From the NCBI GenBank assembly GCA_963720465.1, contig OY970393.1, positions 1,536,001 through 1,600,000 of the forward strand: 64,000 nt of DNA, written 5' to 3'. Below are positions 1-64,000 of the stretch, piece by piece. The DNA comes from Methanobacteriota archaeon. Lineage in GTDB: Archaea > Halobacteriota > Bog-38 > Methanoflorentales > Methanoflorentaceae. Below the pieces are notes generated by a model that was given only the letters and a program-made list of their open reading frames with translations, had not been told where the DNA came from and searched no databases. Each line of letters starts with the position of its first letter. Position 1 is the first letter of the stretch. Made by a program: the position numbers and the translations under genes.

Positions 1-267
1 ACGGTCTGGATCGGTGTGGATGGAAACGCGCCGGTGCATCAAACGCACTTCGACGAGAGCGGCGGCGCTCTTGGCGGAACCGGATCATGGTGCAACGATT
101 CAGTGGGTTCTGCGAACCTGGGCAATACGGGTTCAGACGCTCCTGGCAAAGCGTCAGCGAAGATTGACTCGCTCAACGGCGGCTTCTTTGTCTACCGGCA
201 ATTCAGTTCAATCGTTAATTTTAGTAACGGTGGAAACTGGAACACCGATAAACTGCGCTGGACCTAG
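1..267 (+). CDS. C-terminal part of a hypothetical, probably extracellular protein (5' end outside the window)
   Basis: Frame 1 is open from base 1 (TVWIGVDGNAPV...KLRWT*); G/S/N-rich composition; no family recognised. Confidence 0.5.
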   Translation, partial: TVWIGVDGNAPVHQTHFDESGGALGGTGSWCNDSVGSANLGNTGSDAPGKASAKIDSLNGGFFVYRQFSSIVNFSNGGNWNTDKLRWT

Positions 268-671
268 CGCCTGTATATCGGGAAGTGCGTATGATCCGGG
301 AGGCGAAGGTGTGAAAAGAGCGGTAATGCGCGTAAGAGCGCAGCGCAACCCTAGGCGAGATTTGCAGTAGCAGAGCCGGCCGGGCTGTTGATAAGCACGC
401 TCGAAAGGTGTGCGACAGCAAAACCCATATGGGAGCAGTTTGCTTGGCGTTGAAAAGGGTGCGGGGAGAGAGAGCGCAAAGCGGGCACCACCTTCAAGGA
501 TGAGGAAAAAGGCGCGTGCCCGGTCAGCACGACCGAACTGTGATTGCCTTCTAAAGTGGGAAATATCTTTTGAAGAGAGAGAATGCGCTTAGATTTTGTC
601 GCTGAGCGCTTACAATGCCGTTAAACGGGTTATTTGTTATGCCTAATCTGCGTATGTGTAACTATCGGTCA

Positions 672-1143
672 TCAATGCTGTGATTCGAGAATCTTAGCTA
701 CAAAGCGCTTTACATCTGCGGCGTACTCCGTGCTTTTAACATCTCCCTCAAGAATGTCAAGCTTGCCAGCTGCTGGCATTCCGCAAAGTTTTTCCATGGT
801 TTTGAGTGCCTTTTCACTCCCGGAACCTCCGTACGTGCAAAAGAATGCGACGCTCTTGAACTTGTTTTTGTTCTGCAGTAGATACGTCCGCACCGGGCCG
901 GACATATTTCTTGCCCATACCGGAGTGCCGACAACGACCAGATCATATAATGAGGCATCGTTCTTAGGGGGAGCGATTCTCGCGCGAGTTCTGAGCAATG
1001 TCTGCAGTACCAGCTGAGCTCATGCCCTTTCCCTGCGTGTCGGAGACGATCGCCTCTATGTCAGCGCCGAGGGCGCCTGCAAGCGCTTCAGCTACAATTC
1101 TCGTATTTCCGGTTCGTGAGTAAAATGCTACGAGCGATTTCAT
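672..1143 (-). pseudogene. Flavodoxin, frameshifted (one extra base near 1020)
   Basis: ATG at 1143 gives MKSLVAFYSRTGNTRIVAEAL (FMN-binding loop). The C-terminal half (YDLVVVGTPVW, FFCTYGG) is in another frame (ORF 672..998). May be a sequencing error. Confidence 0.75.
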
Positions 1144-1577
1144 AGGTCGAGATACGAGGCACTACTTAATAGAACCGCCAGTCTGAGTTGTTACCAAAAA
1201 CGAGCTGGAGTCACGCCAATGGACAGCGAAGACGTGAATGATGCAAGAAAAGCGACGAATTTCAAAAGTGAGGCTTTGTGAGGCTCCGACCTCGCAACAA
1301 ACCATTGCTGGGGTAATAGTCAGCAGATAAAACTTAAGTTCCTGCAGTGAGCAGCAAGGGGGCCTTATCGCCCTCGGCTCCTTTTTTTCGCAAGTAGGCC
1401 CGAGCCAAGTAGCAGAACGGCTTCCTTTGGTCCTATCCTAGCCCCTAGCTCATTATCTCTTTTTTCGATTTCAAGGCCCCAAAGCAACTTAGCGCCCCTC
1501 ACTCGCCTTTTTGCGACCGGAGGCTTTATTTATCCCTTGACATTTTGTTAGGGCAACGAACGTTTTTCGAGGCAATC

Positions 1578-2798
1578 ATGCGCGTATACAAAATCGTCTC
1601 ATTTTCTGTGGTCATTCTTCTCATTAGCGTGTTATTTGCAGGCGTTGTAATCGTTCCTGCCGTGGCGCAGTACGATACGCAATACCAGTATAACGCTGCG
1701 CACACGGGCGATTACAGCCTGGTAGCAGGGAGCACACCACCAAACAACGTTCAGAAGTGGAGCTTCACGACCGGAGACCTCGTCGACTCCTCCCCCGCCG
1801 TCGTTAACGGCGTGGTCTACCTGGGAAGCAATGACCACAACATCTACGCGCTTAACGCCACCACTGGAGCGAAGGTGTGGAACTATACGACCGCAGGCTT
1901 GGTTGAATCCTCCCCCGCCGTAGTTAACGGGGTGGTATTCGTGGGGAGCGAGGACGGCAACGTCTACGCGCTCAACGCCAGCAACGGGGCGAAAGTGTGG
2001 AACTATACGACCGCAGGCTTGGTTGAATCCTCCCCCGCCGTAGTTAACGGGGTGGTATTCGTGGGGAGCGAGGACGGCAACGTCTACGCGCTCAACGCCA
2101 GCAACGGGGCGAAAGTGTGGAACTATACAACCTTAGGCGAGGTGTACTCGTCTCCCGCCGTTTTAAAGGGCGTCGTGTATGTGGGGAGCTATGACAACAA
2201 CGTCTACGCGCTCAACGCCAGCAACGGGGCGAAAGTGTGGAACTATACGACCGCAGGCTTGGTTGAATCCTCCCCCGCCGTCGTTAACGGCACGCTGTAC
2301 GTCGGGAGCTCTGACAACAACCTCTACGCCCTCAACGCCAGCAACGGGGCGAAAGTGTGGAATTATACGACCGGAGGCCACGTGCTCTCCTCTCCTGCCG
2401 TTGTCAACGGCACGCTGTACGTCGGGAGCTCTGACAACAACCTCTACGCCCTCAACGCCAGCAACGGGGCGAAGCTGTGGAGCTTTGCAACCGGGTTCAC
2501 GGTTTACTCCTCCCCCGCCGTCGCCAATGGCGTCGTCTACGTGGGGAGCGATGACAGCAACGTCTACGCCCTCAACGCCAGCAACGGGGCGAAGCTGTGG
2601 AGCTTTGCAACCGGGGCCGGGGTGGAATCCTCTCCTGCCGTCGTTAACGGCACGGTGTATGTAGGGAGCGAGGACAGCAACGTCTACGCAATCGGCAACG
2701 GAGCTGCGGCCACAAGTCATGGGATACCCGGCTTCGACGTCACGCTCGCTCTTGTCGGACTCATAATCATCGCTTACGCATTGAGGAGAAAACGCTAG
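1578..2798 (+). CDS. PQQ-like 8-bladed beta-propeller surface protein with PGF-CTERM anchor
   Basis: Signal peptide; eight 40-aa repeats (SSPAVxNGxVYVGSxDxNVYALNAxxGAKxW); C-terminal IPGF, TM helix and RRKR (archaeosortase A signal). ATG 1578 preferred over TTG 1545. Confidence 0.9.
   Translation: MRVYKIVSFSVVILLISVLFAGVVIVPAVAQYDTQYQYNAAHTGDYSLVAGSTPPNNVQKWSFTTGDLVDSSPAVVNGVVYLGSNDHNIYALNATTGAKVWNYTTAGLVESSPAVVNGVVFVGSEDGNVYALNASNGAKVWNYTTAGLVESSPAVVNGVVFVGSEDGNVYALNASNGAKVWNYTTLGEVYSSPAVLKGVVYVGSYDNNVYALNASNGAKVWNYTTAGLVESSPAVVNGTLYVGSSDNNLYALNASNGAKVWNYTTGGHVLSSPAVVNGTLYVGSSDNNLYALNASNGAKLWSFATGFTVYSSPAVANGVVYVGSDDSNVYALNASNGAKLWSFATGAGVESSPAVVNGTVYVGSEDSNVYAIGNGAAATSHGIPGFDVTLALVGLIIIAYALRRKR
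1750..2700 (+). repeat. Intragenic 120-bp tandem repeats encoding the propeller blades
   Basis: For example 1921-1980 is identical to 2041-2100; the other units are near-identical at DNA level. Confidence 0.9.
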
Positions 2799-2870
2799 CG
2801 CCCTCCGACCTCTCTTTCTTTACGGAAGGGGCGTGCCGAAACACCTAGAACTTGCATGAGCGTGCCTAGC

Positions 2871-3103
2871 TCAGGTTTTTAAGCTCATGCCTCCCCCTAC
2901 TTTATACAGAGGTCATGAACCGAATCAGGAAGCGGATGCTTGTAAAATCGCCCGTCAACGCCCAATACACCGTGAGTGAGAACACGAGCACGATTTGACG
3001 GCTCCCATTGAATAATATCGCCGTGCTGCTCAGCAAGTTTTCGCAAGTCTCCAAGAACGGAACGTCCCTTGAACCGCGCCGTGGGCATTTTCTGCCTCTT
3101 GAC
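2871..3103 (-). pseudogene. 3'-terminal remnant of a tyrosine integrase (copy D)
   Basis: VKRQKMPTARFKGRSVLGDLRKLAEQHGDIIQWEPSNRARVLTHGVLGVDGRFYKHPLPDSVHD aligns with the C-terminus of the 22660..24180 integrase (IKRQKISMSRFQKPFVLGDLRKFAEQYGDIIQWDQSNRAYILTHGVSGVEWGHYRNPLPENVYD). Confidence 0.9.
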
Positions 3104-3122
3104 CCCCCCCTTAAGAAAACCA

Positions 3123-3149
3123 GAGGCCGAGGGCGAGATTCAAACCCAC
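3123..3149 (-). other. Degenerate tRNA 3'-end fragment (att-like scar; Cys/Ser-type acceptor arm)
   Basis: Minus strand GTGGGTTTGAATCTCGCCCTCGGC resembles a T-arm plus acceptor 3' strand; it lies about 20 bp upstream of integrase remnant D. Confidence 0.5.
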
Positions 3150-3159
3150 TTAACCTAGG

Positions 3160-4032
3160 TTAGCGTCCCCCCGTAAAGATGGCGAGGTCGATTGCGTTCC
3201 CCATCGCAGTATATCCTGCCTGGTTCGGATGCACGCCGTCAGCCATTACGAGCGCAGGATTTGAATGTCCGGGATTCAATGGGTTGTCTATGACTGGATA
3301 AAAATTGATGACCGGGTACCCCTTCAAATTTGCGTACTCAACTATCCACGCGTTCAAACTGTCCCGTTCCGCGAGGTGGTAACTGCTGGGTATGACGGTA
3401 CAGAGGACAGGCACCGCGCCGTAGGATTCGACACGACTGCACATCGCCACGATATTCGCCTGTGTAGTTGCAAGCGGCACTTCACCATTCACTATGTCAT
3501 TCGTACCGCCCATGATAATGACGAAATGCGGGTCTAAAGCAAGGGCCGTGTCTATACGGGCGACCATATCCGCCGTTTTAGCCCCGCCAACGCCCTGATC
3601 AACTACCTCCCAATCCCCGCCGAGGCGTGTTTTGAGAAGATATGGCCAGTTATTCGGGTCAGAAAACCCTTCCGTGATTGAATCTCCGACACAAACTATA
3701 AGGTGCGCGTGCAGCTGGTGCGGCGGGGACATTGGGACTGAAGTAGTCTTGCCACTGCTGCTGCCGAATGGAAACGAGCCCGCTACGAGAGATAACAATA
3801 AAAGGACTAGCACGCCGTAAAGGATATATCGCTTGTCGACCTGCTGGGATGGCTCCCGAGGCGGCAGAGCGTGTGACAGCTTATCGCCTGAAAGCTTTAG
3901 TGGGGGATGTTGGGGAGACCGGTGGGGCGGTAGCCTTGCACGGGGGAGGAAGGATGTGCCGCAATCTGCGCACAATGCGGCGTACGGTTGATTCCTCGCA
4001 CCACATTTCTCGCAGAACTTTTTGTTACCCAT
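3160..4032 (-). CDS. Zinc-ribbon + TM helix + SGNH/GDSL hydrolase
   Basis: CEKC...CADC ribbon, TM segment, GDSIT (block I), GGTND (block III), DGVHPN (block V). ATG 4032 preferred. Confidence 0.9.
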   Translation of the reverse strand: MGNKKFCEKCGARNQPYAALCADCGTSFLPRARLPPHRSPQHPPLKLSGDKLSHALPPREPSQQVDKRYILYGVLVLLLLSLVAGSFPFGSSSGKTTSVPMSPPHQLHAHLIVCVGDSITEGFSDPNNWPYLLKTRLGGDWEVVDQGVGGAKTADMVARIDTALALDPHFVIIMGGTNDIVNGEVPLATTQANIVAMCSRVESYGAVPVLCTVIPSSYHLAERDSLNAWIVEYANLKGYPVINFYPVIDNPLNPGHSNPALVMADGVHPNQAGYTAMGNAIDLAIFTGGR

Positions 4033-4517
4033 AACGCGCTCGTATACGTAAGTCGGCTCAAACAATAGAGCTAAGGTCGGTTTATCCTAAGTGTTGCCTA
4101 CCGTTTTGGCTTACACACACGCGACTTAAAGATACCGATTTATGCCGCCATTTTTGATGTGTTAACGTGCACATTCATAGAAACGCGTTCCCGTGTTGAG
4201 ACAGACCGCGTCAGCGGTAGCTTGAGAGCACATTCTTGCAGTTGGGTTATCACGTTCAGCACGAATTCGCCACTCGTACAAGCAGTGTACGCCCGGATCA
4301 ATAAAGGCGAGAAGATGGAGGCCTTCTACAAGCTCTTTGCTGCTTACATTCGCACAATACCGGTGGAATAGCTAATAGAAAGCGTAGAACGAGCGCGGCG
4401 AGACGCCCAACTACGGCACGTGGTAATATAGGAGTGCCGGCGGCTACTGCCTCGGCAGAGCCGAACGTCTTGAGGGATCGTATTTGCGAACGCTTGCGAT
4501 CGAGTTGGGGGCGACAG

Positions 4518-5183
4518 TCACATCCGACCCTTCTCCATCCAATACTCATACTGATGAACCCGGTCCGCCTTGTTTGCCTCGATTAGTTGCGCGAAGAACG
4601 TTCTTCTCTCTGCGATCTCCTTCTCCTGCGCCGGATACGCGCGCTTTGTTTGAATCGATTCTGCGAGCGTCGTTCCGAGCTTAAACGCCTCGTTAATAGC
4701 AGCATCAAGGGCAGCAGAGTTCCTGTCAAGGGCAACGCCGACCTGTCCTACCGTCAAGACGCCGAGTTCATTCAGGAAATGGTTCATGTAGTCGAGCACT
4801 GCTGCGTCACCTGAACCACCGGACGTGGTCACGGAACAGCCATATTTACCCGAAAGCAGCTGACAATAAATGGCATCGGCCATCCGATCGATAACTGTCT
4901 TAAGTTGCGCGGTCACGCTGTGCATGTACACAGGCGACCCGAGCACGATCCCATCGGCGCTGAGCATCTTGTCTACCAATTCAGCGAGATCGTCCGCCTG
5001 AACACACTCACCTTCGGCGTAACAAACCTGACACCCGAGACAATACCGTATGTCCAGTGCGCCGATATCAACCAGTTCCGTTTCTGCTCCGCGCTCCTTG
5101 GCACCATCTAGGACAGCATCAACCAGCTTAAGCGTCCGACTGTTCTTCCCACGCGGACTGCTGTTTATTCCGAGTATTTTCAT
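4518..5183 (-). CDS. Iron-sulfur flavoprotein / NADPH-dependent FMN reductase family
   Basis: SSPRGKNSRT FMN loop, CLGCQVC-x5-C cluster motif, GSPVY. Confidence 0.9.
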   Translation of the reverse strand: MKILGINSSPRGKNSRTLKLVDAVLDGAKERGAETELVDIGALDIRYCLGCQVCYAEGECVQADDLAELVDKMLSADGIVLGSPVYMHSVTAQLKTVIDRMADAIYCQLLSGKYGCSVTTSGGSGDAAVLDYMNHFLNELGVLTVGQVGVALDRNSAALDAAINEAFKLGTTLAESIQTKRAYPAQEKEIAERRTFFAQLIEANKADRVHQYEYWMEKGRM

Positions 5184-5419
5184 CGTTGTACCTCGATTAC
5201 GTACGACAGGCCCCGCTGCTAAAATAGTTATTTCAGACTGACAACAAACATACGCTCGATATGGAGTTGCAATCGCGGTGTGGCAATATTCGCGAGGAGG
5301 AGGACTGGGGCTGCATAACAGAGGACGATGTACGCCAAGGGCAGCGACTAGCTGACACGATCTTCGTTGTCACCCTGTAAGCACACAAAGCGGCCCTGCG
5401 TGCACCAAAAAGCGAGCTA

Positions 5420-5653
5420 TTGGAGATCCGTCGCAGCAAAATCTCGATCCACCACGTCAAGGCAGGATATGACTACCCAGCAATACGCATTCCCTTCACC
5501 TTTTCAGGGCTTATAGGGCTGTCAACGTGCATCTACCAAACGGTTCATGCTGGGGCTCTTGCGTTCCTCGTAGTTGTCTCGCCGACGTCAAAAAAAGCAG
5601 TCTAGATAAACGCGAAAACGCGAGTTTAAGCGTCAAATCCCCCGTCTTGACAT
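5420..5653 (+). pseudogene. Small mobile-element-type ORF, probably frameshifted in an A7 run
   Basis: ORF 5420..5605 (SKISIHH...YDYPAIRIP, AbrB-like N-terminus by inference). One more A at 5590-5596 would extend it to ...ENASLSVKSPVLT, ending on CTTGACAT. Confidence 0.35.
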
Positions 5654-5719
5654 TACGGTGCGTAACAACCAACTTATGATCGCCTATATCAGGCGGAGGT
5701 TAATTCGTTGTAAAAACCC

Positions 5720-5861
5720 AGCTAAGAAGTGTGGCGCCATCATTTCTTTAAGCGGAATCGCGTTTATTGCTCTTCCCGCAGGAATATTTGACGCCGGCTA
5801 CCTTGACGAGTGTCAACACCGACGCAATGAAAATCAGCAAACAGAGTCCAATTCCCCTTGA
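5720..5861 (+). pseudogene. C-terminal fragment of an ion (K+) channel/transporter
   Basis: GAIISLSGIAFIALPAGI resembles the inner helix after the pore (ALPAG motif); no upstream channel sequence. Confidence 0.45.
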
Positions 5862-5883
5862 AATCGCTATCGGCTATTTTTAT

Positions 5884-6165
5884 TTAGATATTCTCTAAAT
5901 AATAGGGGTCGTTCTCGTCGCGTGGCACGAGAGTTATCTCATCATCCCAGGCGTCTTTTATCACGTAGGATTTGGCGACCGCATCACAAAAATAGGTATG
6001 TCCATTTAGCGCCCCCCGGAGCGTATTATACTTAGCGACGACGTAACTCGTATTTTTATCAATAAGCGCGGTTTCGGGCGCGCCGTTAACCTCTATTGTC
6101 GATATGATTATTCCCTTGACACCATCGCGCGCTATCTGTGTTTGACTTGGACGGCAGCATGCCAT
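5884..6165 (-). CDS. Hypothetical protein
   Basis: 93-aa ORF with ATG and an upstream GAGGG; no motif recognised. Confidence 0.5.
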   Translation of the reverse strand: MACCRPSQTQIARDGVKGIIISTIEVNGAPETALIDKNTSYVVAKYNTLRGALNGHTYFCDAVAKSYVIKDAWDDEITLVPRDENDPYYLENI

Positions 6166-6640
6166 TTTTAACCCTCTATGCCCTCGATGTGTATATCACT
6201 CTTAACAATTCCTATGACGGATAGTCCTGCCGCGATCATGCCTTGCGACTTTTCTTTGAGTTGGAGTAGACAATGTCAAAGCGTTAAGGAGAGGCTCCGT
6301 TTCTGCATACCCCTTTTTTCGCCCTCAAATAACTCTCTTGAATCACGCTAGTATTGCCTCTGAATAACACGGGATGGAGACTGAAGGACTTCTCACAGTT
6401 CCTTAAAAAAATACACCATATCCAGTCTCCTATAGATAATAAAATCCCTTGCGGATCACTGAACGCGGCGTGGCGCGTTTTACCTTGGCTTAGAATCTGA
6501 ACCAGTCATGGAGGAAACATCTTTCCGATAGAGGTTGATGGTCACCCGCTGACTAGGAGCACACATACTGAACACCCCTACTCTCAAGCTCGCGCAGATA
6601 CAATCGGTGCCTTTAAGCGCTCTGATTCAGGGAGTATCAT

Positions 6641-7201
6641 TCAGCGTAGAAGGCTTACGCTTTTAAGCTCCTTAACGATTCGATCGACCGCATTAGCCGC
6701 ATCTTCGAGCTTTCGGCCGCCGGTTATAACCAGTTTGCCGGAACCAAACAAAAGAATCACCACTTTAGGATCCGATACCCGGTAGACGAGGCCGGGAAAC
6801 TGCTCGGGCTCGTACTCAATGTTCTCAAGCCCGAGACCGGTGGCAATTGCGTTCAAATTCAAAACTGCGTGAAGATCTGCTGACGCGACGATGTTCTGGA
6901 CTTTAATCTCGGGCGTTCCCTTCACGTCGATTCCGATATTTCGTAGACTTTGAAATAGATTTTCAATGCCTTTATGAACCTCATCTATGCTCTTTGCACC
7001 CGTACAGACAATTTTTCCCGATCGGAAAATTAACGCGGTGGTCTTTGGGTTCTTGGTCCGATAAACGAGGCCGGGAAACCGTTCAGGGTCATAATCTGCA
7101 CCCTCTAACGCAAGCGTGGCTTGCTTGAGGTTTATCTCTATTCCGATGCCGGTTGAGGCTACCACATTTTCAATTTTAATAGTGTCCCGCGGTTCAACCA
7201 T
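6641..7201 (-). CDS. tbp: TATA-box-binding protein
   Basis: Two TBP repeats: IENVVAS...YDPERFPGLVYR...LIFRSGKIVCTGAKS and VQNIVAS...YEPEQFPGLVYR...LLFGSGKLVITG. Confidence 0.97.
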   Translation of the reverse strand: MVEPRDTIKIENVVASTGIGIEINLKQATLALEGADYDPERFPGLVYRTKNPKTTALIFRSGKIVCTGAKSIDEVHKGIENLFQSLRNIGIDVKGTPEIKVQNIVASADLHAVLNLNAIATGLGLENIEYEPEQFPGLVYRVSDPKVVILLFGSGKLVITGGRKLEDAANAVDRIVKELKSVSLLR

Positions 7202-7531
7202 ACGCTTCCCTTGTTAGTTTATAAAGGCTTAAGCTAGAGAGCATGGAGAGCAAAAAAGGACGGAGATCAACGGACGGGCCTGTGTCAGGCGTCATTTCCC
7301 AATAGATCTATTTTGGGAATTATCAGACTAGCGGATAACGCCCGGCTCGACGCGTGCTCCTGAGGAAATGCGCTTGCATGCTTACGTCGCTATCTCCTCA
7401 TTGAAAAAGGAACGGCATCAATCACGATGCTGTCGCGGACATTAGCGAGAGATGCACAAACCCGCCCGTATCGTTGAGGACACGGAGAGAGGTGCAAGGC
7501 ACCCACGCGCTACGCGCTTAAATGGTACATA

Positions 7532-7663
7532 TTATTCTCTCGTGCGCTGCTCCATCACGTCGAGGTCCTGGAGCATTGCCGGCAATACCTCTTTAATGTC
7601 GCTCAGGTCGGCGCGTATGTGCCTCATATCGGCGGCGATTTCTTCTTGTATTTCCATAGTCAT
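7532..7663 (-). CDS. Small hypothetical coiled-coil peptide (43 aa)
   Basis: MTMEIQEEIAADMRHIRADLSDIKEVLPAMLQDLDVMEQRTRE; its start overlaps the stop of the upstream ORF (ATGA). Confidence 0.4.
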   Translation of the reverse strand: MTMEIQEEIAADMRHIRADLSDIKEVLPAMLQDLDVMEQRTRE

Positions 7664-7776
7664 CTTTTCGTCTCAGTCTCAGCGAAACGAGTCCATTTAT
7701 TGCCTTTAATAGGTCGGCCTGGCACGTCCTCGCGTCGCTTCTTGATGTTTTTTTTAGATTTAGATTTAGCTTTCAT
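7660..7776 (-). CDS. Small basic hypothetical peptide (38 aa)
   Basis: MKAKSKSKKNIKKRREDVPGRPIKGNKWTRFAETETKR; ATGA coupling to the next ORF. Confidence 0.3.
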   Translation of the reverse strand: MKAKSKSKKNIKKRREDVPGRPIKGNKWTRFAETETKR

Positions 7777-7874
7777 TTTCTTATCAATCGCCAGGGCACC
7801 CACAGCTCAAGCGTTAACTGTCTGGTCCGCAGTGTGAGCAAGGAACCCTGCTTAAGTCGTTCTTCTTTCATGAT

Positions 7875-8264
7875 TCATTTCTTACGCCTGCGGTACGCCT
7901 TCTGGCGGCACGCGTTTGAACAATAAAGATTGCTAGTCCGCGCTTCTACCAAGTAGGTGCGGCGCCCCCATTTGTCATAGTACGGCACCTTTGGCATGCA
8001 TTTACCGCACTCAATGCACGCGTTATGTTCGCGGCGGTGGCACTTCGTGCAATGCTTCACGTAAACCTTGCCACCACATGCCGGACATACGCCAAAACTC
8101 GCAGGCGCAGATAAGGCTCTCGCGGCTGTCAAACCACAACAGACAACGTAGCTGCTACTAATTCGGCTATAAAGATTTAAGGCTTTACTCGCAGTTTGCC
8201 AGGTGCGTGCCAAAGTTGAGAGTTGCAACAACGCCGTCCTGTTGACGTTCTTGTGGTCAGGCAC
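7875..8264 (-). CDS. Hypothetical multi-zinc-finger protein (start uncertain)
   Basis: CPAC, CTKC, CIEC and C-terminal YCSNACRQKAYRRR, a motif common in phage/plasmid proteins. Confidence 0.55.
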   Translation of the reverse strand: MPDHKNVNRTALLQLSTLARTWQTASKALNLYSRISSSYVVCCGLTAARALSAPASFGVCPACGGKVYVKHCTKCHRREHNACIECGKCMPKVPYYDKWGRRTYLVEARTSNLYCSNACRQKAYRRRKK

Positions 8265-8407
8265 CTGCTGTAATCTTCTCGTGTTGGCTCATTACAGCGA
8301 TGAGTACCTCTTTTTTAGCCGCATGCGGCAGGGAGATTGCCGCTTTGTCTACTGATTTCCTTGCACCACCCCTCTGAGAAAAACCACGTTCAAAATAGCA
8401 ACCGTTA

Positions 8408-8432
8408 TTGCCGATAAGTTCCTCTTCGGCAA
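8408..8432. other. Inverted repeat (dif/att core-like) just upstream of the Xer-like integrase fragment
   Basis: TTGCCGA-N11-TCGGCAA ending 5 bp before ATG 8438. Confidence 0.4.
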
Positions 8433-8437
8433 CGCGC

Positions 8438-8734
8438 ATGAAGAACATCACCGACTACCTTGAAAAAGAGCAGGTCGATCGGGTGCTTGCGGCGGCGCAC
8501 CAGTGCAGTCAGCGGGACTACTTCATGCTGCGGGTGCTGTGGCGCACCGGCGTGCGGGTCAACGAGTTGCTTACTATCACTCCACGCGATATCGAACCAA
8601 ACAACAGCGTGGTCAACGTCACGAAGGCGAAAGGAGGGAAGCATCGACACGAAGGAGCGGGCATCACGTTTTGCGACGTTCGCTACGATCTAGAGCTCGG
8701 AGCGCTATTGAGCGGTGAGCGCCGGGACACCTGA
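8438..8734 (+). pseudogene. Truncated XerC/D-like tyrosine recombinase
   Basis: YLEKEQV...RDYFMLRVLWRTGVRVNEL...KAKGGK (box I Arg and catalytic Lys); the HxxR and Tyr half is missing. Confidence 0.85.
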
Positions 8735-9002
8735 ACTACGACGAGATACGAGAGACGTCAACACTGTATAGCCAAAAGTGCTGATTCCGGTGCATACGCA
8801 GCACCCTGAGGTGTTTAGCAATTTGCGAAAATGTCGTCATGCCAGCCAAGGAGCTAGCATTCAGACATAACGGCTCAATCCGTTAGAGTCCTGTTTAGCA
8901 GCACCCCCCTTAATCGGGTGCTAGAATATCGAAAAAACCTGTACCGCTAGTTATGATTCTTAGCAGTTAGCGGGGTATGTGTTGCGGCTATCTCTTGGTT
9001 AA

Positions 9003-9386
9003 TCACGGATTCTCCCGCCTCTCTTTGGGCCGCCCTCGCGTGAGCGATTCATACAAATTATCGAGGTATGCCTTTCGTTCTTTGATCGTCGGCTGCAATT
9101 GTTCAATAAACGCGATTCCACCCAGGCGCGTTATTTCGCGCTCCGTCTCGTTAACTTCTTGATCTAACTGCGCGAGTAAGTCAACTGCGTCATCCCTCAG
9201 GGCGGCCGCGTCGTTAAACATCGTTGCCGCGTTTCGTACGACGTCTTCCGCCTCGGTCGTAATTAGCGTCTCATAACGGTTCATCCACCAACCGACATTG
9301 TCCTTATACGTGGCTTTATCGGGGGTATTATCTCGGCGTAACGCTTTTGTAATCTTCGTTGCTGCTTTATCCAAGTTAATAGCCAT
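9003..9386 (-). CDS. Hypothetical coiled-coil protein
   Basis: 127-aa ORF with ATG; helical composition. Confidence 0.6.
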   Translation of the reverse strand: MAINLDKAATKITKALRRDNTPDKATYKDNVGWWMNRYETLITTEAEDVVRNAATMFNDAAALRDDAVDLLAQLDQEVNETEREITRLGGIAFIEQLQPTIKERKAYLDNLYESLTRGRPKERRENP

Positions 9387-9682
9387 TTTTAGACCCTCGG
9401 TTTTGCATATATCAGTAATGATACAACGGCAGCTCTATATTCGCGATATGCCCCTGTTTTTTTGGCGCGGACTATCCGTCACGCGATCATTGAAGTAGGG
9501 CTATCAACGCCCCGACGGCTGGCGGCTAACATCTGTTCAAATTGTGGGAAAGGCGTAACTCAAGAGGACAAGTTCTGTTCCAAATGCGGGAACTCACTTG
9601 TATTAGAAACGTTAGCATCTGAAATCTCCGGGCCATAAAACATATTTTTCTTGATATTCTGATCTTGCCTTTGGGTAACCTT

Positions 9683-10531
9683 TTACGTCGTACCTATCGT
9701 TAGCACTTCCAGCATACAGAAATAGAACTCTTCCAAATCAAGGATATAATTGTCGGAGTTGGGATCAAAGTGTGTTCGCCACTGCTTAAGATCTTCTTCT
9801 GATAAATATGGAGTTCCTATTTTAGCGTGCCATTCTGCATTACCTGCAATATAGCGTTTTGCTTCTGGAATGAGAGGTGAGAGTTTTTGTATGGCATGGC
9901 TTTTAGTAGATACATCTTTTAGGCCTGCCTGTAAAAAAAGCCCATGCAATTTTCGCCCGGTAAAGTTATCAAATGGGGGTTCTAAGGGATTTTCTTTAAG
10001 AGCCTGGGCCGCTGCTGTTAAGATTTTTAAAGACAACTGAGGCTCGATGGGATGGACAATAAAAAGGCCACCATCAAAATCCTTACCGGCAATTCTTCCA
10101 CCGTTCTTAGTTACTCTTTTCATCTCTTCGATAATCTTAAAATAATCTGTGACATAAGCAAAACAGTTGCTGAAAAAGACTAAATCAAAGGTATCATTGT
10201 CAAAGGAGGCATCGTGGAAATCATCTTTTCGAAACTCAATGATGTTACTAAGGGGATCTTTTTCCAGATTTTCCACAGCATAATTTATTAAATCTGGTGA
10301 GAAATCAAGCCCAACAACTCGCCCATTGGGCTTCACCTTCTCTGCTAGTAGGTGTGTCCATAAACCTGGTCCACATCCTAAATCCAGTACTACATCTCCT
10401 GGTTTAAGATTTAACTCATCAACCGTGTTACGCCGTTCCTGCAATTTTGTTTCATGATGGTCGAGAAGCCATTCTACATTGGTTAACTCCAAGCCCTTTT
10501 CACCCTTAAAATATTGATTCGTTCCTAACAT
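9683..10531 (-). CDS. Class I SAM-dependent methyltransferase (UbiE-like)
   Basis: VLDLGCGPG, VVGLDFS, FDLVF; GGAGG ribosome site; AT-richer than its neighbours. Confidence 0.9.
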   Translation of the reverse strand: MLGTNQYFKGEKGLELTNVEWLLDHHETKLQERRNTVDELNLKPGDVVLDLGCGPGLWTHLLAEKVKPNGRVVGLDFSPDLINYAVENLEKDPLSNIIEFRKDDFHDASFDNDTFDLVFFSNCFAYVTDYFKIIEEMKRVTKNGGRIAGKDFDGGLFIVHPIEPQLSLKILTAAAQALKENPLEPPFDNFTGRKLHGLFLQAGLKDVSTKSHAIQKLSPLIPEAKRYIAGNAEWHAKIGTPYLSEEDLKQWRTHFDPNSDNYILDLEEFYFCMLEVLTIGTT

Positions 10532-10709
10532 AAAATATCCTCCTTATTATTTAGACGTGGAACCTATAAAGCACTTCATCAGATGAAGCTGTATTTTTGG
10601 TTGTTAATGGCGCTCGTTTAACAATAAAAGAGGCAACTGTTGATAAAACAGGAGAGGTAAGTCAGGCCAACAAAATGCTCCAAATGATGACAGTGGCAAG
10701 TATTGTAGA

Positions 10710-12062
10710 GTGATTCCTTTGGCAAAATTTCATAAAAAAATCCGAGCTAAGCCAGATGATGTACGTGAAACCGGCGAGAGGGATGAACTTTTGCCTGGAC
10801 AAGAAGACTACGATCTGATTATTGTCGGGGCCGGGCCTTCCGGGCTTTTTTGCGCCATAAACTCCATGCAGAATGGTAAAAAGATAGTGATTATAGAAAG
10901 AAAGGATTCCCCGGGGCATAAGCTCCTGATATCAGGTTTTGGCCGCTGCAATATAACTCACGATGGAGATATTCAGGGCTTTCTTGACCACTATGGAAAT
11001 CATGGCAGGTTCCTGCGCCCGGCTCTTCTCGGCTTCACGAACCGCGATCTCATTTCCTTCTTCAAAGACCTGGGGCTGGGCATGGTCCAAGAGAGGGGAG
11101 GTAAGATATTCCCGGATACTATGCAGGCAAGAGATGTGCTGAATATCTTGACCCTGCAATGCCAGGAATTGGGGGTAGTTATCAAGTGCAGCCAGGCTGT
11201 CACGTCCATAACCCGGAGGGAGGATGGTTTTTTTGTGGGCTGTGTTGGTGGCAGCTATCGCTCCAAGCTGTTGGTGATAGCCACAGGGGGATGCTCCTAT
11301 CCAGCCACGGGATCGAGCGGAGACGGCTACAGGTTTGCCGGCATCCTTGGCCACAGCATATCTGAGATCGGTCCGGCTCTAACCCCAATTTTCATAAAGG
11401 AATATCCTTTCTCTGAGCTGGCCGGTCTCTCGTTTTCGGATATGAAGATCTCGCTCTATCGCCATGCAAAAATCAAAGAACATCGGGGCGATATTCTTTT
11501 CACCCATGATGGACTCTCGGGCCCAGGAATTTTGGACCTATCCAGATATATCAGAGCAGAAGACGTAATTAAGCTCTCTTTTGTACCGGAGGACAGACGA
11601 GAGGCACTGGAGGAATGGCTCGTGGAAAGGGCACGGCGTGATGGTGGAAGGAGCTTACGGTCTGTGCTGGCAAGTCTGCCTAACTTTGTGCCTCCTGGTG
11701 TGCCACTCTCTCCCCGTTTGACAAAGAGGTTGCTGGAGATCTCGGGGATTGCCTCTGACCTGCAAACGGCTCAATTGACCCGAAAGATGCGAAATCGATT
11801 GATTGATAATCTGACAGGTCTACCTCTGGTCGTATCCGATGTTTGTGGCTTTAACCTGGCCATGTGCACCAGAGGTGGAGTGGAAACCGCTGAGGTCGAT
11901 CCCAAAACCACGCAGTCCAGACTGGTCAAAGGACTATATCTGGTGGGCGAGGTTTTGGATGTGGACGGGGATACGGGGGGCTATAATCTGCAAGCGGCAT
12001 TTTCTACGGGAATGCTGGCTGCTAGGAGCATCAAGAGCGATTTTGACAGAATTAGCGGCTAA
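10710..12062 (+). CDS. HI0933/BaiN-family NAD(P)/FAD-dependent oxidoreductase
   Basis: IVGAGPSG, KLLISGFGRCNITH, ATGG-x-SYP-x-TGS-x-GDG, LFTHDGLSGP, GEVLDVDGDTGGYNLQAAFSTG. Start uncertain. Confidence 0.93.
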   Translation: MIPLAKFHKKIRAKPDDVRETGERDELLPGQEDYDLIIVGAGPSGLFCAINSMQNGKKIVIIERKDSPGHKLLISGFGRCNITHDGDIQGFLDHYGNHGRFLRPALLGFTNRDLISFFKDLGLGMVQERGGKIFPDTMQARDVLNILTLQCQELGVVIKCSQAVTSITRREDGFFVGCVGGSYRSKLLVIATGGCSYPATGSSGDGYRFAGILGHSISEIGPALTPIFIKEYPFSELAGLSFSDMKISLYRHAKIKEHRGDILFTHDGLSGPGILDLSRYIRAEDVIKLSFVPEDRREALEEWLVERARRDGGRSLRSVLASLPNFVPPGVPLSPRLTKRLLEISGIASDLQTAQLTRKMRNRLIDNLTGLPLVVSDVCGFNLAMCTRGGVETAEVDPKTTQSRLVKGLYLVGEVLDVDGDTGGYNLQAAFSTGMLAARSIKSDFDRISG

Positions 12063-12115
12063 AAAAGTGTTTTAGGTGGCGTAATACTTTTCTTGTGTAA
12101 TACTAATAATCCGGT

Positions 12116-12673
12116 ATGTCTGGAGAAACAGAAGCAGTAAAAACCGTTGCCGGACTTATGGCGCTGGCAGCACGGACCGCACCGAAAGCCGTAGGACTCG
12201 ATTCAATCACTATTGAGATCGTCACGGGCAAAGACCAGGAGATGATCGCCGAGAAGATGATCCAAATCGCTGCCGAAACCGACATGGACTTTTTTCGGAT
12301 CAACGGTGAACAGGTCAAAGTCAGTGATGCAACGTTCCTCATCGGAGTAAGCGGGGGGAAGCCACTCGGACTGAACTGTGGTGGATGCGGATACGTAAGC
12401 TGCAAGGATATGGAAATAGCCAGTGCAGCGGCAAAGGCCGATAAAACGGATTACAAAGGTCCGAACTGCGTGTTCAAGGTTACTGACCTTGGCATTGCTG
12501 TAGGGTCAGCGGTGAAAACGGCGAGCATCCATAATGTGGACAATCGTGTCATGTATTCCGCCGGCGTTGCCGCAATGAAACTCGGGATGTTCAAAGGATG
12601 CAGTATGGTGTATGGGATTCCCCTGAGAGCCTCCGGGAAAAACATCTACTTTGCTGCTGCGATCGAGCATTAA
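12116..12673 (+). CDS. DUF2148 ferredoxin-domain-containing protein
   Basis: AARTAPKA, LNCGGCGYVSC, DLGIAVGSA, VDNRVMYSAG. Confidence 0.85.
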   Translation: MSGETEAVKTVAGLMALAARTAPKAVGLDSITIEIVTGKDQEMIAEKMIQIAAETDMDFFRINGEQVKVSDATFLIGVSGGKPLGLNCGGCGYVSCKDMEIASAAAKADKTDYKGPNCVFKVTDLGIAVGSAVKTASIHNVDNRVMYSAGVAAMKLGMFKGCSMVYGIPLRASGKNIYFAAAIEH

Positions 12674-13033
12674 ACACGATCTCGCTATGGACTTATTGCG
12701 CTATCCCGATTCCGTAAACTGTACGACGAGGAAAAATAAGGAACGATAGGCTTTTTTAACGGTAATTAGGCCCTTCGTGGTTTCTTCTCCAGAGCTTATC
12801 TCTTCCCGCGTTGAGACTGTATTAAGCTCCTCTGACAAGTTTTGTCCAATCTGTCCCGCAAGGCCTTCTAACCTAGATGTCAGGCAGGTTTAGGCCAAAC
12901 TCTGCTTGGTGGTGAGATCAGGCTTTTTTCTACAGAATGCGCTCGTTTCTAATACATCTAAAAGAGAAGACTTAAGCTACTACACTGCTCTCGTACGCTT
13001 TTGACTCATTTTTTTGTCAAGGGGGAAATGTGC

Positions 13034-13804
13034 ATGGAAAAAAAGTTATTAGTCACTATCATACTTGTTGTGATTGCCTCATTATCGATAGCGGGATGCA
13101 CTACTTCATCGACGCCTGTAAGCCAGACTCCGACGGCAGCGGCAAGCTCGGCGAGCTCACCAACCCCGTCGGTAGGCACGCAAACTCAAGCGACACCCAC
13201 TTCGTCACCCACTTCGGTGCCAACGACGCCACAACTGACAGTGGCGACTCCCGCAGAAATAGCGGCGCTACCGACAACGCCACCCGCGAACTTTCAATCT
13301 TACACCGGCCCATTCGTTGGAAGCATTAAATCGGACGTCTATCACTATCCGTGGTGCTCTGAAGCACAGAAGATTCTGCCGGAGAACCTCGTAATCTTCC
13401 CCACAGTAGCGGACGCCTGCGCAGCAGGCTACCGACCGTGTGAGGTCTGCAAGCCGCCAGCGTGCGGTTCGCCAACGCCAACACCCACACCAACACCCTC
13501 ATCCTCCATACAGGTCATTATCTCCGGTCCGACTACACTACGTGATGGCCAGGGGGCAACGTGGACCGCCACAGTTCTAGTAAATGGCGTGGCACTCCCG
13601 CAATCCCAGCTAACCAACCAAATAGATTGGTTTATTGATGGTCACGCCGCAGGTGGCTCTTGGGGTCCAGGCACACTAACCACAGATGCCAACGGTTCAA
13701 TGACAACGTGGGCTCCAAACGGTGTCCACACTCTCAATGCTGAATACCTTGGGGACCCATCCCTGCCTAACACCTCGATAACAGTAACGGTAGTAGCATC
13801 ATGA
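13034..13804 (+). CDS. Lipoprotein with Ada-type metal-binding domain and C-terminal beta domain
   Basis: Lipobox IAGC; S/T/P linker; FVGSIKSDVYHYPWC...AGYRPCEVCKP. Confidence 0.8.
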   Translation: MEKKLLVTIILVVIASLSIAGCTTSSTPVSQTPTAAASSASSPTPSVGTQTQATPTSSPTSVPTTPQLTVATPAEIAALPTTPPANFQSYTGPFVGSIKSDVYHYPWCSEAQKILPENLVIFPTVADACAAGYRPCEVCKPPACGSPTPTPTPTPSSSIQVIISGPTTLRDGQGATWTATVLVNGVALPQSQLTNQIDWFIDGHAAGGSWGPGTLTTDANGSMTTWAPNGVHTLNAEYLGDPSLPNTSITVTVVAS

Positions 13805-14319
13805 GCATCGAAGACGGCGTACTCAGAGAGCAGCACTAGCGGGAACGTCTGGTATAGCGAGTATAATCTTGGTAACTGGGGTCAATGGTCCTTCTTAGGT
13901 AACCTCCTCTAGTTGAGCAGCCAACTAAACCAAGGCGAAACGTATGATAAGAGTCGGAGCAGTCCGGCTCAACTCTTTTATTTTTGACTATCTGAAGGCC
14001 GGTGCTGCACCAGGATTTAGCCCATTTCAGCGCACCTTGATAGCTAAACGTGTCTGCTTGGGTTCTAGCGCATAAACTCGGCCTAGAAACGGATTGAATC
14101 TTTGCTCGACGGGCCATCTCGCTCTGAGAATTCGACATCGCTCCAATACTTCCTATAGATATCAAAAACCGGCCCAGGCCTTGGACTCTTGTAAAACCTC
14201 CAGTCCACACTTGCTATCCTCTGTTTTCATTTCTTGCCTCTGCCTCTCGCATCACGATTCACTCCTTTTGTTTAACAAAGGGCTTAGGCCCATTCGGATG
14301 CTTACAGCAGAGCTATAGT

Positions 14320-14349
14320 AAAAAAAAGAAGCCAGGTCATCCCTGGCTT
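14320..14349 (-). terminator. Hairpin plus T-tract downstream of the Cys-rich gene
   Basis: Minus strand AAGCCAGG-GATGA-CCTGGCTT followed by C and T8. Confidence 0.55.
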
Positions 14350-14585
14350 AAATCGAATTCGATTTTAGTTTTTGCGACTGCCCTGATTAATGACTGACCT
14401 TATCAGGTCGCTCGTAAATCAACGATCGTCTACGGATCACTGAAATAAGGGCACTCGCCTTTCTCTATTCTCTAATGCTCCCAGTCTTAGCAGCTGCGCC
14501 CATAGCTGAAATCAGCTATAGGTACTCGCCGTCGTTTTTACAGCAGTGCTGTAGCACGACGTGCGGTCATCGCTTGTAGACTTAC

Positions 14586-15155
14586 TCAGCTCTTTGCGAT
14601 TGCCGTTGCGTTGCCCCAGGCCACGGCAGGGCTGGTGTTGATGTCTTTGATGACAACGTTGCTGTTGACAGCAGTGTTGCTCTGGCTGGTTCCGGTTGGG
14701 ATCGCAGCTTGTATACTGTCACCGGTTGCTAGCCCCCTACCGACGGTGTTATTGTCGCCAGTAACTGATTGGGTGTTTGTCTGGATGATCGTCTGCGTGG
14801 ATGCGGATGCTTGGCTTGATCCACTCGCGCTCGCGGCCGCGCCACCCTTGGCAGCGACTGCGGCTGCAGGCGTAACGACTGTCTTAACGGGCATTGGCTT
14901 CCAGACGGGCATCGCCCAGACTGCTTTGACCGCACAGCACTGAGTGACTACGCAGCACGCGACTGTTGGACAGCAGCACGTTGTGGGACAGCAGCTGCTG
15001 CAGCACGTTGATGTCACGCAGCTCGTGCACTGAGCACATACCGTCGCTGCACTAGTGCTTGACGTGACCTTGGCGGCGCACTGGGCTGAAACTGTGCCCG
15101 TCGCTGCTAGTGCCACAAAAGCGAGCACTAACAGAGACACGATAACTTTCTTCAT
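14586..15155 (-). CDS. Secreted Cys-rich hypothetical protein
   Basis: Signal peptide (MKKVIVSLLVLAFVALAATGTVSA), 15 Cys with CC/CCC clusters, Ala-rich linker, T/Q/N-rich tail; GGAG ribosome site. Confidence 0.75.
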   Translation of the reverse strand: MKKVIVSLLVLAFVALAATGTVSAQCAAKVTSSTSAATVCAQCTSCVTSTCCSSCCPTTCCCPTVACCVVTQCCAVKAVWAMPVWKPMPVKTVVTPAAAVAAKGGAAASASGSSQASASTQTIIQTNTQSVTGDNNTVGRGLATGDSIQAAIPTGTSQSNTAVNSNVVIKDINTSPAVAWGNATAIAKS

Positions 15156-15429
15156 GATTCATCTCCTTGTTAGGTAACTACGTTTTATCTAACGTTTTTT
15201 CACTAGAGCAGATTCTTATAAGGCTTTTTCGATTTTGACTCGTTTTTGCAGTCTCGCGGGATTCTGAACCCCCAGAGCACTCGCTCGCTCTTGAAAAAAT
15301 AGCGATCAAGAACTTTAAACGCAAGGGCAATAGGCACTGGAGCATTGGTTTCCACGGGAATCGCCTTCGGCTTGGCAACATCTCCTCATCGCTTCCAGTT
15401 CTCGCCGCAAGCAAGGGATATCGTCGTCG

Positions 15430-15663
15430 TTGTGTTATCCGTTCACACAAAGCGATCGTCTTTTTCCTGGTAATGGTCATAGGGCTATGCTGGTGTTGGG
15501 GCCACTCGCCGTTTATGCCGTGACGCTACGAAATTTCGACCGCATCTTCGATCCCATCATCCGTTTCTTGAAAAAACACGGCAGTCAGCTGATTGCCGCC
15601 GTGTTCTTTGTCATCGGCATCTACCTTGTCGCGCGTGGCGTGACGTCGGCAATGATGTTGTAG
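15430..15663 (+). pseudogene. C-terminal fragment of a membrane protein (GAP/Sap-like by resemblance)
   Basis: ...RFLKKHGSQLIAAVFFVIGIYLVARG; upstream part broken. Confidence 0.4.
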
Positions 15664-15697
15664 AAGATGTCATTTAAGCTTTCGAACTGATGGGGAC

Positions 15698-15990
15698 TCA
15701 ACCTGAAAGTTCGACATCGCCCCAGTATCGCACGTAAATATCGTGGACGTGCTCAGGAAGCGGATGCTTATAGAAACACCAATCCACTCCAGAAACGCCG
15801 TGAGTGAGAATGTAATTCCTGTTACTTTGATCCCACTGCAATATATCGCCCATTTGTTCACAAAATTTCCTAAGATCTCCGTGGACGATACGAGCATCGC
15901 TGTGCAACAGACGGACTTCGTTGTGCCTAAGCCACTGCTGAAAGGACAGTTGCGCAAAAGCAGGTTCATCATCTTGTCACAGTGTAGGGG
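15698..15990 (-). pseudogene. 3'-terminal remnant of a tyrosine integrase (copy C)
   Basis: QDDEPAFAQLSFQQWLRHNEVRLLHSDARIVHGDLRKFCEQMGDILQWDQSNRNYILTHGVSGVDWCFYKHPLPEHVHDIYVRYWGDVELSG* aligns with the intact integrase C-terminus. Confidence 0.92.
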
Positions 15991-16054
15991 CCAGATCGAA
16001 AGACTTAATTCCTTCCCAAATAACGCTCTGCTTTGCAGTCAAAGGTTCATTCAG

Positions 16055-16990
16055 ATGAATATCACAACGCACGCGGTCGTCGCGTTTGTGCTCGGGATCG
16101 TTCTTTTCCGCAACGTTGAGCTTGCCTTGATCATGCTCATGGGTGCCGTGATTCCTGATTTAGATCGAGAGTATTTCTACTTGAAAAGAGACCGCTACAG
16201 GGCGCTTCAGCTTCACCGAGCAGCCCTTCACAACTTTGTGGTTGCTGGGATATTGTGGGTAGCGAATCCTCTCTTGGCTCTCGGCGCCTTGAGCCATTAT
16301 TTTTTGGACATCTTTACGTCGGCTACTGATCGGGGCATTGAGTTCTTGTTTCCTTTTACTAGGGTTGTCGGCACGTGGCTGTATGGCATCGAAGGGGAGA
16401 CCAAAAACGGAGTAAAGATGTTCAAGTACACCGTCAAGGAGAAGAAAACGGGGGAAAAGAAACTACAATGGTGGGTGGAAGACCCGTGGCGTTTGCTATA
16501 TCAGACCAGTGAGGTTGATCTGTTCGAACCAAATCCGCAACCTTGGAGGAGATCCTACGGGCCTTTTAGGAATAGCAAGATTGTCGACTGGGGAATATTC
16601 GTTGGAAGCGTGTTATTTCTACTTTTGCTACTCGTGCCTGCCACATCGCGAACAACATTTTATTCATCACTCGGGCTCGACCTGCTTCACGGGTTTTGGT
16701 TCGGCTTGGCATTCGGAAGTATCGCCTTATTCTTTTGGCTAGGAGAACGTTCCCGGAAACAATCGGCTGAACCGCAGCTTAAGCTCACGAACTGGCCGGT
16801 TGACGCAGCGCTTCTCGTTGCAGTTATCCTCTTTTTCCTAGGGGGACTTTTGGGAGGGGTCTTTTCTGTGCACTTGCCCAGCACCATAGCCACAGATGTG
16901 CTTGGAGCTGGCGTCGGCTCAATAGCTATTGGTCTAATCCTATCTTACGGGTACAGGAAAATGAGAAAGTCTGAAGACCTATCACTATAA
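16055..16990 (+). CDS. Membrane-bound metal-dependent hydrolase (YbcI/YdjM-like)
   Basis: TTH, IPDLD, HR-xx-LH, SHYFLD, GI-x-FLFPF motifs and several TM helices; true start ATG 16055. Confidence 0.85.
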   Translation: MNITTHAVVAFVLGIVLFRNVELALIMLMGAVIPDLDREYFYLKRDRYRALQLHRAALHNFVVAGILWVANPLLALGALSHYFLDIFTSATDRGIEFLFPFTRVVGTWLYGIEGETKNGVKMFKYTVKEKKTGEKKLQWWVEDPWRLLYQTSEVDLFEPNPQPWRRSYGPFRNSKIVDWGIFVGSVLFLLLLLVPATSRTTFYSSLGLDLLHGFWFGLAFGSIALFFWLGERSRKQSAEPQLKLTNWPVDAALLVAVILFFLGGLLGGVFSVHLPSTIATDVLGAGVGSIAIGLILSYGYRKMRKSEDLSL

Positions 16991-17103
16991 AGCGACAAGG
17001 AAACAAAACTCAAGGTTGCCGCCCTGTTTTTAATGCGTTTTCACTCATTTCCTCACTCAGCACCGACTGCCTTCTTCTTCTGAAATGCCTTCGGAGATAC
17101 GCA

Positions 17104-17208
17104 TCAACCCACAAGTTCGACATTCCTCCAGTATCGCATGTACGTGCTGTAAACGTTTTCGAGCAAAGGATGCTTATAGTACTTCCAATCGATGCCGCTC
17201 ACCCCGTT
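17104..17208 (-). pseudogene. 3'-terminal remnant of a tyrosine integrase (copy B)
   Basis: GVSGIDWKYYKHPLLENVYSTYMRYWRNVELVG* versus intact GVSGVEWGHYRNPLPENVYDIYMKYWRDVDFTI*. Confidence 0.88.
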
Positions 17209-17327
17209 CGGCCATAATTGCAGCACAGCTGAAAGACAACGCTTAAGCCAACACGCCGCCTTTTGCCTGTTGATTTCGTTTTTTTTTTTTGTCTGAGAGG
17301 ATTTGTTTGGAAAAAAAGTTCGTAGCT

Positions 17328-18247
17328 ATGAAACAGCATTATGTGCCTCAATTTTATCTTCGGAATTTCTCACCGGATGGAAAAGGGCTATGCTGCTGCA
17401 ATTTAGCGACTAGAAAATCAAAACGTCTAAAGATCAAGAAGCTTTTTGTTGAACGTGATTTCTACGCAGGTAGCTCAACGGCATCGACAATCGAACTTGA
17501 ATTATCTAAATTAGAGGGCAAGGATGCCAAGATCATTCAACAGATTCTAAAGACGCACACTCTTACAAGCAAAACGGGTGAAGACTTGTTCGATCTAAGC
17601 AGGTTAGTTCTTGTCATGGCCTCGCGGACAAAAGCAACAAAAAATAGCCTTGAGAGGAGAGCCTTTCTTTACGATTATTCTATGGAAAAACTCGGCCTTA
17701 GACCAGAAGAGGTGAGAGGTGAGAAACTTAATCCAAAATCACTTAATTTAGGCGCTATGGAATTGGTATTGAATCTGCCAGAGATAATCTCTGGTCTGGC
17801 GAACACACTCTTAATCAATAAAACGAATGATCCGTTTACCCCTTTTATCACGTCTGATTCTCCGGTGATCCGCTATAACTTAATAGCGAGAGATTTAACA
17901 GATAAAGATTTAACAGGTTTTCTAAATAAAGGCCTCATCATCGTTCTTCCGCTTAGCGAAGAGGTTGCCCTCTGTCTATTTGATGGTGAAAGATATAAGC
18001 TAAAAGACGCGATAAATGGCAATATTATCATACCGGATAGCGAAGTGTCCTATCACTTCAGGACGATAGGTTATGGGGCCCGCGTTCCCTGCCTGTTGCT
18101 TTGAAATTACCATTTCTTGAAATTTATAATGACACTTTTCAAGGACTGGAACTGTTCAAGGTCAGAAATGAAGAGGTATTAGCTTCTTTACAGAACACTA
18201 TTGAAGAGGTTAGTAAAAAGCTTTCTAACACGTTCACATACGAGTAA
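17328..18247 (+). pseudogene. DUF4238-domain protein with apparent internal deletion/frameshift near 18045
   Basis: KQHYVPQFYLRNF, FITSDSPV, LPLS. The frame ends at 18104, but a plausible tail (LKLPFLEIY...TFTYE*) continues in another frame to 18247. Confidence 0.75.
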
Positions 18248-18775
18248 CAGGCTGATATTGCGCTATAATCCAGCTGTTGAGAATAACTATTTTCGATAAC
18301 TGCATTATTGAGCAGTGATAGAGATGCGCGCCCTAATGGTGATTCTGAGCAATCGCATAAAGCATTATATATCATTATTAAGCGGGACTAGCATCAGGTT
18401 AGCGGTCTAAGCGAGAGAGTGCCACTACAAAGTCGTGGCCACCGAGGCCGGCGAGTCGAATGAGAGCGAATTGAAAAAGAATAATGGATGATTTTGCGTT
18501 TAGTGTCGCGTTGGGGGGCGGTTCGCACCTTTCTGCAATTGGTCAGTCCCCCCGTCAATCCGTCGGTTAGGCCCCCATAGGCCTTTTTTGCGAACCGCCC
18601 GAAGCTTGCCACCTTAACTGGGTAGCCGTGCAGAAATTTTCACGCGCCTTTAACGTCATGAATGAACATTCCAGAGCTCTTATCCCTTCTCTGCTCGTTT
18701 TGAACACCCTTGCTAGACTCGCTAAGGTGCCTCTTAGAATGACGGAATGCAATAACCTAGCAATATAGATACCAT

Positions 18776-21700
18776 TCACTGCTCTTGTTCCCATTGTCTC
18801 TGTTTATCACGAAGGGTTGGATATCTTCCAATTAAACTTTGAAAAATAACCCCGACATCGTGCTGTAATGGTTTAGGGGTTTTGAAAAGCAGATCAACGG
18901 CGTTTCCGATGTCGCCAATGTAGCACTCCTGCGGATACTCCAACAGCTCCTTAAAAATGTCCACAAAATCCTTCTTGCTCACTGTGAAGATCATTTCCAG
19001 CATATCGCCATTTGCATAATATGGCGCTGAAATCCTTTTTGGGTATTCGAGATGAGTAGTCAGATATTCTTTTTCTGCGGCGATACATTTCTTGTAAATT
19101 GATAGAAGTTCATTTTGATAATTTGCATTGTTAAAATTATCCTTCACGAGGGAGTAGATGCTGTCATATGCGCTTTGGTCATATCTCTCGACAATCCTGC
19201 GCACATATTTAAGTGTCTTACTTAAATAGCTCTCGCCGGCGCTGCTTTTCGCATGCGATAATGACCACATATGCCAAGCAATTGTAGATTTAGTCGCTGA
19301 ATCTCTTTCAATCAAACGGCAGAGCAAATCCTTGAACGGAAGCTTTTCTTCTGGACTGAAATCTCGGCGAAGCTCGGCGAAACAGATTATGGTTCCCAAA
19401 TACTTTTTTAGAGCCTCGACATCGGCCTCCACAAAGATGTTAACTGCTTTCGTCGCGTGCGCTAGGTCAACGGACCGCAGTCTGTTAAAAACGTCGGCCA
19501 TTGCGACTTGCAAGGCCTGTCTTTTATTCTCCTCCTTTTCAAGCATCTCAAATGCAATAGCCTCTACTTCATTTGCTTGTCCCTCTGACATGAACCTCAT
19601 GCCGTTCGCCTTCGCATTTCTATTCTCAGCAAGTCGAGCCAACGCCAGGCACGATAGCTGTCTCACGTGAAGATTTCTATCTCTCGTAAGACTTCGGACT
19701 AACGCGATCACCTCGTCCACTTTACCTTCAATGCCACTCCTTACAACACTGCTGATAGCCCAAGCAGCGTACCCCCTGACGGTTCCTATGACCATGACGT
19801 TCGCATTTGCGACATCGATATCCTTTTCGTTACTGGGGTCGGGGTCGCTAACAAATCTCTCAATAAGCTCAAAACTCGGTATTGGATTCTCTTTATCTTT
19901 TGCAGCGCATTCTGTTACGAATTGCACCAGCAACTCACGCGAGTGACTAAAAGAAAACTTGGTTACGAATAGGTCGTAATTAGCAGTAAGTGCATTTGCA
20001 GCACTGAATGCGCGTTCTAATGCTTTTCGGCTATGTCTGTTGTGCAAATCGTGCAATGTCCCAGCCAGGAGCTGTTGTTCGTTGATGGTCAAAAAATCTT
20101 TGTTTTTTATGTCGTTCCATGTTGTCCAACCTTCGTTTGGGCGTTTCACGATTATCCTTGCGAACAACGCGCAGAATTCGCGCACTTGAATTTGGTTAAG
20201 GCGTTTTATGAACGACTCATTGGCGACAAGTTTTTTAAATATCGACGTTGCCCGATTTGAGTCATGACACAGTAATTTCTCGACGTTCGGAATGAGATTG
20301 CCATTGAAAAACAAATCATACTCCAGGTAGCCAGGATTGCTCGCCCACGCCTCTATTTGCGCGATTGCTTGTTTGTGGCCCATAAAAGCTAGGTCGCCTA
20401 CAACTTGGTCCACGAATGGATTGACAGGGCCGCCTGCGGCGGTTATTTTAACAGCCTCCCACTTCTGATCGTCTGTAAACTTGCCAGTTTTCAAGATCTG
20501 ATATACAAATTCAGCGTTATCAGACACATGTCTTCCTGATAGTAGGTGCCCTCCCAAAATCTCCGAGGCTTCTTGGTTGCCTTTCTTATATTCATCAAGA
20601 ACGAATGGAATAGCGATTCGATTGAGGAAATCCGGCCTGTTCTTTGAAACCTCCGTGGGCTCCACTACGCAGTTTTGTTTTATGAAACTCCACCTAGTCT
20701 CGCAGTTGAAATCTCGCAACGCTGGAATCAAGGTGCACAGGATAAATTGTTTTTCTGGAACCTCGTAATCATGCCCATAAACAGCACTTATAGGTCCGAT
20801 GAGATCCCAGCCTTCGAAATCGCACCTGAATTTTTGTCTGTAGAACTTCTCGTATTGCGTGGCGAGTTTGCTTGACATTGCCAGGAATCTGTGCTCGAAA
20901 AATTCGTTATTGTTATCGTTAAGAAAGTGTTTCAGGATTCGAAATATCTCTCTTGGGGCATAGCGACTATAGTTACCTTCGTCTCCGATGACATTGAAGG
21001 TGTTAATGATGAATTCATAGATCTGCTCTTTGGCATCCTTGGTAGATTTCTGATATAATGATTCCAATGTATTGCATAAGTCGCTTTTGCGATGCAATTT
21101 ATCCTCGTCGGCGTTGAGGTAGAAAAGCTCCTCGTCGTACTTTTCGAACTGTTTTTTCAATATGCTTAAAACCGCTTGATGCAGCGAACTATCTTTCTCA
21201 ACAATGGCCGTCAGCAGTTTTGCCAAACCGCTTTCAAAAAAAGTGTCAAAATAGAAGGTATTCAATTGATCTAAGTTGCTCTCAACAAAAGATAAAATGC
21301 ACCTCCTATTCGCCTTATTCGCTATGTTAGCACGGAAAACATCGAATAGTTGCAGAGGATAATAGATTTTGCACGCGTGCCAAACGTTCGTCCAGTCGGC
21401 CAATTTTAAGTCATGTTTGACCTTCAATTTGTCAAGCAACAAATACATTAAGGCGGGATCTTGCGATAAGGCGGTAATCTCGCTGTCTCCGGCCCCTAAA
21501 TTCCCCCCTCTCGCCGCCGCATCAATTTTGTCGATCTGTTTTTCATAACTAGTTAGTTTGGCATTAAAAATTGTTGATCTATCTTTGGCTTTAGAGGCTT
21601 GAGATTGAATTTCGCGCTCCATATCTTCGCGCTTATACACGATGCCTTCAGCAGACCCCCAATGGAACACTTTGAGTAAAATGCTGCGTACAACGTCTTC

Positions 21701-22216
21701 TATATCATCTTGGGGTAGCCAAAAGCCGATAACTTGACTGAATAACAAGTAGACTAAATCTTCAAGAACACTCTTGGGTTGCTGCCAAAGTCTTAGTTTT
21801 GAAAGGAGTTGCCCGTGCTCTCGCTCATACCCTTTCTTCGCTAACTCGTCTTCTAGAACTTCCTGCGGGTAAAATCTCAGCGCTTCTATTTGTTTAAAAG
21901 TCTCAGAAGTCTCAATGCTGCATAGGCTGGTTATCACTAGTATCTCATCGGCAGCGTCGGCAGCTTCTTTCTCTTTGTCATATAGATTCTTGACGAAAGC
22001 TTTGAGAATGTGCTCACGCAATCCCTCTTTCCGATCTTTAGCTTCACATACTATCTTGTGACCTTCGGCAAATACTAAGGTGAAGTCAATAGCGCCTGGC
22101 GTCTCCAATTGAATAGACAAGAACGCAGGAGTTTTCAGGTACTGCAGAAATAACGCCAGCGCGGCAAGTGTCTGATAGTTTTGCCCTTTGAAAGGGCCAC
22201 GTCCTGGATGTGTCAT
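18776..22216 (-). CDS. 1146-aa protein: N-terminal PD-(D/E)xK-like nuclease domain plus long alpha-helical region
   Basis: GQNYQ...IQLE...IDF...VCEAKD at the N-terminus; helical HEAT-like remainder; no Walker A seen; AT-rich. Confidence 0.75.
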   Translation of the reverse strand: MTHPGRGPFKGQNYQTLAALALFLQYLKTPAFLSIQLETPGAIDFTLVFAEGHKIVCEAKDRKEGLREHILKAFVKNLYDKEKEAADAADEILVITSLCSIETSETFKQIEALRFYPQEVLEDELAKKGYEREHGQLLSKLRLWQQPKSVLEDLVYLLFSQVIGFWLPQDDIEDVVRSILLKVFHWGSAEGIVYKREDMEREIQSQASKAKDRSTIFNAKLTSYEKQIDKIDAAARGGNLGAGDSEITALSQDPALMYLLLDKLKVKHDLKLADWTNVWHACKIYYPLQLFDVFRANIANKANRRCILSFVESNLDQLNTFYFDTFFESGLAKLLTAIVEKDSSLHQAVLSILKKQFEKYDEELFYLNADEDKLHRKSDLCNTLESLYQKSTKDAKEQIYEFIINTFNVIGDEGNYSRYAPREIFRILKHFLNDNNNEFFEHRFLAMSSKLATQYEKFYRQKFRCDFEGWDLIGPISAVYGHDYEVPEKQFILCTLIPALRDFNCETRWSFIKQNCVVEPTEVSKNRPDFLNRIAIPFVLDEYKKGNQEASEILGGHLLSGRHVSDNAEFVYQILKTGKFTDDQKWEAVKITAAGGPVNPFVDQVVGDLAFMGHKQAIAQIEAWASNPGYLEYDLFFNGNLIPNVEKLLCHDSNRATSIFKKLVANESFIKRLNQIQVREFCALFARIIVKRPNEGWTTWNDIKNKDFLTINEQQLLAGTLHDLHNRHSRKALERAFSAANALTANYDLFVTKFSFSHSRELLVQFVTECAAKDKENPIPSFELIERFVSDPDPSNEKDIDVANANVMVIGTVRGYAAWAISSVVRSGIEGKVDEVIALVRSLTRDRNLHVRQLSCLALARLAENRNAKANGMRFMSEGQANEVEAIAFEMLEKEENKRQALQVAMADVFNRLRSVDLAHATKAVNIFVEADVEALKKYLGTIICFAELRRDFSPEEKLPFKDLLCRLIERDSATKSTIAWHMWSLSHAKSSAGESYLSKTLKYVRRIVERYDQSAYDSIYSLVKDNFNNANYQNELLSIYKKCIAAEKEYLTTHLEYPKRISAPYYANGDMLEMIFTVSKKDFVDIFKELLEYPQECYIGDIGNAVDLLFKTPKPLQHDVGVIFQSLIGRYPTLRDKQRQWEQEQ

Positions 22217-22442
22217 CGTTTTTGGACTCGTTAAGCCTTCCTCTTAGCACCTTTTAGAATAGACCCTTGGGTGATTTTTACGCCAGATAATAAGCGAGTT
22301 CGGTTTTCCAGTTAGGCAGATTAATCCTCACCTCGTAACCTAGGACAGTCTGAAGTCGCATACTTAAAGGGAGAGCTCAAGTAAAAAAGTTACGTATACA
22401 CCTACTGGCTCTCCGCAAAGAAGCGCAAGGCGGCCTATCGGC

Positions 22443-22576
22443 TCACACGGTCAAGCGAACGTGGCCTAATGCTTCATAAATGCATCATACCGTGCGTAGG
22501 CAGCGGATGCTTGTAAAATCGCCAATCGACTCCTGAGACGCCGTGCGAGTATGTAGTTCTTATTTGACTGATCTCA
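22443..22576 (-). pseudogene. 3'-terminal remnant of a tyrosine integrase (copy A)
   Basis: DQSNKNYILAHGVSGVDWRFYKHPLP followed by a frameshifted tail; about 85 bp downstream of the intact integrase stop. Confidence 0.88.
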
Positions 22577-22659
22577 GCGCGAGATACCACCTTACCACTT
22601 ACAAGTTTGCGAGATGCCTCGAAAATGGCTCGGCAGGAAGCTCAAGTTCAGCGACAGAG

Positions 22660-24180
22660 CTAGATTGTGAAGTCGACGTCTCTCCAGTACTTCATGTAGA
22701 TATCATATACGTTCTCTGGCAAGGGATTTCGATAATGCCCCCACTCAACCCCTGAAACACCGTGTGTCAAGATGTAGGCTCTGTTTGACTGATCCCACTG
22801 AATAATGTCGCCGTACTGCTCGGCGAATTTCCTCAAATCGCCGAGAACGAACGGCTTTTGGAACCGCGACATCGAGATTTTCTGTCGTTTTATCCACTGC
22901 AAAAAGGAACTGTGAGTGAACATCAGTTGGTCGTCATTTCGCCCAGCGAGTAGGGGTTTAAGGGCTTCCACAACGCGAGGCGCCAGCGGCACGTAGTGGC
23001 TCATACGAACCTTGTCTTGCGACGAATCAACGAGGAGCACTGGCTTATCAGCAGCCAACGCCGTGCGGAACTGGCCTACCCTTAGCTTCGCCGTCGTAGC
23101 TTCGCTCCGTTGGCCGGTGTACGCCTCAAACAAAACGAACGCCGAATATTTTGCTGATCGCTCAGAACTGATCTCCCCTTCTCGTTGTGCTTTCTCTATG
23201 TGTTGGAGAACGTTGCTAATATCCTCCTTAGTCACGATACGAGAAGTGACGTTCTTGCGCTCTTTGACCGTTTTTGGAGGCTCTAAGTAGGCAGTGAACG
23301 TCTGATAGCGCGGTTCGGCGCGAGTCATGGCGAGGAACTTGAGGAAAGACTTGGCAAAGTTGAGCACTTTAGAATGAGAATCGGTCGATGTATACTCCTC
23401 TAGTGTTCGCTCCCGAAGCGTTTCGACAGTGTGATGTGATATCGCCCCTATCGTGCAATCCCACAATAGCTTTGAAGATCTGTTAATCCAATCCCGCGAT
23501 TTCTGAGCAAGGCCGCTCGTACGATACGTAACGTAACGATCAAGCTCATCCCGCGAGAAGCTAAGCGAATGCTCTTTTTGGTGAAGAGTACTCGAGGATA
23601 TGACTTTAGCCCCCTCCGCGCCGCTCTGTGTTTGCGTTGATGATGGCGTTGGTGCAGGTATCAGTGTTATTGGCTGAGGAGTTAGTGTCACTGCCTCGCG
23701 CTTCATTGCCTTCTTCGCTATTTCCTTTAAGTGATCGGCAATAGCTACACTATATTCAAACTCAGGATCTTCCACGAGCTCTTCCTCATCTTGAGGGGCA
23801 AGACGCGCCCAACGCGCTTCAGAATCGACCACAATATCGTCGAAATAAGCTTGCCAATCTATCGGCAGAAGGTCGACTAAGCGCGTAGACTCGTTCTCGT
23901 GTTGGGGTGCTGAATGAACATTTCCATTCTCGGTATATTGGTAGGAGGTCTCATCGTGCGCTTCCTCCTCTCCCAACCCTTCGCCTGCGGAGTTGTGCAA
24001 CTTTTCATCAAAGTTGTGCAACTTTTTGTCCTTGTTGTGCTCATCTTCTCCCAAGATTCTCACTACCGACAAACGGCTATCTGAGGTCTCTAACGTCCTC
24101 TGGGTCTCCGATTTGGAAAAGAATAGATGGGCTCGAGGCGATTCGAACGCCCGACCTTCGCCGTGTAAAGGCGATGTCAT
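22660..24180 (-). CDS. Tyrosine recombinase/integrase whose ORF begins inside tRNA-Val (true start uncertain)
   Basis: YTGQR (Arg), DK (Lys), GDLRK (HxxR equivalent), LTHG, HY (Tyr). The first codons (LHGEGRAFESPRAH) are the tRNA 3' half. Confidence 0.88.
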   Translation of the reverse strand: MTSPLHGEGRAFESPRAHLFFSKSETQRTLETSDSRLSVVRILGEDEHNKDKKLHNFDEKLHNSAGEGLGEEEAHDETSYQYTENGNVHSAPQHENESTRLVDLLPIDWQAYFDDIVVDSEARWARLAPQDEEELVEDPEFEYSVAIADHLKEIAKKAMKREAVTLTPQPITLIPAPTPSSTQTQSGAEGAKVISSSTLHQKEHSLSFSRDELDRYVTYRTSGLAQKSRDWINRSSKLLWDCTIGAISHHTVETLRERTLEEYTSTDSHSKVLNFAKSFLKFLAMTRAEPRYQTFTAYLEPPKTVKERKNVTSRIVTKEDISNVLQHIEKAQREGEISSERSAKYSAFVLFEAYTGQRSEATTAKLRVGQFRTALAADKPVLLVDSSQDKVRMSHYVPLAPRVVEALKPLLAGRNDDQLMFTHSSFLQWIKRQKISMSRFQKPFVLGDLRKFAEQYGDIIQWDQSNRAYILTHGVSGVEWGHYRNPLPENVYDIYMKYWRDVDFTI

Positions 24181-24201
24181 AACCAGCTAGACCACGAGCC
24201 C
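24128..24201 (-). tRNA. tRNA-Val (anticodon TAC)
   Basis: GGGCTCGTGGTCTAGCTGGTTATGACATCGCCTTTACACGGCGAAGGTCGGGCGTTCGAATCGCCTCGAGCCCA folds as a cloverleaf; 74 nt, no intron, CCA not encoded. Confidence 0.97.
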
Positions 24202-24335
24202 GCAGGTTACCCTACCACACGTTCATATATTAAAGTTATCAAACGCCACGGGTGCTGCTCAACACACCGTGGCCGCCGCTGGCTAAAAAAGCCCGGAATA
24301 CGATCTTTTTTACTTATTAGCGTGCCGCTTGACCA

Positions 24336-24755
24336 TCATGCCGGGGTCGCGGCGGTAATTTCCTCCCCCCAACCCATCATCGTCTCGTACATCTCTATCG
24401 CCTTCAGAAGCAGGTCCTCGGTATAGTCACCGACCTTGTACACCCACCAGTACGGCTCCCCTCGGCGCTCGATCTCAAACTTGACCGCGTCGTCCTTTGC
24501 GAGAGAGAAATCCTTGGACTCGTCTACAACGATCTCCCCACTTCCTTTGAGCTTTTCTACAAGAGGTTCCATTTTTGTGGACAGAAGAACGCTGATCCCC
24601 CTGTCTGAACCGACTTCGAGTAGAAGGTTGCTCTGGGTACCGACGGAGAACAATCGAAATCGGATGCCATCCGCCTCCTTTTGCGCGCCGCCCCGGTCGA
24701 TGAAGTTATGTGTTGCCAATATCTCTTCAGCCTGTGTTGTCGTCAATTCAGCCAT
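24336..24755 (-). CDS. Hypothetical protein
   Basis: 139-aa ORF with GGAGTGA ribosome site and host-like codon use. Confidence 0.75.
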   Translation of the reverse strand: MAELTTTQAEEILATHNFIDRGGAQKEADGIRFRLFSVGTQSNLLLEVGSDRGISVLLSTKMEPLVEKLKGSGEIVVDESKDFSLAKDDAVKFEIERRGEPYWWVYKVGDYTEDLLLKAIEMYETMMGWGEEITAATPA

Positions 24756-25298
24756 TATATCACTCCGTTAGTGGTACCCCCTATTGTGCCGACCTAAATA
24801 AAGGGCTGTCGCTTTATTTGCACTAAGTCGCGTCTCACGACTCTTCCGTGCGCCGTCGGGTCTCTGCGTATATGGCGGGTCCGAGCAACGCCTCGGCTCG
24901 TTCTGTAGCACTCGCTCGTGAGCGCGAAGCTCCTGCTCGTCGTGTGAACTGTTCGGCTCTTGTATCAGCTCGTCCCCTTTTCACCATACTCAAGTACGCA
25001 GTAGTGGGGTACTCCTAAAAAATCAGCAAGACAGCGCGTGGTAGGCAATTGATATGAATCGCGTTTTTGGAAAACGCGCGGAAATGCTATTATCGCGAGT
25101 GAAGAGTATCCTCAGGGCGTCGTCAGGGTACAACGTCCAGATCTAGCTCTGCCATAGTAAGCAAGGGCTTGAATTAACCGGCAGTTCTCAGAGGCTCCTG
25201 AAACGCTATACTAAGGATTTCCCATCGATAAAGAGCGCCTCTCCTCCACGAAGCGGCCCTCTCAGACCGGAATTTACCTGAACCCGCTCCTTCCTTTT

Positions 25299-25487
25299 CT
25301 AGTCCTCGGGCAGAGGTTCCAAGTAGACGATGTCGGCTCCGACGTCTTTTGCGATTTGTTCAAGTTCGGTCTTCCTCAGATAGCCCGCGTACAGATGCAG
25401 CTCCTCGCCCGCTACAGCGACAACTTGAAATCGGGGGTGTTCCGGGCCCTTTTCTACCTTCAGCCGCTCTCTCACGTAGATTTTCAT
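25299..25487 (-). CDS. Small hypothetical protein
   Basis: MKIYVRER...LEPLPED; GGAGG upstream of ATG 25487. Confidence 0.7.
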   Translation of the reverse strand: MKIYVRERLKVEKGPEHPRFQVVAVAGEELHLYAGYLRKTELEQIAKDVGADIVYLEPLPED

Positions 25488-25624
25488 CTGTGTCCTCCGC
25501 TGATGCAAAAAGTTGATATATCAGTCACTGGGGGGCGATTCTGCAGCACTTGTGATTCTCAGCGCTTTCCCCCAGGCATTTTTTCGGAACAATGTTGGAG
25601 AATAACCGCAGCCCCTCGGTGCTC

Positions 25625-26674
25625 TCACCCCTGTTTGAGGAATCCTTCAGCGGCGAGCATCTCCGCGTTGAGTATCGAAGCTCCTGCGGCCCCTCTAACG
25701 GTGTTATGGCCCATAAGCGTATACTTGGTGCCCTTGACAACGTCGCGCCTCACCCTGCCAACGGAGACGCTCATTCCGGCGTTGACGTCACGGTCAAGCC
25801 GAGGCTGCGGCCGATCCTCTTCCTCTCTGACGATTATGGGTCGTTCGGGGGCAGATGGCAATCCTTTCAGGGGCTGGAGTGAGGCCATAGCCTGTTTTAC
25901 CTCTTCAGGGGACGCGTCGACGTCCACCCACACTGACTCGGTGTGTCCGTCGATCACCGGGACGCGATTGCAGATCGCGCTGACGGTGATGCTCGCGTTG
26001 ACGACCTTTGTGCCGTTGAATGCCCCCAGAATCTTCGGTGTCTCCGTCTGCATCTTCTCCTCCTCTCCGCCGATGTACGGGACGACGTTATCGAGAATGG
26101 CCATCGACGAGACGCCGGTGTAGCCCGCGCCGGAAACCGCCTGCAGGGTCGCGACCTTGACGTCGGTGAGGCCCAGCTGCATGAGCGGTTTGAGCGTCAT
26201 GACAAGCATAATGGTGGAGCAGTTCGGATTGGTGACGATGAAACCACCCCAGCCGCGTTGCGCTTTCTGAAGCTCGATCAATTTCGCGTGGTCCTTGTTG
26301 ACCTCCGGAATGAGGAGCGGTACGTCGTCGAACATCCTGTACGAGGCGGCGTTGCTCGAAACCCCGATGCCCTCGCGGGCGTAATCCGCTTCAACGTTTT
26401 CTGCGATATCGGCCGGAAGGGACGAAAAAACCAGTTTCACGTCGTCAGGCATGTCGGTTGATCGAGTCGGGATGACGCGAAGGTCACCTATGTTTTCGGG
26501 TACTGGCGTGCTCAACCGCCAATCAACCGCGTCCTTGTAGTACTTCCCTGTGCTTCGCTCAGATGCAGTGACCGCACCGACCTCAAACCACGGGTGTGCC
26601 TCAAGGAGTTGGCAGAATCGCTGCCCGACTGCACCGGTGGCGCCAAGCACGCCGACTTGTATTAGCTTTGACAT
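25625..26674 (-). CDS. asd: Aspartate-semialdehyde dehydrogenase
   Basis: GATGAVGQ, NPNCST, QAVSGAG, RVPVIDGH, HNTVRGAAG. Confidence 0.97.
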   Translation of the reverse strand: MSKLIQVGVLGATGAVGQRFCQLLEAHPWFEVGAVTASERSTGKYYKDAVDWRLSTPVPENIGDLRVIPTRSTDMPDDVKLVFSSLPADIAENVEADYAREGIGVSSNAASYRMFDDVPLLIPEVNKDHAKLIELQKAQRGWGGFIVTNPNCSTIMLVMTLKPLMQLGLTDVKVATLQAVSGAGYTGVSSMAILDNVVPYIGGEEEKMQTETPKILGAFNGTKVVNASITVSAICNRVPVIDGHTESVWVDVDASPEEVKQAMASLQPLKGLPSAPERPIIVREEEDRPQPRLDRDVNAGMSVSVGRVRRDVVKGTKYTLMGHNTVRGAAGASILNAEMLAAEGFLKQG

Positions 26675-26682
26675 ATCTCACC

Positions 26683-26853
26683 TCACGCTAACGCGATTGC
26701 TCCGGATGGGCAGACATCGACACAGATGCCACAGTTTACGCAGTCCTTCGCGTTCACCACGGGCACATCGTCTAATGAAATAGCGGCGGCCGGGCACTCT
26801 TCGACACAGGTTCCACACTGCACGCACGCCTCCACATCGATGAACACTACCAT
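26683..26853 (-). CDS. 2[4Fe-4S] ferredoxin
   Basis: Two CxxCxxCxxxCP motifs. Confidence 0.92.
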   Translation of the reverse strand: MVVFIDVEACVQCGTCVEECPAAAISLDDVPVVNAKDCVNCGICVDVCPSGAIALA

Positions 26854-27036
26854 GCCAACAACCACTATCGGTTCATGAAAAAGCGGTCATATAACCATTT
26901 TGGTCAGCGGCCTCAGCATCGCTGCCCTTGTCGGCACGTAGTCCTGCGAAAGCGCGCTTACGTTGCGAAACGCCTTCAGTGGCGCTTGCTGACAATGCGC
27001 TTGCCGTGGTCGTGAGCAGCGTAGCAACTGGCAGCG

Positions 27037-27366
27037 TCACGACTCGAAGCGCGATGTTTTACCCGTCGCACTGCCTTGCGCTTTTCGAGTTCCTTTAGAA
27101 CCGTAGTCGAAGAACTTCTCAACGGTATCTCCTGAAGTCCATTCTGCTCGAATCCTCGTTCGCTTCTCAGCTCGTCGCAACGCGGACAGGATCATACGGT
27201 TGAGATTTCGCGCGCTTTCTCCTTCAAGCTCTGCCTCAACTTCGAATCCTTGATCTGTTTGTCTAATAGTTCCCTTATCAGCAATAAGCTGTTCAAGAAC
27301 CGGTTTGACGGCTGACGGGTTGTCGCTGCTCACGTGTACTGATACGCTAAACTTCAGTTGCGCCAT
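27037..27366 (-). CDS. Hypothetical protein
   Basis: MAQLKFSVSVHVSSDNP...; GGTGA upstream of ATG 27366. The longer ORF call overlaps the opposite-strand gene. Confidence 0.7.
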   Translation of the reverse strand: MAQLKFSVSVHVSSDNPSAVKPVLEQLIADKGTIRQTDQGFEVEAELEGESARNLNRMILSALRRAEKRTRIRAEWTSGDTVEKFFDYGSKGTRKAQGSATGKTSRFES

Positions 27367-27544
27367 TTTTTCACCCCAAAGCGTACGACTCTTTCCGATA
27401 TAAAAATCTGCTCGCGCGACGAACATCGTTGCAACCGTGAAGCGGAGTAAGGGCGAGGATGCAAGCATACATGTTAAGCCGGATTGAAACAGAACTGAGA
27501 CCAGCACGAGGCTTTGAGCCTCCCTAGAAGAAAAAGAGGCGAAA

Positions 27545-28138
27545 ATGACATATTGCAAAGAATGCGGCCACAAACTCGGCTTCCTTGAGCACGCAGCCGA
27601 CGGGCTGTGTAACGGTTGCCGACAACGATTGGTGCAGCAACAGGCGGAGAAAGCGCATGCGGCGGCCATAGCTCCGTATACCGGCGCAGAACTCCCGGTT
27701 GTCCCTGTTACCGGCGCGATTATGAAAAAAGGCGAGACTGCGTACTGTCGAACAGCGACGGTGCTCAAGGAGACTAAAACGGTGAACCTCGGCTATTCAG
27801 GAGCGAGTCACGGCGTCTCGATCCCACTCCCGATAAAGGTGGGGGGCTTTCCCGTGCGCTATCGCGTGGGTCAATCACGCGGCCACATCGTCAAACATGA
27901 CGAGTTGCTTGAAACGTCGCGCGGGGACTTGATCGTAAGTAATCAACGACTATTTTTAAACCCGTTCGCGGGGCACAAGCCGCTGAGCGTGCCGCTCTCG
28001 AAAATCGCCAGTTTTCACGTCTATGAGAATGGCCTCGAAGTGTGGCAGGACGGCAAGGAACGGCCCTACCTGTTCTTGCTTGGTGCGGCGGGGAGCGAGA
28101 TATGCGGGCTGTGTCTCGATAAGCTCCTTAGAGCTTAG
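27545..28138 (+). CDS. Hypothetical protein with N-terminal zinc ribbon and PH-like C-terminal region
   Basis: CKECG...CNGC; GDLIVSNQRLF resembles bacterial PH-like domains. Confidence 0.7.
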   Translation: MTYCKECGHKLGFLEHAADGLCNGCRQRLVQQQAEKAHAAAIAPYTGAELPVVPVTGAIMKKGETAYCRTATVLKETKTVNLGYSGASHGVSIPLPIKVGGFPVRYRVGQSRGHIVKHDELLETSRGDLIVSNQRLFLNPFAGHKPLSVPLSKIASFHVYENGLEVWQDGKERPYLFLLGAAGSEICGLCLDKLLRA

Positions 28139-28200
28139 ATTTCGCTTTTTGCGCAAGAACAGAGAGAGCAAATAGGATCGGATCAACAGAGCGCGGCGGT

Positions 28201-29031
28201 CTAAGGCTTCTTTCCAGCCACTTTTATGCTCACCACGGAGTCCGCAAGGTCGCGTAATTCATCGGGAGTCAGGCTGATGGTGTTCCCGATCGCCTGTGCT
28301 GTTGGATCGTTTGCCATGCAGTCAAGCGGGAATGAAGACTCCTCGACGATGCGAACGTTCTCAAATCCCGCGGCCCGAATAGCCTCGAGATAGGCGTCCT
28401 TCATGATTGCGCCAGACAGGCAGCTCACATATGCCGCGGCTGATTCCCTTACGGCAGGCGGGAGCTCTCTCAGCAAGACGATATCAGATACTGCAAAGCA
28501 GCCGCTGGGCCTCAGCACCCGAAAGGCTTCCCTGAAGACGGCGGCCTTGTCAGGGGTGAGATTAATCACGCAGTTGGAGATAACGACGCTAACAGTACTA
28601 TCGGCAACGGGCAGGTGCTCCAGCTCTCCGAGCCTGAAGTCGACGTTGCTGTATCCGCCCTTGCGCGCATTCGCCCGAGCCTTTTCGATCATCTCGGGCG
28701 TCATATCAACACCGATCACGTGTCCAGCTGCACCAACCGCGTTTGCGGCAAGGAAACAGTCGAATCCTGCTCCTGATCCGAGATCAAGCACTGTCTCGCC
28801 TTCCTTCAACGAAGCAAGCGCGGTCGGATTGCCACAGCCAAGTCCGAGGTTTGCTCCTGCGGGCACTGAGGCAAGCTCTTCTTCCTTATATCCTATGGCC
28901 CGGCTAATGTCGTGCGCCAGATCAACATTGCTGCCGCAGCACTGGCTCACAGGGATAAAATTGAGCCTTTCGCCTTTCGCCACCTTCGCATAGCCGTCCC
29001 TAACCACCCGTTTTATCTTTTCCTCTTCCAT
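28201..29031 (-). CDS. arsM: Arsenite methyltransferase
   Basis: CC pair, NLGLGCGNP, VLDLGSGAGFD, ISNCVINL, SCLSGA. Confidence 0.95.
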   Translation of the reverse strand: MEEEKIKRVVRDGYAKVAKGERLNFIPVSQCCGSNVDLAHDISRAIGYKEEELASVPAGANLGLGCGNPTALASLKEGETVLDLGSGAGFDCFLAANAVGAAGHVIGVDMTPEMIEKARANARKGGYSNVDFRLGELEHLPVADSTVSVVISNCVINLTPDKAAVFREAFRVLRPSGCFAVSDIVLLRELPPAVRESAAAYVSCLSGAIMKDAYLEAIRAAGFENVRIVEESSFPLDCMANDPTAQAIGNTISLTPDELRDLADSVVSIKVAGKKP

Positions 29032-29047
29032 ACACGCATCACTCCGT

Positions 29048-29314
29048 TCACGCTAAATCTTTGAAAATAGGGCCTAAAAAGCTCTTGACCGTCGCCGAGA
29101 GCTCCTCGACCTTGATCAGAGAGATGCAGCAGACCTCGCCGTTTCGCTCACAGCTAACGGCCGCCAGCTTGTCCCCCGCCCGTATATGGGCACGGTCGCG
29201 CAGCTCTTTAGGTAGGACCATCTGTCCCCGCTCGTCAACGCTCACAACCGCTTCAACCTTGCAGCTATTCTTGCCCCCATCGCTGGGCGCACAACATGAG
29301 GCTTCTTCTGTCAT
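29048..29314 (-). CDS. AbrB-family regulator, HgcC-like
   Basis: SCC...CKVEAVVSVDERGQMVLPKELR...VCCISL. Confidence 0.8.
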   Translation of the reverse strand: MTEEASCCAPSDGGKNSCKVEAVVSVDERGQMVLPKELRDRAHIRAGDKLAAVSCERNGEVCCISLIKVEELSATVKSFLGPIFKDLA

Positions 29315-29329
29315 AGAACTCTACGTAAT

Positions 29330-29372
29330 AGTGTATTTATCAGTGTATTTAAGTTTTTCTGATAAATCAGAA
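29330..29372. promoter_or_regulatory. Operator/promoter upstream of hgcC-like and arsM
   Basis: Direct repeat AGTGTATTTA (29330, 29342) and perfect inverted repeat TTCTGAT-AA-ATCAGAA (29357-29372). Confidence 0.55.
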
Positions 29373-29446
29373 TAATATGAGTAGAGATAGGACGTCAACA
29401 ACATAAACCGACGCCTGCTTAAACGGGGATCAAATGAGTGCGCAAG

Positions 29447-29863
29447 TTAGTCGCGGTCGAACGTTGACTCAAGCCACTCCCCTAGTTGGTCACGCACGCA
29501 TCGAAAAGATGCACACGGTGTGCCTTCCCCGGCATCGGGCACCGGATCATCGAAGGCTTGATGGAGATACTCCTTCCCGCCAGGAAAAATGGGGCAGTTC
29601 TCTTGCACATCGGCACAGAGCGTGACGACGTAATCGAAGGTCATGTCGTCAAACTCGTCCAGCGACTTTGCCCGCTGTGAGCTAATATCGATGCCCAGCT
29701 CAGCCATCACTTCGATCGCACACGAGTGTACCTCGGTGGGTTCATTTCCCGCGCTTTGTGCCTCATACCGGTCAGCATGCCAGGCGTTTATGAATCCTTC
29801 TGCCATCTGCGATCGCGCAGCGTTATGCGTGCAGAGGAACAGAATTTTTTGTTTAGTAGACAT
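29447..29863 (-). CDS. arsC: Arsenate reductase (LMW-PTP fold)
   Basis: CTHNAARSQMAE P-loop, VTLC...CP, FDDP. Confidence 0.9.
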   Translation of the reverse strand: MSTKQKILFLCTHNAARSQMAEGFINAWHADRYEAQSAGNEPTEVHSCAIEVMAELGIDISSQRAKSLDEFDDMTFDYVVTLCADVQENCPIFPGGKEYLHQAFDDPVPDAGEGTPCASFRCVRDQLGEWLESTFDRD

Positions 29864-29993
29864 CTTTCATCCTCATGCCGCGCTTGCGCTCAAGGCGGCG
29901 AGCAACCATAACCCGCGATCACATATCTGTGACTAACCCTCTCTCACGGGAAAGTGGCGAAAATGCTAATGCTGACAAGTCCTCGGCATCCGG

Positions 29994-30443
29994 TCAGCCT
30001 TTTTTGAGTGACTCAGCAAATTTGTGGGCATCGCGTAGGTCCTGCTCGTTCGGCCGTCCTTTAGCTATCCCGCCGAAGAGTCTCATCGGCCCGTACGTAT
30101 CAAACCCCCGACAGGAGAATTCCCCGACGACGGTCAATCCCTTCGCATCCAACTTGCTTTTTAAGGCAGAGTGATGCGACCCCCCACGCGGTGCGCCTCT
30201 AGTTGAGAATACAAATGTTTTAGCATGAAGCGCGGGAAGCGCGTCGACCCACTCGAGCAAGCGCGGATAGTGCTTTCCAAATGCGATTCCTGAACCAAGC
30301 CCGATAAGGTCATAATCGCCAAGTGCCTCGACGTCCACATCATCAGGATCGGTGACCTGGGCGTCGAGGACTACTGCCATCGCGTCAGCGATCTTTTTCG
30401 TGTTTCCGTGGTGCTCTGACACACATACGATAAGCGTTCTCAT
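29994..30443 (-). CDS. Flavodoxin family protein
   Basis: SEHHGNTKKIA, YDLIGLGSGI, GEFSCRGFDT, KGRPN. Confidence 0.9.
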   Translation of the reverse strand: MRTLIVCVSEHHGNTKKIADAMAVVLDAQVTDPDDVDVEALGDYDLIGLGSGIAFGKHYPRLLEWVDALPALHAKTFVFSTRGAPRGGSHHSALKSKLDAKGLTVVGEFSCRGFDTYGPMRLFGGIAKGRPNEQDLRDAHKFAESLKKG

Positions 30444-30739
30444 ACCTTATACCAGACAAAGGTTAACCATTCGTTTCGTTCTTGAACTACAACGGGCACG
30501 ATAAAAGAGCATTGCCCGCCGCAACGCTGAGCACCAAAAGAAAAACGAAGATCAGAGTAATGGCCACCAGACTCCACTTCATACATAACATGTTTCCGGC
30601 GTCATTGAACTACTTTCCGCTACCAGCGCCGATGGCACCCTCCGCGTCTACCAACGCGAAATCGAAGGAGGATTCGTCAGCGCTGATAACTGCACTTATA
30701 TGGTTTTGATCTGACGAATGACAGGCCATACCGGCTTCT

Positions 30740-32080
30740 TCAAGCAAGCCTCTTGATCACGTCCGTTATCGAGACGGCATTAGCAAAGAAGTCGTTCCAA
30801 GCATCCTGTTTGGGATAGTTCCTAATGGTGTACGAGGTCGGGCTGATGTTAGGCAGCTCGTCCCAGACAAACGGGCTCGCTATGGGAAGCTCTGGCTCAG
30901 ATCGGGCAGCATAGGGTGCCACAGACGTCTGCATCGCGGATATCCTATTGACGTCGATGAAGATTCGTCCTCTTCTTTTCTCCTTGCCAAGCTCCGTAGT
31001 CAGCGCTGCGTCACTTTTTGCGAGGGTTTGCGCTATTTTTAGGGCGAAGTCCCTCACGCCGTCGTTATCAAGCTCGCGCGTAATGGGCACCGCAACGTGG
31101 TACCCCCTGCCCCCAGTCGTCATCACGTACGGTTTAAACCCCAACGCTTCGAGGAATCCTTTCAGTTTGAGTGCAGCTGATCGAAGCGACGGGAAATCAG
31201 GCAGCGACGGATCCAGATCAAATACCATTTCGTCGGGAATTGTGGGTCTGTCTGCTCGTGTTACCATAATGTGGGGAACGATGACCTGATTGCCGAGATA
31301 GACGATGCCTGCTTCATCCTTAACGATCGCATAGCAGGTCGTAGTGTCCTTGTGCTCGAGACACTTGCTCTCAAGCCAATCAGGAAAATAATCGGGCATA
31401 TTTTTTTGGAAGAATTTCTCGCCGCTGACCCCATCGGGAAACCTAAACATGGAGATCAGCCGGCCTTCTATATGGGGCAGCATCAGCGGCGCTATGTCTC
31501 GATAGTATTCAACAAGCTCAGCTTTCGGGATCCCCATATCAAGCTCCTTCTGGGGGTTCGTTACGTGGATTCGGTGCCCGCCCACGTCTATTTCGTCGCT
31601 AAGGTGATGCTCCTCCCCCTTCCTGACGATTATCCAGTCGTTGTCGAGGCGGGTGAACGCGTAGGTCCCGTTCAGTTTGTCACCTTTCAGGTAGATTACG
31701 AAATGGCCCTTTTTCAACGCCTCGTCAAGAGGCTGGACCTTCCCGTCTTTTATTGTAATGTTGACGAATCTTCCCTTATCCCATAGTTCGACCCTCCCTG
31801 CACCGTACTCACCTTCTGGTATCTCGCCTGAAAACTCGGCGTAGGCAACGGGATGATCCTCAGTCCTGATTGCGAGCCTTTTATCCCGCGGGTCGTCTGA
31901 CAACCCCTTTGGCACCGCCCAGCTAAGAAGAACCCCATCGTGCTCAAGCCGAAAATCAAAGTGTATCCGCCTCGCGCTATGCTTCTGTATCACGTAAAGC
32001 GACTGTTCGCTTTTCAGTTCGTCAGGCGCAGGCTCACCCGTCTTCGCGAAGTCTCGTTTCTTTCTATACTCGTCAAGCAA
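30740..32080 (-). CDS. NHEJ 3'-phosphoesterase (PE) fused to LigD primase-polymerase domain
   Basis: PE: QKHSARRIHFDFRLE, SWAVPKG, TEDHP, GEYGAG. Pol: RFPDG, FFQKN, VFDLDP, TTGGRGYHV, IFID, APY. Confidence 0.92.
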   Translation of the reverse strand: MLDEYRKKRDFAKTGEPAPDELKSEQSLYVIQKHSARRIHFDFRLEHDGVLLSWAVPKGLSDDPRDKRLAIRTEDHPVAYAEFSGEIPEGEYGAGRVELWDKGRFVNITIKDGKVQPLDEALKKGHFVIYLKGDKLNGTYAFTRLDNDWIIVRKGEEHHLSDEIDVGGHRIHVTNPQKELDMGIPKAELVEYYRDIAPLMLPHIEGRLISMFRFPDGVSGEKFFQKNMPDYFPDWLESKCLEHKDTTTCYAIVKDEAGIVYLGNQVIVPHIMVTRADRPTIPDEMVFDLDPSLPDFPSLRSAALKLKGFLEALGFKPYVMTTGGRGYHVAVPITRELDNDGVRDFALKIAQTLAKSDAALTTELGKEKRRGRIFIDVNRISAMQTSVAPYAARSEPELPIASPFVWDELPNISPTSYTIRNYPKQDAWNDFFANAVSITDVIKRLA

Positions 32081-32948
32081 CGCTTTGCACCTGATCTATC
32101 GTGCACTCTTCGGCAGGCTTATCGTCCCGCATCCGTACGAAAACTGGCCCCCGCAGGCGGTGGTCTTTCGTGTACTGCAGGTACCTCACTTCGCACACCT
32201 TATCGGGGACAACGTGCTGCACGTTCTTTGGAAGGGCGACGTTGCTGCCTGCGCGAACGAGCTCCGTCGCAAGGTCACCAAGGAGTGACTCGCTAAAGCC
32301 CGTTCCGACCTGACCGACGTACGTGAGGCTGCCTGCGTCATATAACCCGAGGGCCAGCGACGCTATTGTCCTAGTCTTCGTTACGTACCCGACGATAACG
32401 CAATCCACGGTCTTCTCATCCTTGATTTTGAGCCAGGCGTGCGACCGTCCGGTAACATAAAGGCTTTCCTTTTTCTTGGCCATGACGCCTTCCAGGTGAC
32501 GTGCTGTTACGACGTCCCAGAGTCGCTCACCGTCGGCAGTGCCCGGTATTGTCTGCAAGTTTCTCCCTTCTTCGACGACGCCCGCAAGGGTTCGTTTTCT
32601 CGTTGACAGCGGCAGCGTTTTTAGGTTCCTGCCTTCCAGTTCGAGTATGTCAAACGCGACGTACGTAGGCGGCCGATCGTGGTGCTTCCGTCGTTGCAGC
32701 AGCGAGAACGACGGGTTCCCTTTCTCATCGTAGATCACGATCTCCCCATCGAGCACGCAATCGGCCTTGATTAGATCGCCAAACCCAAGCTCGGGAAACT
32801 CACGGGTGATGTCCCGGTTGTTTCGTGATGTGAAGCAAAGCGTTCCTGCCTTTTTTTCGCAGAGCGCCCTGTAGCCATCCAGCTTAGGCTCAAAGATATA
32901 CTCAGTGGACTTAAGAATCGCTTTTGTGCCCGTGGCGGCGAGCATCAT
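32073..32948 (-). CDS. ATP-dependent DNA ligase (LigD ligase domain)
   Basis: EPKLDGYR, LDGEI, AFDIL, EGVMAK, WLKIK, VGTGF, RDDK. Confidence 0.95.
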   Translation of the reverse strand: MMLAATGTKAILKSTEYIFEPKLDGYRALCEKKAGTLCFTSRNNRDITREFPELGFGDLIKADCVLDGEIVIYDEKGNPSFSLLQRRKHHDRPPTYVAFDILELEGRNLKTLPLSTRKRTLAGVVEEGRNLQTIPGTADGERLWDVVTARHLEGVMAKKKESLYVTGRSHAWLKIKDEKTVDCVIVGYVTKTRTIASLALGLYDAGSLTYVGQVGTGFSESLLGDLATELVRAGSNVALPKNVQHVVPDKVCEVRYLQYTKDHRLRGPVFVRMRDDKPAEECTIDQVQSVA

Positions 32949-33709
32949 TTCAGGCTTGCCTTCAGTGCTTCAACGAGGTTCTCTTCTGTGGTGCGGCTGT
33001 ATTCCGTCTTGTGGATCGCAATCGTTTCCCCGCGTGCTTTTCTTTCGACGAGCTCCTTGAGGTCCTCCTCGAACGTATCGTGAAATTTGGTAATGTCAAA
33101 CTCATCGACCGTAATCTGGCTCAATAACTGTCTTGCGAGGTCCATCTCGACCTCAGAGAGTTGCGGCGGCTCATCAAGGCCATCGACCTGCATTATGTTC
33201 CGTATCTCATAATCATAATTCAGCGTTGTCAGAAGCAGGCCCTGCCTGTACGCTTCGATCGCACAGGCGTGTTCCTTTTCCCGCATGACAAATTTGCCGA
33301 TCGCGGTTTTGGCGGTCTGGTGGAGCACATTCCTGAATAGGAAATATGTCTTGTCCTTTGGTCGTTCTGGGCCCGCGTAGTAATGGGAGTTGAAAAAAAT
33401 CGGGTCGATTTGATGGGAATGAACGAACTCCACGATCTCTATCCAGGTGGATTTTTCGGGCCTGATGGAGTGAAGCTCTTCATCAGTAATGACCACGTAT
33501 TTATCTGGGGAAACTTCGATCCCCCTCACGATCTCGTCCTGTGACACCTCTTGCGTGCACGCGTCGCACCATTTCTTGTATCGTATCGGTGAGAGCTTGT
33601 CCTTGTGCAAGAGCCGTATTTTGAGTGGCCTCTGTTCGACCGCTGAGTAGAGTTTTACGGGAATGTTCACCAGTCCAAACGCTATTGATCCTTTCCACAG
33701 TGATTTCAT
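32945..33709 (-). CDS. ku: Ku DNA-end-binding protein
   Basis: WKGSIAFGLVNIPVKLYSA; C-terminal NLVEALKASL. Confidence 0.95.
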   Translation of the reverse strand: MKSLWKGSIAFGLVNIPVKLYSAVEQRPLKIRLLHKDKLSPIRYKKWCDACTQEVSQDEIVRGIEVSPDKYVVITDEELHSIRPEKSTWIEIVEFVHSHQIDPIFFNSHYYAGPERPKDKTYFLFRNVLHQTAKTAIGKFVMREKEHACAIEAYRQGLLLTTLNYDYEIRNIMQVDGLDEPPQLSEVEMDLARQLLSQITVDEFDITKFHDTFEEDLKELVERKARGETIAIHKTEYSRTTEENLVEALKASLK

Positions 33710-33972
33710 TTTGATGCACCGATTTTCAACGATAAGCGAATCTGCTTGTCATCTTTTAAGTAACGCTCGCCTTTCTGAGCGGACGTGCATGCTAACCGCT
33801 CGAGATGCTTATAGCATCGTTTATGTCACGATCAAATGGACCCCGCTTGTTAGTCTTTTCTCTTTCACACAAGTGGGCTGACCGACTGCCATCGAGGCCC
33901 TGCTGTCGCTCCGGCGCGATCTTCGTAAGCTTTTTCAAACTGCGAGGCGTTAAGTGCTGTAGGTGCGCTACT

Positions 33973-34104
33973 ATGCCAACCCCTCTTGACGTCACAGGGA
34001 CGATAACACAGAAGATGGCCCTGATTATCGGTGTTGTCGTCATCGCCGGGCTCGTGCTGGCATTCACGCCACTCAGGGTGGGGGGTACTCCCTGTTGGCC
34101 ATAG
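33973..34104 (+). CDS. Small single-TM peptide
   Basis: MPTPLD...ALIIGVVVIAGLVLAF...CWP; AGGTG upstream of the ATG. Confidence 0.4.
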   Translation: MPTPLDVTGTITQKMALIIGVVVIAGLVLAFTPLRVGGTPCWP

Positions 34105-34299
34105 GCGCCGCCCTTTACGTTTTTGCGAGCGTCCGCACCTTGGTACAGCACCTCAGGTAACGTCACAGGTCGAGTTTTTCGAAAGACATTTCACAGGCTC
34201 TCCCGCTTACACTATTTTCAGCGGCTTAAAAACCTTAGTCGTGAGGTGCTCCTCGGTGGCCTCTGCCATTTTGCAATGCCTCAATAACAGCTTGCAATG

Positions 34300-34740
34300 C
34301 TACCCCCCATGTGTTAAGGCAAACAAGATCCCAGCGTAGACAAACGTTAGTGTCAAGATGGAGCCATAAAAAATGAGCAACGCTTTTGAAAGCATTAACT
34401 TGCTCGGTCTTGGCACTTCTATGCCCGCTTCGTACCGAGCAGCTCTCATATCAAAAAACTCGTCGCCTGTGTTGAGCTTATTTTCGACAATCTCTTTGTA
34501 CAGTGCCCTATACATCTCTTTTTGCCGCAGAAAATAGGCGTCTAGATACCAAAAAACGAGCAAAGCGAAGACGGCGATAAGCGCTTGATATCGCGTGCTG
34601 CTCAGCACCAGAATTATGCCGAGCACGGCCACGGTCCATCCCTTGATAATGACTGAATTAGTGGCTGTACGCTTTGTGATATTTTGAATAGTTGCGAGCA
34701 CTTCTAGTTCGTATGAGGAAAAACCCCCCTCGTGCTGCAT
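34300..34740 (-). CDS. Small multi-TM hypothetical protein
   Basis: IQNITKR...NS-xx-IKGW...FWYLDAYFLRQ...YRALY; about three hydrophobic segments. Confidence 0.75.
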   Translation of the reverse strand: MQHEGGFSSYELEVLATIQNITKRTATNSVIIKGWTVAVLGIILVLSSTRYQALIAVFALLVFWYLDAYFLRQKEMYRALYKEIVENKLNTGDEFFDMRAARYEAGIEVPRPSKLMLSKALLIFYGSILTLTFVYAGILFALTHGG

Positions 34741-35139
34741 CTGATATCACGTTTCCAATCCACTAGATGGCGTAATACGTAAAACGGGATCGTTAAAAGT
34801 TAAGTGTTTCTATATATTTGCGTCAAAAATGCGCAAGTACTTTCAGCTTGAATCAACTGCAACGAAAGAGCGAATTTCTGATTCTCAAATATGTAGCGAG
34901 AGACCCAAAAAAGCCGCTTAGCGTGGGCTATGCCAGCGCAAAAATATCAGCCCCCATGATTTTTCTTACGAAAACGGAAGACAGGGCGCTTACAATTTCG
35001 GAGATCGAATAGCGATTGCAGCGCGCGCAAGAAAACTATGCATAAACGACGGTGCACTCCACGCACAACCGCGTCTCACTGATAAGATACACGCCCGGAG
35101 CTCCAAACAAGGCCCACATATAATATGACTGTACTGTGT

Positions 35140-35665
35140 CAGTTTAGTCCAAGCGAAGGGGGCGGTAGGTGCTGGATGGAAATGATTTGGAGAGGGCGTA
35201 GGCGCCGTTCGGGGTGGTGATCGTGTTCGAGGTGCCAGAGGTGAGGGACCCTTCTTGTCGTCGGGGGTGTGGAGGTGAACCGTGGCGCTAGCGAGGGAAT
35301 AAGGTTTGGGTCTTCTTGACGTGGTTAAGAAGGTGGTCGATTGGCGAGCCGTGGGGGTGGCGCTGGAGGTCGACGAGTGAGGGCGGGGGTCTGCGCGGCA
35401 ACACTTGTTGCACACCTTTATGCTGATATTGGTATTGGCGGAGGATTTAGAAGAGGCGTGTCGTTCGAAGTGTGCCTGTTGACCAAGTAGTGGTGCCATC
35501 ATCCGCGTGGTAGTAACTTTGACGAGCTTGAGCTGTCGCGCTGCTGCTATGGCGACAGATGGGGACGCCGTACGGTGCATTCAGCTGAACGTGTAGAAAC
35601 CGACTGCTGCAAGATTTTCGGAGGCTTTAGCTGCGAAGACGGTGACCCCCACGCTCGTTCGCTGG
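35140..35665 (-). pseudogene. Decayed surface-protein gene (lectin-like domain of C1A proteases plus Ig-like repeat)
   Basis: VFAAKASENLAAVGFYT fragment; DNA resembling the STPAVGQS and TTANGVYAFS modules of neighbouring genes; several frame breaks. Confidence 0.45.
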
Positions 35666-35675
35666 TATTTCGACG

Positions 35676-37064
35676 CTACACGCTTATCTTAACGACTGCG
35701 CTCGTCGATGCTTGATAGGAGCTGTTGCCGGCGAAAGTAGCGTAGTAGGTGCGCTCCCCTGCGGTGCTCCAACTTGTCGTGAGACTGATCTGGCCGTTTT
35801 TGTCGGTGGTCTTGGTGGTGTCGTTGTAGCGCACGTCGTTGAGGTAGTGGTAGATCGTAACGTTCTTTCCTGAGAGGAGCGTTGTGCCGCTCGTCAGAGT
35901 GGCTGTGAAGTTGACCGATTGGCCGACGGCGGGGGTGGAGTTAGACGCGGTGAGGGTGATCTTCGTCGCTCCCACGTTGATGAAGACGGCGCTACTCGTC
36001 GATGACTGATATGAGCCATCACCGAAGAAGACAGCGTAGTAGGTGCGCGTGCCGGAGGAGGCCCAGCTCGTGGTGAGGGTGATCTGGCCGGCGGAATTGG
36101 TGGTCTTGGTGGTGTCGCTGTAGCGCGCGTCGTTGAGGTAGTGGTAGATGGTGACGGACTGGGAGAGCGCTTTTGTGCCATTCTTCAAGGTGGCGGTGAA
36201 GGTGACCGACTGGCCGACGGTGGGGGTGGAGTCGGACGCGGTGAGGGTGACCTGAGTCTGGCCCTTGACGGTGACGGTGACGACGCTACTCGTCGATGCT
36301 TGATGTGAGCTGTCACCCGTGAAAGTAGCGTAGTAGGTGCGTGTGCCGATGGAGGCCCAGCTCGTGGTGAGGGTGATCTGGCCGGCGGAATTGGTGGTCT
36401 TGGTGGCGTCATTGTAGCGGACGCCGTTGAGGTAGTGGTAGATGCTAACTGATTTGGACGACAGGGGCGTTGTGCCACTCTTGAGCGTGGCAGTGAAGGT
36501 GGCTGATTGGCCGACGGCGGGAGTCGGGTTGTTGACAGAGAGCGATAGTTGGGTGAGCTCTCCCTCAAGATTGCTTATTGTAGACCTCAGCAGCGTGGCG
36601 TTCGTCGGATACACAGAGGAACTGGCCACATTGCCTGCTGGGCTGATCACGTAGAGGGTCGGCGTGCTCGCGACTTGGTACGCCGAACCCGCGCTGACCC
36701 CATCTCCGACGGGCCATGTTACCCCTGTCTCCTCGACATATTGCTGAATGGCCGATGCCGCGCTACCATCGACTTCGACGCCTAGGAACTGAACCTTCGC
36801 GTCGTTCTTGTAATATGTGTTGTACAGAGGTACAAGGGTATCCTTAGCGTCACTTTGACAATATCCACAATCCGCTCCAAAGAATTGAATGACGACGACT
36901 TTTCCTCGATATTCGCTTAGCGTCTGGGTGTGTCCGGAAAGATCGGTGAACGAAAAATTTGGGGCCGACTGCCCGTTCGAGAGAAGTGCAAGTGCCGGTG
37001 CTGCTGTAGCCGCGATCAGCAACGCGGTGATCGCGATCAATAGAACTATTCGCTTTGTTGCCAT
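35676..37064 (-). CDS. Secreted TlpA/redoxin (CGYC) fused to three Ig-like repeats
   Basis: Signal peptide, APNFSFTDLSG...YRGKVVVIQF, CGYC, TPTLYVI; three ~97-aa repeats. Confidence 0.88.
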   Translation of the reverse strand: MATKRIVLLIAITALLIAATAAPALALLSNGQSAPNFSFTDLSGHTQTLSEYRGKVVVIQFFGADCGYCQSDAKDTLVPLYNTYYKNDAKVQFLGVEVDGSAASAIQQYVEETGVTWPVGDGVSAGSAYQVASTPTLYVISPAGNVASSSVYPTNATLLRSTISNLEGELTQLSLSVNNPTPAVGQSATFTATLKSGTTPLSSKSVSIYHYLNGVRYNDATKTTNSAGQITLTTSWASIGTRTYYATFTGDSSHQASTSSVVTVTVKGQTQVTLTASDSTPTVGQSVTFTATLKNGTKALSQSVTIYHYLNDARYSDTTKTTNSAGQITLTTSWASSGTRTYYAVFFGDGSYQSSTSSAVFINVGATKITLTASNSTPAVGQSVNFTATLTSGTTLLSGKNVTIYHYLNDVRYNDTTKTTDKNGQISLTTSWSTAGERTYYATFAGNSSYQASTSAVVKISV

Positions 37065-37228
37065 GTTGTCTGTCTCCGAGTAAATACGCACGAGCCAAAA
37101 CCCGTGTCGAATAAAAAAAGAGCAGACTTAATAAGTGTTGCGATCCGCGCGAAAGCGTGCTCTCGTCAGAATCGCAACCGATTCTACGCAAAAAGGCTTA
37201 CCCGTGACGTCCGGTGCAACGACGCCGC

Positions 37229-38194
37229 TCAGCGCGTGGGCTGGCTGGGAGGCAGCTGCGAGGACGGCGCCTTCTCAAGCGTGGTCCGACCGCTAAGTCG
37301 TTGATTTCCCCGTACGAGGTCTACGTCTACGACGTCGCCGACGTCGTGCGCGTCCATTACCTTTATCAGGTCTCTTACGTCATCGATGTCAATGGCCCCC
37401 AGCCGAACGATAATATCCCCAGGCTGAATCCCCGAGAGGGCCGCCTGGCTGTTGCGCATCACAGCGGTCACCAACACGCCACGTTCGACGGAGAGCTTAT
37501 AATATGCCACGATTTTCGGATTAAGATCGACGCCGCTTATGCCGATCCACGGACGCACGATTTCTCCGCGTTCTATGAGCTGTCTGGCAATCCACATCGC
37601 CGGCTCTATCGCAATGGCAAACCCGATGCCTTGCGCAAACTGTATGACGGCCGTATTCATGCCTATTACCTTCCCCGCGCTGTTTGCCAAGGGCCCACCG
37701 CTGTTACCAGGGTTAATCGCGGCGTCGGTTTGTATGAGCTGCTCCATGAATGAGACCTGAGTTTGAATAGACCGGTTGACCGCACTGACGATTCCCACGG
37801 TGACCGTCGGCCCGCCGACGAGACCGAATGGCGTGCCCATCGCAATGGCCGTTTGCCCGATCTTGACCTCCGCGCTCTTTGCCATCTCAGGCACTGGCAG
37901 ATCGTGGTAATCGACGTGGATGAGAGCGATGTCCGTCTTCGTGTCGATGCCGCGCACTTGCGCGCGAGAGGTTCGTCCATCTTGCAGCGTCACTTGTATT
38001 TCTTGGGAGCCCAGCACCACGTGGGAGTTTGTCATGATATAGCCGTCCTCACCGATGATAATACCTGATCCGACTCCTTGAACGGGATGCACCTGTAAAT
38101 AAGCGTCCTGAATAAGCTTTACGTCACTCACGTTGGCCACGCTCGGCATGACTTTCTCGACCGCGGCGACAATCGTATCATCGTAACTTGCTAT
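37229..38194 (-). CDS. HtrA/DegP-like trypsin serine protease with PDZ domain
   Basis: GSG, TNSHVV, DIAL, TDAAINPGNSGGPL, PDZ (PWIGI...GDII). The frame extends 15 codons above ATG 38149 to an ATA. Confidence 0.92.
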   Translation of the reverse strand: MASYDDTIVAAVEKVMPSVANVSDVKLIQDAYLQVHPVQGVGSGIIIGEDGYIMTNSHVVLGSQEIQVTLQDGRTSRAQVRGIDTKTDIALIHVDYHDLPVPEMAKSAEVKIGQTAIAMGTPFGLVGGPTVTVGIVSAVNRSIQTQVSFMEQLIQTDAAINPGNSGGPLANSAGKVIGMNTAVIQFAQGIGFAIAIEPAMWIARQLIERGEIVRPWIGISGVDLNPKIVAYYKLSVERGVLVTAVMRNSQAALSGIQPGDIIVRLGAIDIDDVRDLIKVMDAHDVGDVVDVDLVRGNQRLSGRTTLEKAPSSQLPPSQPTR

Positions 38195-39374
38195 GGTATC
38201 ACCTCGTGCACAGCAGTGATGTTCTTGCAGGGTGTTAGCCGTTTCCCACCTTTTCTACCACTTCGATCGTCGAATGATCGTGTTACACAGGACTGATCAT
38301 TGGCTGAGAGAGCTGTACCGCTTTCATCTCCGACGTGCACGCCGTAGACTCTTGCGGCTTCCTAGCGCGCTATTTTTTGATACGGAAACGCAGTTTTTTG
38401 GTGGCCGACGAGGCGAGTTACCGGGTCTCGCGTGTCGAAATGGAAGTCTCGCAGAGCCCTGACTGTCTGCTGAGGGTTGACGATACGCAACGGAGCGAAA
38501 TGGACCCGTTCGCTTAACGTTAGGTGCCAAACTGTCTCGTGCCCGAAGCAGAAATCCTGTGGCTATCAATCAAAAAAGACGATCGTCTATAAGGCGCTTC
38601 GTCAATTCTATTGCGCCATGCTGTGCGTTGCGTTCGTTAAGCATTCTGCTCGCGTCGTCTTCGCGCAATGAAAGCGAAGGCCACAGAGAGAAGATTGAGC
38701 CCAGTAATGATCCAGGTTCGTGCTTCTCGTGTTCGCAGCCATAGGTTCACCTCCGATTCAAACTGCGCGGATACTCATAAGTCTGCGTTAAGCGAACATT
38801 GTGTGCGAAAACGCGACACTTCCATCGTGTTAGATGTTCGTTTTGCTTGATCAGCGGCTTGCAACGTGCAGGCGCTTCATAATGGATCTACGATTTTACA
38901 TGATTGCACCGAAATCGATACGCAACTATAACAACTGCATGCGTATAATAAACCAGCAAAAACGAAACGGTTAAGGCGGGAAACTGCAATTAGTACACGG
39001 AGCGGTTCCGGTTTATACGCGACCAGGTGCCGCTCCAACTACGATCACTTTGCTCTTCGTCTCTATCGTTGCGCAGCGGTCTCCCTACTTTTGAAAAATC
39101 AGACGGATCATGCATCGCTAAATGATATTCGCGCTCGAAAGCACTTTGAACTCATTGAGCACGTACGAACAGCCGCTGGCGATTGCGACAGACGGGAGTA
39201 CACTTGTCGTATCTCACTAAGTGTTTTCACTTGCGCTGATTCACGCGTTTCTTTGGAGGCTACGATAGATCGACGAAGTGTTGTGACAGCCCCCATTACC
39301 TACTCACTCGACTGTTCTGACTGCGGTGTGAGTGATAGCGGTCACACGACCGCCCTAAGACTCACCGGGTCGTA

Positions 39375-41210
39375 TCACGAGACTGTGATTTTTAGCGGGG
39401 TACTTGAGGCGGCGACGTATTTCGAGGTGCCACTGTAGGTGGTCTTGAAGTAGTAAGTGCCCGACGGGAGAGATCCAGAGAACGCATAGACTCCGTTAGC
39501 GGTGGTGACGGAAGGGCTGCTCGAAGCGAGATAATACGTGCCACCTGAAGCCGATGACCAGTAGAGATAGACGTCGCCGCCTGCCACAGGAACTGGAATC
39601 GATTCTTTAGTTTTTAGGGTGCCAGAGATGATGACAGATTGGCCGACGCCAGGGCTGGACGGAGTGGCAGTTATGGAGAGCTGTGTGGCTAGTTTAGCAG
39701 ATGAGGACGTGACGGTAACCTTAACAACACTGCTGTAGGATGCGAGATAATCGCTAGTGGCGTTGTGGTAGAGGCGGAAGTAATAAGTCCCCGTGCTTCC
39801 AATAGCGCCTGCGAAGGAGCAGCCTCCGTTGACCGTGTTTGCGGCCAAGGCAGACCCGAGCTCCCACGTTTTTTGATCCGTTGATGCCTGCAACCAGACT
39901 GGCTCGCCCGAAAGCGGCGTCTTTGTTGCCGTCGTATAAAGCTGTCCGTAGAATAGTAGTGGTTGGTTGACGGTAGGGGTAGTATTGCTAACGGATATAT
40001 AAAGAACGGTTGACTGCGCACCGGTGCAGTTGATTGTTATTGTGCTGCTGACGCTTCCTAGGTACGTAACATTCCCAGCATAAACGCTGCGGAAGTAGTA
40101 GAGGCCTTGGCCGGTGACAGAGCCATAGAAGAGGTAATACCCATTCGTGGAGCCGTTCGTGCCGTTCCCAGTGGTGGTGGGCTGCGAAGAAGCGGAAGAC
40201 CAGGTCTTAGTATCCAGAGAGTATTGAAGATTAACGGGTGCATTGGGAATGCCGCCACCGGTGCCATTTGTAAGTGTGCCGTAGAGTGTAAACCGTTGGC
40301 CAGACGCAACCTTGCCAGAGACAGCAGAGCTACTTATAGAGAGTTGAGTGCCTATTCTGTTGCGCACGGTGACGGTGATGGGTGTCGAGTTGCTCGCGCT
40401 GTAACTCGCAAAACCGGTAAAGGAGGCTTCGTACTTATACGTCCCGGCTGTGGACTCTGAATAAGTGAGGGTAAAGTTGCCGCCCGCATCGGTGGTATTC
40501 GTCACGCCGGTGGAAACGTATGCGGCGCCGTTCCATCGGTCCAGATGAATGGTTTGATATGGGATTCCTGCGCCAGAGCTGTTCGTAAGGTTTCCCGTGA
40601 TATTGAACGGTTCAGTCGTATTGACCGTCGGTTTATCTACAGAGGCGGTGATCTGCGTGCTGTTCTGCGTCGCTCCGACGTTGATGGTGACGACTCTGCT
40701 TGTCGATGTTAGATAGGTGCTGTTCCCTGCAAACGTCGCGTAATAAGAACGTGTGCCATTAGAGCCAAAGCTCTCTGGGAAGTTGAACGTTGTGTACTTA
40801 GTGGTGTCGTTGTAGCGGATGCCGTTGAGATAATGATAGATGGTGACGGGCCCCGAGATGGGCGTGGCGCCGCTTATCAGGGTGGCGGTGAAGGTGACCG
40901 ATTGGCCGACGGCAGGCGCGGAATTGGTAACAGAGAGAGTGGTCTCCGTCGTGGCTGCCCCGACAGTGGTCACTTTCTGTGTGCTGCTTGCTGAGGAGGT
41001 GGCGTTCGCGCTCGGAGATGCGCTCGGCGTGGCACTGCCTGTTGTGGCATTTCCATTCAACGTGCTATTAGTCGCGTTCGTCGCAACAGCGCTATTCAAT
41101 GTGCCATTCGTAGTCGCGCTCGTCGCAAGAGTAATCGTTGCACACCCGGCAAAAAAGACGGTGATGAGGAGCAGGGCGACAAGTGGCGAAATGAGTTTAA
41201 CCGCTTTCAT
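39375..41210 (-). CDS. Lipoprotein with multiple Ig-like domains
   Basis: Lipobox FAGC, T/S/A linker with many NxT sequons, repeated beta modules. Confidence 0.85.
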   Translation of the reverse strand: MKAVKLISPLVALLLITVFFAGCATITLATSATTNGTLNSAVATNATNSTLNGNATTGSATPSASPSANATSSASSTQKVTTVGAATTETTLSVTNSAPAVGQSVTFTATLISGATPISGPVTIYHYLNGIRYNDTTKYTTFNFPESFGSNGTRSYYATFAGNSTYLTSTSRVVTINVGATQNSTQITASVDKPTVNTTEPFNITGNLTNSSGAGIPYQTIHLDRWNGAAYVSTGVTNTTDAGGNFTLTYSESTAGTYKYEASFTGFASYSASNSTPITVTVRNRIGTQLSISSSAVSGKVASGQRFTLYGTLTNGTGGGIPNAPVNLQYSLDTKTWSSASSQPTTTGNGTNGSTNGYYLFYGSVTGQGLYYFRSVYAGNVTYLGSVSSTITINCTGAQSTVLYISVSNTTPTVNQPLLFYGQLYTTATKTPLSGEPVWLQASTDQKTWELGSALAANTVNGGCSFAGAIGSTGTYYFRLYHNATSDYLASYSSVVKVTVTSSSAKLATQLSITATPSSPGVGQSVIISGTLKTKESIPVPVAGGDVYLYWSSASGGTYYLASSSPSVTTANGVYAFSGSLPSGTYYFKTTYSGTSKYVAASSTPLKITVS

Positions 41211-41742
41211 GATGTACCTCGCAAACAGCTCGTTTATGGTCAACACCAGGTAGAGTGTTATAAGGATTTCGATTTTATCATGAGGCTTTATTAGCTAAGC
41301 CGTCGTGGCTCTCGATGTGTTGGAGCGGTCTAGCTTTACTGAGCGCATAATAATGGGGACGGAGCCGACGCGTCTTTGGATTATTTGACGTTGCGCACTA
41401 CGCGCGGCATGCGCTCAAACGTCTTCAAGCGTCTTGAGCTTATTACTTTCACAACTTCCTCGCGAAAAACCCAACTTCAAGCAAAACCGAGGAGATCGCG
41501 ATGTTGCTGTGCCTTTCGTGTAAGCATTTCTATCAGCTCTGCCCGGTGCCCGAAAAAATGGAGCCCAAGCGGAGATTTGCCAGACACGCGTCCTATCGTC
41601 CCGAGGGGTGTGCGCAGTTTGAACCGGTTGAGTTCAAAAGAGAGCGAAGAGGATGATCTAGATAAATTGCCGCTTCGCGATCAGTATGAGGGTGCCTCGC
41701 GCCTCAGGCCCTTCTCAGTAGAACCAATCTCACGCAAACACT

Positions 41743-43497
41743 TCATCCCTTACCCGCCCAGCTCCGAGCAATCGCCACATCGACATCGAGCGGGACGTTA
41801 CGTAGAAACTCAGCTCCAGCCGCCCTCATGTGGTAGGCGACGGTCTCAGCTACCGCAGCAGCGCGTACCTGTTGCGCTTCGACCACCAACTCATCGTGCA
41901 CACAGCAGACGATTTTTGCCCTCGTAGAACTCAATGCTTCGTGGAGAGAGGTCAACGCGCGTTTCATAATATCCGCAGCAGTTCCCTGTACCCGCGTGTT
42001 CAACAGTTCGGTCAGCTTTGGTTCTTGGCCGTCCTCCCACCTGCGTATTCTTCCGCTCAAGGTCCGGATAGAGACCAAAGGTGTGGTGCTCACGCTGCGG
42101 TGGAACGCCCGCACGCCTGAGTACGCATCAAAGAAACGCCGGCGAAACTCGATCGCATCCTCAAGGGTAAAGTGCACCCCATAGATGTAATTCGCATATC
42201 GTCGTAAGCTCCGTGCACCCATTCCGTAGATGAGGCCGATGTTCAGCACCTTTGCAATAAGGCGCTCGTCCTTCGTCACCTGGTCAAGGGGCGTATCGAG
42301 CACGAGCGACGCGGTCAACCGATGCAAGTCCTCCCCCCGTTGGAACGCCCGCGTCATGGTCTCATCACCGCTGATGTCAGCGACGACCCGCAGCTCAAAT
42401 TGCGCGTAGTCGGCGATCACGAGGCGATGGTCGCGTGCCGCTACAAAACACTCCCGCACCGTACCGTCTCGTGGAATCTGCTGCAGGTTGGGATTGCGGC
42501 ACGCGAATCTCCCGTTCACCGTGCCGACCTGAAGAAAGGTGGGGTGTATCCTCCCCGTCAACGGATGGACGTGCTTAGGGAGTGCATCCAAAAAGCCGTT
42601 TTTAAGCTTTAAGACGTGCTTGTAGCGAATGTAGCGGGGTATTGCGGGATGTAGCTCCTCATACTTCAGCAACTCGCTCTCTCGTACGTTGCGGACGGGA
42701 ACGCCTGCGCTTCTGAAGGCGTGCTTCACCTGCTGGGGGCTACCGAGATTGATGGCGGCGACGTCACCGAGGGTACGCTGTCCCGACGTCGTCAGCTCAC
42801 GACACACCTCGTACGCGAGGTCCCCCTCCAACTCGTTATAGGTGTCCTGCAACGTTCGCCATTGTCCCATATCCATGAGCATGCCGTTGCGCTCCATCGC
42901 CGCAACCGCGGGGAGGCAGTTACATTCTAAGCGCATGCAGTCCGTGAGGCCTGCGCTCTCGATATGCTCCGATAACGCCGCATGGAGGCTCAAGACCACG
43001 CCGACAGTTTGCCCCGCACATTGAAGGTGTCGCTCGGTGAGGGTACCAGCTCGAAAACTGCCGCCCGTTTCCGGCATGTACTCGTCAAGATACGCCCTTG
43101 CCACGGTTTTCAGATCGTGTTTTACCTCCAGCCCGCCCTTAAGCAGTTGCGAGGCAAGCATCGTATCGAAATAGGGGCTTGAGAGGTCGAATCCTGCCTG
43201 ATAGAGGAACTTGAGGGCTAGTTTCCCATTATGCATTACCTTGACGGCCGGTGTCGTAAAGAGGTCGTGCAGCTTCGCCAATCCCCTCTGGGGCACCTGA
43301 GCACAATCAATAACGGCCGGAGGATGGCCGTGTACGACCAATTGAAGCGTTCGTATCCGATCAACAAAGGTGTCGGAACCCGTGGTTCCGAGAGCTAACG
43401 CTATGACCGACGAAGGTGCGATACGCTCAATGATGGCAGTAAGATGTTCTTCAGTGGCGATATATTCGTATTGCGGCGAAACGCTTCGCTGGGTCAT
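41743..43497 (-). CDS. Family A DNA polymerase (Klenow-like) with degenerate 3'-5' exonuclease domain
   Basis: TGRIH, NPNLQQIP, motif A DYAQFELR, motif B RLIAKVLNIGLIYG, QGTAAD, motif C VHDE; no 5' nuclease domain. ATG 43497 preferred. Confidence 0.93.
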   Translation of the reverse strand: MTQRSVSPQYEYIATEEHLTAIIERIAPSSVIALALGTTGSDTFVDRIRTLQLVVHGHPPAVIDCAQVPQRGLAKLHDLFTTPAVKVMHNGKLALKFLYQAGFDLSSPYFDTMLASQLLKGGLEVKHDLKTVARAYLDEYMPETGGSFRAGTLTERHLQCAGQTVGVVLSLHAALSEHIESAGLTDCMRLECNCLPAVAAMERNGMLMDMGQWRTLQDTYNELEGDLAYEVCRELTTSGQRTLGDVAAINLGSPQQVKHAFRSAGVPVRNVRESELLKYEELHPAIPRYIRYKHVLKLKNGFLDALPKHVHPLTGRIHPTFLQVGTVNGRFACRNPNLQQIPRDGTVRECFVAARDHRLVIADYAQFELRVVADISGDETMTRAFQRGEDLHRLTASLVLDTPLDQVTKDERLIAKVLNIGLIYGMGARSLRRYANYIYGVHFTLEDAIEFRRRFFDAYSGVRAFHRSVSTTPLVSIRTLSGRIRRWEDGQEPKLTELLNTRVQGTAADIMKRALTSLHEALSSTRAKIVCCVHDELVVEAQQVRAAAVAETVAYHMRAAGAEFLRNVPLDVDVAIARSWAGKG

Positions 43498-43875
43498 CTC
43501 TGTCTCCGCACGTTCAATACGTGTGTGAATACGCCCTTCGAGCCCCACCGTTGCGCGTACTGCCTTGCTATTTTGGACAAATCTCGCGTGTATCTTCGAA
43601 CGAAAACGGTGGGGTAAACGAGAGGGTATTGAGTCTCTTTCTCTAAAACTGTATGTTTTGTCCAAAAGAAGGATGAAAGTATTTGTCGCTAAAAGCGAGT
43701 CTTAGAACAGCGACGAGAACCGCGACGAAAGATTACCTCAGAATCAAATTATAGCGCATTGCAACCCGACTAGTCCAAGCTTAGATAGCCCCCCATAACG
43801 GGGCGCGAAATCTGAGGTATTAAGCTGCACTAGTAATATAGTGTGATCAACAGTAAAAAATAGAGGCGATGAAAA

Positions 43876-44061
43876 ATGCTAGATAAAACAATTTCTGAGC
43901 ACTTTGTCAACAAAACGATAGAAGTGTACTTCGGCGGCCGGCCGAATGAAACCCTGACTGGCAAGGTAGTCGGAAGTGCCGACGGGGTGATCATCATCGA
44001 GCATGACAACCGCCGGGATATTATCAACGCTGAGCGAGTGGTCGCTTTTTGGGAAAAATAG
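43876..44061 (+). CDS. Small Sm-like protein (MM0924-like)
   Basis: 61 aa; GKVVGSADGVIII, ending VAFW. Confidence 0.7.
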   Translation: MLDKTISEHFVNKTIEVYFGGRPNETLTGKVVGSADGVIIIEHDNRRDIINAERVVAFWEK

Positions 44062-44224
44062 ACGCAACTGACTCAGCCAATGTCCTCCCCTTCTTTTTGC
44101 TTTCTTTAATTCTGTACCCGTTTACGGGAGATTGCATGAATCGAGGGTTTAGAGTCGAGTGTGCTGCCTAAGAGCCACGTACGCCTTTATAGGAAGTAGC
44201 TCTCTCCCCCCCTCGCGAACTTTC

Positions 44225-44268
44225 TTGATCAAGTAAATTTGATGATTATCAAAAAAACTTAACTTGAT
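44225..44268. promoter_or_regulatory. Operator array of ATCAA/TTGAT half-sites
   Basis: ATCAA-N6-TTGAT at 44228 and TTGAT-GATT-ATCAA at 44239-44252, downstream of a TTTATA box near 44186. Confidence 0.5.
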
Positions 44269-44888
44269 AAAGGATGAAGTGCATGATGCCCATGGGGCGT
44301 TGGAGCTGGATTAGACAGGGACATGTGAGACAGTTTCATACCTGCGAAAAGATTGACGCGGCTGATGTCGGAGCTAAGATGGGTGCGGATCCATTAACTC
44401 CTTCCGATGGTCACACTGCTTGAGGCCGCGTCCCAGTCTTTTCGACGATGCACGCCTCTTCACCTCGGGAGATGCGTGCCTCTTCCCTGTTACCAGCTCC
44501 TCTCGAGTCCCTCAGAACGGCTTTGGCCGTCACTGTGCTTGAACAAGTTTTACGATCGGCTGTGAATGATTTGGGGGACCAATACGAACACAACGCAAAG
44601 ATACGAATCTGTGCAGCGATCTGCGCCAGCTCATCAGCCATCTTTAAAAGGAGAAGATAGATACGTTGTACAACGTAATCGCCGTAGCTCACGCCATTAT
44701 CGCGAAGAACGTCGCAGCAACTCCGAAGCTTCTGAACCGTATCTGGACCTCGATGATAATCTGAGTGGCATGGGTTCCCCCATACGACGATTCACGTGTT
44801 TTTTGAGAGATAAAGGCGCGAAGCAGCGTTGCAGATCTGCAACGGGCATTCAGTTCCGTGCTAGTCGCTGCATGAAACTTGTTCCACA

Positions 44889-45923
44889 TCACTTATCGTG
44901 CTTGTGCGGGACTAAGTCGCCATAGTCGTGTCCACTCACGTAGTGATGCTCTTCGCCTGATGCATTGAGCGGATCGACGTGTATCACGGCGTTTGAGAGA
45001 TAGGTAAGGTGATGCAGGAGCTGATGGCGGACCTCTTTCGCAATGACGTGCCCTGCTTCAACTGATAACTCACGATCTGCGGCAATATTTACCTCAGCGT
45101 GGAGGCGGTGACCAATCCACCGGACGCGCACCTCCGTAACATCCTTCACGCCTTCTGTGTGCACAGCGGCATCCCGAATCTCGTCGGGAATGGCAGGATC
45201 GATGCCGTCGATAGCCCGGGTAAACACCTCGTTGCCTGAACTCCACACAATACGCAGGATGGCCACCGTTATGATAAGTCCGATGAGTGGATCGGCAAGC
45301 GGGAAGCCGAGGTACACGCCCACGGCTCCGAAGAACACGGCCAGGCTTGTCAGCCCATCGATGCGGGCGTGATGGCCATCGGCGACGAGCGCAGCGCTTC
45401 CGATCTCCTTGCCAACGTTGATGCGAAAGACCGCAACGATCTCGTTGCCTGCAAACCCGATCAATGACGCGGCCACCACCGCCCACAGAAACTGCACTAC
45501 CTGCGGGTGGAAGAGGCGGTTAATTGACTCGTAGCCTGCCAGAATAGCGCTAAAAAGAATGATGAGCACAATGGCGATGCCTGCCAGATCCTCCACCCGT
45601 CCGTATCCGTAGGTGAAACGCTTCGTCGGCTTCCACGTGCTCATGCGAAAGGCGAGCCAGAGCGGGACGGCCGTCAAGGCGTCGCCCACGTTGTGGATGG
45701 TGTCGGCCAGCAGCGCAACGCTTCCCGAGTAGTAGACGATAACGGCTTGCAGGATGGCGGTCGCCATCAGTCCTACCAACGACCACTTGAGCGCCCAGAT
45801 CCCTCGTTTCGAGGTAAGGATGGACGGGTCAATCACGCCGTGCGTGTGGCCGTGTGAATGCTCGTGTGAAGGCGAATGCGTATCAGCACTCCGATGCGGG
45901 CGCTTAAGAGTCACCATTGACAC
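44889..45923 (-). CDS. Cation diffusion facilitator family transporter
   Basis: His-rich N-terminus, SGSVALLADTIHNVGD, FTYGYGRVED, ADGHHARID, IHVDP. Confidence 0.95.
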   Translation of the reverse strand: MSMVTLKRPHRSADTHSPSHEHSHGHTHGVIDPSILTSKRGIWALKWSLVGLMATAILQAVIVYYSGSVALLADTIHNVGDALTAVPLWLAFRMSTWKPTKRFTYGYGRVEDLAGIAIVLIILFSAILAGYESINRLFHPQVVQFLWAVVAASLIGFAGNEIVAVFRINVGKEIGSAALVADGHHARIDGLTSLAVFFGAVGVYLGFPLADPLIGLIITVAILRIVWSSGNEVFTRAIDGIDPAIPDEIRDAAVHTEGVKDVTEVRVRWIGHRLHAEVNIAADRELSVEAGHVIAKEVRHQLLHHLTYLSNAVIHVDPLNASGEEHHYVSGHDYGDLVPHKHDK

Positions 45924-46005
45924 TGTAGCCTACCAGCGGTAGTAGCCTCCCTAATTATTGGTCGCAAACCTACTGGACTTCAACGCGCCGCAGAGCGTCT
46001 TGATC

Positions 46006-47334
46006 TCACAACGTCTCTTCGTCCTTCGTATTGACGTAATGGAAGAATATGTCCGGACATATCTTGTATATCTTCTTCCCGGCGTATTCCGCCATGTTCC
46101 CGGATGCGAGAAGGATTACGTCAACGCCTCTCGACGCATAGGAAATCGCCTTGTTGATCACATCAACTCCAAAATCAAGTGAAATTGCATGATGCTTCGC
46201 TAGCAGCTTGGCATTTGTCCCCATCGCGCCGATTTTTGTTCCCCTGTTGCTTTCGATCAACTTTTTTGCACGCTCTGCAACACGCTCATCGTACCGTTCG
46301 TTGTCGTGCACTTTGAAGATTACAATGTCCCCTTTCTTTGGAGTGCTGTCATCGTCCAACCCGACGACTGCCATGCCGTCTTTTTGTGTGAGGATTTCTC
46401 CATCGCTAGCACCCTCTGGTGCAACGACCCACGAATCGCGTGAATGAGCAAGCGCAACGCGCTCCCCTTTATGCAACCTCTCGGAATTCTCAAAAAATTT
46501 TATCGATGGCGCTTCGACTTTGGTGACGAGGTCCATTATGTCAAATGGCGCCTCTCCTCGTTTGCAGACGAAGTTCCTCGCCTCTAGTTCGTTATATATG
46601 GATACAAATGACGGTAGTTCGAGACTTGATAGTCGGCCGATCTCCGCATCCGAAAACACGTCTTCTGGAGTTCCACGCCCCACTATCTTTCCATTCTTCA
46701 TAATGACGCATTCATCCGCCCACGAGGCAGCAAACTCAACGTTGTGTGTGGCAACGATGATTGTTCGCCCCTTGGAGTGGAGCTCATCGAGGAGGTCATT
46801 AAATTCAAGGCATCCCAGCGGGTCCAGTCCAGAATGTGGCTCATCAAGGGAGATAATTTCAGCATCCATAATTAAGGTGCCTGCCAAGGCAACCCGCCGC
46901 TTCTCTCCGCCGCTGAGCGCGCCGGGTTGTCTGTCTCGGAGGCGAGTGATGTTGAGCACCTCAAGAACCTCCTCCACTCGTTCCTTTACGCGCGTCTCAT
47001 CCATGCCAAGATTTCTGGGCCCAAAGGCGACGTCCTGGTACACCGTCGGCGCAAACAACTGATCGTCGGAGTTCTGGAAAATCATTCCCACCTTGGTCCT
47101 CACCCAGTTGATATTGGCAGCGTTGACAGGTTTGCCGAGAATTGCCACCTCGCCGCTCGTAGGCATATGGAGGCCATTTAGGTGCAGGAGCAAGGTCGTC
47201 TTGCCACTTCCGTTCTCTCCTAAGAGGACTACCTTTGTGTGCTCTTCAATTTTGAGATTGATGCCGTCCAAGGCAGCGGCGCCGTTGGGGTACTTGAACA
47301 CGACGTTCTTAAACTCTATGGCTGACGCCATCAC
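46006..47334 (-). CDS. cbiO: ECF transporter ATPase (CbiO) with C-terminal extension
   Basis: GENGSGKT, LSGGEK, LDEP, ATH; about 170 extra C-terminal residues. Confidence 0.9.
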   Translation of the reverse strand: MMASAIEFKNVVFKYPNGAAALDGINLKIEEHTKVVLLGENGSGKTTLLLHLNGLHMPTSGEVAILGKPVNAANINWVRTKVGMIFQNSDDQLFAPTVYQDVAFGPRNLGMDETRVKERVEEVLEVLNITRLRDRQPGALSGGEKRRVALAGTLIMDAEIISLDEPHSGLDPLGCLEFNDLLDELHSKGRTIIVATHNVEFAASWADECVIMKNGKIVGRGTPEDVFSDAEIGRLSSLELPSFVSIYNELEARNFVCKRGEAPFDIMDLVTKVEAPSIKFFENSERLHKGERVALAHSRDSWVVAPEGASDGEILTQKDGMAVVGLDDDSTPKKGDIVIFKVHDNERYDERVAERAKKLIESNRGTKIGAMGTNAKLLAKHHAISLDFGVDVINKAISYASRGVDVILLASGNMAEYAGKKIYKICPDIFFHYVNTKDEETL

Positions 47335-48140
47335 AGCACCCCCACCAACACTATGCCTGCGACGATAGCGAGCGCGAATGCTGCGAACAGATAGTCTTTC
47401 TTGGCGAAACGCTCAAACTTACCTCCGATATCGGCGTTTTGCGTATACCCGCGCGCCTGCATGCTCATAATGACTCTATATGACCTATCGAAGGATCGAA
47501 TGAACAGCATCCCTGCGATGACAGAAAGGTTGTTTATTTTTTTAAACCAGCTTAACTTCGAGGAGAAGCCCAGTCTCGCCTGTTGAGCGTGAAACATCGT
47601 CGTGAACTCCCCTGCAATCACCGAGACATAGCGAAACATAAGCAACATTAGGTTCCTCAGCTCAACCGGCATCTTGTACCACCTGAGCGCTTCGATCAAT
47701 TCTAACTGCGACTTGGACTCCACGAGGAGGAACAGAATCGACACTGAAGCAAGGACTCGATTGGCTAGCAGCCACCCTGAGGCGATTCCCTGGGCATATA
47801 CCGGCCAGATTACCGTAAAAACCACTGTGGATCCGTACGTCCAAGCCTGGACGACGAAAAGGAACACAGCGATACCAATGGGGTACAACAACAGTTTCAG
47901 GTAGGCAGCACGTGAACGGACCGAGTACATCGTGATGGAAAGCACCACAACGAAAACGGTACCGGGCACGTACCACCGCGTTGCTGCGGAAAGTGCGAGT
48001 ATGACAATAAAAGCGGCGGGTAGCAGGACCCTGGCATCAACGTGCCTGAAAACGCTGGTGCCGGGGCGATCCGAGCCTAAACCGCTTTCGCCTAGTAGTT
48101 TTGCGGGGTTCCATTCAGGAGCGTATTTCTTTAGATCCAT
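47331..48140 (-). CDS. cbiQ: ECF transporter T component (CbiQ)
   Basis: LMFRY, AQQARLG, LFIRSF, SMQARGY. Confidence 0.9.
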   Translation of the reverse strand: MDLKKYAPEWNPAKLLGESGLGSDRPGTSVFRHVDARVLLPAAFIVILALSAATRWYVPGTVFVVVLSITMYSVRSRAAYLKLLLYPIGIAVFLFVVQAWTYGSTVVFTVIWPVYAQGIASGWLLANRVLASVSILFLLVESKSQLELIEALRWYKMPVELRNLMLLMFRYVSVIAGEFTTMFHAQQARLGFSSKLSWFKKINNLSVIAGMLFIRSFDRSYRVIMSMQARGYTQNADIGGKFERFAKKDYLFAAFALAIVAGIVLVGVL

Positions 48141-48381
48141 CGTTCCCCCTGTCTATATTCGCCTGCGATCTCTGTGGGGTTCGTTCCAGAACTTTAGGGA
48201 AGCTTCATTTTGCAATGGACGTGATGCGTACCCTTAGCGCATCTGGCGGTGAGCTAGCGGGTGGTTTCCCGCCTTTTATCCAGCTGTCTGTGTCTCACAT
48301 ACCGGCCCAGGAAAAGCATCGTAAAAAACCCTAGAGTGGTGAATAGCCCCGATAATGGATCCCCATTTATTATTTCAACCA

Positions 48382-48696
48382 TCAGTTGTGCCTCGTAACT
48401 TCAGTTGTACCTTGTATGTTACTTGTTTCTTCGAACGTCATTACCCAAAGGTAGCCGCAGAAGAAGCCGCCTGCCATACCGATCGAACCAAATCCAATGT
48501 ATTCCATGTTTTGAGTAACGTAGTACCACGAATCGTGGGCCTGTCCACCCCCAGCTGCGGTAGCTAGATCGTTAACCTTGTCATCAGCGCCCCCACTCAT
48601 ATTGAAGCCAAGGGCGGTTCCAACGTAGAAGCTGGTGATGATGAACGCACACAGTAGCGCACATGCTATCAACGCATTCTTAGTAAATTTGTCCAT
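48382..48696 (-). CDS. cbiN: CbiN-like accessory membrane protein
   Basis: Two TM helices flanking a GGADD loop; position between cbiM and cbiQ. Confidence 0.7.
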   Translation of the reverse strand: MDKFTKNALIACALLCAFIITSFYVGTALGFNMSGGADDKVNDLATAAGGGQAHDSWYYVTQNMEYIGFGSIGMAGGFFCGYLWVMTFEETSNIQGTTEVTRHN

Positions 48697-48759
48697 CCTA
48701 CTTACCTCCTACAGTCGACCTGGTCGGCTCCGGCGTATAGCCGGCGGAGCTACATCATT

Positions 48760-49449
48760 TCAGGCCGCACCACCAGTCGTCTCAGTCGTCTTGACTGGTG
48801 GCGGTGTCCAGCCGGCATACTTCATCATTTCAGGCCGCACCTCGGCGATGTAGCGCACGACAAGCCCGGTAAACACGAGCTCCATTATCGCGAGGGGGAG
48901 CTGTGTCGGCGCATATCCCAGCATGAAGATACCAATATAACGAAGCACCGCTTCCGGATGAATCGATATGGCGAGCTCAAATGCCGCTGTGAGATAGGTG
49001 AGGATATCACCTACAAATCCCGCCAGCCCAGCAGCCCAAAAAATGCTTGTGCGCCCTCGCAACGCTAGCCACACCCCGTATCCGCTAAACGCTCCCACAA
49101 TTCCCATCGACCAGTCGTTCGCACCGATCGTTGTTAGCCCTCCGTGTCCGACGAACGTTTGGAAGAAGAGAACTATGGAAGTAACGGCAGCCACGGGAAA
49201 TGGTCCTACGATGATAGCGGCCATGGGCGTCCCACAAGGATGAGAGCTTGACCCAGTGACTGGTACAGGAACGTGCCATACCGAGATAACCAGCACGGCT
49301 GCAGACATCAGTGCTAACATAGGCAGATACTGTGCGTTGTTTATTGACTTCCGTCGAATTTGAATAACTCCGATGGCAATAAACACTAGAGCGACTAGCC
49401 ACCAAAAGATTACCCACGCCGGCGACAATATACCATCAGCAATGTGCAA
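48760..49449 (-). CDS. cbiM: ECF Co/Ni S component (CbiM)
   Basis: N-terminal MHIADG, TGSSSHPCG, HGGLTTIGAN, PTQLPLA; TTG start after AGGTGA. Confidence 0.93.
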   Translation of the reverse strand: MHIADGILSPAWVIFWWLVALVFIAIGVIQIRRKSINNAQYLPMLALMSAAVLVISVWHVPVPVTGSSSHPCGTPMAAIIVGPFPVAAVTSIVLFFQTFVGHGGLTTIGANDWSMGIVGAFSGYGVWLALRGRTSIFWAAGLAGFVGDILTYLTAAFELAISIHPEAVLRYIGIFMLGYAPTQLPLAIMELVFTGLVVRYIAEVRPEMMKYAGWTPPPVKTTETTGGAA

Positions 49450-49450
49450 C

Positions 49451-49529
49451 TAAATCACCTTTTCTTGGTTTAAGTCAAATCTTTTCAATTAAATCAATTT
49501 TTTTTGATATAAGTCAATTTATCCTGATT
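49451..49529. promoter_or_regulatory. Four ~20-bp-period operator boxes in front of cbiM
   Basis: TAA(A/G)TCA(A/C) at 49451, 49471, 49490 and 49510; best copy ATCAA-N6-TTGAT; the first overlaps the ribosome-binding site. Confidence 0.6.
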
Positions 49530-49948
49530 CGCTAGCTTGTTTGCAGGGTCTTTTTATTTATACGTTGCGCGTTGCGAGCGACATCATCAGTGTTCAGCAG
49601 CATGGGTCACGCCTTTCTTTCTGGATTTACCACTGGATTGAGGAAAGGTTTGTTTGTTCGGTCAGTCGCAAGTGTGCTCGGTCGGCAGGCAGTTTCGCTT
49701 GTCATTTGCGACAAACGGCGAGTAGCGCGTCGTCACCATCATGATTTGTCTCGAGCCGTGCAAAGTCGACCCTGCCATTTAGTAGTTGTGGTTAGCCTTC
49801 CTCGACTAAGCGCCAGAGCACCCAAAATAACCGTAAGCGAAAAGTCGTGCGGAAGCGAATAGCAAAAACCATCAAAGATCTGATGATAAGCGTGCGTAAA
49901 TGTTACTGATGCACGAGGCCCTCTGCCACGCATGCGCTTAAATCTGAT

Positions 49949-49970
49949 TATATGAATAGTAATTCATATA
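49949..49970. promoter_or_regulatory. SmtB/CadC-type operator
   Basis: Palindrome TATATGAAT-AGTA-ATTCATATA abutting the regulator start codon. Confidence 0.8.
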
Positions 49971-50329
49971 TGAGTGAAATCTGTGACGTTTTCTGCCTAA
50001 ACAAGGAAGCTGTTGAGGGCGTGCGGGCGCAAATGCTTGACCGTCATCTTGTTGCAGGTACAGCCGAGATTTTTAAGGTGCTCGGCGATCCGACGAGAAT
50101 GCGACTTCTCTATGCGCTCGCGCTGCGCGAACTATGCGTGTGCGACCTCTCAGCGGTGCTCGGCATGACACAGTCCGCTATTTCTCACCAACTCCGCGTG
50201 TTGAGAAGCGCAAGGTTGGTCGAGTATCGGAAAGTTGGCAAGATCGTTTACTACGCACTTGCCGACGCACACGTCACGCAGTTCATCGACGTTGGAGTCG
50301 AGCATGCCCGAGAACTACAGCCACGGTGA
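49970..50329 (+). CDS. ArsR/SmtB-family metalloregulator (CadC-like)
   Basis: CDVFC, FKVLGDPTR, ELCVCDL, SAISHQLRVLR, DAHV...EH. Confidence 0.93.
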   Translation: MSEICDVFCLNKEAVEGVRAQMLDRHLVAGTAEIFKVLGDPTRMRLLYALALRELCVCDLSAVLGMTQSAISHQLRVLRSARLVEYRKVGKIVYYALADAHVTQFIDVGVEHARELQPR

Positions 50330-52241
50330 AGAGAGCTGCTCTGCCTGCGCGACGGACATTTTTGAGGAAAAAGGGCCGTTGTGGAAGCAGAAAGAAGTTG
50401 TCATTATTGGTGTAGCTGCAGCCATCTTTGTCATCGGCGTGTATTTCGATGCTGGAATCCATCAGCACATCCTCGCCCAAATCGCGTTCCTTGCGGCGAC
50501 ACTCGTCGCCGGGTACTCCATCATCAAAAAGGGGCTCCTTGGGCTGATCAAGAAACATCGCGTCGATATGAATCTGCTGATAGCGATCGCTGCTGCAGGA
50601 GCATTCACCATTGGCCTTGGCGAGGAAGGAGCGGCGATCATGCTGTTGTTCTTTATCGCCGAGTTCCTCGAAGACTACGCTGGCGATAGGGCGCGACAAG
50701 AGGTCAGGTCACTGCTCAGGCTCGCGCCAGAGACGGCGGTCGTCGTGCGCGGAGGAAGTGAAATCGTCGTTCACGCCCACGAAGTCAAAGTCGCAGAGGT
50801 GGTCGTCGTCAAGCCCGGAGAGAAAATACCATTGGACGGGGTCATCATTAGCGGCACGTCGTTGGTGAATCAAGCTGCCCTTACGGGGGAAAGCGTTCCG
50901 GTTGTGAAGACGGTCGGCGACACGGCATTTGCCGGTACAGTCAGCGAGGACGGATATCTCGAACTACGTGTCACAAAGAGGTCTGATGAAACGATCCTCT
51001 CGCGCATCGTGCAGTTGGTTGATGAGGCGCAGCGAAAGAAGACACCTACCGAGGCGTTTATCGACCGGTTCTCGTACTACTACACCCCCATCGTCATAGC
51101 ACTCGCAGCTCTGGTAGTCGTCCTTCCCGTCCTCCTCTTTGGTCTGCCCTTTAGCGAGTGGTTTTACAGAGGCCTCGTGCTGCTCGTTATCTCGTGTCCG
51201 TGTGCCATGGCGATCTCTACGCCGGTTTCTATGGTTTCGGGGCTCACCGCAGCGGCCCGACAGGGAATCCTCATCAAAGGTGGGGATGTGATCGAAGAGC
51301 TAAAGGACGTCAAAGTAGTCATCTTTGACAAGACGGGGACGCTCACCGAAGGACGACTCGCCGTAACGGATGTACTCAGTCTGAATGGCGCGACAGAACG
51401 CGAGGTTGTGCAGATAGCAGCATCGTTGGGAGCGAAATCGACCCATCCCGCGGCGCAAGCGATCGCTAAGAAGGCAGAAGAAGAAAAGGTCGTGTTAGTG
51501 CCAATCACCGATTTCAAATCGATTGCCGGAAAAGGCCTCACGGGGAGATTCAACGGCGCAGATTTCTACGTTGGTAGCCGTAGCTTCCTTGGGAGCGTGA
51601 ACTCGCGCGTGCCTTATGACGGTATCGACCAACTCGAGATGGAAGGGAAGACGCTCATGCTGGTCGGCACCGATACCCAAGTCATAGGTGTCATCGGCCT
51701 CAAGGATCGAATTCGGGACTCATCGGCAGGGACGCTGCGAGCTCTGACGGCACGTGGCATCAAAACCATCATGTTGACCGGTGACAATGAGCGCGCAGCG
51801 GCTGCGATTGCCAATGAGCTTCCGCTGAGCGAGTATTACGCTGGGCTGCTGCCTGAAGATAAGGTGCGACACGTTGAGGAGCTGGCAACGGCCTACAAAC
51901 ACGTAGCAATGGTCGGAGACGGCGTCAACGATGCCCCCGCGATGGCCCGCGCACAAGTGGGTATCGCAATGGGAGCTGCCGGCTCAGACGTTGCGATTGA
52001 AACTGCTGATATTGCATTGATGCACGATCATCTTTCGAAAGTGACGTATCTTATCGATCTTAGCACGAAAACGATGTCTGTGGTCAGAGAGAACGTGACC
52101 GCGGCGATCCTCATCAAAGCGTCTTTTGCGGTGCTCGCCTTTCCGGGAATCATCACCCTCTGGCTCGCCGTCGGGGTCGGTGACATGGGGCTAAGCCTCG
52201 CCGTCATTCTTAACGCGTTACGAATCGGGGGTAGGGGATAA
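50304..52241 (+). CDS. Heavy-metal P1B-type ATPase (CadA/ZntA-like)
   Basis: LTGES, SCPC, DKTGT, HP, TGDN, GDGVNDAP; N-terminal CSAC. ATG 50304 preferred. Confidence 0.95.
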   Translation: MPENYSHGEESCSACATDIFEEKGPLWKQKEVVIIGVAAAIFVIGVYFDAGIHQHILAQIAFLAATLVAGYSIIKKGLLGLIKKHRVDMNLLIAIAAAGAFTIGLGEEGAAIMLLFFIAEFLEDYAGDRARQEVRSLLRLAPETAVVVRGGSEIVVHAHEVKVAEVVVVKPGEKIPLDGVIISGTSLVNQAALTGESVPVVKTVGDTAFAGTVSEDGYLELRVTKRSDETILSRIVQLVDEAQRKKTPTEAFIDRFSYYYTPIVIALAALVVVLPVLLFGLPFSEWFYRGLVLLVISCPCAMAISTPVSMVSGLTAAARQGILIKGGDVIEELKDVKVVIFDKTGTLTEGRLAVTDVLSLNGATEREVVQIAASLGAKSTHPAAQAIAKKAEEEKVVLVPITDFKSIAGKGLTGRFNGADFYVGSRSFLGSVNSRVPYDGIDQLEMEGKTLMLVGTDTQVIGVIGLKDRIRDSSAGTLRALTARGIKTIMLTGDNERAAAAIANELPLSEYYAGLLPEDKVRHVEELATAYKHVAMVGDGVNDAPAMARAQVGIAMGAAGSDVAIETADIALMHDHLSKVTYLIDLSTKTMSVVRENVTAAILIKASFAVLAFPGIITLWLAVGVGDMGLSLAVILNALRIGGRG

Positions 52242-52248
52242 TGGCACG

Positions 52249-53466
52249 CTATCTGTGGTGTTTTAGGGCGACGACTAGTGCAGCGATTAGAAGCCCGACC
52301 ACGGCATACAATGCTTCAAATCCTGGGAGGCCTGTTCCATTGCTGGTTTGGTTGGAGGTCGCAGCCATGCTCGTGTTCTGAACGGTCGACGAAGCGGGGG
52401 AGGCTGTGGAAGTAACAGCACTTGCAAGGATGATGTTACGGTAGCTGGTGGCCGGCTGTACCAGTGGATACGTGTCGCCGTAGGCTGACGGCGTGCTTCC
52501 GATTCCCGTGCCGTTGGAGGCGGTGCCGTTGTAGTCCGAGTAGTAATTGCCCATATACCCCGTCTGGGCGGTGCCGTTGTAGGTGTACGCCATTGGTTGT
52601 GGGGAATCGAGCCTCACGGAAGAAGATGAGACAACTAGAGCGGACGGTTGGTCAATGAAGTTATTGAGGTATATCGAGTGGTTAGTCGCGTCGATGAGAC
52701 GTATGCCCATCTGAACGTTCGCGCGCAGCGTGTTGAAGGTAAATGTGTTGTTGTCCGACTCCCGAAATCTGACGCCGTACCAATCGTTTTGGCTGATATT
52801 GTTCCCTGTAATAATGTTGCTTGACGAATAAAACAGCGAAATGCCAAAAACGTGGTTCGCGCTCAGGTTGTTGTCACTGACCGTGTTTGAGCCGCTGTAG
52901 TACATGTAGATGCCGTCACTGTATGATGCGTTCCCACCGCCGCCTGTCTCACCAGTTGCCACGTTGTTCGCGATCGTGTTGGAGGTGGCATAGTCACAAT
53001 AGACACCATACCCGTTGTTGGCTAGATTGTTATGGCTCACGTCGCTGTTCGTCGCGTTGGCAAGATATACCGCGAAGACGTTGCCGTGCGCGGTAATGTT
53101 AGTTATGACGCAGGAAGCAACACCGGCAACCTGTACACCAGATTCGCCGCCTATTATGGTCAGGCCGTCAATGTGCACACCTGGACTCGTTAGCAAGAAC
53201 ACATCTTTGCTCGAATCGGCTGCTTTTACTGTCGCGTTTCCTGTTATCGTCAGGGGTTTGTTCACCACGACGTTTTGCGTGTACGTGCCCGGTGCGATGA
53301 GCACCGTGTCGCCCGGTTTCGCAGCATCCACCGCTTGCTGAATGGTTTTAAACTGCCCTCCGGCACCGACAGTCAGATTTGCTGCGCTCACCGGGACCGT
53401 CACAGCAGCGCACAAAATCAGCGTGATCGCAGCGAACAAGAAAGTGTTAGAGACCAATTTGTGCAT
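52249..53466 (-). CDS. NosD/CASH beta-helix surface protein with PGF-CTERM
   Basis: FKTIQQAVDAA, parallel beta-helix repeats, GNYYSDY, D-x-YPL, LPGF followed by a TM helix and a basic tail. Confidence 0.9.
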   Translation of the reverse strand: MHKLVSNTFLFAAITLILCAAVTVPVSAANLTVGAGGQFKTIQQAVDAAKPGDTVLIAPGTYTQNVVVNKPLTITGNATVKAADSSKDVFLLTSPGVHIDGLTIIGGESGVQVAGVASCVITNITAHGNVFAVYLANATNSDVSHNNLANNGYGVYCDYATSNTIANNVATGETGGGGNASYSDGIYMYYSGSNTVSDNNLSANHVFGISLFYSSSNIITGNNISQNDWYGVRFRESDNNTFTFNTLRANVQMGIRLIDATNHSIYLNNFIDQPSALVVSSSSVRLDSPQPMAYTYNGTAQTGYMGNYYSDYNGTASNGTGIGSTPSAYGDTYPLVQPATSYRNIILASAVTSTASPASSTVQNTSMAATSNQTSNGTGLPGFEALYAVVGLLIAALVVALKHHR

Positions 53467-53707
53467 GTCTTGAGCTGATTAGGCCAAAAAAGAAGCTTCA
53501 GGCCTTACTTGACTTGCGTTAGCACGGATATAAAGTTGACGGTAGTTGTGCTCATTGTTCGTTGCGTTGCGGACAGCCGGCAGGCAGCGCGTGCAACGCG
53601 ACAGGATCGGAGGTTCGAGGCTTTCAGTGGGCCTTGTGCCTCCCTGCAATGAGTGTTTGGACAACAGCCATATATACATAGACAGAAGACAAAAAAAGGG
53701 TGATAAG

Positions 53708-54773
53708 CTGCTCCCTCCTGTAACCTTGCGGCACGTCAAAACGCTTACTGATTGTGCAGGCATACTTCAACACGCAAAATATGCGATTCCGAACAGATTT
53801 GAAGGTTATTGCGTTGATGACAATGTGAGAGCACTGCTTGTGACGGCGAAGCACGGCAGTTTGTTCCAAGATGCGTCCACGCTCGATTTGTTGAAGACTT
53901 ATATGGCCTTCACTTTTCACGCGCAGAACGACGATGGGACCATGCACAATTTCATGAGCTACCAACGGGACTTCCTTGACAGCGTGGGGTCCGATGAAGC
54001 GCTGGGTAGGACGCTCTGGGCGTGTGGATACACGAGTGCCGCTTCGAATCTCCCTAAGAACGTTCGAGAAGTTGCACGTGTCATTTTTGAACGCGCAGCG
54101 ACGCACGCGACCAACAGGTTATCCCTAAGAGGGATTGCCTACTGCCTCCTCGGCTTCTATTATTCAAAGGAGTCATTTGAAGGCGCGAGAGAGAGAATCA
54201 AAGCGCTTGCAGCAGAGATTCTACGCAATTACGAGGACACGCGAGCTCCAGACTGGGAGTGGTTCGAAGACTTCATGTCGGTACTCGAACGCTCGGCTGC
54301 CCCAGGCGATGTTGCTTGCCTACGATGCAGTTGGCGATGAGCGACTCCTTTCGTGCGGCGAAAGAACCCTGAAGTTCCTGTGGGATGAAGAGGTTACTTC
54401 AAACGGTGTGATAAATGTCATAGGAAACAACGGCTGGTACGTCCGCGGAAAACACAGAGCGCTCGGCGACGAACAGGCGATCGACGTCGGCGCACTTGTC
54501 GAGGCATTCTTAGGCGCTTACAGGGTCACCGGCAAGCAGCACTACTACCAAGACGCGCTTGAGTGTTTTAGCTGGTTCACTGGCAACAATCTGCTCAAGC
54601 TGCCGATGTATGATGAGGACACCGGTGGTTGTTTTGATGGTCTCTCGCCCCAAAAAGGAGTTAATCAAAACCTTGGCGCTGAGTCTACAGTAGCCTACCT
54701 CTTGTGCAGACTGGCATTTGAAGAGGTCGAAAAGCCTTCTCCAAGTCGCCGAAAGTTCACGGAAAACGGTTGA
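53708..54773 (+). pseudogene. Six-hairpin glycosidase-like domain protein (as in the C-terminus of some glycosyltransferases), one extra base near 54281
   Basis: GILQHA...GYCVDDNVRAL...WEWFED in one frame; YSNARLPQA...IGNNGW...WFTGNN...GGCFDGL...NQNLGAEST in the next. Possibly a sequencing error. Confidence 0.75.
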
Positions 54774-54855
54774 GTCAAGGCAGAATTCTCCACCCCTTAA
54801 AGCACAAAAAAGCTCAAAGAATAGCGAGGACAACAAAAGTCACTGGTGCACATCT

Positions 54856-55479
54856 ATGCAGAACCCTGCCGCCCAAAAGCCCGAAGACTACGTCAAATCA
54901 GCGATGAAGGTTATCGCTGCGAATGTGCAGGCCATAGCTGATGACATAGACTATTCTGAGGTGAAGACGCTTGTCAGCGAAATTCTAACCGTGCATCAGA
55001 ACCAAAAGCGACTGTTTGTCATGGGTGCCGGCAGATCGGGACTCGTCGTTAGGGGCTTTGCCATGCGACTGATGCACTTGGGATTCAACGTTTATGTAGT
55101 TGGCGAGACGGTGACCCCGGCCGTTGAAACGAATGATCTTCTTATCGTTATATCGGGCTCCGGAGAGACCAAATCAATCAATGAGATGAGTGCCCTCGCA
55201 AAAGCGAAAGGCACACGACTCGCCGCAGTAACGTCAAATAAGGACTCTTCACTTGGAACTATTTCAGATACTATTGTAGTCGTGAAGGGACGAACTAAAA
55301 CAAGCGGCATGGACTTTATGGAGCGACAAGTCGTCGGCTCGCACATATCATTTGCTCCGCTCGGCACAATGTTTGAGATAAGCACGATGGTATTCTTAGA
55401 CGGCATCATCGCCGCTCTTATGGAGATCACAAAAAAGAGTGAGGACGACTTGAAGAAAAAGCACGCGACCCTCGAATAG
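54856..55479 (+). CDS. hxlB: 6-phospho-3-hexuloisomerase
   Basis: GAGRSG, FAMRLMHLG, VVGETVTP, SGSGET, APLGTMFE, HATLE. Confidence 0.95.
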   Translation: MQNPAAQKPEDYVKSAMKVIAANVQAIADDIDYSEVKTLVSEILTVHQNQKRLFVMGAGRSGLVVRGFAMRLMHLGFNVYVVGETVTPAVETNDLLIVISGSGETKSINEMSALAKAKGTRLAAVTSNKDSSLGTISDTIVVVKGRTKTSGMDFMERQVVGSHISFAPLGTMFEISTMVFLDGIIAALMEITKKSEDDLKKKHATLE

Positions 55480-55521
55480 ACTGTTTTTACACGACGCTAA
55501 TGACGGCCCGTAAAAAACGGG

Positions 55522-56064
55522 TTACTGCTCTGACGCATGAAGCAAAATGTGCTGGAGCTCGGGCACGATGAGAGCTTCCATCGCGAGCGTCACGGCGTCT
55601 GGAGAGCCAGGAAGACAGAAAATAGCCGTATTTCCTATGATGCCGCTTGTAGCTCGTGTGAGCATGGCGGCTGAACCAATTTCATCGTAGCTGATGCTTC
55701 TAAATAGCTCGCCAAAACCTGGAATTTCTTTTTGAAGCATTTGCTGAACGGCCTCGATAGTCACATCGCGTGGGGCGAGTCCGGTCCCGCCCGTTGTGAT
55801 GATTACGTCAGTGTTACTGAGGAGGGCCCTCACAGATGCGGTTATTAACGCTGCTTCGTCCGATATCAGGGTATACGAACGAACCTTGTGGCCAGCGCTC
55901 CTCAAAAAGTCGATAATAATTCGACCGGATATGTCTTCGGCCTCTTCTGGCGCCTTGACACTTCCATATTTCGCAAATCGAGACGTGCTGATCGAGATTA
56001 CACCAACTTCAAAGCGCTTGTTTACGGCGGGCTTATGGTGGGCCTGTGACCGCTGGCGTCGCAT
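55522..56064 (-). CDS. moaB: MoaB/MogA molybdenum cofactor biosynthesis protein
   Basis: TTGGTG, RDVTIEA, IPGFGELFR, CLPGS. Start uncertain. Confidence 0.9.
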   Translation of the reverse strand: MRRQRSQAHHKPAVNKRFEVGVISISTSRFAKYGSVKAPEEAEDISGRIIIDFLRSAGHKVRSYTLISDEAALITASVRALLSNTDVIITTGGTGLAPRDVTIEAVQQMLQKEIPGFGELFRSISYDEIGSAAMLTRATSGIIGNTAIFCLPGSPDAVTLAMEALIVPELQHILLHASEQ

Positions 56065-56175
56065 ACACGTGGATTGCATTAGTGCGTATATAGCATTTCT
56101 GACGGGAGATTCTGCCACAAGACGCTGGCGCCACGTTAATAAGTATAATAAGAAGCGTCGCCTACTCTTTCAATT

Positions 56176-57243
56176 ATGCGTGTTATCGCATTAGACGTCG
56201 GTACAGGAACCCAAGATGTGCTCCTGTACGACACGAGCTTAGTTACAGAGAATAACGTAAAAATGGTAATGCCTTCGCAAACGGCAATAGTCGCCAACCG
56301 GATCAAGTCTGTTACGGAGCAGGGCCGCAGCTTATTTTTGTGCGGCGAGACGATGGGAGGTGGGCCGAGCAGCGCAGCCGTTCGAGCTCACTTACAGGAG
56401 GGATATTCGGTTTTTGCAACGCCGCTTGCAGCAAGAACGCTCAATGATGATCTTGACAAAGTCCAATCGTGGGGGGTAAAGATAACGGCAGCACAGCCGA
56501 AAACAGACTGTGTTCGAATAGAGATGAACGATGTGGACGTGCCCGCACTAAAATCTGCGCTTCAACAATTCGACGTAAGTCTGCCTACGATGTGCGCAGT
56601 AGCGTGTCAAGATCACGGTGAGAGTTCCGAGAGTAATAGAATTTTTCGTTTTCAGCACTTCAAGCACTTGATCGCGGCGGGTGGTGAGCTGACCAGTTTT
56701 TGCTATGTGGATGGTAGGATCCCCAACTACTTGACACGACTAAAGGCCGTATATCGGACATTGGGGCAGGAAGAAATGCAGCGGATCCTAGTGATGGATA
56801 CTGGTCCGGCCGCAATATTAGGTGCGCTGTGTGATGATGAAGCGGCTAAGCACGCCTGGGAACCTCATATCATTGTAAACGTTGGAAACGGTCATACTCT
56901 CGCAGCTATGCTGGACCAAAAGAAGATCATCGGCATGTTTGAACACCACACGTCCTTGATCACCACAGAAAAACTCGACTATTTTTTGTCACTGTTTATA
57001 GATGGTAAATTAACGAATGAACGGATTTTTCAAGATGGGGGGCACGGGTGTTACATACACGAAACTGGATACCGGGAGATAGATCGAGCTTTCAGAGAGA
57101 GAGGCTTTCGGGTAACCACAATAGGACCTCAACGAGGGATTATGAAGAAATCTCGACTGAGTCCGTATTTTGCAGCACCAGGCGGTGATATGATGCTAGC
57201 TGGGTGTTTTGGATTGGTAACCGGCTTCAATAGTTTAGTCTAA
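56176..57243 (+). CDS. DUF1786 family protein
   Basis: DVGTGTQD, KMVMPS, GETMGGGP, QDHG, MDTG, NVGNGHT, FEHHT, DGGHG, GDMMLAGCFGL. Confidence 0.88.
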   Translation: MRVIALDVGTGTQDVLLYDTSLVTENNVKMVMPSQTAIVANRIKSVTEQGRSLFLCGETMGGGPSSAAVRAHLQEGYSVFATPLAARTLNDDLDKVQSWGVKITAAQPKTDCVRIEMNDVDVPALKSALQQFDVSLPTMCAVACQDHGESSESNRIFRFQHFKHLIAAGGELTSFCYVDGRIPNYLTRLKAVYRTLGQEEMQRILVMDTGPAAILGALCDDEAAKHAWEPHIIVNVGNGHTLAAMLDQKKIIGMFEHHTSLITTEKLDYFLSLFIDGKLTNERIFQDGGHGCYIHETGYREIDRAFRERGFRVTTIGPQRGIMKKSRLSPYFAAPGGDMMLAGCFGLVTGFNSLV

Positions 57244-57866
57244 TTTGTCTGCCTTGACCAAGGAGTAGGAGTAGGAATAATGCACACCCCCCATGTTTGC
57301 GCATCCATAAAACCTTAAACATTAAATATTGAAACAAATTTATACAAAAATTTATATATTAAAAGATTATTACCCCTACAACATGCTATTTTTTATAACT
57401 TACTACTAAACAAAACTCCATTTTTTATTTTTACAGTAGAAAGCATGGGGAGCGTCTCGAACCTTTTCCACAAGCAACAAAGGTATGGCTAACAAGAAGA
57501 ACAAGATATCGATCTTACTTTAAGAACCTTTCATAGCCTTACAAATTAGCGAAGATTATGCCGTTTCGAAGCAAAATAAAACCTGGATTGAGGCTCTAGG
57601 GAGCGATCGATATAAGTCCATGATTGCTTAGTAGCATGATAGGAATACAAGTAGTAGAGTTTGCAGTGGAAGAAATCACTAGTTCCACAGGAAATATAGG
57701 TTGAATTGCACTGGAAATACAACTTCAGAAATCATAAAGTTTATTAACTCACGTTTCCACTATACGGTAGGACCAAGCGGATGGCTCTGAGTAGTCAGTT
57801 ATCTATGCTAGAGTTCAGTGCCTCCAGCAAGCATTCGCTTCCTCTGTTGAAATTGGAGGCAGAAAG
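57244..57866. other. Probable chromosomal replication origin (oriC)
   Basis: AT-rich tract about 57305-57435; mini-ORB-like TTGCAGTGGAA (57661), TTCCACAGGAAAT (57683), TTGCACTGGAAAT (57706) and an inverted partial copy near 57753; directly upstream of cdc6. Confidence 0.8.
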
Positions 57867-59096
57867 TTGGAAGGACTTTTTGATAACCTTTTAGAAAGGA
57901 AACCTGTTTTCAAAGATAAAGAAGTTCTGAGGCCATCCTATACGCCTAACTATCTACCTCACAGGCGCGATCAGCTCAACTCAATTGCTATTATTTTGGT
58001 CGTCGCTCTTAAAGGAGAGACCCCCTCCAATATTCTTGTGTACGGCAAAACCGGCACAGGGAAAACGGCTTGCGCCAAATTTGTGGGCAAAGAATTGATG
58101 GAAGTCGGCGCATCTCGAGGAGTTCCGTGTAACGTTGCGTACATAAATTGCGAAGTGGTCGATACTCAGTACCGCGTCCTTGCATATCTGGCTCGCCAGT
58201 TCAATAAAGATGTGCCGATGACGGGGTGGCCAACAGATCAAGTCTACTCGGAGTTTATTGAAGCACTCAACTCGCAAGGCGGGAGCGTCATAATAATTCT
58301 TGACGAGCTTGACAAGTTGGTCCGAAAAAGCGGGGACGATGTGCTTTACAATTTGTCGCGAATTAACCTCGAGCTCACAGACACCCGGGTCAGTCTCATT
58401 GGGATCTCCAACGACTTGAAGTTTACAGAATATCTTGACCCTCGGGTTAGGAGCTCACTAGCTGAAGAAGAGATAATATTTCCACCTTATGACGCGAATC
58501 AACTGCGAGACATCCTCGAAGAACGAGCGCGTCTAGCCTTTAAGGAACACGCGTTGAACCAAGAAGTCATTCCGCTCTGTGCAGCCCTTGCCGCTCAGGA
58601 GCACGGAGATGCCAGACGCGCGCTCGATTTGCTGAGGGTATCAGGAGAATTCGCCGAGCGCGTGAATGCCGACAGCGTCAAGGAGGAGCACGTTCGGACC
58701 GCTCAGATGCGGATAGAACTCAACCGAGTCGCAGAGGTAATTCGCACCCTCCCTACCCAAGCGAAGCTGGTGCTGTACAGCATAATCACACTTCATCAAA
58801 ACGGAGCGCGAAGCGCAACAACCGGCGAGGTAAACCGAGTGTATGAAACGCTTTGCAGGCAAATAGACCTCGACGTGTTGACTAAAAGGCGAATCACCGA
58901 TTTAATAATGGAGCTGGATCTGCTCGGAATAATCAGTACAAAAGTTGTCAGCAAGGGCAGATACGGTAGAACAAAGGAAATATCTCTCTCGGTTCCCTTA
59001 GACGAAACGTTTCGGGTTTTGTTAGAAGATTATCGTTTGGAAGCTTTAAACGGAACGCGATTTGCAAGAAGATCAGTCAAAGAAACCCTATTTTAA
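57867..59096 (+). CDS. cdc6: Orc1/Cdc6 replication initiator
   Basis: YGKTGTGKT, ILDELD, ISND, FPPY, HGDARRALDLL, winged helix with SKGRYGRTK. Confidence 0.97.
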   Translation: MEGLFDNLLERKPVFKDKEVLRPSYTPNYLPHRRDQLNSIAIILVVALKGETPSNILVYGKTGTGKTACAKFVGKELMEVGASRGVPCNVAYINCEVVDTQYRVLAYLARQFNKDVPMTGWPTDQVYSEFIEALNSQGGSVIIILDELDKLVRKSGDDVLYNLSRINLELTDTRVSLIGISNDLKFTEYLDPRVRSSLAEEEIIFPPYDANQLRDILEERARLAFKEHALNQEVIPLCAALAAQEHGDARRALDLLRVSGEFAERVNADSVKEEHVRTAQMRIELNRVAEVIRTLPTQAKLVLYSIITLHQNGARSATTGEVNRVYETLCRQIDLDVLTKRRITDLIMELDLLGIISTKVVSKGRYGRTKEISLSVPLDETFRVLLEDYRLEALNGTRFARRSVKETLF

Positions 59097-59270
59097 GCTG
59101 TTGATAGCGGCGGTTGAGCTGGGAATACGCTCGCGGCGACCTAAACAAACGCTCGGCTTCGTTTTTCTGTAAGCCCTTACCACAACCCTTTTAAATTCTT
59201 AACAATTACGACAGTAGTAATCGCTCCCTAGGCAACTGATCGATCAAACGTAGTCCGATCATTCCGCGAT

Positions 59271-60383
59271 GTGATTCAAGTGGCCGATTTCAACACTGAA
59301 AATCGATTTTTTCAAAACATTTACGACGATGATTCCGTGGTATGGATGGGGCAAAACACCAACCATTTTGCTACGCCACAAGCGATCAAGCGGGCTATGG
59401 TAAATGCCATCGACAAAGAGGAATACCACAAATATCCGCCCCCGTATGGACTTGAGGAGTTACGGACCCTCATACTTCAAGACTTAAATTTGACTCCACC
59501 CCACGAAGTCCACGTGACGGAGGGCGGTACAGAATCGCTTTACCAGGTGACGCGCACCTTGCTGCGTCCTGGTGACGTAATGATCTCGACGGATCCAGGT
59601 TACTACGTCATTCATAAGTTTGCTGAGCTAAGCGGAGCCAAAGTTCTTGACCTACCGATCTACGCAGCAGATATTAACTACAAATTGACGCCGGACATGG
59701 TAAACGAGGTGATGAGCAAGCGAACTAAAATGCTGACCCTCGTCGACCCTCTGAACCCGTTGGGCGTAACCTACACAACAAAAGAAGTCAAGGCGTTTTG
59801 CGAAATAGCCGAAGACGCGGGCGTCTATTTGTTGAATGACGTGACCTACCGAGACATGGCAAAACTCCATACTCTCGCCGCCGACTTTTATCCTGAAGGT
59901 ACAATAACGATTTACAGTTTTTCAAAGAACTGCGGCTTAGCTGGATTACGGCTGGGTGCTCATGTTGCAACAAGCGAGCTCATAGAGCGACTGGCCCGTT
60001 ACAAGATAAATGACCTCGGAACGTCAATTGTTAGTCAAATTGCAGGAATTGCAGCCCTCAAGACCAAACTTGATTGGCTCCCGAAGGTGGTTGAAGCCAT
60101 TATGGCAAATCAAGCCATCATAAAAGACGCTGTCGATAAGATACAGGGAGCGTATCTCCCCGTTTATCCGTCACAGGGAAGCATGTTCGTAATCGATATC
60201 TCAGGCACAGGCAAGAGGCCCGAAACCATCGTGGACGCGATGCTGAAACGCGGGTTTTTCATAAGAGTAGCTGAGTACACTACGCGAAGATTTGTCGACA
60301 AGTATGTGCGTGTAAGCTTTGCTGTCCCTAAGGCGCAAGTTCAGCGATTCGCGATCGAATTTTCGAGTGTTTTTGGAGCATGA
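59271..60383 (+). CDS. PLP-dependent aminotransferase class I/II
   Basis: DPLNPLG, DVTY, SFSKNCGLAGLRLG. Confidence 0.9.
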   Translation: MIQVADFNTENRFFQNIYDDDSVVWMGQNTNHFATPQAIKRAMVNAIDKEEYHKYPPPYGLEELRTLILQDLNLTPPHEVHVTEGGTESLYQVTRTLLRPGDVMISTDPGYYVIHKFAELSGAKVLDLPIYAADINYKLTPDMVNEVMSKRTKMLTLVDPLNPLGVTYTTKEVKAFCEIAEDAGVYLLNDVTYRDMAKLHTLAADFYPEGTITIYSFSKNCGLAGLRLGAHVATSELIERLARYKINDLGTSIVSQIAGIAALKTKLDWLPKVVEAIMANQAIIKDAVDKIQGAYLPVYPSQGSMFVIDISGTGKRPETIVDAMLKRGFFIRVAEYTTRRFVDKYVRVSFAVPKAQVQRFAIEFSSVFGA

Positions 60384-61024
60384 ATCATCATCTGAAACGC
60401 GGGATTCTTGTAGCAATTGAGGGTATAGATGGTGTCGGAAAAACTACGCAGTCAATACATTTAGTGGAGAGAATGAGAGGCATAGGGTTCGACGCTGTCC
60501 GCTTTTTCGAGCCAACTAATGAAACTCTAGAGGCACAACAGATACGGCAGACGCTTGAGCACGGCCCCCCCAAAAAACCCAGCGACCTAGTTGACCTGTT
60601 TCTGGCTGATCGTAGATACGATGTGGAACAGCACATAACGCCGGCGCTATTAGAAAAGAAGATCGTCGTAATGGACAGATATTTCTTATCTACCGCGGCA
60701 TATCAGTCAGATAGTAGACCGTGGCAAGAGATACTGAAGACGAATCGAGAATTCGCTCCCGAGCCGGACATTAGTTTCATTATCAACTGGCCTGCAGATG
60801 TAGCCATGACCCTTATTGGAAAACGCGATAATAGTTTGACTACTTTTGAGAATGAAACTGCCCTTATCAAGGTACGGGGGCGGTATCTCGAGATGGCGCG
60901 AGAGGATTCCGGGAACTATGTCGTCGTTGAAAAGATTGCTGATGAAGAGGATGTGTGCGACGAGATCTTAGATACCCTCCTCAAGTACCTCCATAAAAAT
61001 AGGCTCGTTCAATACGACGTTTGA
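60380..61024 (+). CDS. tmk: Thymidylate kinase
   Basis: EGIDGVGKTT, EP, LFLADR, MDRY..ST.AYQ, PD. Confidence 0.93.
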   Translation: MNHHLKRGILVAIEGIDGVGKTTQSIHLVERMRGIGFDAVRFFEPTNETLEAQQIRQTLEHGPPKKPSDLVDLFLADRRYDVEQHITPALLEKKIVVMDRYFLSTAAYQSDSRPWQEILKTNREFAPEPDISFIINWPADVAMTLIGKRDNSLTTFENETALIKVRGRYLEMAREDSGNYVVVEKIADEEDVCDEILDTLLKYLHKNRLVQYDV

Positions 61025-61108
61025 GCCGCCAGTGCGTCACGTTAAAAAACTCACTCTTTGATCCGTCTTTACTGGCTTACCGGTGCTAAGTCTCTTTCGT
61101 GAAGCCAT

Positions 61109-62041
61109 CTAACCGACTAACGCGTTTAGAAAATCTCTCTCAGTTACAATACCTGAGAGCGCCCCATCGACCACAACCGGCAACACACTTACATCGCGCG
61201 CTATCATCAGGTCTGCAGCTTCACCCAAATCCAGATCGGGATCGACAGTAATCGGCGGTTCTCGTGCCACGATCTTAATGGGGACTCCCAAAGCTTCGTG
61301 CATGTTGCCTGTCACAAGCTTGTCAAAAACCTCGCCGCCTCCAAGATAGTTCACTATGTCTGAGGTCGTTACGATGCCGATCATAACTCCCTCGTGAACA
61401 ACTGGTACCCGACGAAAGTCGTTTGAAACCATCACTCGTGCAGCCTCTTCAACCGTGGTATCTGGTTTGACGCTTACGACGTCGCGGCTCATGAAATCGG
61501 CGACTTTCTTTCCCGTTATGACATTAGCCACAAGGTCGACGAAATCACGCTCGGACACAATTCCTATAACCTTGCTATCGTCACTGACGATCGGGAAGCC
61601 ACCCACGTTTCCCTGCAACATCATCTTGATGGCATCGTCGATCGAATCCTCCTCACGGAGCGTGATAACATCTTCTTCCATTATTGAACTGATTTCTTCG
61701 TTTATCGCCGATAGAAAGTTCCCTTTATGCTTGTTCTCGATGATCTGAGCCTTATCGCCCCCGCCGAGAAAATTCACTACGTCCATTACGGTGACGATCC
61801 CGACAAGCCTGTTTGTTCCAGGATCGGTCACAGGCAGCCGCCTAACACGATATTTAACCATCGTTTTGACTGCTCCCATAATAGTCATTGTGGGGGGTAT
61901 TTGGACGACATCGCGCGTTGCGACCATCATGATGTCGCCCTCGTGCTGCGACAGCTTGCTTTTGAAGCCTAGACTCCCTCTGTCCGATTTGCCGCTGAAG
62001 TCATCTTGAGGTCTCTTCTGCCGTTTATTCTCGCGTAGCAT
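61109..62041 (-). CDS. CBS-domain protein (4 CBS)
   Basis: RRLPV, GIVSERD, RRVPV, GIVTERD; start ATG 62041. Confidence 0.9.
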   Translation of the reverse strand: MLRENKRQKRPQDDFSGKSDRGSLGFKSKLSQHEGDIMMVATRDVVQIPPTMTIMGAVKTMVKYRVRRLPVTDPGTNRLVGIVTVMDVVNFLGGGDKAQIIENKHKGNFLSAINEEISSIMEEDVITLREEDSIDDAIKMMLQGNVGGFPIVSDDSKVIGIVSERDFVDLVANVITGKKVADFMSRDVVSVKPDTTVEEAARVMVSNDFRRVPVVHEGVMIGIVTTSDIVNYLGGGEVFDKLVTGNMHEALGVPIKIVAREPPITVDPDLDLGEAADLMIARDVSVLPVVVDGALSGIVTERDFLNALVG

Positions 62042-62061
62042 TGTAACCTTCCGTCGTTGTG

Positions 62062-62817
62062 TCAAATTATGGCTCGTACGAGGTCTTGCCGGTCTACTAT
62101 CCCGATCAGCTTGGAGTCTTCGATCACCGGCAATCGTCCGATTGCGTATTGTTTCATCAGATTCGCCGCTTCCCAGAGTGACGAATCTGACAGGACGGTA
62201 ATGACAGGAGTTTTCATAACCTTCTCGACGGCCGCCGAATGAATCCCTTTGCCTCCCCGCTCGTCCTCGCGCTCGAGTCGCACATAGCCTGCTTTGAGAA
62301 TATCTTGAAGCGTGACGATACCGATGAGGTGCGTCTTCTTCACCACAGGGTAGCCTGAAAACCCGTATTGCGCCATGTTGAGCCACACTCTCGATACGAG
62401 ATCCGTCGGACTACAGGTCTGAACGGTTTCTGTCATCACTGAGTCGATCGTGATTTTTCTGTCAAAACTCAGAGCGTTCATCAGTGCTTCAGAGTCAATC
62501 ACTCCAATGATCGTGTGATCTTCTTTCGATTTGACCACAGGAATGTCGAATCCGGTCGTCGCAAATATTTTTGCTATCTCGATCGGGAGAGAGTCAGAAG
62601 TAGCGAGGCCAGTCTCGCGGACGAAACCGATTACCGTGACGTCTGATTTCGTCGAAGTCACCTTGATGATGTCTGGCAGTATTACCATACCCTTCACGCG
62701 GCTTTGGTCATCGACAACCGCAAGGCTTCGGTAGCCGTCTCGCATGAGCTGACGGACGTGAGTCACGTAGGCGTCTTCATGTACAGTCACGGGTGGTGAC
62801 ATTAGGTTGAGCGTCAT
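62062..62817 (-). CDS. CBS-domain protein
   Basis: SGYPVV, GIVTLQD, IGRLPV, GIVDRQD. Confidence 0.88.
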   Translation of the reverse strand: MTLNLMSPPVTVHEDAYVTHVRQLMRDGYRSLAVVDDQSRVKGMVILPDIIKVTSTKSDVTVIGFVRETGLATSDSLPIEIAKIFATTGFDIPVVKSKEDHTIIGVIDSEALMNALSFDRKITIDSVMTETVQTCSPTDLVSRVWLNMAQYGFSGYPVVKKTHLIGIVTLQDILKAGYVRLEREDERGGKGIHSAAVEKVMKTPVITVLSDSSLWEAANLMKQYAIGRLPVIEDSKLIGIVDRQDLVRAII

Positions 62818-63458
62818 CGAACGCTCTCCTTACACGATTCGCATATGATGCTGCCGTCTGCATATTCGAGCACGTAAGAAAACTCTCCGCAGATCTCGCA
62901 GACGCCGGACGATGTAGAGCCTCGGCACCTCGGACATTTGAGGCGCCCTCCCTCTTGCTGCAGATCGTCTGAGTACTCTTCACACTCCTCACACTCCCCT
63001 TGCGTCATGACGACTTCCCGGCGGTCGAGAACACTCTCCCTGTTCATCTCTATCAAGTTGTCGAGAATTTGGTTGACTTCAGAGGAGACTTGGATAACGT
63101 CTGCGTCGGTAATGATTCCGACTAGTTCATCTCCGTCGAGTACCGGAAGACGTCGGATTTTTTTCTGGGCCATCATAAGCACTGCGTCGTGCACGTCGTC
63201 GCTGCTTTTCGTTGTGATAAGGGGTTTCGACATGAGCTGGTCGAGCTTGATAGAGCTTGGCTTAATGTTCTTAAAGATAACTTTCGCAACCATGTCGCTT
63301 TCCGTGACGATGCCGACTGGCTTTTCATCCTTGACGATTATAATGCTCCCGACCCTTTTTTCGACCATCTTTTTTCCGGCTTGCGCTGCCGTCATCTCGG
63401 GAGTTGCCGTCACAACAGTCCTCGTCATAACGTCTCGAACCGCCAACCGTGTTTCCAT
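62814..63458 (-). CDS. CBS-domain protein with C-terminal zinc ribbons
   Basis: CBS pair, then CEEC..CPRC and CEIC..CESC. Confidence 0.9.
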   Translation of the reverse strand: METRLAVRDVMTRTVVTATPEMTAAQAGKKMVEKRVGSIIIVKDEKPVGIVTESDMVAKVIFKNIKPSSIKLDQLMSKPLITTKSSDDVHDAVLMMAQKKIRRLPVLDGDELVGIITDADVIQVSSEVNQILDNLIEMNRESVLDRREVVMTQGECEECEEYSDDLQQEGGRLKCPRCRGSTSSGVCEICGEFSYVLEYADGSIICESCKESVR

Positions 63459-64000
63459 GAGATTCGCCTCTTTCGCGTGCGCCCACTACTGGTCTAGCTG
63501 AGCATCCTATCGTTTATCTTCACAATCAACGGTAAAATGGCTCACTAGTCACGTAATAGAATGTTGACCATGCGTATATTCTAACATCCACATATTTTAA
63601 AGCTTAGATTATTGCTTCTAGTGATATATCTTCTGGTAACCGGCGGCCACCAGATATCCTATAAATGACCACGCTTGAACCACAGCTTTGAGTGTTATGT
63701 ATGGTTTTGCCTCCTCAAGTTGCGTTGACTAGTAGCAACGTTTTGACAAACTTTTGGAGCAAAATGTTGATGTTTGGCTAGTGGGGTTATGGCGCTCCGG
63801 GGTTGCACGTAATATGCGTCAGAACCCTCTAATGTCACGATGCGCCGCAAACTTCCTGATACGGTTTATGACATTTATATGACATATTGGGGAGGCGTGA
63901 GCTTAATAATCTGAGCAAGGCGCGCTTGCGATTTGTCAATCACGCAGTGGCGGCGTTCGCGTTGGTCCTCGCGGTCGCCTCGCCCTTGTGCGCAAAGAAC

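Follow-up and report, generated by a model that had tools for sequence, protein, structure and literature searches.

A probable stack of integrative-element remains with divergent SSV-type integrases at an archaeal tRNA-Val(TAC) gene

Introduction

The SSV-type archaeal integrases and gene capture were reportedly described by She et al. in 2001. In these "suicidal" integrases, attP is described as lying within the int ORF (PMC8371274). The pT26-2-type suicidal integrases are reported from Thermococcales, Archaeoglobales, and Methanosarcinales (Badel et al. 2020, PMC7253208; Soler et al. 2010, PMC2926602). As these accounts present them, they target tRNA 3' ends (one 5'-end case) of variable tRNAs, their att is translated in alternative frames, and hybrid integrases are assembled from pseudogenes of different origin, all of which resembles the family described here (PMC7253208, PMC2926602). 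The survey of Badel et al. 2020 records zero tandem integrations among 73 suicidal integrases (PMC7253208). Repeated integration is described for the tRNA-anchored tycheposon islands of Prochlorococcus (10.1101/2020.12.28.424599), and tandem integrated elements are described in Thaumarchaeota (PMC6563490).

Here we analyse a 64,000-nt stretch of DNA from a Methanobacteriota archaeon (GCA_963720465.1 OY970393.1:1536001-1600000), hereafter the window. Downstream of a tRNA-Val(TAC) gene it holds one long integrase ORF and five co-oriented integrase 3' stubs. The region is probably a tRNA-Val(TAC) island of stacked remains of small integrative elements that carry a divergent clade of SSV-type integrases.

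Like the SSV-type integrases, the window family has attP inside the int ORF, and its N- and C-terminal moieties, Int(N) and Int(C), lie at opposite element ends beside att copies in a tRNA gene. Unlike them, it is hosted by mesophilic peat and digester Methanomicrobia-type archaea (three genomes each carry at least five integrase loci among those fetched), it shows three att geometries, and apparent decay scars of Int(C) are stacked at one tRNA. In contrast to the pT26-2-type integrases, a single tRNA here can carry a stack of several att copies, integrases, and stubs, and 13 Int(N)-att-Int(C) junctions are among them. A point of resemblance is that the loci set includes Archaeoglobus MAGs at 46% identity. 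Islands of the tycheposon type are similar in that newcomers are described as pushing older elements inward, leaving fragmented integrases and partial tRNAs. However, their integrases are described as not split by integration, systematic 3'-only retention is not mentioned in the account as far as it goes, and in the window the partial tRNAs are gone, save one 23-nt piece. Integrons share the integrase-linked array of unrelated gene blocks with a repeated sequence at block boundaries, but the window has no fixed-position attI or attC-type site and no common promoter logic, and its boundary repeats are decaying coding remnants.

Results

The integrase is a very divergent tyrosine recombinase

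The integrase-like frame is open from 22660 to 24180 on the minus strand. It begins within the tRNA, so that the 3' half of tRNA-Val forms its first codons. The window's gene call is a 467-aa protein (22660-24063, -), whose frame is intact and lacks the N-terminal domain. A family HMM of 410 positions (h numbering), used beside tblastn in the fragment search, matches it over h3-409 (E 4e-193). Pfam gives no match to the ORF at E<=0.01. The gathering score of PF00589 is not reached (14.7 bits vs a cut-off of 27.1), and 13 of 30 homologues match PF00589 weakly at E<=10 (best E 0.0014). Searches of NCBIfam, PHROGs, and PDB sequences yield no match to the integrase, nor does tblastn against a plasmid collection yield a match to the family. 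No PDB chain matches the family by sequence or profile, including the solved SSV1 integrase domain, which we take to be present in the PDB.

An AlphaFold model of the protein was compared with the PDB by Foldseek. All four matches at E<=0.001 are tyrosine recombinases, as are nearly all subsequent matches; the matches include XerA (4a8e, E 2.1e-4), 5hxy, lambda Int (1z1b), Tn1549 Int, XerD, and Cre. Their TM-scores fall in a low range (0.2-0.4), and mean pLDDT of the model is 64, with the C-terminal ~70 residues below 50. The protein is thus predicted to have the two-domain fold of tyrosine recombinases. Residues R319, K351, R411 (in DLRKF), H434, and Y444 are invariant in 30 of 30 homologues and form a candidate catalytic set. 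The R-to-H and H-to-Y spacings in the family are 23 and 10, respectively, and we presume the putative catalytic roles from the spacing in lambda Int and XerD. The window integrase belongs to the tyrosine recombinases as a very divergent member, and its architecture is of the SSV ("suicidal") type.

A repeat search finds two 21-nt direct repeats with a AGTTGCACAACT-type imperfect palindrome (23991-24032, -) between the tRNA and the recombinase core. This motif is positioned 197-265 nt ahead of the core in the window and in six loci (L001, L002, L003, L024, L027, and L070). The repeat pair is possibly a protein-binding site.

The att site lies inside the integrase gene

These integrases have as attP a tRNA half of 40-50 nt that is embedded in the int frame, between an N-terminal domain of ~60 aa (beta-beta-alpha-beta-beta) and the recombinase part. 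The att occurs as a sense 3' half, an antisense 3' half, or a sense 5' half. Because att lies inside the ORF, what the earlier note took for one complete integrase is the Int(C) half only. An orphan Int(N) of the same family is found at 5441-5596 (+) by the N-domain HMM (E 3e-33) and by homologues. It lies on the strand opposite to the array and ends in a stop, no recognisable att is found after it, and it is not recognisable with the window's own integrase ORF as query.

One of 70 longer database proteins with the N domain is full-length (P0186, 450 aa); after the N domain, its residues 144-448 align to the window integrase (55% identity, E 1e-122). A motif screen finds five further proteins among the 70 that read through the att-encoded peptide into the Int(C) start. 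The ORF runs continuously from N domain through att peptide to Int(C) over the full course in P0186 and over part of it in P0122, P0144, and P0184, the last of which was checked by BLASTP. In all three elements examined (L010, L003, and L026), the conserved-domain ORF enters the distal att in the frame used by the Int(C) that leaves the proximal att; one of the three uses an alternative att frame. The continuous ORFs and the matching frames place attP within the integrase ORF.

Elements flanked by a tRNA and a tRNA half carry Int(C) at one end and Int(N) at the other, as in L043, L059, and L008; L044, L010, L003, and L026 likewise have the two moieties at opposite ends, beside att copies in a tRNA gene. 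Most N-domain hits (36 of 49) are distant from every Int(C), and their usual neighbour is a tRNA or tRNA half. The loci also hold 13 contiguous Int(N)-att-Int(C) junctions, one a continuous ORF and 12 broken. Two of the 13 are in the same frame vs one-third expected by chance, a depletion that is not significant.

Stubs in the window

The intact tRNA-Val(TAC) gene, the anchor named in the earlier note, is placed by ARAGORN at 24128-24201 (-) and is the integration target and left junction. Orthologous tRNA-Val loci are present in L024, L001, and L025 with 86-91% identical core flanks and different island content. Within the 64 kb no repeat of tRNA-Val is found, so partial-tRNA repeats between successive units are absent here; in related loci such att repeats between units are present, for example as three 100%-identical Val halves in L026.

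Stub r1 (22466-22626, -), a decayed and frameshifted Int(C) 3' end, begins ~35-40 nt past the stop of the long ORF. Its HMM match is short (22551-22492, h375-394, E 3.4e-5), and DNA alignment extends it to ~22626. It is part of a conserved integrase-end-plus-stub module and aligns with L001, L005, L039, L071, and L057. The frames of r2 (17110-17217, -; HMM 17208-17113, h377-408, E 1.1e-11) and r3 (15701-15976, -; HMM 15976-15704, h319-409, E 2.8e-42) are intact. Stub r3b lies at 14125-14217 (-; h379-409, E 6e-8). Stub r4 (2900-3124, -; HMM 3106-2900, h333-401, E 1.2e-29; extended by tblastn to 3124, ~h330) carries a premature stop and is convergent with a gene for a PQQ surface protein; the integrase in the homologous PQQ-plus-integrase arrangement of L026 is frameshifted but full-length. 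Fused directly to r4 is the sole partial tRNA of the window, a 23-nt att remnant resembling the 3' end of tRNA-His (3125-3147, -; 22 of 23 nt identical to tRNA-His of L039 by blastn-short). A lone sixth stub (63840-63908, +; h387-409, tblastn and family HMM) lies ~40 kb away on the other strand. Several of these stubs bear stops or frameshifts.

The four same-strand remnants of the earlier note are all present at about the places given, but r3b had been overlooked; the sixth stub lies outside its range. That the remnants diverge from one another holds (60-79% over a common 58-nt block), and their nearest full-length relatives differ. Retention of the catalytic-Tyr region, said to be universal, fails for r3b, which begins past the GVSG motif, and for the 63.8-kb stub, which begins past the putative catalytic Tyr. 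As for the reported lack of N-terminal and middle pieces, the family HMM indeed detects none from the conserved middle (h95-340) across the window, with E<1 as the threshold, but the Int(N) is an N-terminal piece.

Cargo and dispersed repeats

In agreement with the earlier note, the cargo between the stubs is mutually unrelated, with Pfam assignments to DUF4238, a YdjM-like protein, an HI0933-like flavoprotein, DUF2148, and an Ada Zn domain, and further SAM methyltransferase, TBP, FMN reductase, GDSL lipase, and a PQQ/PGF-CTERM surface protein. GC fluctuates from 41% to 58% along the island. A 1146-aa protein with a weak HEAT-repeat match only (18776-22216, -) lies in a low-GC block (42-46%). 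The DUF4238 gene (17289-18104, +; E 2.5e-30) starts 72 nt from the broken end of r2, and the GDSL gene stops 13 nt before the att remnant of r4. A 1.1-kb block with the SAM methyltransferase gene (9654-10775; 41% GC) is 98.6% identical by blastn to part of another genome's tRNA-Val island (L026). Cargo genes occupy both strands, some convergent with stubs, rather than forming co-oriented promoterless cassettes. These data support a tRNA-anchored archaeal island that holds several independently acquired cargo blocks, with the integrase 3' stubs marking old unit boundaries.

A motif search finds one copy of a dispersed hairpin repeat of the GAGCC-7 nt-GGCTC type in the window (12813-12829, -), with no stub after it. 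In other loci the hairpin is positioned at unit ends, often immediately ahead of a stub; about half of its 20 matches in the loci and the window are followed by an h383-389 stub.

Stubs across 73 related loci

In 73 related loci and the window, several of the loci being from the same genomes and not independent, we count 76 distinct C-terminal stubs vs nine other short fragments. Relative to the nearest integrase, 65 stubs are on the same strand and nine on the opposite strand; two are in loci without an integrase. The 3' bias and co-orientation pointed out in the earlier note are therefore real. Its expectation of shared breakpoints is not borne out. Stub starts form a continuum from h213 to h389, with none at h95-h212. 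Ten downstream-flank families can be defined, six of which contain both full integrases and stubs, and units with the same flank are cut at five or six different places: five full copies and stubs starting at h213, 306, 340, 355, 373, and 378 in family 1, two full copies and stubs starting at h334, 352, 360, 385, and 388 in family 2. Stubs r3 and r4 are each paired with a full-length copy elsewhere. No sequence common to the upstream sides is found across the stubs, and in this the stubs differ from the fixed sites of integrons.

Most stubs (60 of 76) start past h340. Such a strong skew to short stubs would not result from one random deletion of a junction and calls for erosion in repeated steps, an edge effect, or a hotspot.

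No Int(N) is found within 600 nt upstream of any of the 76 stubs, and only one of 81 stubs (a count before de-duplication) has a T-loop-like tRNA motif upstream. In three cases att is kept and the 5' part of Int(C) is lost: r4, the L052-type stub, which a tRNA-Asp 5' half precedes by 85 nt, and protein P0189. Therefore, att loss is not always the selected feature.

In a detection simulation with 15% of bases mutated, 25-aa pieces are found at rates of 0.55-0.58 in the C-terminal block vs 0.00-0.32 elsewhere in the core (h90-329); for 40-aa pieces the rates are ~0.95 vs 0.23-0.84. Short N-side remnants are hard to detect with the integrase HMM, so the counts of 76 and nine overstate the true asymmetry. 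Pieces of at least 70 aa are detected about equally everywhere, yet 17 C-anchored pieces are observed vs five or six others. Ease of detection of the C-terminal block explains the 3' bias only partly.

Mosaic sequence and codon-like conservation of stubs

Stub r3 is a mosaic, in which the 5' part resembles the L052 integrase at ~85% and the 3' part, together with the downstream flank, resembles L062 at ~80-87%; the L062 integrase is full-length. Modules of a hairpin and a stub, ~130-170 nt long, reappear in several loci between unrelated flanks, and the integrases to which the integrase-end-plus-stub module of r1 is joined have att of more than one type (Val-tac, Val-cac, or an Asp 5' half). 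Over the 38 codons and six loci available for that module, codon positions 1 and 2 of the stub differ by 0.14 and 0.18, and position 3 and the adjacent spacer by 0.40 and 0.395, so that conservation at the first two positions is 2-3 times that of the third position and the spacer. Two pairs of closely related modules have spacers that differ by 0.16 and 0.19, but their stub third positions differ by 0.41 and 0.49. The codon-like pattern is not accompanied by a usable start codon; an in-frame start is lacking in L001 and L071, and the copy in the window carries a frameshift. Conservation of this kind would not be expected from purely neutral decay. The pN/pS ratio is 0.20 for stubs vs their nearest full copies and 0.15 among full copies, in a set of stubs picked by protein HMM and thereby biased toward low non-synonymous change.

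Discussion

We favour, as the probable reading, stacked scars of self-splitting integrases. An element would integrate into a tRNA at attP inside int. Because attP lies inside the frame, integration cuts int in two: Int(C) would land at one element end, here directly behind tRNA-Val, and Int(N) with the second att at the other. The split int is dead, and the cargo is therefore captured. Where units abut, an Int(N)-att-Int(C) junction could rebuild an integrase and excise units; persisting stacks would be those with destroyed junctions. Each junction of the window lacks Int(N) and att, and the older Int(C) there is without 75-95% of its length on the 5' side; deletions would have removed these parts, leaving a short 3' stub next to kept cargo. 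The stubs would then be decay scars with 5' ends that vary case by case, and some, such as r1, probably arrived already within composite elements. The earlier note held that random erosion should not leave the same 3' end repeatedly, but ordinary answers exist. On the 5' side lie att and Int(N), which would have to go for a stack to last, and on the 3' side lies retained cargo. The 3' bias may arise because stacks with deleted junctions survive, because of a plain edge effect (selected cargo on the 3' side, dispensable att and Int(N) DNA on the 5' side), or for both reasons. The stubs would still recombine with live copies, as the mosaic of r3 and a pattern resembling gene conversion suggest; that they remain recognisable and go on exchanging sequence is probably because they cover the most conserved block of a multicopy gene.

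Four other readings were weighed. Whole integrase pseudogenes might have decayed in place, leaving only the best-conserved C-terminal block recognisable, and the simulated 25-aa and 40-aa pieces lend this some weight. It is nevertheless very unlikely, because other genes abut the stubs (at 13 and 72 nt), r1 begins ~40 nt past a stop, the long pieces are about equally detectable everywhere and still mostly C-anchored, and full and stub versions of one unit exist. The proposal of the earlier note, that the 3' segment acts in cis, appeals to stubs that are co-oriented and located at cargo boundaries, to loci where a full integrase is followed by a stub series (L025, L014, L047), and to a 7-nt-loop hairpin that resembles a core-type inverted repeat. 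An integron-like platform, with the segment as a secondary site recognised by the integrase, is however highly improbable: breakpoints are continuous and differ within one unit, the hairpin is missing at that position from full integrase genes and from most stubs (~10 of 76 have it), the family uses as att a tRNA half that precedes the core, stops and frameshifts occur in several stubs, and the cargo is not confined to one strand. We give the least credence to a coding role of stubs, in which their small protein products would, for instance, act as dominant-negative tails, prevent integrase assembly, and thereby stabilise the island. Codon-like conservation in one stub lineage and several intact frames agree with it, but the start codon is not conserved, and the selection by protein HMM favours low non-synonymous change.

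The remaining alternative, unlikely but less so than these, is that the Int(C) 3' blocks are portable homology, that is, dispersed anchors and silent cassettes through which host homologous recombination with live integrases, by crossovers and gene conversion, would shuffle stub-bounded cargo among islands and mobile elements and refresh integrase 3' ends. The r3 mosaic with its flank, the low spacer divergence of the module pairs relative to stub third positions, the modules amid unrelated flanks, and the attachment of one module to integrases of three att types all speak for it. Against it, neither a circle nor a reciprocal product is seen, the statistics are limited to 38 codons and six loci, and gene conversion alone accounts for the sequence patterns without cargo movement. 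Moreover, breakpoints vary among units that share a downstream flank, whereas circles of stub and cargo moved by homologous recombination would keep them unchanged. If true, this reading would describe an economy of cassettes that resembles an integron but works without site-specific recombination, with pseudogenes serving as a reservoir from which self-split integrases are rebuilt.

Under the favoured reading of stacked scars, the family would be a new clade and a new host range for a known mechanism, with stacking that the survey of 73 suicidal integrases did not record.

Integrase remnants beside tRNA-Val in the window

The single tRNA in the window is tRNA-Val(TAC) (24128-24201, minus strand; ARAGORN). 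A 506-codon frame (22660-24180, minus strand) begins within this tRNA, and the integrase gene call in the window's own annotation is 467 aa. The window was searched by tblastn with the window integrase and with an HMM of 410 positions (h) built on 30 homologues. All integrase pieces in the array are C-terminal and lie on the minus strand. Stub r1 (22551-22492; h375-394, E 3.4e-5) is frameshifted, and its DNA alignment extends to ~22626. Stubs r2 (17208-17113; h377-408, E 1.1e-11) and r3 (15976-15704; h319-409, E 2.8e-42) keep an intact frame. They are followed by r3b (14217-14125; h379-409, E 6e-8) and r4 (3106-2900; h333-401, E 1.2e-29), the latter extending to 3124 by tblastn. The earlier note had reported four remnants on one strand; the shared strand holds, but the count is too low, r3b having been overlooked. 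A sixth stub stands alone at 63840-63908 on the plus strand, ~40 kb off the island and with no nearby tRNA within the window; it could be part of a separate island past the window end.

The stubs are truly truncated, because other genes abut their broken ends. The cargo blocks between them are unrelated to one another, and GC varies from 41% to 58% across the island, which continues past the left end of the window. No copy of the tRNA-Val 3' half is found anywhere in the window. The sole tRNA-like piece besides tRNA-Val is 23 nt resembling the 3' end of tRNA-His (3125-3147), fused to r4. On the tRNA core side, the window is 86-91% identical to the related loci L024, L001, and L025, and the island content differs.

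The island also holds a piece of another integrase, of ordinary XerA/XerC-like type (8408-8734, plus strand, opposite to the array). This piece matches positions 2-67 of the PF00589 profile (E 9e-10) as well as NCBIfam XerA (E 1e-12), and corresponds to the front of the catalytic domain, not to a 3' stub. A 1.1-kb low-GC SAM methyltransferase block (9654-10775) is 98.6% identical to L026 15605-16727 while core genes are only ~87% identical, suggesting very recent transfer of the block. A surface protein of the PQQ beta-propeller type, anchored by PGF-CTERM, is built of eight tandem 120-nt repeats (1637-2776, plus strand; identity to the reference copy 62-86%), and both L001 and L026 carry related genes in their tRNA-Val islands.

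The window integrase is one half of a split gene

Searches of Pfam (E<=0.01), NCBIfam, PHROGs, and PDB sequences give no integrase match to the window protein, and PF00589 matches 13 of 30 homologues, all below cut-off. The best PDB structure matches of its AlphaFold model (mean pLDDT 64) are tyrosine recombinases (XerA, lambda Int, Tn1549 Int, XerD, and Cre; best E 2e-4), and residues R319, K351, R411, H434, and Y444 are invariant in the alignment of 30 homologues. The family is large (462 matches), with source names often 'integrase' or 'hypothetical protein'. A tblastn search for free replicons found no match to the window integrase or to an Archaeoglobus homologue in a plasmid collection, and none to the window integrase in a phage collection. 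An imperfect palindrome, AGTTG-NN-CAACT, is located at 23991-24032 (minus strand) in the window and recurs in six related loci; in these seven cases it lies 197-265 nt before the recombinase core. It is present in two copies in the window, L003, and L024, and in one copy in L001, L002, L027, and L070. The region encodes KLHN, KLPT, or KLCN in the homologue alignment, suggesting that the DNA itself is conserved and may be a binding site.

One scan of genome contigs, with C-terminal peptide patterns as seeds, yielded a related set of 73 loci. Methanomicrobia-type MAGs supply most of them, alongside records of Methanospirillum, Methanoculleus, Methanoregula, and Archaeoglobus. Family-bearing contigs in MAGs labelled Verrucomicrobiae, Acidiferrales, or Bathyarchaeia (L004, L016, L019-L021, L012, L067, and L072) are likely mis-binned archaeal island or mobile DNA.

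Nearly every long copy is preceded, 40-100 nt upstream, by a tRNA or a ~42-nt tRNA half. The att targets are Val, Asp, His, or Gly tRNAs, in three geometries (sense 3' half, antisense 3' half, and sense 5' half). An ORF with a conserved ~60-aa domain (the N domain), located at the opposite end of the element, reads into the second att copy. In all three elements examined, this ORF enters the distal att in the frame in which the long copy leaves the first att; one of the three uses an alternative frame. Across the loci and the window, an N-domain HMM detects 49 copies, 13 of them directly upstream of a long copy and the other 36 elsewhere, typically adjoining a tRNA or tRNA half. Most of 70 longer database proteins with the N domain end just past the att-encoded peptide. 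One of the 70 is complete (450 aa): in it, the domain precedes a recombinase that is 55% identical to the window protein. A motif screen flags five further N-domain proteins as continuing into the start of the long copy.

The att thus lies inside a continuous integrase ORF, as in the SSV-type 'suicidal' architecture described in the available text of PMC8371274, PMC7253208, and PMC2926602, and the integrase family here has this architecture. Therefore, the window protein, taken in the earlier note for one complete integrase, is the Int(C) half. The note had also seen neither N-terminal nor middle pieces. The HMM indeed finds no piece of the conserved middle in the window even at E<1, but the N-domain search reveals one Int(N) half (5441-5596, plus strand; the minus strand has none).

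The N domain is modelled with a beta-beta-alpha-beta-beta topology (mean pLDDT 72). Pfam gave nothing, and the fold has no significant PDB match (best MazE, E 1.3; pSSVi C56 and VapB lower), so that 'AbrB/MazE-like' is only a lead from the predicted fold. One database protein, P0189, consists of the Int(N) domain, the att-encoded peptide, a short linker, and the integrase C-terminal part from ~h312. As in r4, an internal deletion has spared att, and the retained C-terminal part starts at the same DDE motif as r3.

The 3' bias and the nature of the breakpoints

Because the scan was seeded with C-terminal patterns, counts were restricted to HMM matches across whole loci, with exact duplicates removed. 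This leaves 84 long copies; the short pieces comprise 76 C-terminal stubs and 9 others. The stubs share the strand of the nearest long copy in 65 cases and oppose it in 9; two are in loci with no long copy. The 3' bias and shared strand noted earlier are thus general. In a detection control, short mutated C-terminal pieces are found 2-5 times more easily, and pieces of at least 70 aa about equally everywhere; among fragments of that size, 17 are C-anchored versus 5-6 others. The raw stub ratio overstates the bias, which is nevertheless real.

From this bias the earlier note had proposed an integron-like array, in which the 3' segment may act in cis. We grouped the integrase ends by downstream flank into 10 families, six of which contain both long copies and stubs. 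In family 1, with five long copies, stubs start at h213, 306, 340, 355, 373, and 378; in family 2, with two long copies, at h334, 352, 360, 385, and 388. The counterpart of r3 is a full copy in L062, and the cargo shared with r3 is preceded in L025 by an even shorter remnant. The counterpart of r4 is a full, frameshifted copy beside the same PQQ gene in L026. Therefore, one integrase-plus-flank unit has been truncated at many different places. None of the 76 stubs has Int(N) within 600 nt upstream, and no shared sequence was found ahead of the stubs. Together with the variable cuts, this favours deletion scars over a fixed recombination site, and the integron-like reading is not supported. We rejected the view of stubs as true Int(C) halves, with att lying within the integrase 3' end: full genes contain no internal tRNA-like sequence, and few N-side fragments end in att. 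Also rejected is a pseudo-att in the THGVSG codons, which resemble the tRNA-Val anticodon arm: stubs starting there have no preceding att left half. That the stubs encode small proteins is likewise rejected, for want of a conserved start codon. The pN/pS of all stubs does not inform on function: the nearest sampled full copies are synonymously saturated, and the HMM favours low pN.

Deletion scars leave three features unaccounted for: stub lengths strongly skewed to very short, three cases in which att is kept while the 5' part of Int(C) is lost, and codon-like conservation in one conserved integrase-end-plus-stub module. Stub r3 is mosaic. Two close module pairs have spacer differences of 0.16 and 0.19 versus stub third-position differences of 0.41 and 0.49, and hairpin-plus-stub modules recur with unrelated flanks. 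These patterns suggest exchange within the conserved block, by crossover or gene conversion. We consider it possible but unlikely that the stub 3' blocks are homology anchors at which host homologous recombination shuffles stub-bounded cargo and returns sequence to integrase genes.

The dispersed hairpin (6-bp stem, 7-nt loop, then CGAC) has 20 matches in the loci and window, including 12813-12829 (minus strand) in the window, L001 12505, L039 12457, L047 5211/5328/7045, and L057 12637/15854. It often carries a conserved ~25-nt leader and is sometimes paired. Homology among the modules begins at the hairpin, and upstream flanks are unrelated. The hairpin is a candidate terminator, MITE-like element, or element end (an IS200/IS605-type insertion end was considered). 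A 189-aa gene of the largest downstream-flank family (L006 10917-11486, minus strand) is convergent with Int(C), with stops 16 nt apart; at this spacing, the integrase 3' end may overlap the terminator region of the gene.

Stacked elements and survival of the 3' end

In stacked units, an Int(N)-att-Int(C) junction could rebuild an integrase. The available text of Badel et al. 2020 (PMC7253208) argues for ready excision of such tandems and reports none among 73 integrases. In contrast, stacks at one tRNA are present here, as in L026, which has three identical Val halves and shares its contig with the tRNA-Val of L001. The stacks contain 13 Int(N)-att-Int(C) junctions, 12 of which are broken; both moieties are in the same frame in 2 of 13, which is not significant. 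Persistence would be limited to stacks with destroyed junctions. The 3' end of Int(C) probably survives because it adjoins retained cargo, the 5' end adjoining dispensable att and Int(N) DNA. The available text of 10.1101/2020.12.28.424599 describes islands of repeated integration with fragmented integrases elsewhere, a feature shared here.

Discussion

The pattern is real and general, and its mechanism is ordinary; no new recombination system is revealed. What appears new is the clade and the host range. In the available text of PMC8371274, PMC7253208, and PMC2926602, suicidal integrases are reported mainly from hyperthermophiles and a few Methanosarcinales. Our literature search, which excluded subscription papers and supplementary files, returned no report of suicidal integrases in Methanomicrobia-type hosts, nor of such integrase stacks.

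The findings widen the known range of self-splitting integrases, and of gene capture in archaea, to relatives of methanogens that are abundant, mesophilic, and of peat type. For annotators, the short 3' stub is a marker that bounds captured gene blocks. Stacking of the elements at one tRNA brings together naturally occurring Int(N)-att-Int(C) junctions and a large number of dated pseudogene scars, on which the published proposal of pseudogenes as the source for rebuilding split integrases can be tested.

Follow-up and report, generated by a model that had tools for sequence, protein, structure and literature searches.

A proofreading-deficient family A DNA polymerase with an exchanged nucleotide pocket, probably captured from bacteria by one archaeal family

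We found in the window, the whole stretch of 64,000 nucleotides analysed here, an archaeal gene for a family A DNA polymerase (P0001) in which the residues for proofreading are gone while those for polymerization are in place, and in which Phe stands at the position of E. coli Pol I I709 and Ile at that of F762 (the F/I pair). We consider it rather probable that a family of peat methanogens captured this polymerase once, within a bacterial two-gene module, and that, proofreading-dead and with a remodelled pocket, it would now act in non-replicative repair, likeliest at breaks. The course of events would be as follows: a replication module, consisting of an AEP-primase/DnaB-helicase gene and then the polymerase gene, would have entered from bacteria; on the stem of the archaeal clade, the polymerase would have lost its four exonuclease carboxylates and fixed the remodelled pocket (S707A, I709F, A759V, F762I), and both the primase domain and the Walker A motif would have disappeared from the partner; selection would then have kept the two genes; and in the window's genus the polymerase gene would have moved from its helicase-like partner to just upstream of the Ku/ligase/phosphoesterase-primase-polymerase operon. 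Textbooks treat family A polymerases as enzymes of bacteria, phages and organelles, and their presence in Methanomicrobia has so far been noted only in passing. A literature search did not find the F/I variant and its gene context in print; the supplements of PMC10201439 might list such sequences. The history proposed would amount to a dated natural experiment, comprising the one-time acquisition of a bacterial replication module by an archaeal family, loss of proofreading, a reciprocal exchange at two of the best-studied Pol I positions for fidelity and sugar selectivity (709 and 762), decay of the partner helicase to an ATPase-less protein, and relocation of the polymerase beside a rare, compact archaeal end-joining operon. 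Two testable questions arise, namely, whether positions 709 and 762 are epistatically coupled and whether an additional polymerase acts at breaks in archaea that possess Ku/LigD. Because the host lineage is a major group of peatland methanogens, its mutation and repair biology is also of ecological interest, and enzyme engineers may take an interest in a polymerase that is by nature free of exonuclease and has an unusual pocket.

P0001 consists of an exonuclease-like and a polymerase domain, with no 5' nuclease domain (Table 1). It matches DNA_pol_A and DNA_pol_A_exo1 of Pfam, and its score against PF00476 (266.2 bits; curated cut-off, 34.3) places it in family A. The ATG start of the 584-residue form is preferred over a longer, unsupported form with a TTG start at 43665, because close homologues begin at the same Met and a GGAG lies 9 nt 5' of the ATG. 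An AlphaFold2 model (pLDDT 91.2, pTM 0.89) has a Klenow-type fold, with Foldseek TM-scores of 0.91 for the apicoplast polymerase, 0.86 for Aquifex pyrophilus Pol I and 0.85 for Klenow. These results show P0001 to be a predicted active DNA polymerase of the Aquificae-like/apicoplast-like branch of family A. The host genome is a single contig of 2.31 Mb, on which PolD and PolB are also encoded, confirming that the host is an archaeon, as the initial annotation had assumed; P0001 is its sole family A gene. A scan for sigma-70 promoters and terminators around the polymerase gene gave chance-level hits only, and Rfam and tRNA scans gave only a tRNA-Val at 24128-24201. Four RNA libraries made from peat in four studies contain contigs that span the polymerase gene at ~95% identity; these contigs come from related strains and are no proof of transcription, and with DNA carry-over possible and strand and ends not shown, they are weakly consistent with expression.

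Table 1 Features of the polymerase gene and of the end-joining operon (positions in the window)
Feature	Positions	Strand	Remarks
LigD 3'-phosphoesterase fused to LigD primase-polymerase domain	30740..32080	-	
ATP-dependent DNA ligase (LigD-type module)	32073..32948	-	Overlaps Ku end by 4 nt
Ku gene, first of end-joining operon	32945..33709	-	Pfam Ku 1.5e-40; 8.0 kb downstream of polymerase, same strand
Family A DNA polymerase gene (P0001)	41743..43497	-	584 aa; stop-free ORF; Pfam, NCBIfam and PDB matches
Polymerase domain, residues 237-581	41755..42789	-	PF00476 (DNA_pol_A) 5.8e-79; dN/dS 0.11
Motif C HDE	41890..41898	-	H534, D535, E536; intact
Motif B RLIAKVLNIGLIYG	42223..42264	-	R412, K416, Y424 kept; V417, L418, I420 clade-specific
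Motif A DYAQFELR	42388..42411	-	D363 catalytic; A365 and F367 clade-specific; E368 steric gate
3'-5' exonuclease-like domain, residues 10-177	42967..43470	-	PF01612 (DNA_pol_A_exo1) 1e-10; pLDDT mostly >90; dN/dS 0.24
ExoIII remnant CAGQT	43006..43020	-	C160, T164 replace Y497, D501 (alignment)
ExoII remnant HNGKLALKFL	43204..43233	-	A94 replaces D424 (alignment)
ExoI remnant IALALGTTG	43378..43404	-	A35, G37 replace D355, E357 (alignment)

Alignment of P0001 with E. coli Pol I (from NC_000913.3), on which all residue equivalences are based, revealed that each of the four exonuclease carboxylates is replaced (A35, G37, A94 and T164 in P0001). The initial annotation had proposed dead proofreading next to an intact polymerase site, and this prediction holds, as the polymerase catalytic residues are present and every motif that it quoted occurs as written. 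Moreover, a 122-sequence alignment indicated that the loss is common to the archaeal clade and not peculiar to one odd copy: D355 is missing in 26/26 clade sequences, D424 in 27/27 and D501 in 28/28, and E357 is retained in 12/26. These data show what would be a folded scaffold only, its catalytic site lost, and support a loss that is probably ancestral to the clade. The predicted fidelity of P0001 must be lower than that of a proofreading enzyme. In a wider subfamily sample (152 sequences at 50% identity, out of 1.84 billion cluster representatives), ~30 sequences are without one or more of the four carboxylates, and another ~15 are truncated or unaligned at these positions.

The polymerase site retains the carboxylates of motifs A and C (D705, D882 and E883 in Pol I), the Arg, Lys and Tyr of motif B (R754, K758 and Y766), and E710, R668, N845 and Q849. 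Four pocket residues are changed, namely, S707 to A365, I709 to F367, A759 to V417 and F762 to I420, so that the core of motif B reads AKVLNIGLIYG. All 29 archaeal-clade sequences that cover the motifs in the 122-sequence alignment share A707, F709, V759 and I762, and the polymerase catalytic residues are invariant across the aligned clade. The F709/I762 combination occurs in none of the 91 bacterial homologues, which have Ile or Val at 709 and Phe at 762, in 3/152 of the wider sample, all three from the archaeal clade, and in 0/80 viral loci. Chance is not a plausible cause of the residue pattern, because the same residues recur in all archaeal-clade homologues under purifying selection.

How the pocket would affect fidelity may be judged from the better-known enzymes. 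As stated in the respective papers, the nucleotide that enters the active site of Taq is touched by both I614 and F667 (PMC6345897). A Phe at position 709 of Klenow turns the enzyme into a mutator whose synthesis activity is normal (PMC7708058, citing Shinkai and Loeb 2001); in Taq, F667L lowers the speed and raises the accuracy (PMC6302109), and the substitutions F667M and F667A have higher fidelity scores (PMC11666352). Leu at the same motif B position is often found in natural enzymes (PMC10201439, PMC6302109). These single-mutant effects, known from the E. coli and Taq enzymes, run in opposite directions. The mutator-like character ascribed to the pocket in the initial annotation is thus upheld for Phe at 709 but opposed by the aliphatic residue at 762; the caveat raised there, that the swap could be compensatory, is at least as likely, since the swap is reciprocal, its single-mutant effects oppose each other, and it is fixed in 29/29 clade members. 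We lean towards regarding it as a putatively selected, partly compensating pocket. The same observations would also suit an ordinary gap-filling polymerase like those of Taq and Bst, with neutral or compensating repacking of the pocket, unremarkable fidelity and sugar selectivity, and no tie to end joining: the exchange keeps one aromatic and one branched aliphatic side chain at two nucleotide-contacting positions, the published effects have opposite signs, an aliphatic residue at the motif B position is natural enough, and loss of exonuclease residues recurs in the subfamily. However, all four pocket positions were altered on one long stem branch and have stayed fixed since in 29/29, a pattern suggestive of a move to a new optimum; this combination was met in none of the other lineages sampled; and a relocation beside Ku, within ~16 kb of 2.3 Mb, would need a separate chance explanation. 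We regard this ordinary role as a serious possibility, though not a probable one.

In the window, Ku, the ligase and the phosphoesterase-primase-polymerase are encoded by genes that overlap in operon fashion, and all four core activities of archaeo-prokaryotic NHEJ lie together at 30740-33709; with its LigD primase-polymerase domain, the operon already has a polymerase of its own. Ku lies 1.4-8.2 kb downstream of the family A gene, on the same strand, in 11 of the 15 polymerase-bearing genomes of the window's genus (the host genome included). Three of the other four have the polymerase on a short contig; in the last one, the polymerase is represented by a fragment alone and no match to Ku was obtained. 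The linkage is absent in the second genus, where the two genes are 1.35 Mb apart in one genome (G018), and it reflects one relocation event inherited by related genomes. The genes between the polymerase and Ku are variable, and co-transcription of the two is therefore unlikely; Pfam gave no match for a conserved small ORF or for three conserved genes in this interval. The end-joining role suggested in the initial annotation hence gains from the linkage to the Ku/LigD operon in the window's genus but not from the sister genus. The proximity to the Ku/ligase operon supports a putative role of P0001 in repair or end joining.

Because PolD and PolB replicate the archaeal chromosome, P0001 would most likely carry out non-replicative repair synthesis, and the relocation beside the Ku operon would make fill-in or extension synthesis at double-strand breaks its likeliest job. 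Lesion bypass would be a second possibility, because no Y-family polymerase was found in the family (24/24 genomes, versus 15/37 elsewhere), an absence that is weak evidence since about half of the other families also have no match. The PolX palm domain was not found in the host genome in a search with a weak control, no control genome being above the cut-off. Rather doubtful, in our estimation, is a bolder form of the repair reading, in which the archaea would have built a Pol theta-like solution independently: a mobile-element replicase captured, its proofreading killed, its F709/I762 pocket re-tuned for relaxed base or sugar selection, and a dead DnaB-type partner kept as an accessory, the enzyme being recruited to Ku/LigD for error-prone or ribonucleotide-tolerant extension of paired break ends.

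Another account of the pocket supposes an altered sugar or template specificity, that is, looser 2'-OH discrimination or the use of RNA templates, resulting in ribonucleotide incorporation or reverse transcription at breaks. The polymerase gene neighbours Ku/LigD, and prokaryotic end-joining polymerases prefer ribonucleotides. According to excerpts of the papers concerned, ribonucleotide uptake is easier for Klenow I709F (PMC4854868), and '3173 Pol', a viral polymerase of the same subfamily, can use RNA as its template (PMC10201439). The PADLOC model 'RTasPolA' also matches residues 309-559 at 1e-30, probably through generic family A similarity. Nevertheless, the steric-gate Glu (E368) and Y424 are intact in P0001, and we consider such a specificity unlikely. 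A defence-system reading was dropped, as PADLOC returned only this generic model for the polymerase and nothing for the partner.

The preferred reading, capture within a two-gene module, draws on the helicase-like partner. In the second genus, a DnaB_C protein of 610-698 aa is encoded directly before the polymerase in 3/3 loci with enough flank, the two genes overlapping in two of these loci, by 4 and 20 nt. In bacterial homologues of the partner, an AEP primase domain is present and the GxGKT motif is intact; a polymerase 41% identical to P0001 comes directly after these homologues in 8 of 10 metagenome loci. From these arrangements, we infer that a bacterial AEP-primase/DnaB-helicase gene followed by a polymerase gene was the probable source of the module. 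The archaeal partner, in contrast, has lost both the primase domain and the Walker A GK[ST] motif; it is present in 13/15 genomes of the window's genus and lies 236 kb from the polymerase in the host genome. Its gene has an omega of 0.33, with in-frame stops in some copies, and the protein, for which no sequence match was found in PDB, retains an acidic C-terminal tail, which has a role in the T7 counterpart. Compared with other primase-helicase and polymerase modules (T7 gp4/gp5, apicoplast PREX and the bacterial AEP-DnaB pairs), the helicase-then-polymerase order is kept in the second genus, whereas the missing domain and motif, and the separation in the host, set the archaeal pair apart.

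The polymerase gene occurs in 18 of 23 other genomes of the archaeal family, at a syntenic chromosomal position across the window's genus. Outside the family, a match was obtained in 1/37 genomes from 17 other families, and it was rejected as a different polymerase (33% identity, exonuclease motifs intact). The archaeal clade is monophyletic (24/24 sequences, support 1.0; stem length, 0.71) and nested among bacterial sequences, with an Atribacteria-labelled protein as its sister (support 0.92). We infer that the gene probably entered one archaeal family once, from bacteria. A viral source of the archaeal variant was dropped, since relatives in the scanned viral contigs did not exceed 42% identity and none of the 80 loci had the F/I pair. 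It is very improbable that the polymerase and its partner still replicate an integrated or extrachromosomal element without serving the host: the bacterial relatives do lie beside genes for a sliding-clamp-like protein, a PIF1-like helicase, an HTH protein, a ParE toxin and a transposase, and the second archaeal genus keeps the order of the two genes, but the polymerase gene has the chromosomal place and spread described above, no integrase, capsid or plasmid genes surround it, the partner is without primase domain and Walker A motif, and the viral contigs hold no close relative.

Selection was analysed on 15 full-length genes, the frame being open in each. Within the window's genus (55 pairs), the exonuclease domain has an omega of 0.243 and the polymerase domain one of 0.113, and the second genus gives 0.229 and 0.126, respectively; dS reaches ~0.5 within the genus and is saturated between genera. 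The initial annotation would have been contradicted by homologues with the Exo acids together with relaxed selection on this copy; instead, the exonuclease loss is clade-wide and appears ancestral, and selection is purifying in both domains. Decay into a pseudogene, beginning at the exonuclease site, has next to no probability. In its favour are the split of one second-genus copy (G022) into two frames and the ~2-fold faster evolution of the exonuclease domain, but this reading is already contradicted by an omega of 0.11-0.24 at such dS values, by the 15 open frames and by the invariance of all polymerase catalytic residues.

Among known systems, the best sequence and fold matches of P0001 are in the Aquificae-like or 'Hot Spring 1' subfamily (cd08639, PRK14975; including the Plasmodium apicoplast polymerase and Aquifex Pol I), which has the same two-domain architecture without a 5' nuclease and inside which the archaeal clade is nested. 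Excerpts of PMC10201439 report the subfamily in Methanomicrobia and a working exonuclease in ~93% of its members, whereas P0001 lacks all four carboxylates of a functional site and has an F709/I762 pair seen in no other member sampled. The best model, NF011539, gives 548.6 bits, below the cut-off of 640 for a PRK14975 equivalog; P0001 is, by prediction, a divergent monofunctional offshoot of the PRK14975 group, not a 'bifunctional' member. The Taq and Bst Pol I large fragments (TM-scores 0.73-0.82) likewise contain a vestigial, dead 3'-5' exonuclease scaffold, but keep I709/F762, and a 5' nuclease domain is present in them or in the proteins from which they derive.

Pol theta and Pol nu, with which the enzyme had initially been compared, share with P0001 a dead exonuclease-like domain, a link to break repair (presumed for P0001) and association with a helicase-type protein. 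The comparison goes no further, however: P0001 is unrelated at the subfamily level, has no fused SF2 helicase as in Pol theta, and, with 584 aa and a TM-score of 0.91 to the apicoplast polymerase, leaves no room for large insertions. Pol theta, which has Tyr at the 762 position, is missing both from the listed sequence matches of P0001 in PDB and from its highest-ranking fold matches. The actinobacterial APEX 1 and 2 polymerases, as described in excerpts of Czernecki et al. 2023 (PMC10201439), are exonuclease-inactive, have Leu at 762, coexist with the main replicase and probably act in repair; compared by that description only, they belong to a different subfamily (the 'broken thumb' supercluster) and another host domain, have Leu instead of Ile, and are mentioned in these excerpts with no change at 709. 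The laboratory mutator Klenow exo-minus I709F (PMC7708058, in excerpt) shares with P0001 the lack of proofreading and the Phe at 709, whereas P0001 carries F762I, A759V and S707A as well and has been under long purifying selection.

The polymerase gene is translated without a stop into 584 residues from an ATG preferred to a longer TTG start at 43665, because the same Met opens the close homologues and a GGAG lies 9 nt 5' of it. Pfam profiles matched DNA_pol_A (266 bits, 5.8e-79) and a 3'-5' exonuclease domain (42 bits, 1e-10), and among solved structures the closest was that of the Plasmodium apicoplast polymerase (1e-81), ahead of those of Aquifex, Klenow and Taq. Moreover, an AlphaFold2 model (pLDDT 91.2, pTM 0.89), confident also in the exonuclease-like domain, superposed on the apicoplast polymerase, Aquifex pyrophilus Pol I and Klenow with TM-scores of 0.91, 0.86 and 0.85, respectively. 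Every testable criterion identifies the protein as a family A polymerase; a Pol theta identity was rejected. Since it scores 548.6 bits against the NCBIfam equivalog, under the cut-off of 640, and the term 'bifunctional' does not apply to it, it counts as a divergent offshoot of the Hot Spring 1 (Aquificae-like) subfamily. This subfamily is described from Methanomicrobia, outside prophages and with its role unknown (Czernecki et al. 2023, PMC10201439), and a table of that paper shows the exonuclease to be working in about 93% of its members, whereas the exonuclease site of the present protein is lost.

All motifs quoted in the initial annotation were found upon alignment with the E. coli polA product (NC_000913.3) and 120 database homologues. 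In the exonuclease-like domain, Pol I residues D355, E357, D424, Y497 and D501 correspond to A35, G37, A94, C160 and T164, and in the nucleotide pocket S707, I709, A759 and F762 correspond to A365, F367, V417 and I420, while D705, E710, R754, K758, Y766, D882, E883, R668, N845 and Q849 are kept. The homologues form two groups, an archaeal one at 57–92% identity and, after a gap, a bacterial one at 45% or less. The combination A707/F709/V759/I762 occurs in 29/29 archaeal sequences with the motifs covered and in 0/91 bacterial sequences, which have Ile or Val at 709 and Phe at 762. D355, D424 and D501 are lost in 26/26, 27/27 and 28/28 archaeal members, respectively, and E357 is retained in 12/26, namely the more distant ones. 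All four carboxylates are present in 83 of the 91 bacterial homologues; the others are one protein (P0098) without three of them, two with Glu at 424 and five fragments gapped at some sites. The fixed F709/I762/A707/V759 pocket appears to be new, and so does the loss of the exonuclease site throughout the family; the supplements of PMC10201439 may list the sequences.

In a wider sample of 152 aligned sequences (150 representatives of 50%-identity clusters from 1.84 billion proteins, plus the query and E. coli), where clustering left only 2 representatives of the archaeal clade, the F709/I762 pair was found in 3, every one from that clade. F709 with F762 and L762 with I709 were each found in 2/152. 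At least one of the four exonuclease carboxylates was missing in about 30/152, and about 15 more were truncated or unaligned there; alignment noise in fused proteins may account for some of these losses. The F/I pair was absent from all 80 viral loci, one of which had F709 with F762. Two bacterial subfamily representatives (P0198 and P0208) have another unusual nucleotide pocket, with F709, Q710 in place of the steric-gate Glu, and F766.

Nei-Gojobori dN/dS values, calculated from 15 full-length polymerase genes, were 0.243 for the exonuclease-like domain and 0.113 for the polymerase domain within the window's genus (55 pairs), and 0.229 and 0.126 within the sister genus of the same family (6 pairs). 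Purifying selection acts on both domains, and the dead exonuclease-like domain is about twofold freer, as expected for a scaffold. The dead proofreading site initially annotated thus lies in a gene under selection, not in a relaxed copy whose homologues keep the acids.

How the pocket behaves can be approached from single substitutions. Taq I614 and F667, equivalent to positions 709 and 762, each touch the incoming nucleotide (PMC6345897). In Klenow, I709F produces a mutator with normal synthesis activity, and I709F combined with exonuclease loss raises the mutation rate of Pol I about 400-fold (both PMC7708058, after Shinkai and Loeb 2001); the substitution also eases ribonucleotide entry (PMC4854868). 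The F667L form of Taq is described as 'slower but more accurate' (PMC6302109, after Suzuki et al. 2000). F667M and F667A likewise showed lower speed and a higher fidelity when measured (PMC11666352, Table 1), and the error rate of Taq did not rise with non-hydrophilic substitutions of I614 (PMC11666352, after Patel et al. 2001). Leu occurs commonly among natural variants at the 762-equivalent position of motif B, and the actinobacterial APEX polymerases, with a probable repair role, combine it with a dead exonuclease (PMC10201439). We found no published description of Ile at 762 or of its pairing with F709. The net effect of the natural pair is therefore not readable from sequence, and the pocket may or may not deserve the 'mutator' label first given to it. 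The reciprocal nature and absolute conservation of the swap argue for a pocket that is selected and at least partly compensated.

The archaeal host is borne out, as the 2.31-Mb contig that constitutes the genome also encodes PolD and PolB; it holds no second family A gene. The host family is presumably a peat methanogen group related to Methanocellales. Among 60 related genomes (23 of the same family and 37 that represent 17 further families of its phylum), the polymerase was found in 18/23 of the former, comprising 14/17 of the window's genus and 4/6 of the sister genus, and those without a match are 59–86% complete. The sole match in the other families (1/37) is a different polymerase, judging from its 33% identity, intact exonuclease motifs and motif A of DYSQEELR. 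One MAG of the window's genus has a second family A match, which is distant (31% identity), lies within a 1538-aa open frame and may be a fused mobile-element replicase or contamination. The PolB match in the window's genome is spread over two adjoining open frames (595 and 232 aa), and this polymerase may be split or interrupted.

In a FastTree analysis of 111 sequences, from which ten fragments of <560 aa and one protein with an intein had been removed, the archaeal clade was monophyletic (24/24, support 1.0), had a long stem (0.71) and was nested in bacterial sequences, with a 581-aa Atribacteria-labelled protein as sister (support 0.92). In the sister genus, a DnaB_C protein of 610–698 aa is encoded directly 5' of the polymerase at all three loci with sufficient flank, overlapping it by 4 and 20 nt in two, and a YbjQ-type gene lies upstream. 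This partner was found in 13/15 genomes of the window's genus; in the window's genome it lies 236 kb from the polymerase, again beside a YbjQ-type gene, and has a Cys-rich middle domain and an acidic C-terminal tail, with Walker A absent. Its non-archaeal homologues (862–906 aa) consist of an N-terminal AEP primase, a Cys-rich middle and DnaB_C with an intact GxGKT Walker A, whereas the archaeal proteins have neither the primase domain nor a GK[ST] motif. The partner gene has an omega of 0.33; three copies (genomes G009, G005 and G003) contain in-frame stops or are split, and the polymerase of one sister-genus genome (G022, L019/L039) is broken into two frames of 206 and 447 aa, all of which may reflect either true decay or faulty assembly. 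The degenerate helicase partner appears to be new.

Ten metagenome loci were retrieved through the bacterial homologue of the partner. In 8 of them, an 817-aa polymerase with 41% identity to the query is encoded no more than about 50 nt past the homologue's gene. Neighbours of this module at four loci (L062, L060, L064 and L066) include a beta-clamp-like gene, a PIF1/AAA_30 helicase, an HTH protein, a YaaC-like protein, ParE and a transposase; the surroundings have a mobile-element flavour. At L066, polymerase genes flank the helicase gene on both sides, and one locus has an RdRP-like protein beside the primase-helicase and polymerase module. The simplest history would be one capture of the helicase-polymerase module by the archaeal family, after which primase, ATPase and exonuclease functions would have been lost, and then, in the window's genus, the polymerase would have separated from its partner.

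Features of the polymerase region and of related loci (window positions unless a contig, C, or fetched locus, L, is named; G000, genome of the window; G007, related genome)
Feature	Position	Strand	Remarks
Fused 3'-phosphoesterase and primase-polymerase	30740-32080	-	Overlapping operon
LigD-type ligase	32073-32948	-	Overlapping operon
Ku	32945-33709	-	First gene of overlapping operon
End-joining operon	30740-33709	-	Compact; stops and starts overlapping
Big_3_5 protein	35676-37091	-	Large, secreted
Big_3_5 protein	39375-41246	-	Large, secreted
Conserved block	about 41440-41640		~200 nt around 51-aa ORF
51-aa Cys-rich ORF	41501-41656	+	Convergent with polymerase gene
Family A polymerase	41743-43497	-	
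DUF6897 gene	43876-44061	+	61 aa; divergent from polymerase gene
Interval after DUF6897 gene	44062-44888		About 800 nt without convincing ORF
Partner of G000	C1:1340485-1342371 (L055:1444-3474)	-	676 aa; DnaB_C-derived; outside window
Zinc-ribbon and YbjQ_1 gene	L055:284-823		Adjoins G000 partner
PolB match	G000:C1:2098812-2100148 (L024, L025)		
Second family A match	G007:C9:8996-10513 (L022)		

Ku is present in 18/23 genomes of the family. It lies on the polymerase contig, downstream on the same strand and at 1.4–8.2 kb, in 11/15 polymerase-bearing genomes of the genus including that of the window; in the remaining four, the polymerase contig is just a few kb long (three) or only a fragment of the polymerase is present (one). 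The archaeal operon headed by Ku is compact; archaeal NHEJ genes are described as mostly scattered (preprint 10.1101/2023.09.30.560322). In the sister genus, the polymerase is not linked to Ku (distance of 1.35 Mb in genome G018), and the linkage therefore rests on one relocation event inherited by related genomes. A gene landing at random in a 2.3-Mb genome would come to lie 8 kb or less from Ku with a probability of <1%, but the event is a single one. A Y-family polymerase was found in 0/24 genomes of the family and in 15/37 of other families. The linkage of the polymerase to Ku/LigD appears to be new, and this gene context in the genus backs the end-joining role proposed initially, which is still a testable hypothesis.

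The 8 kb separating the operon from the polymerase in the window encodes surface proteins and an HtrA-like protease, genes missing in relatives with a gap of 1.4–2.7 kb. Two large secreted proteins, rich in N-x-S/T sequons, carry Big_3_5 Ig-like repeats, one with a fused thioredoxin-like domain; their genes occupy this variable interval and are absent in several relatives. The 51-aa Cys-rich ORF and its block gave no Pfam or Rfam match, and the block is near-invariant across eight genomes of the genus, with conservation far above that of synonymous sites of the polymerase.
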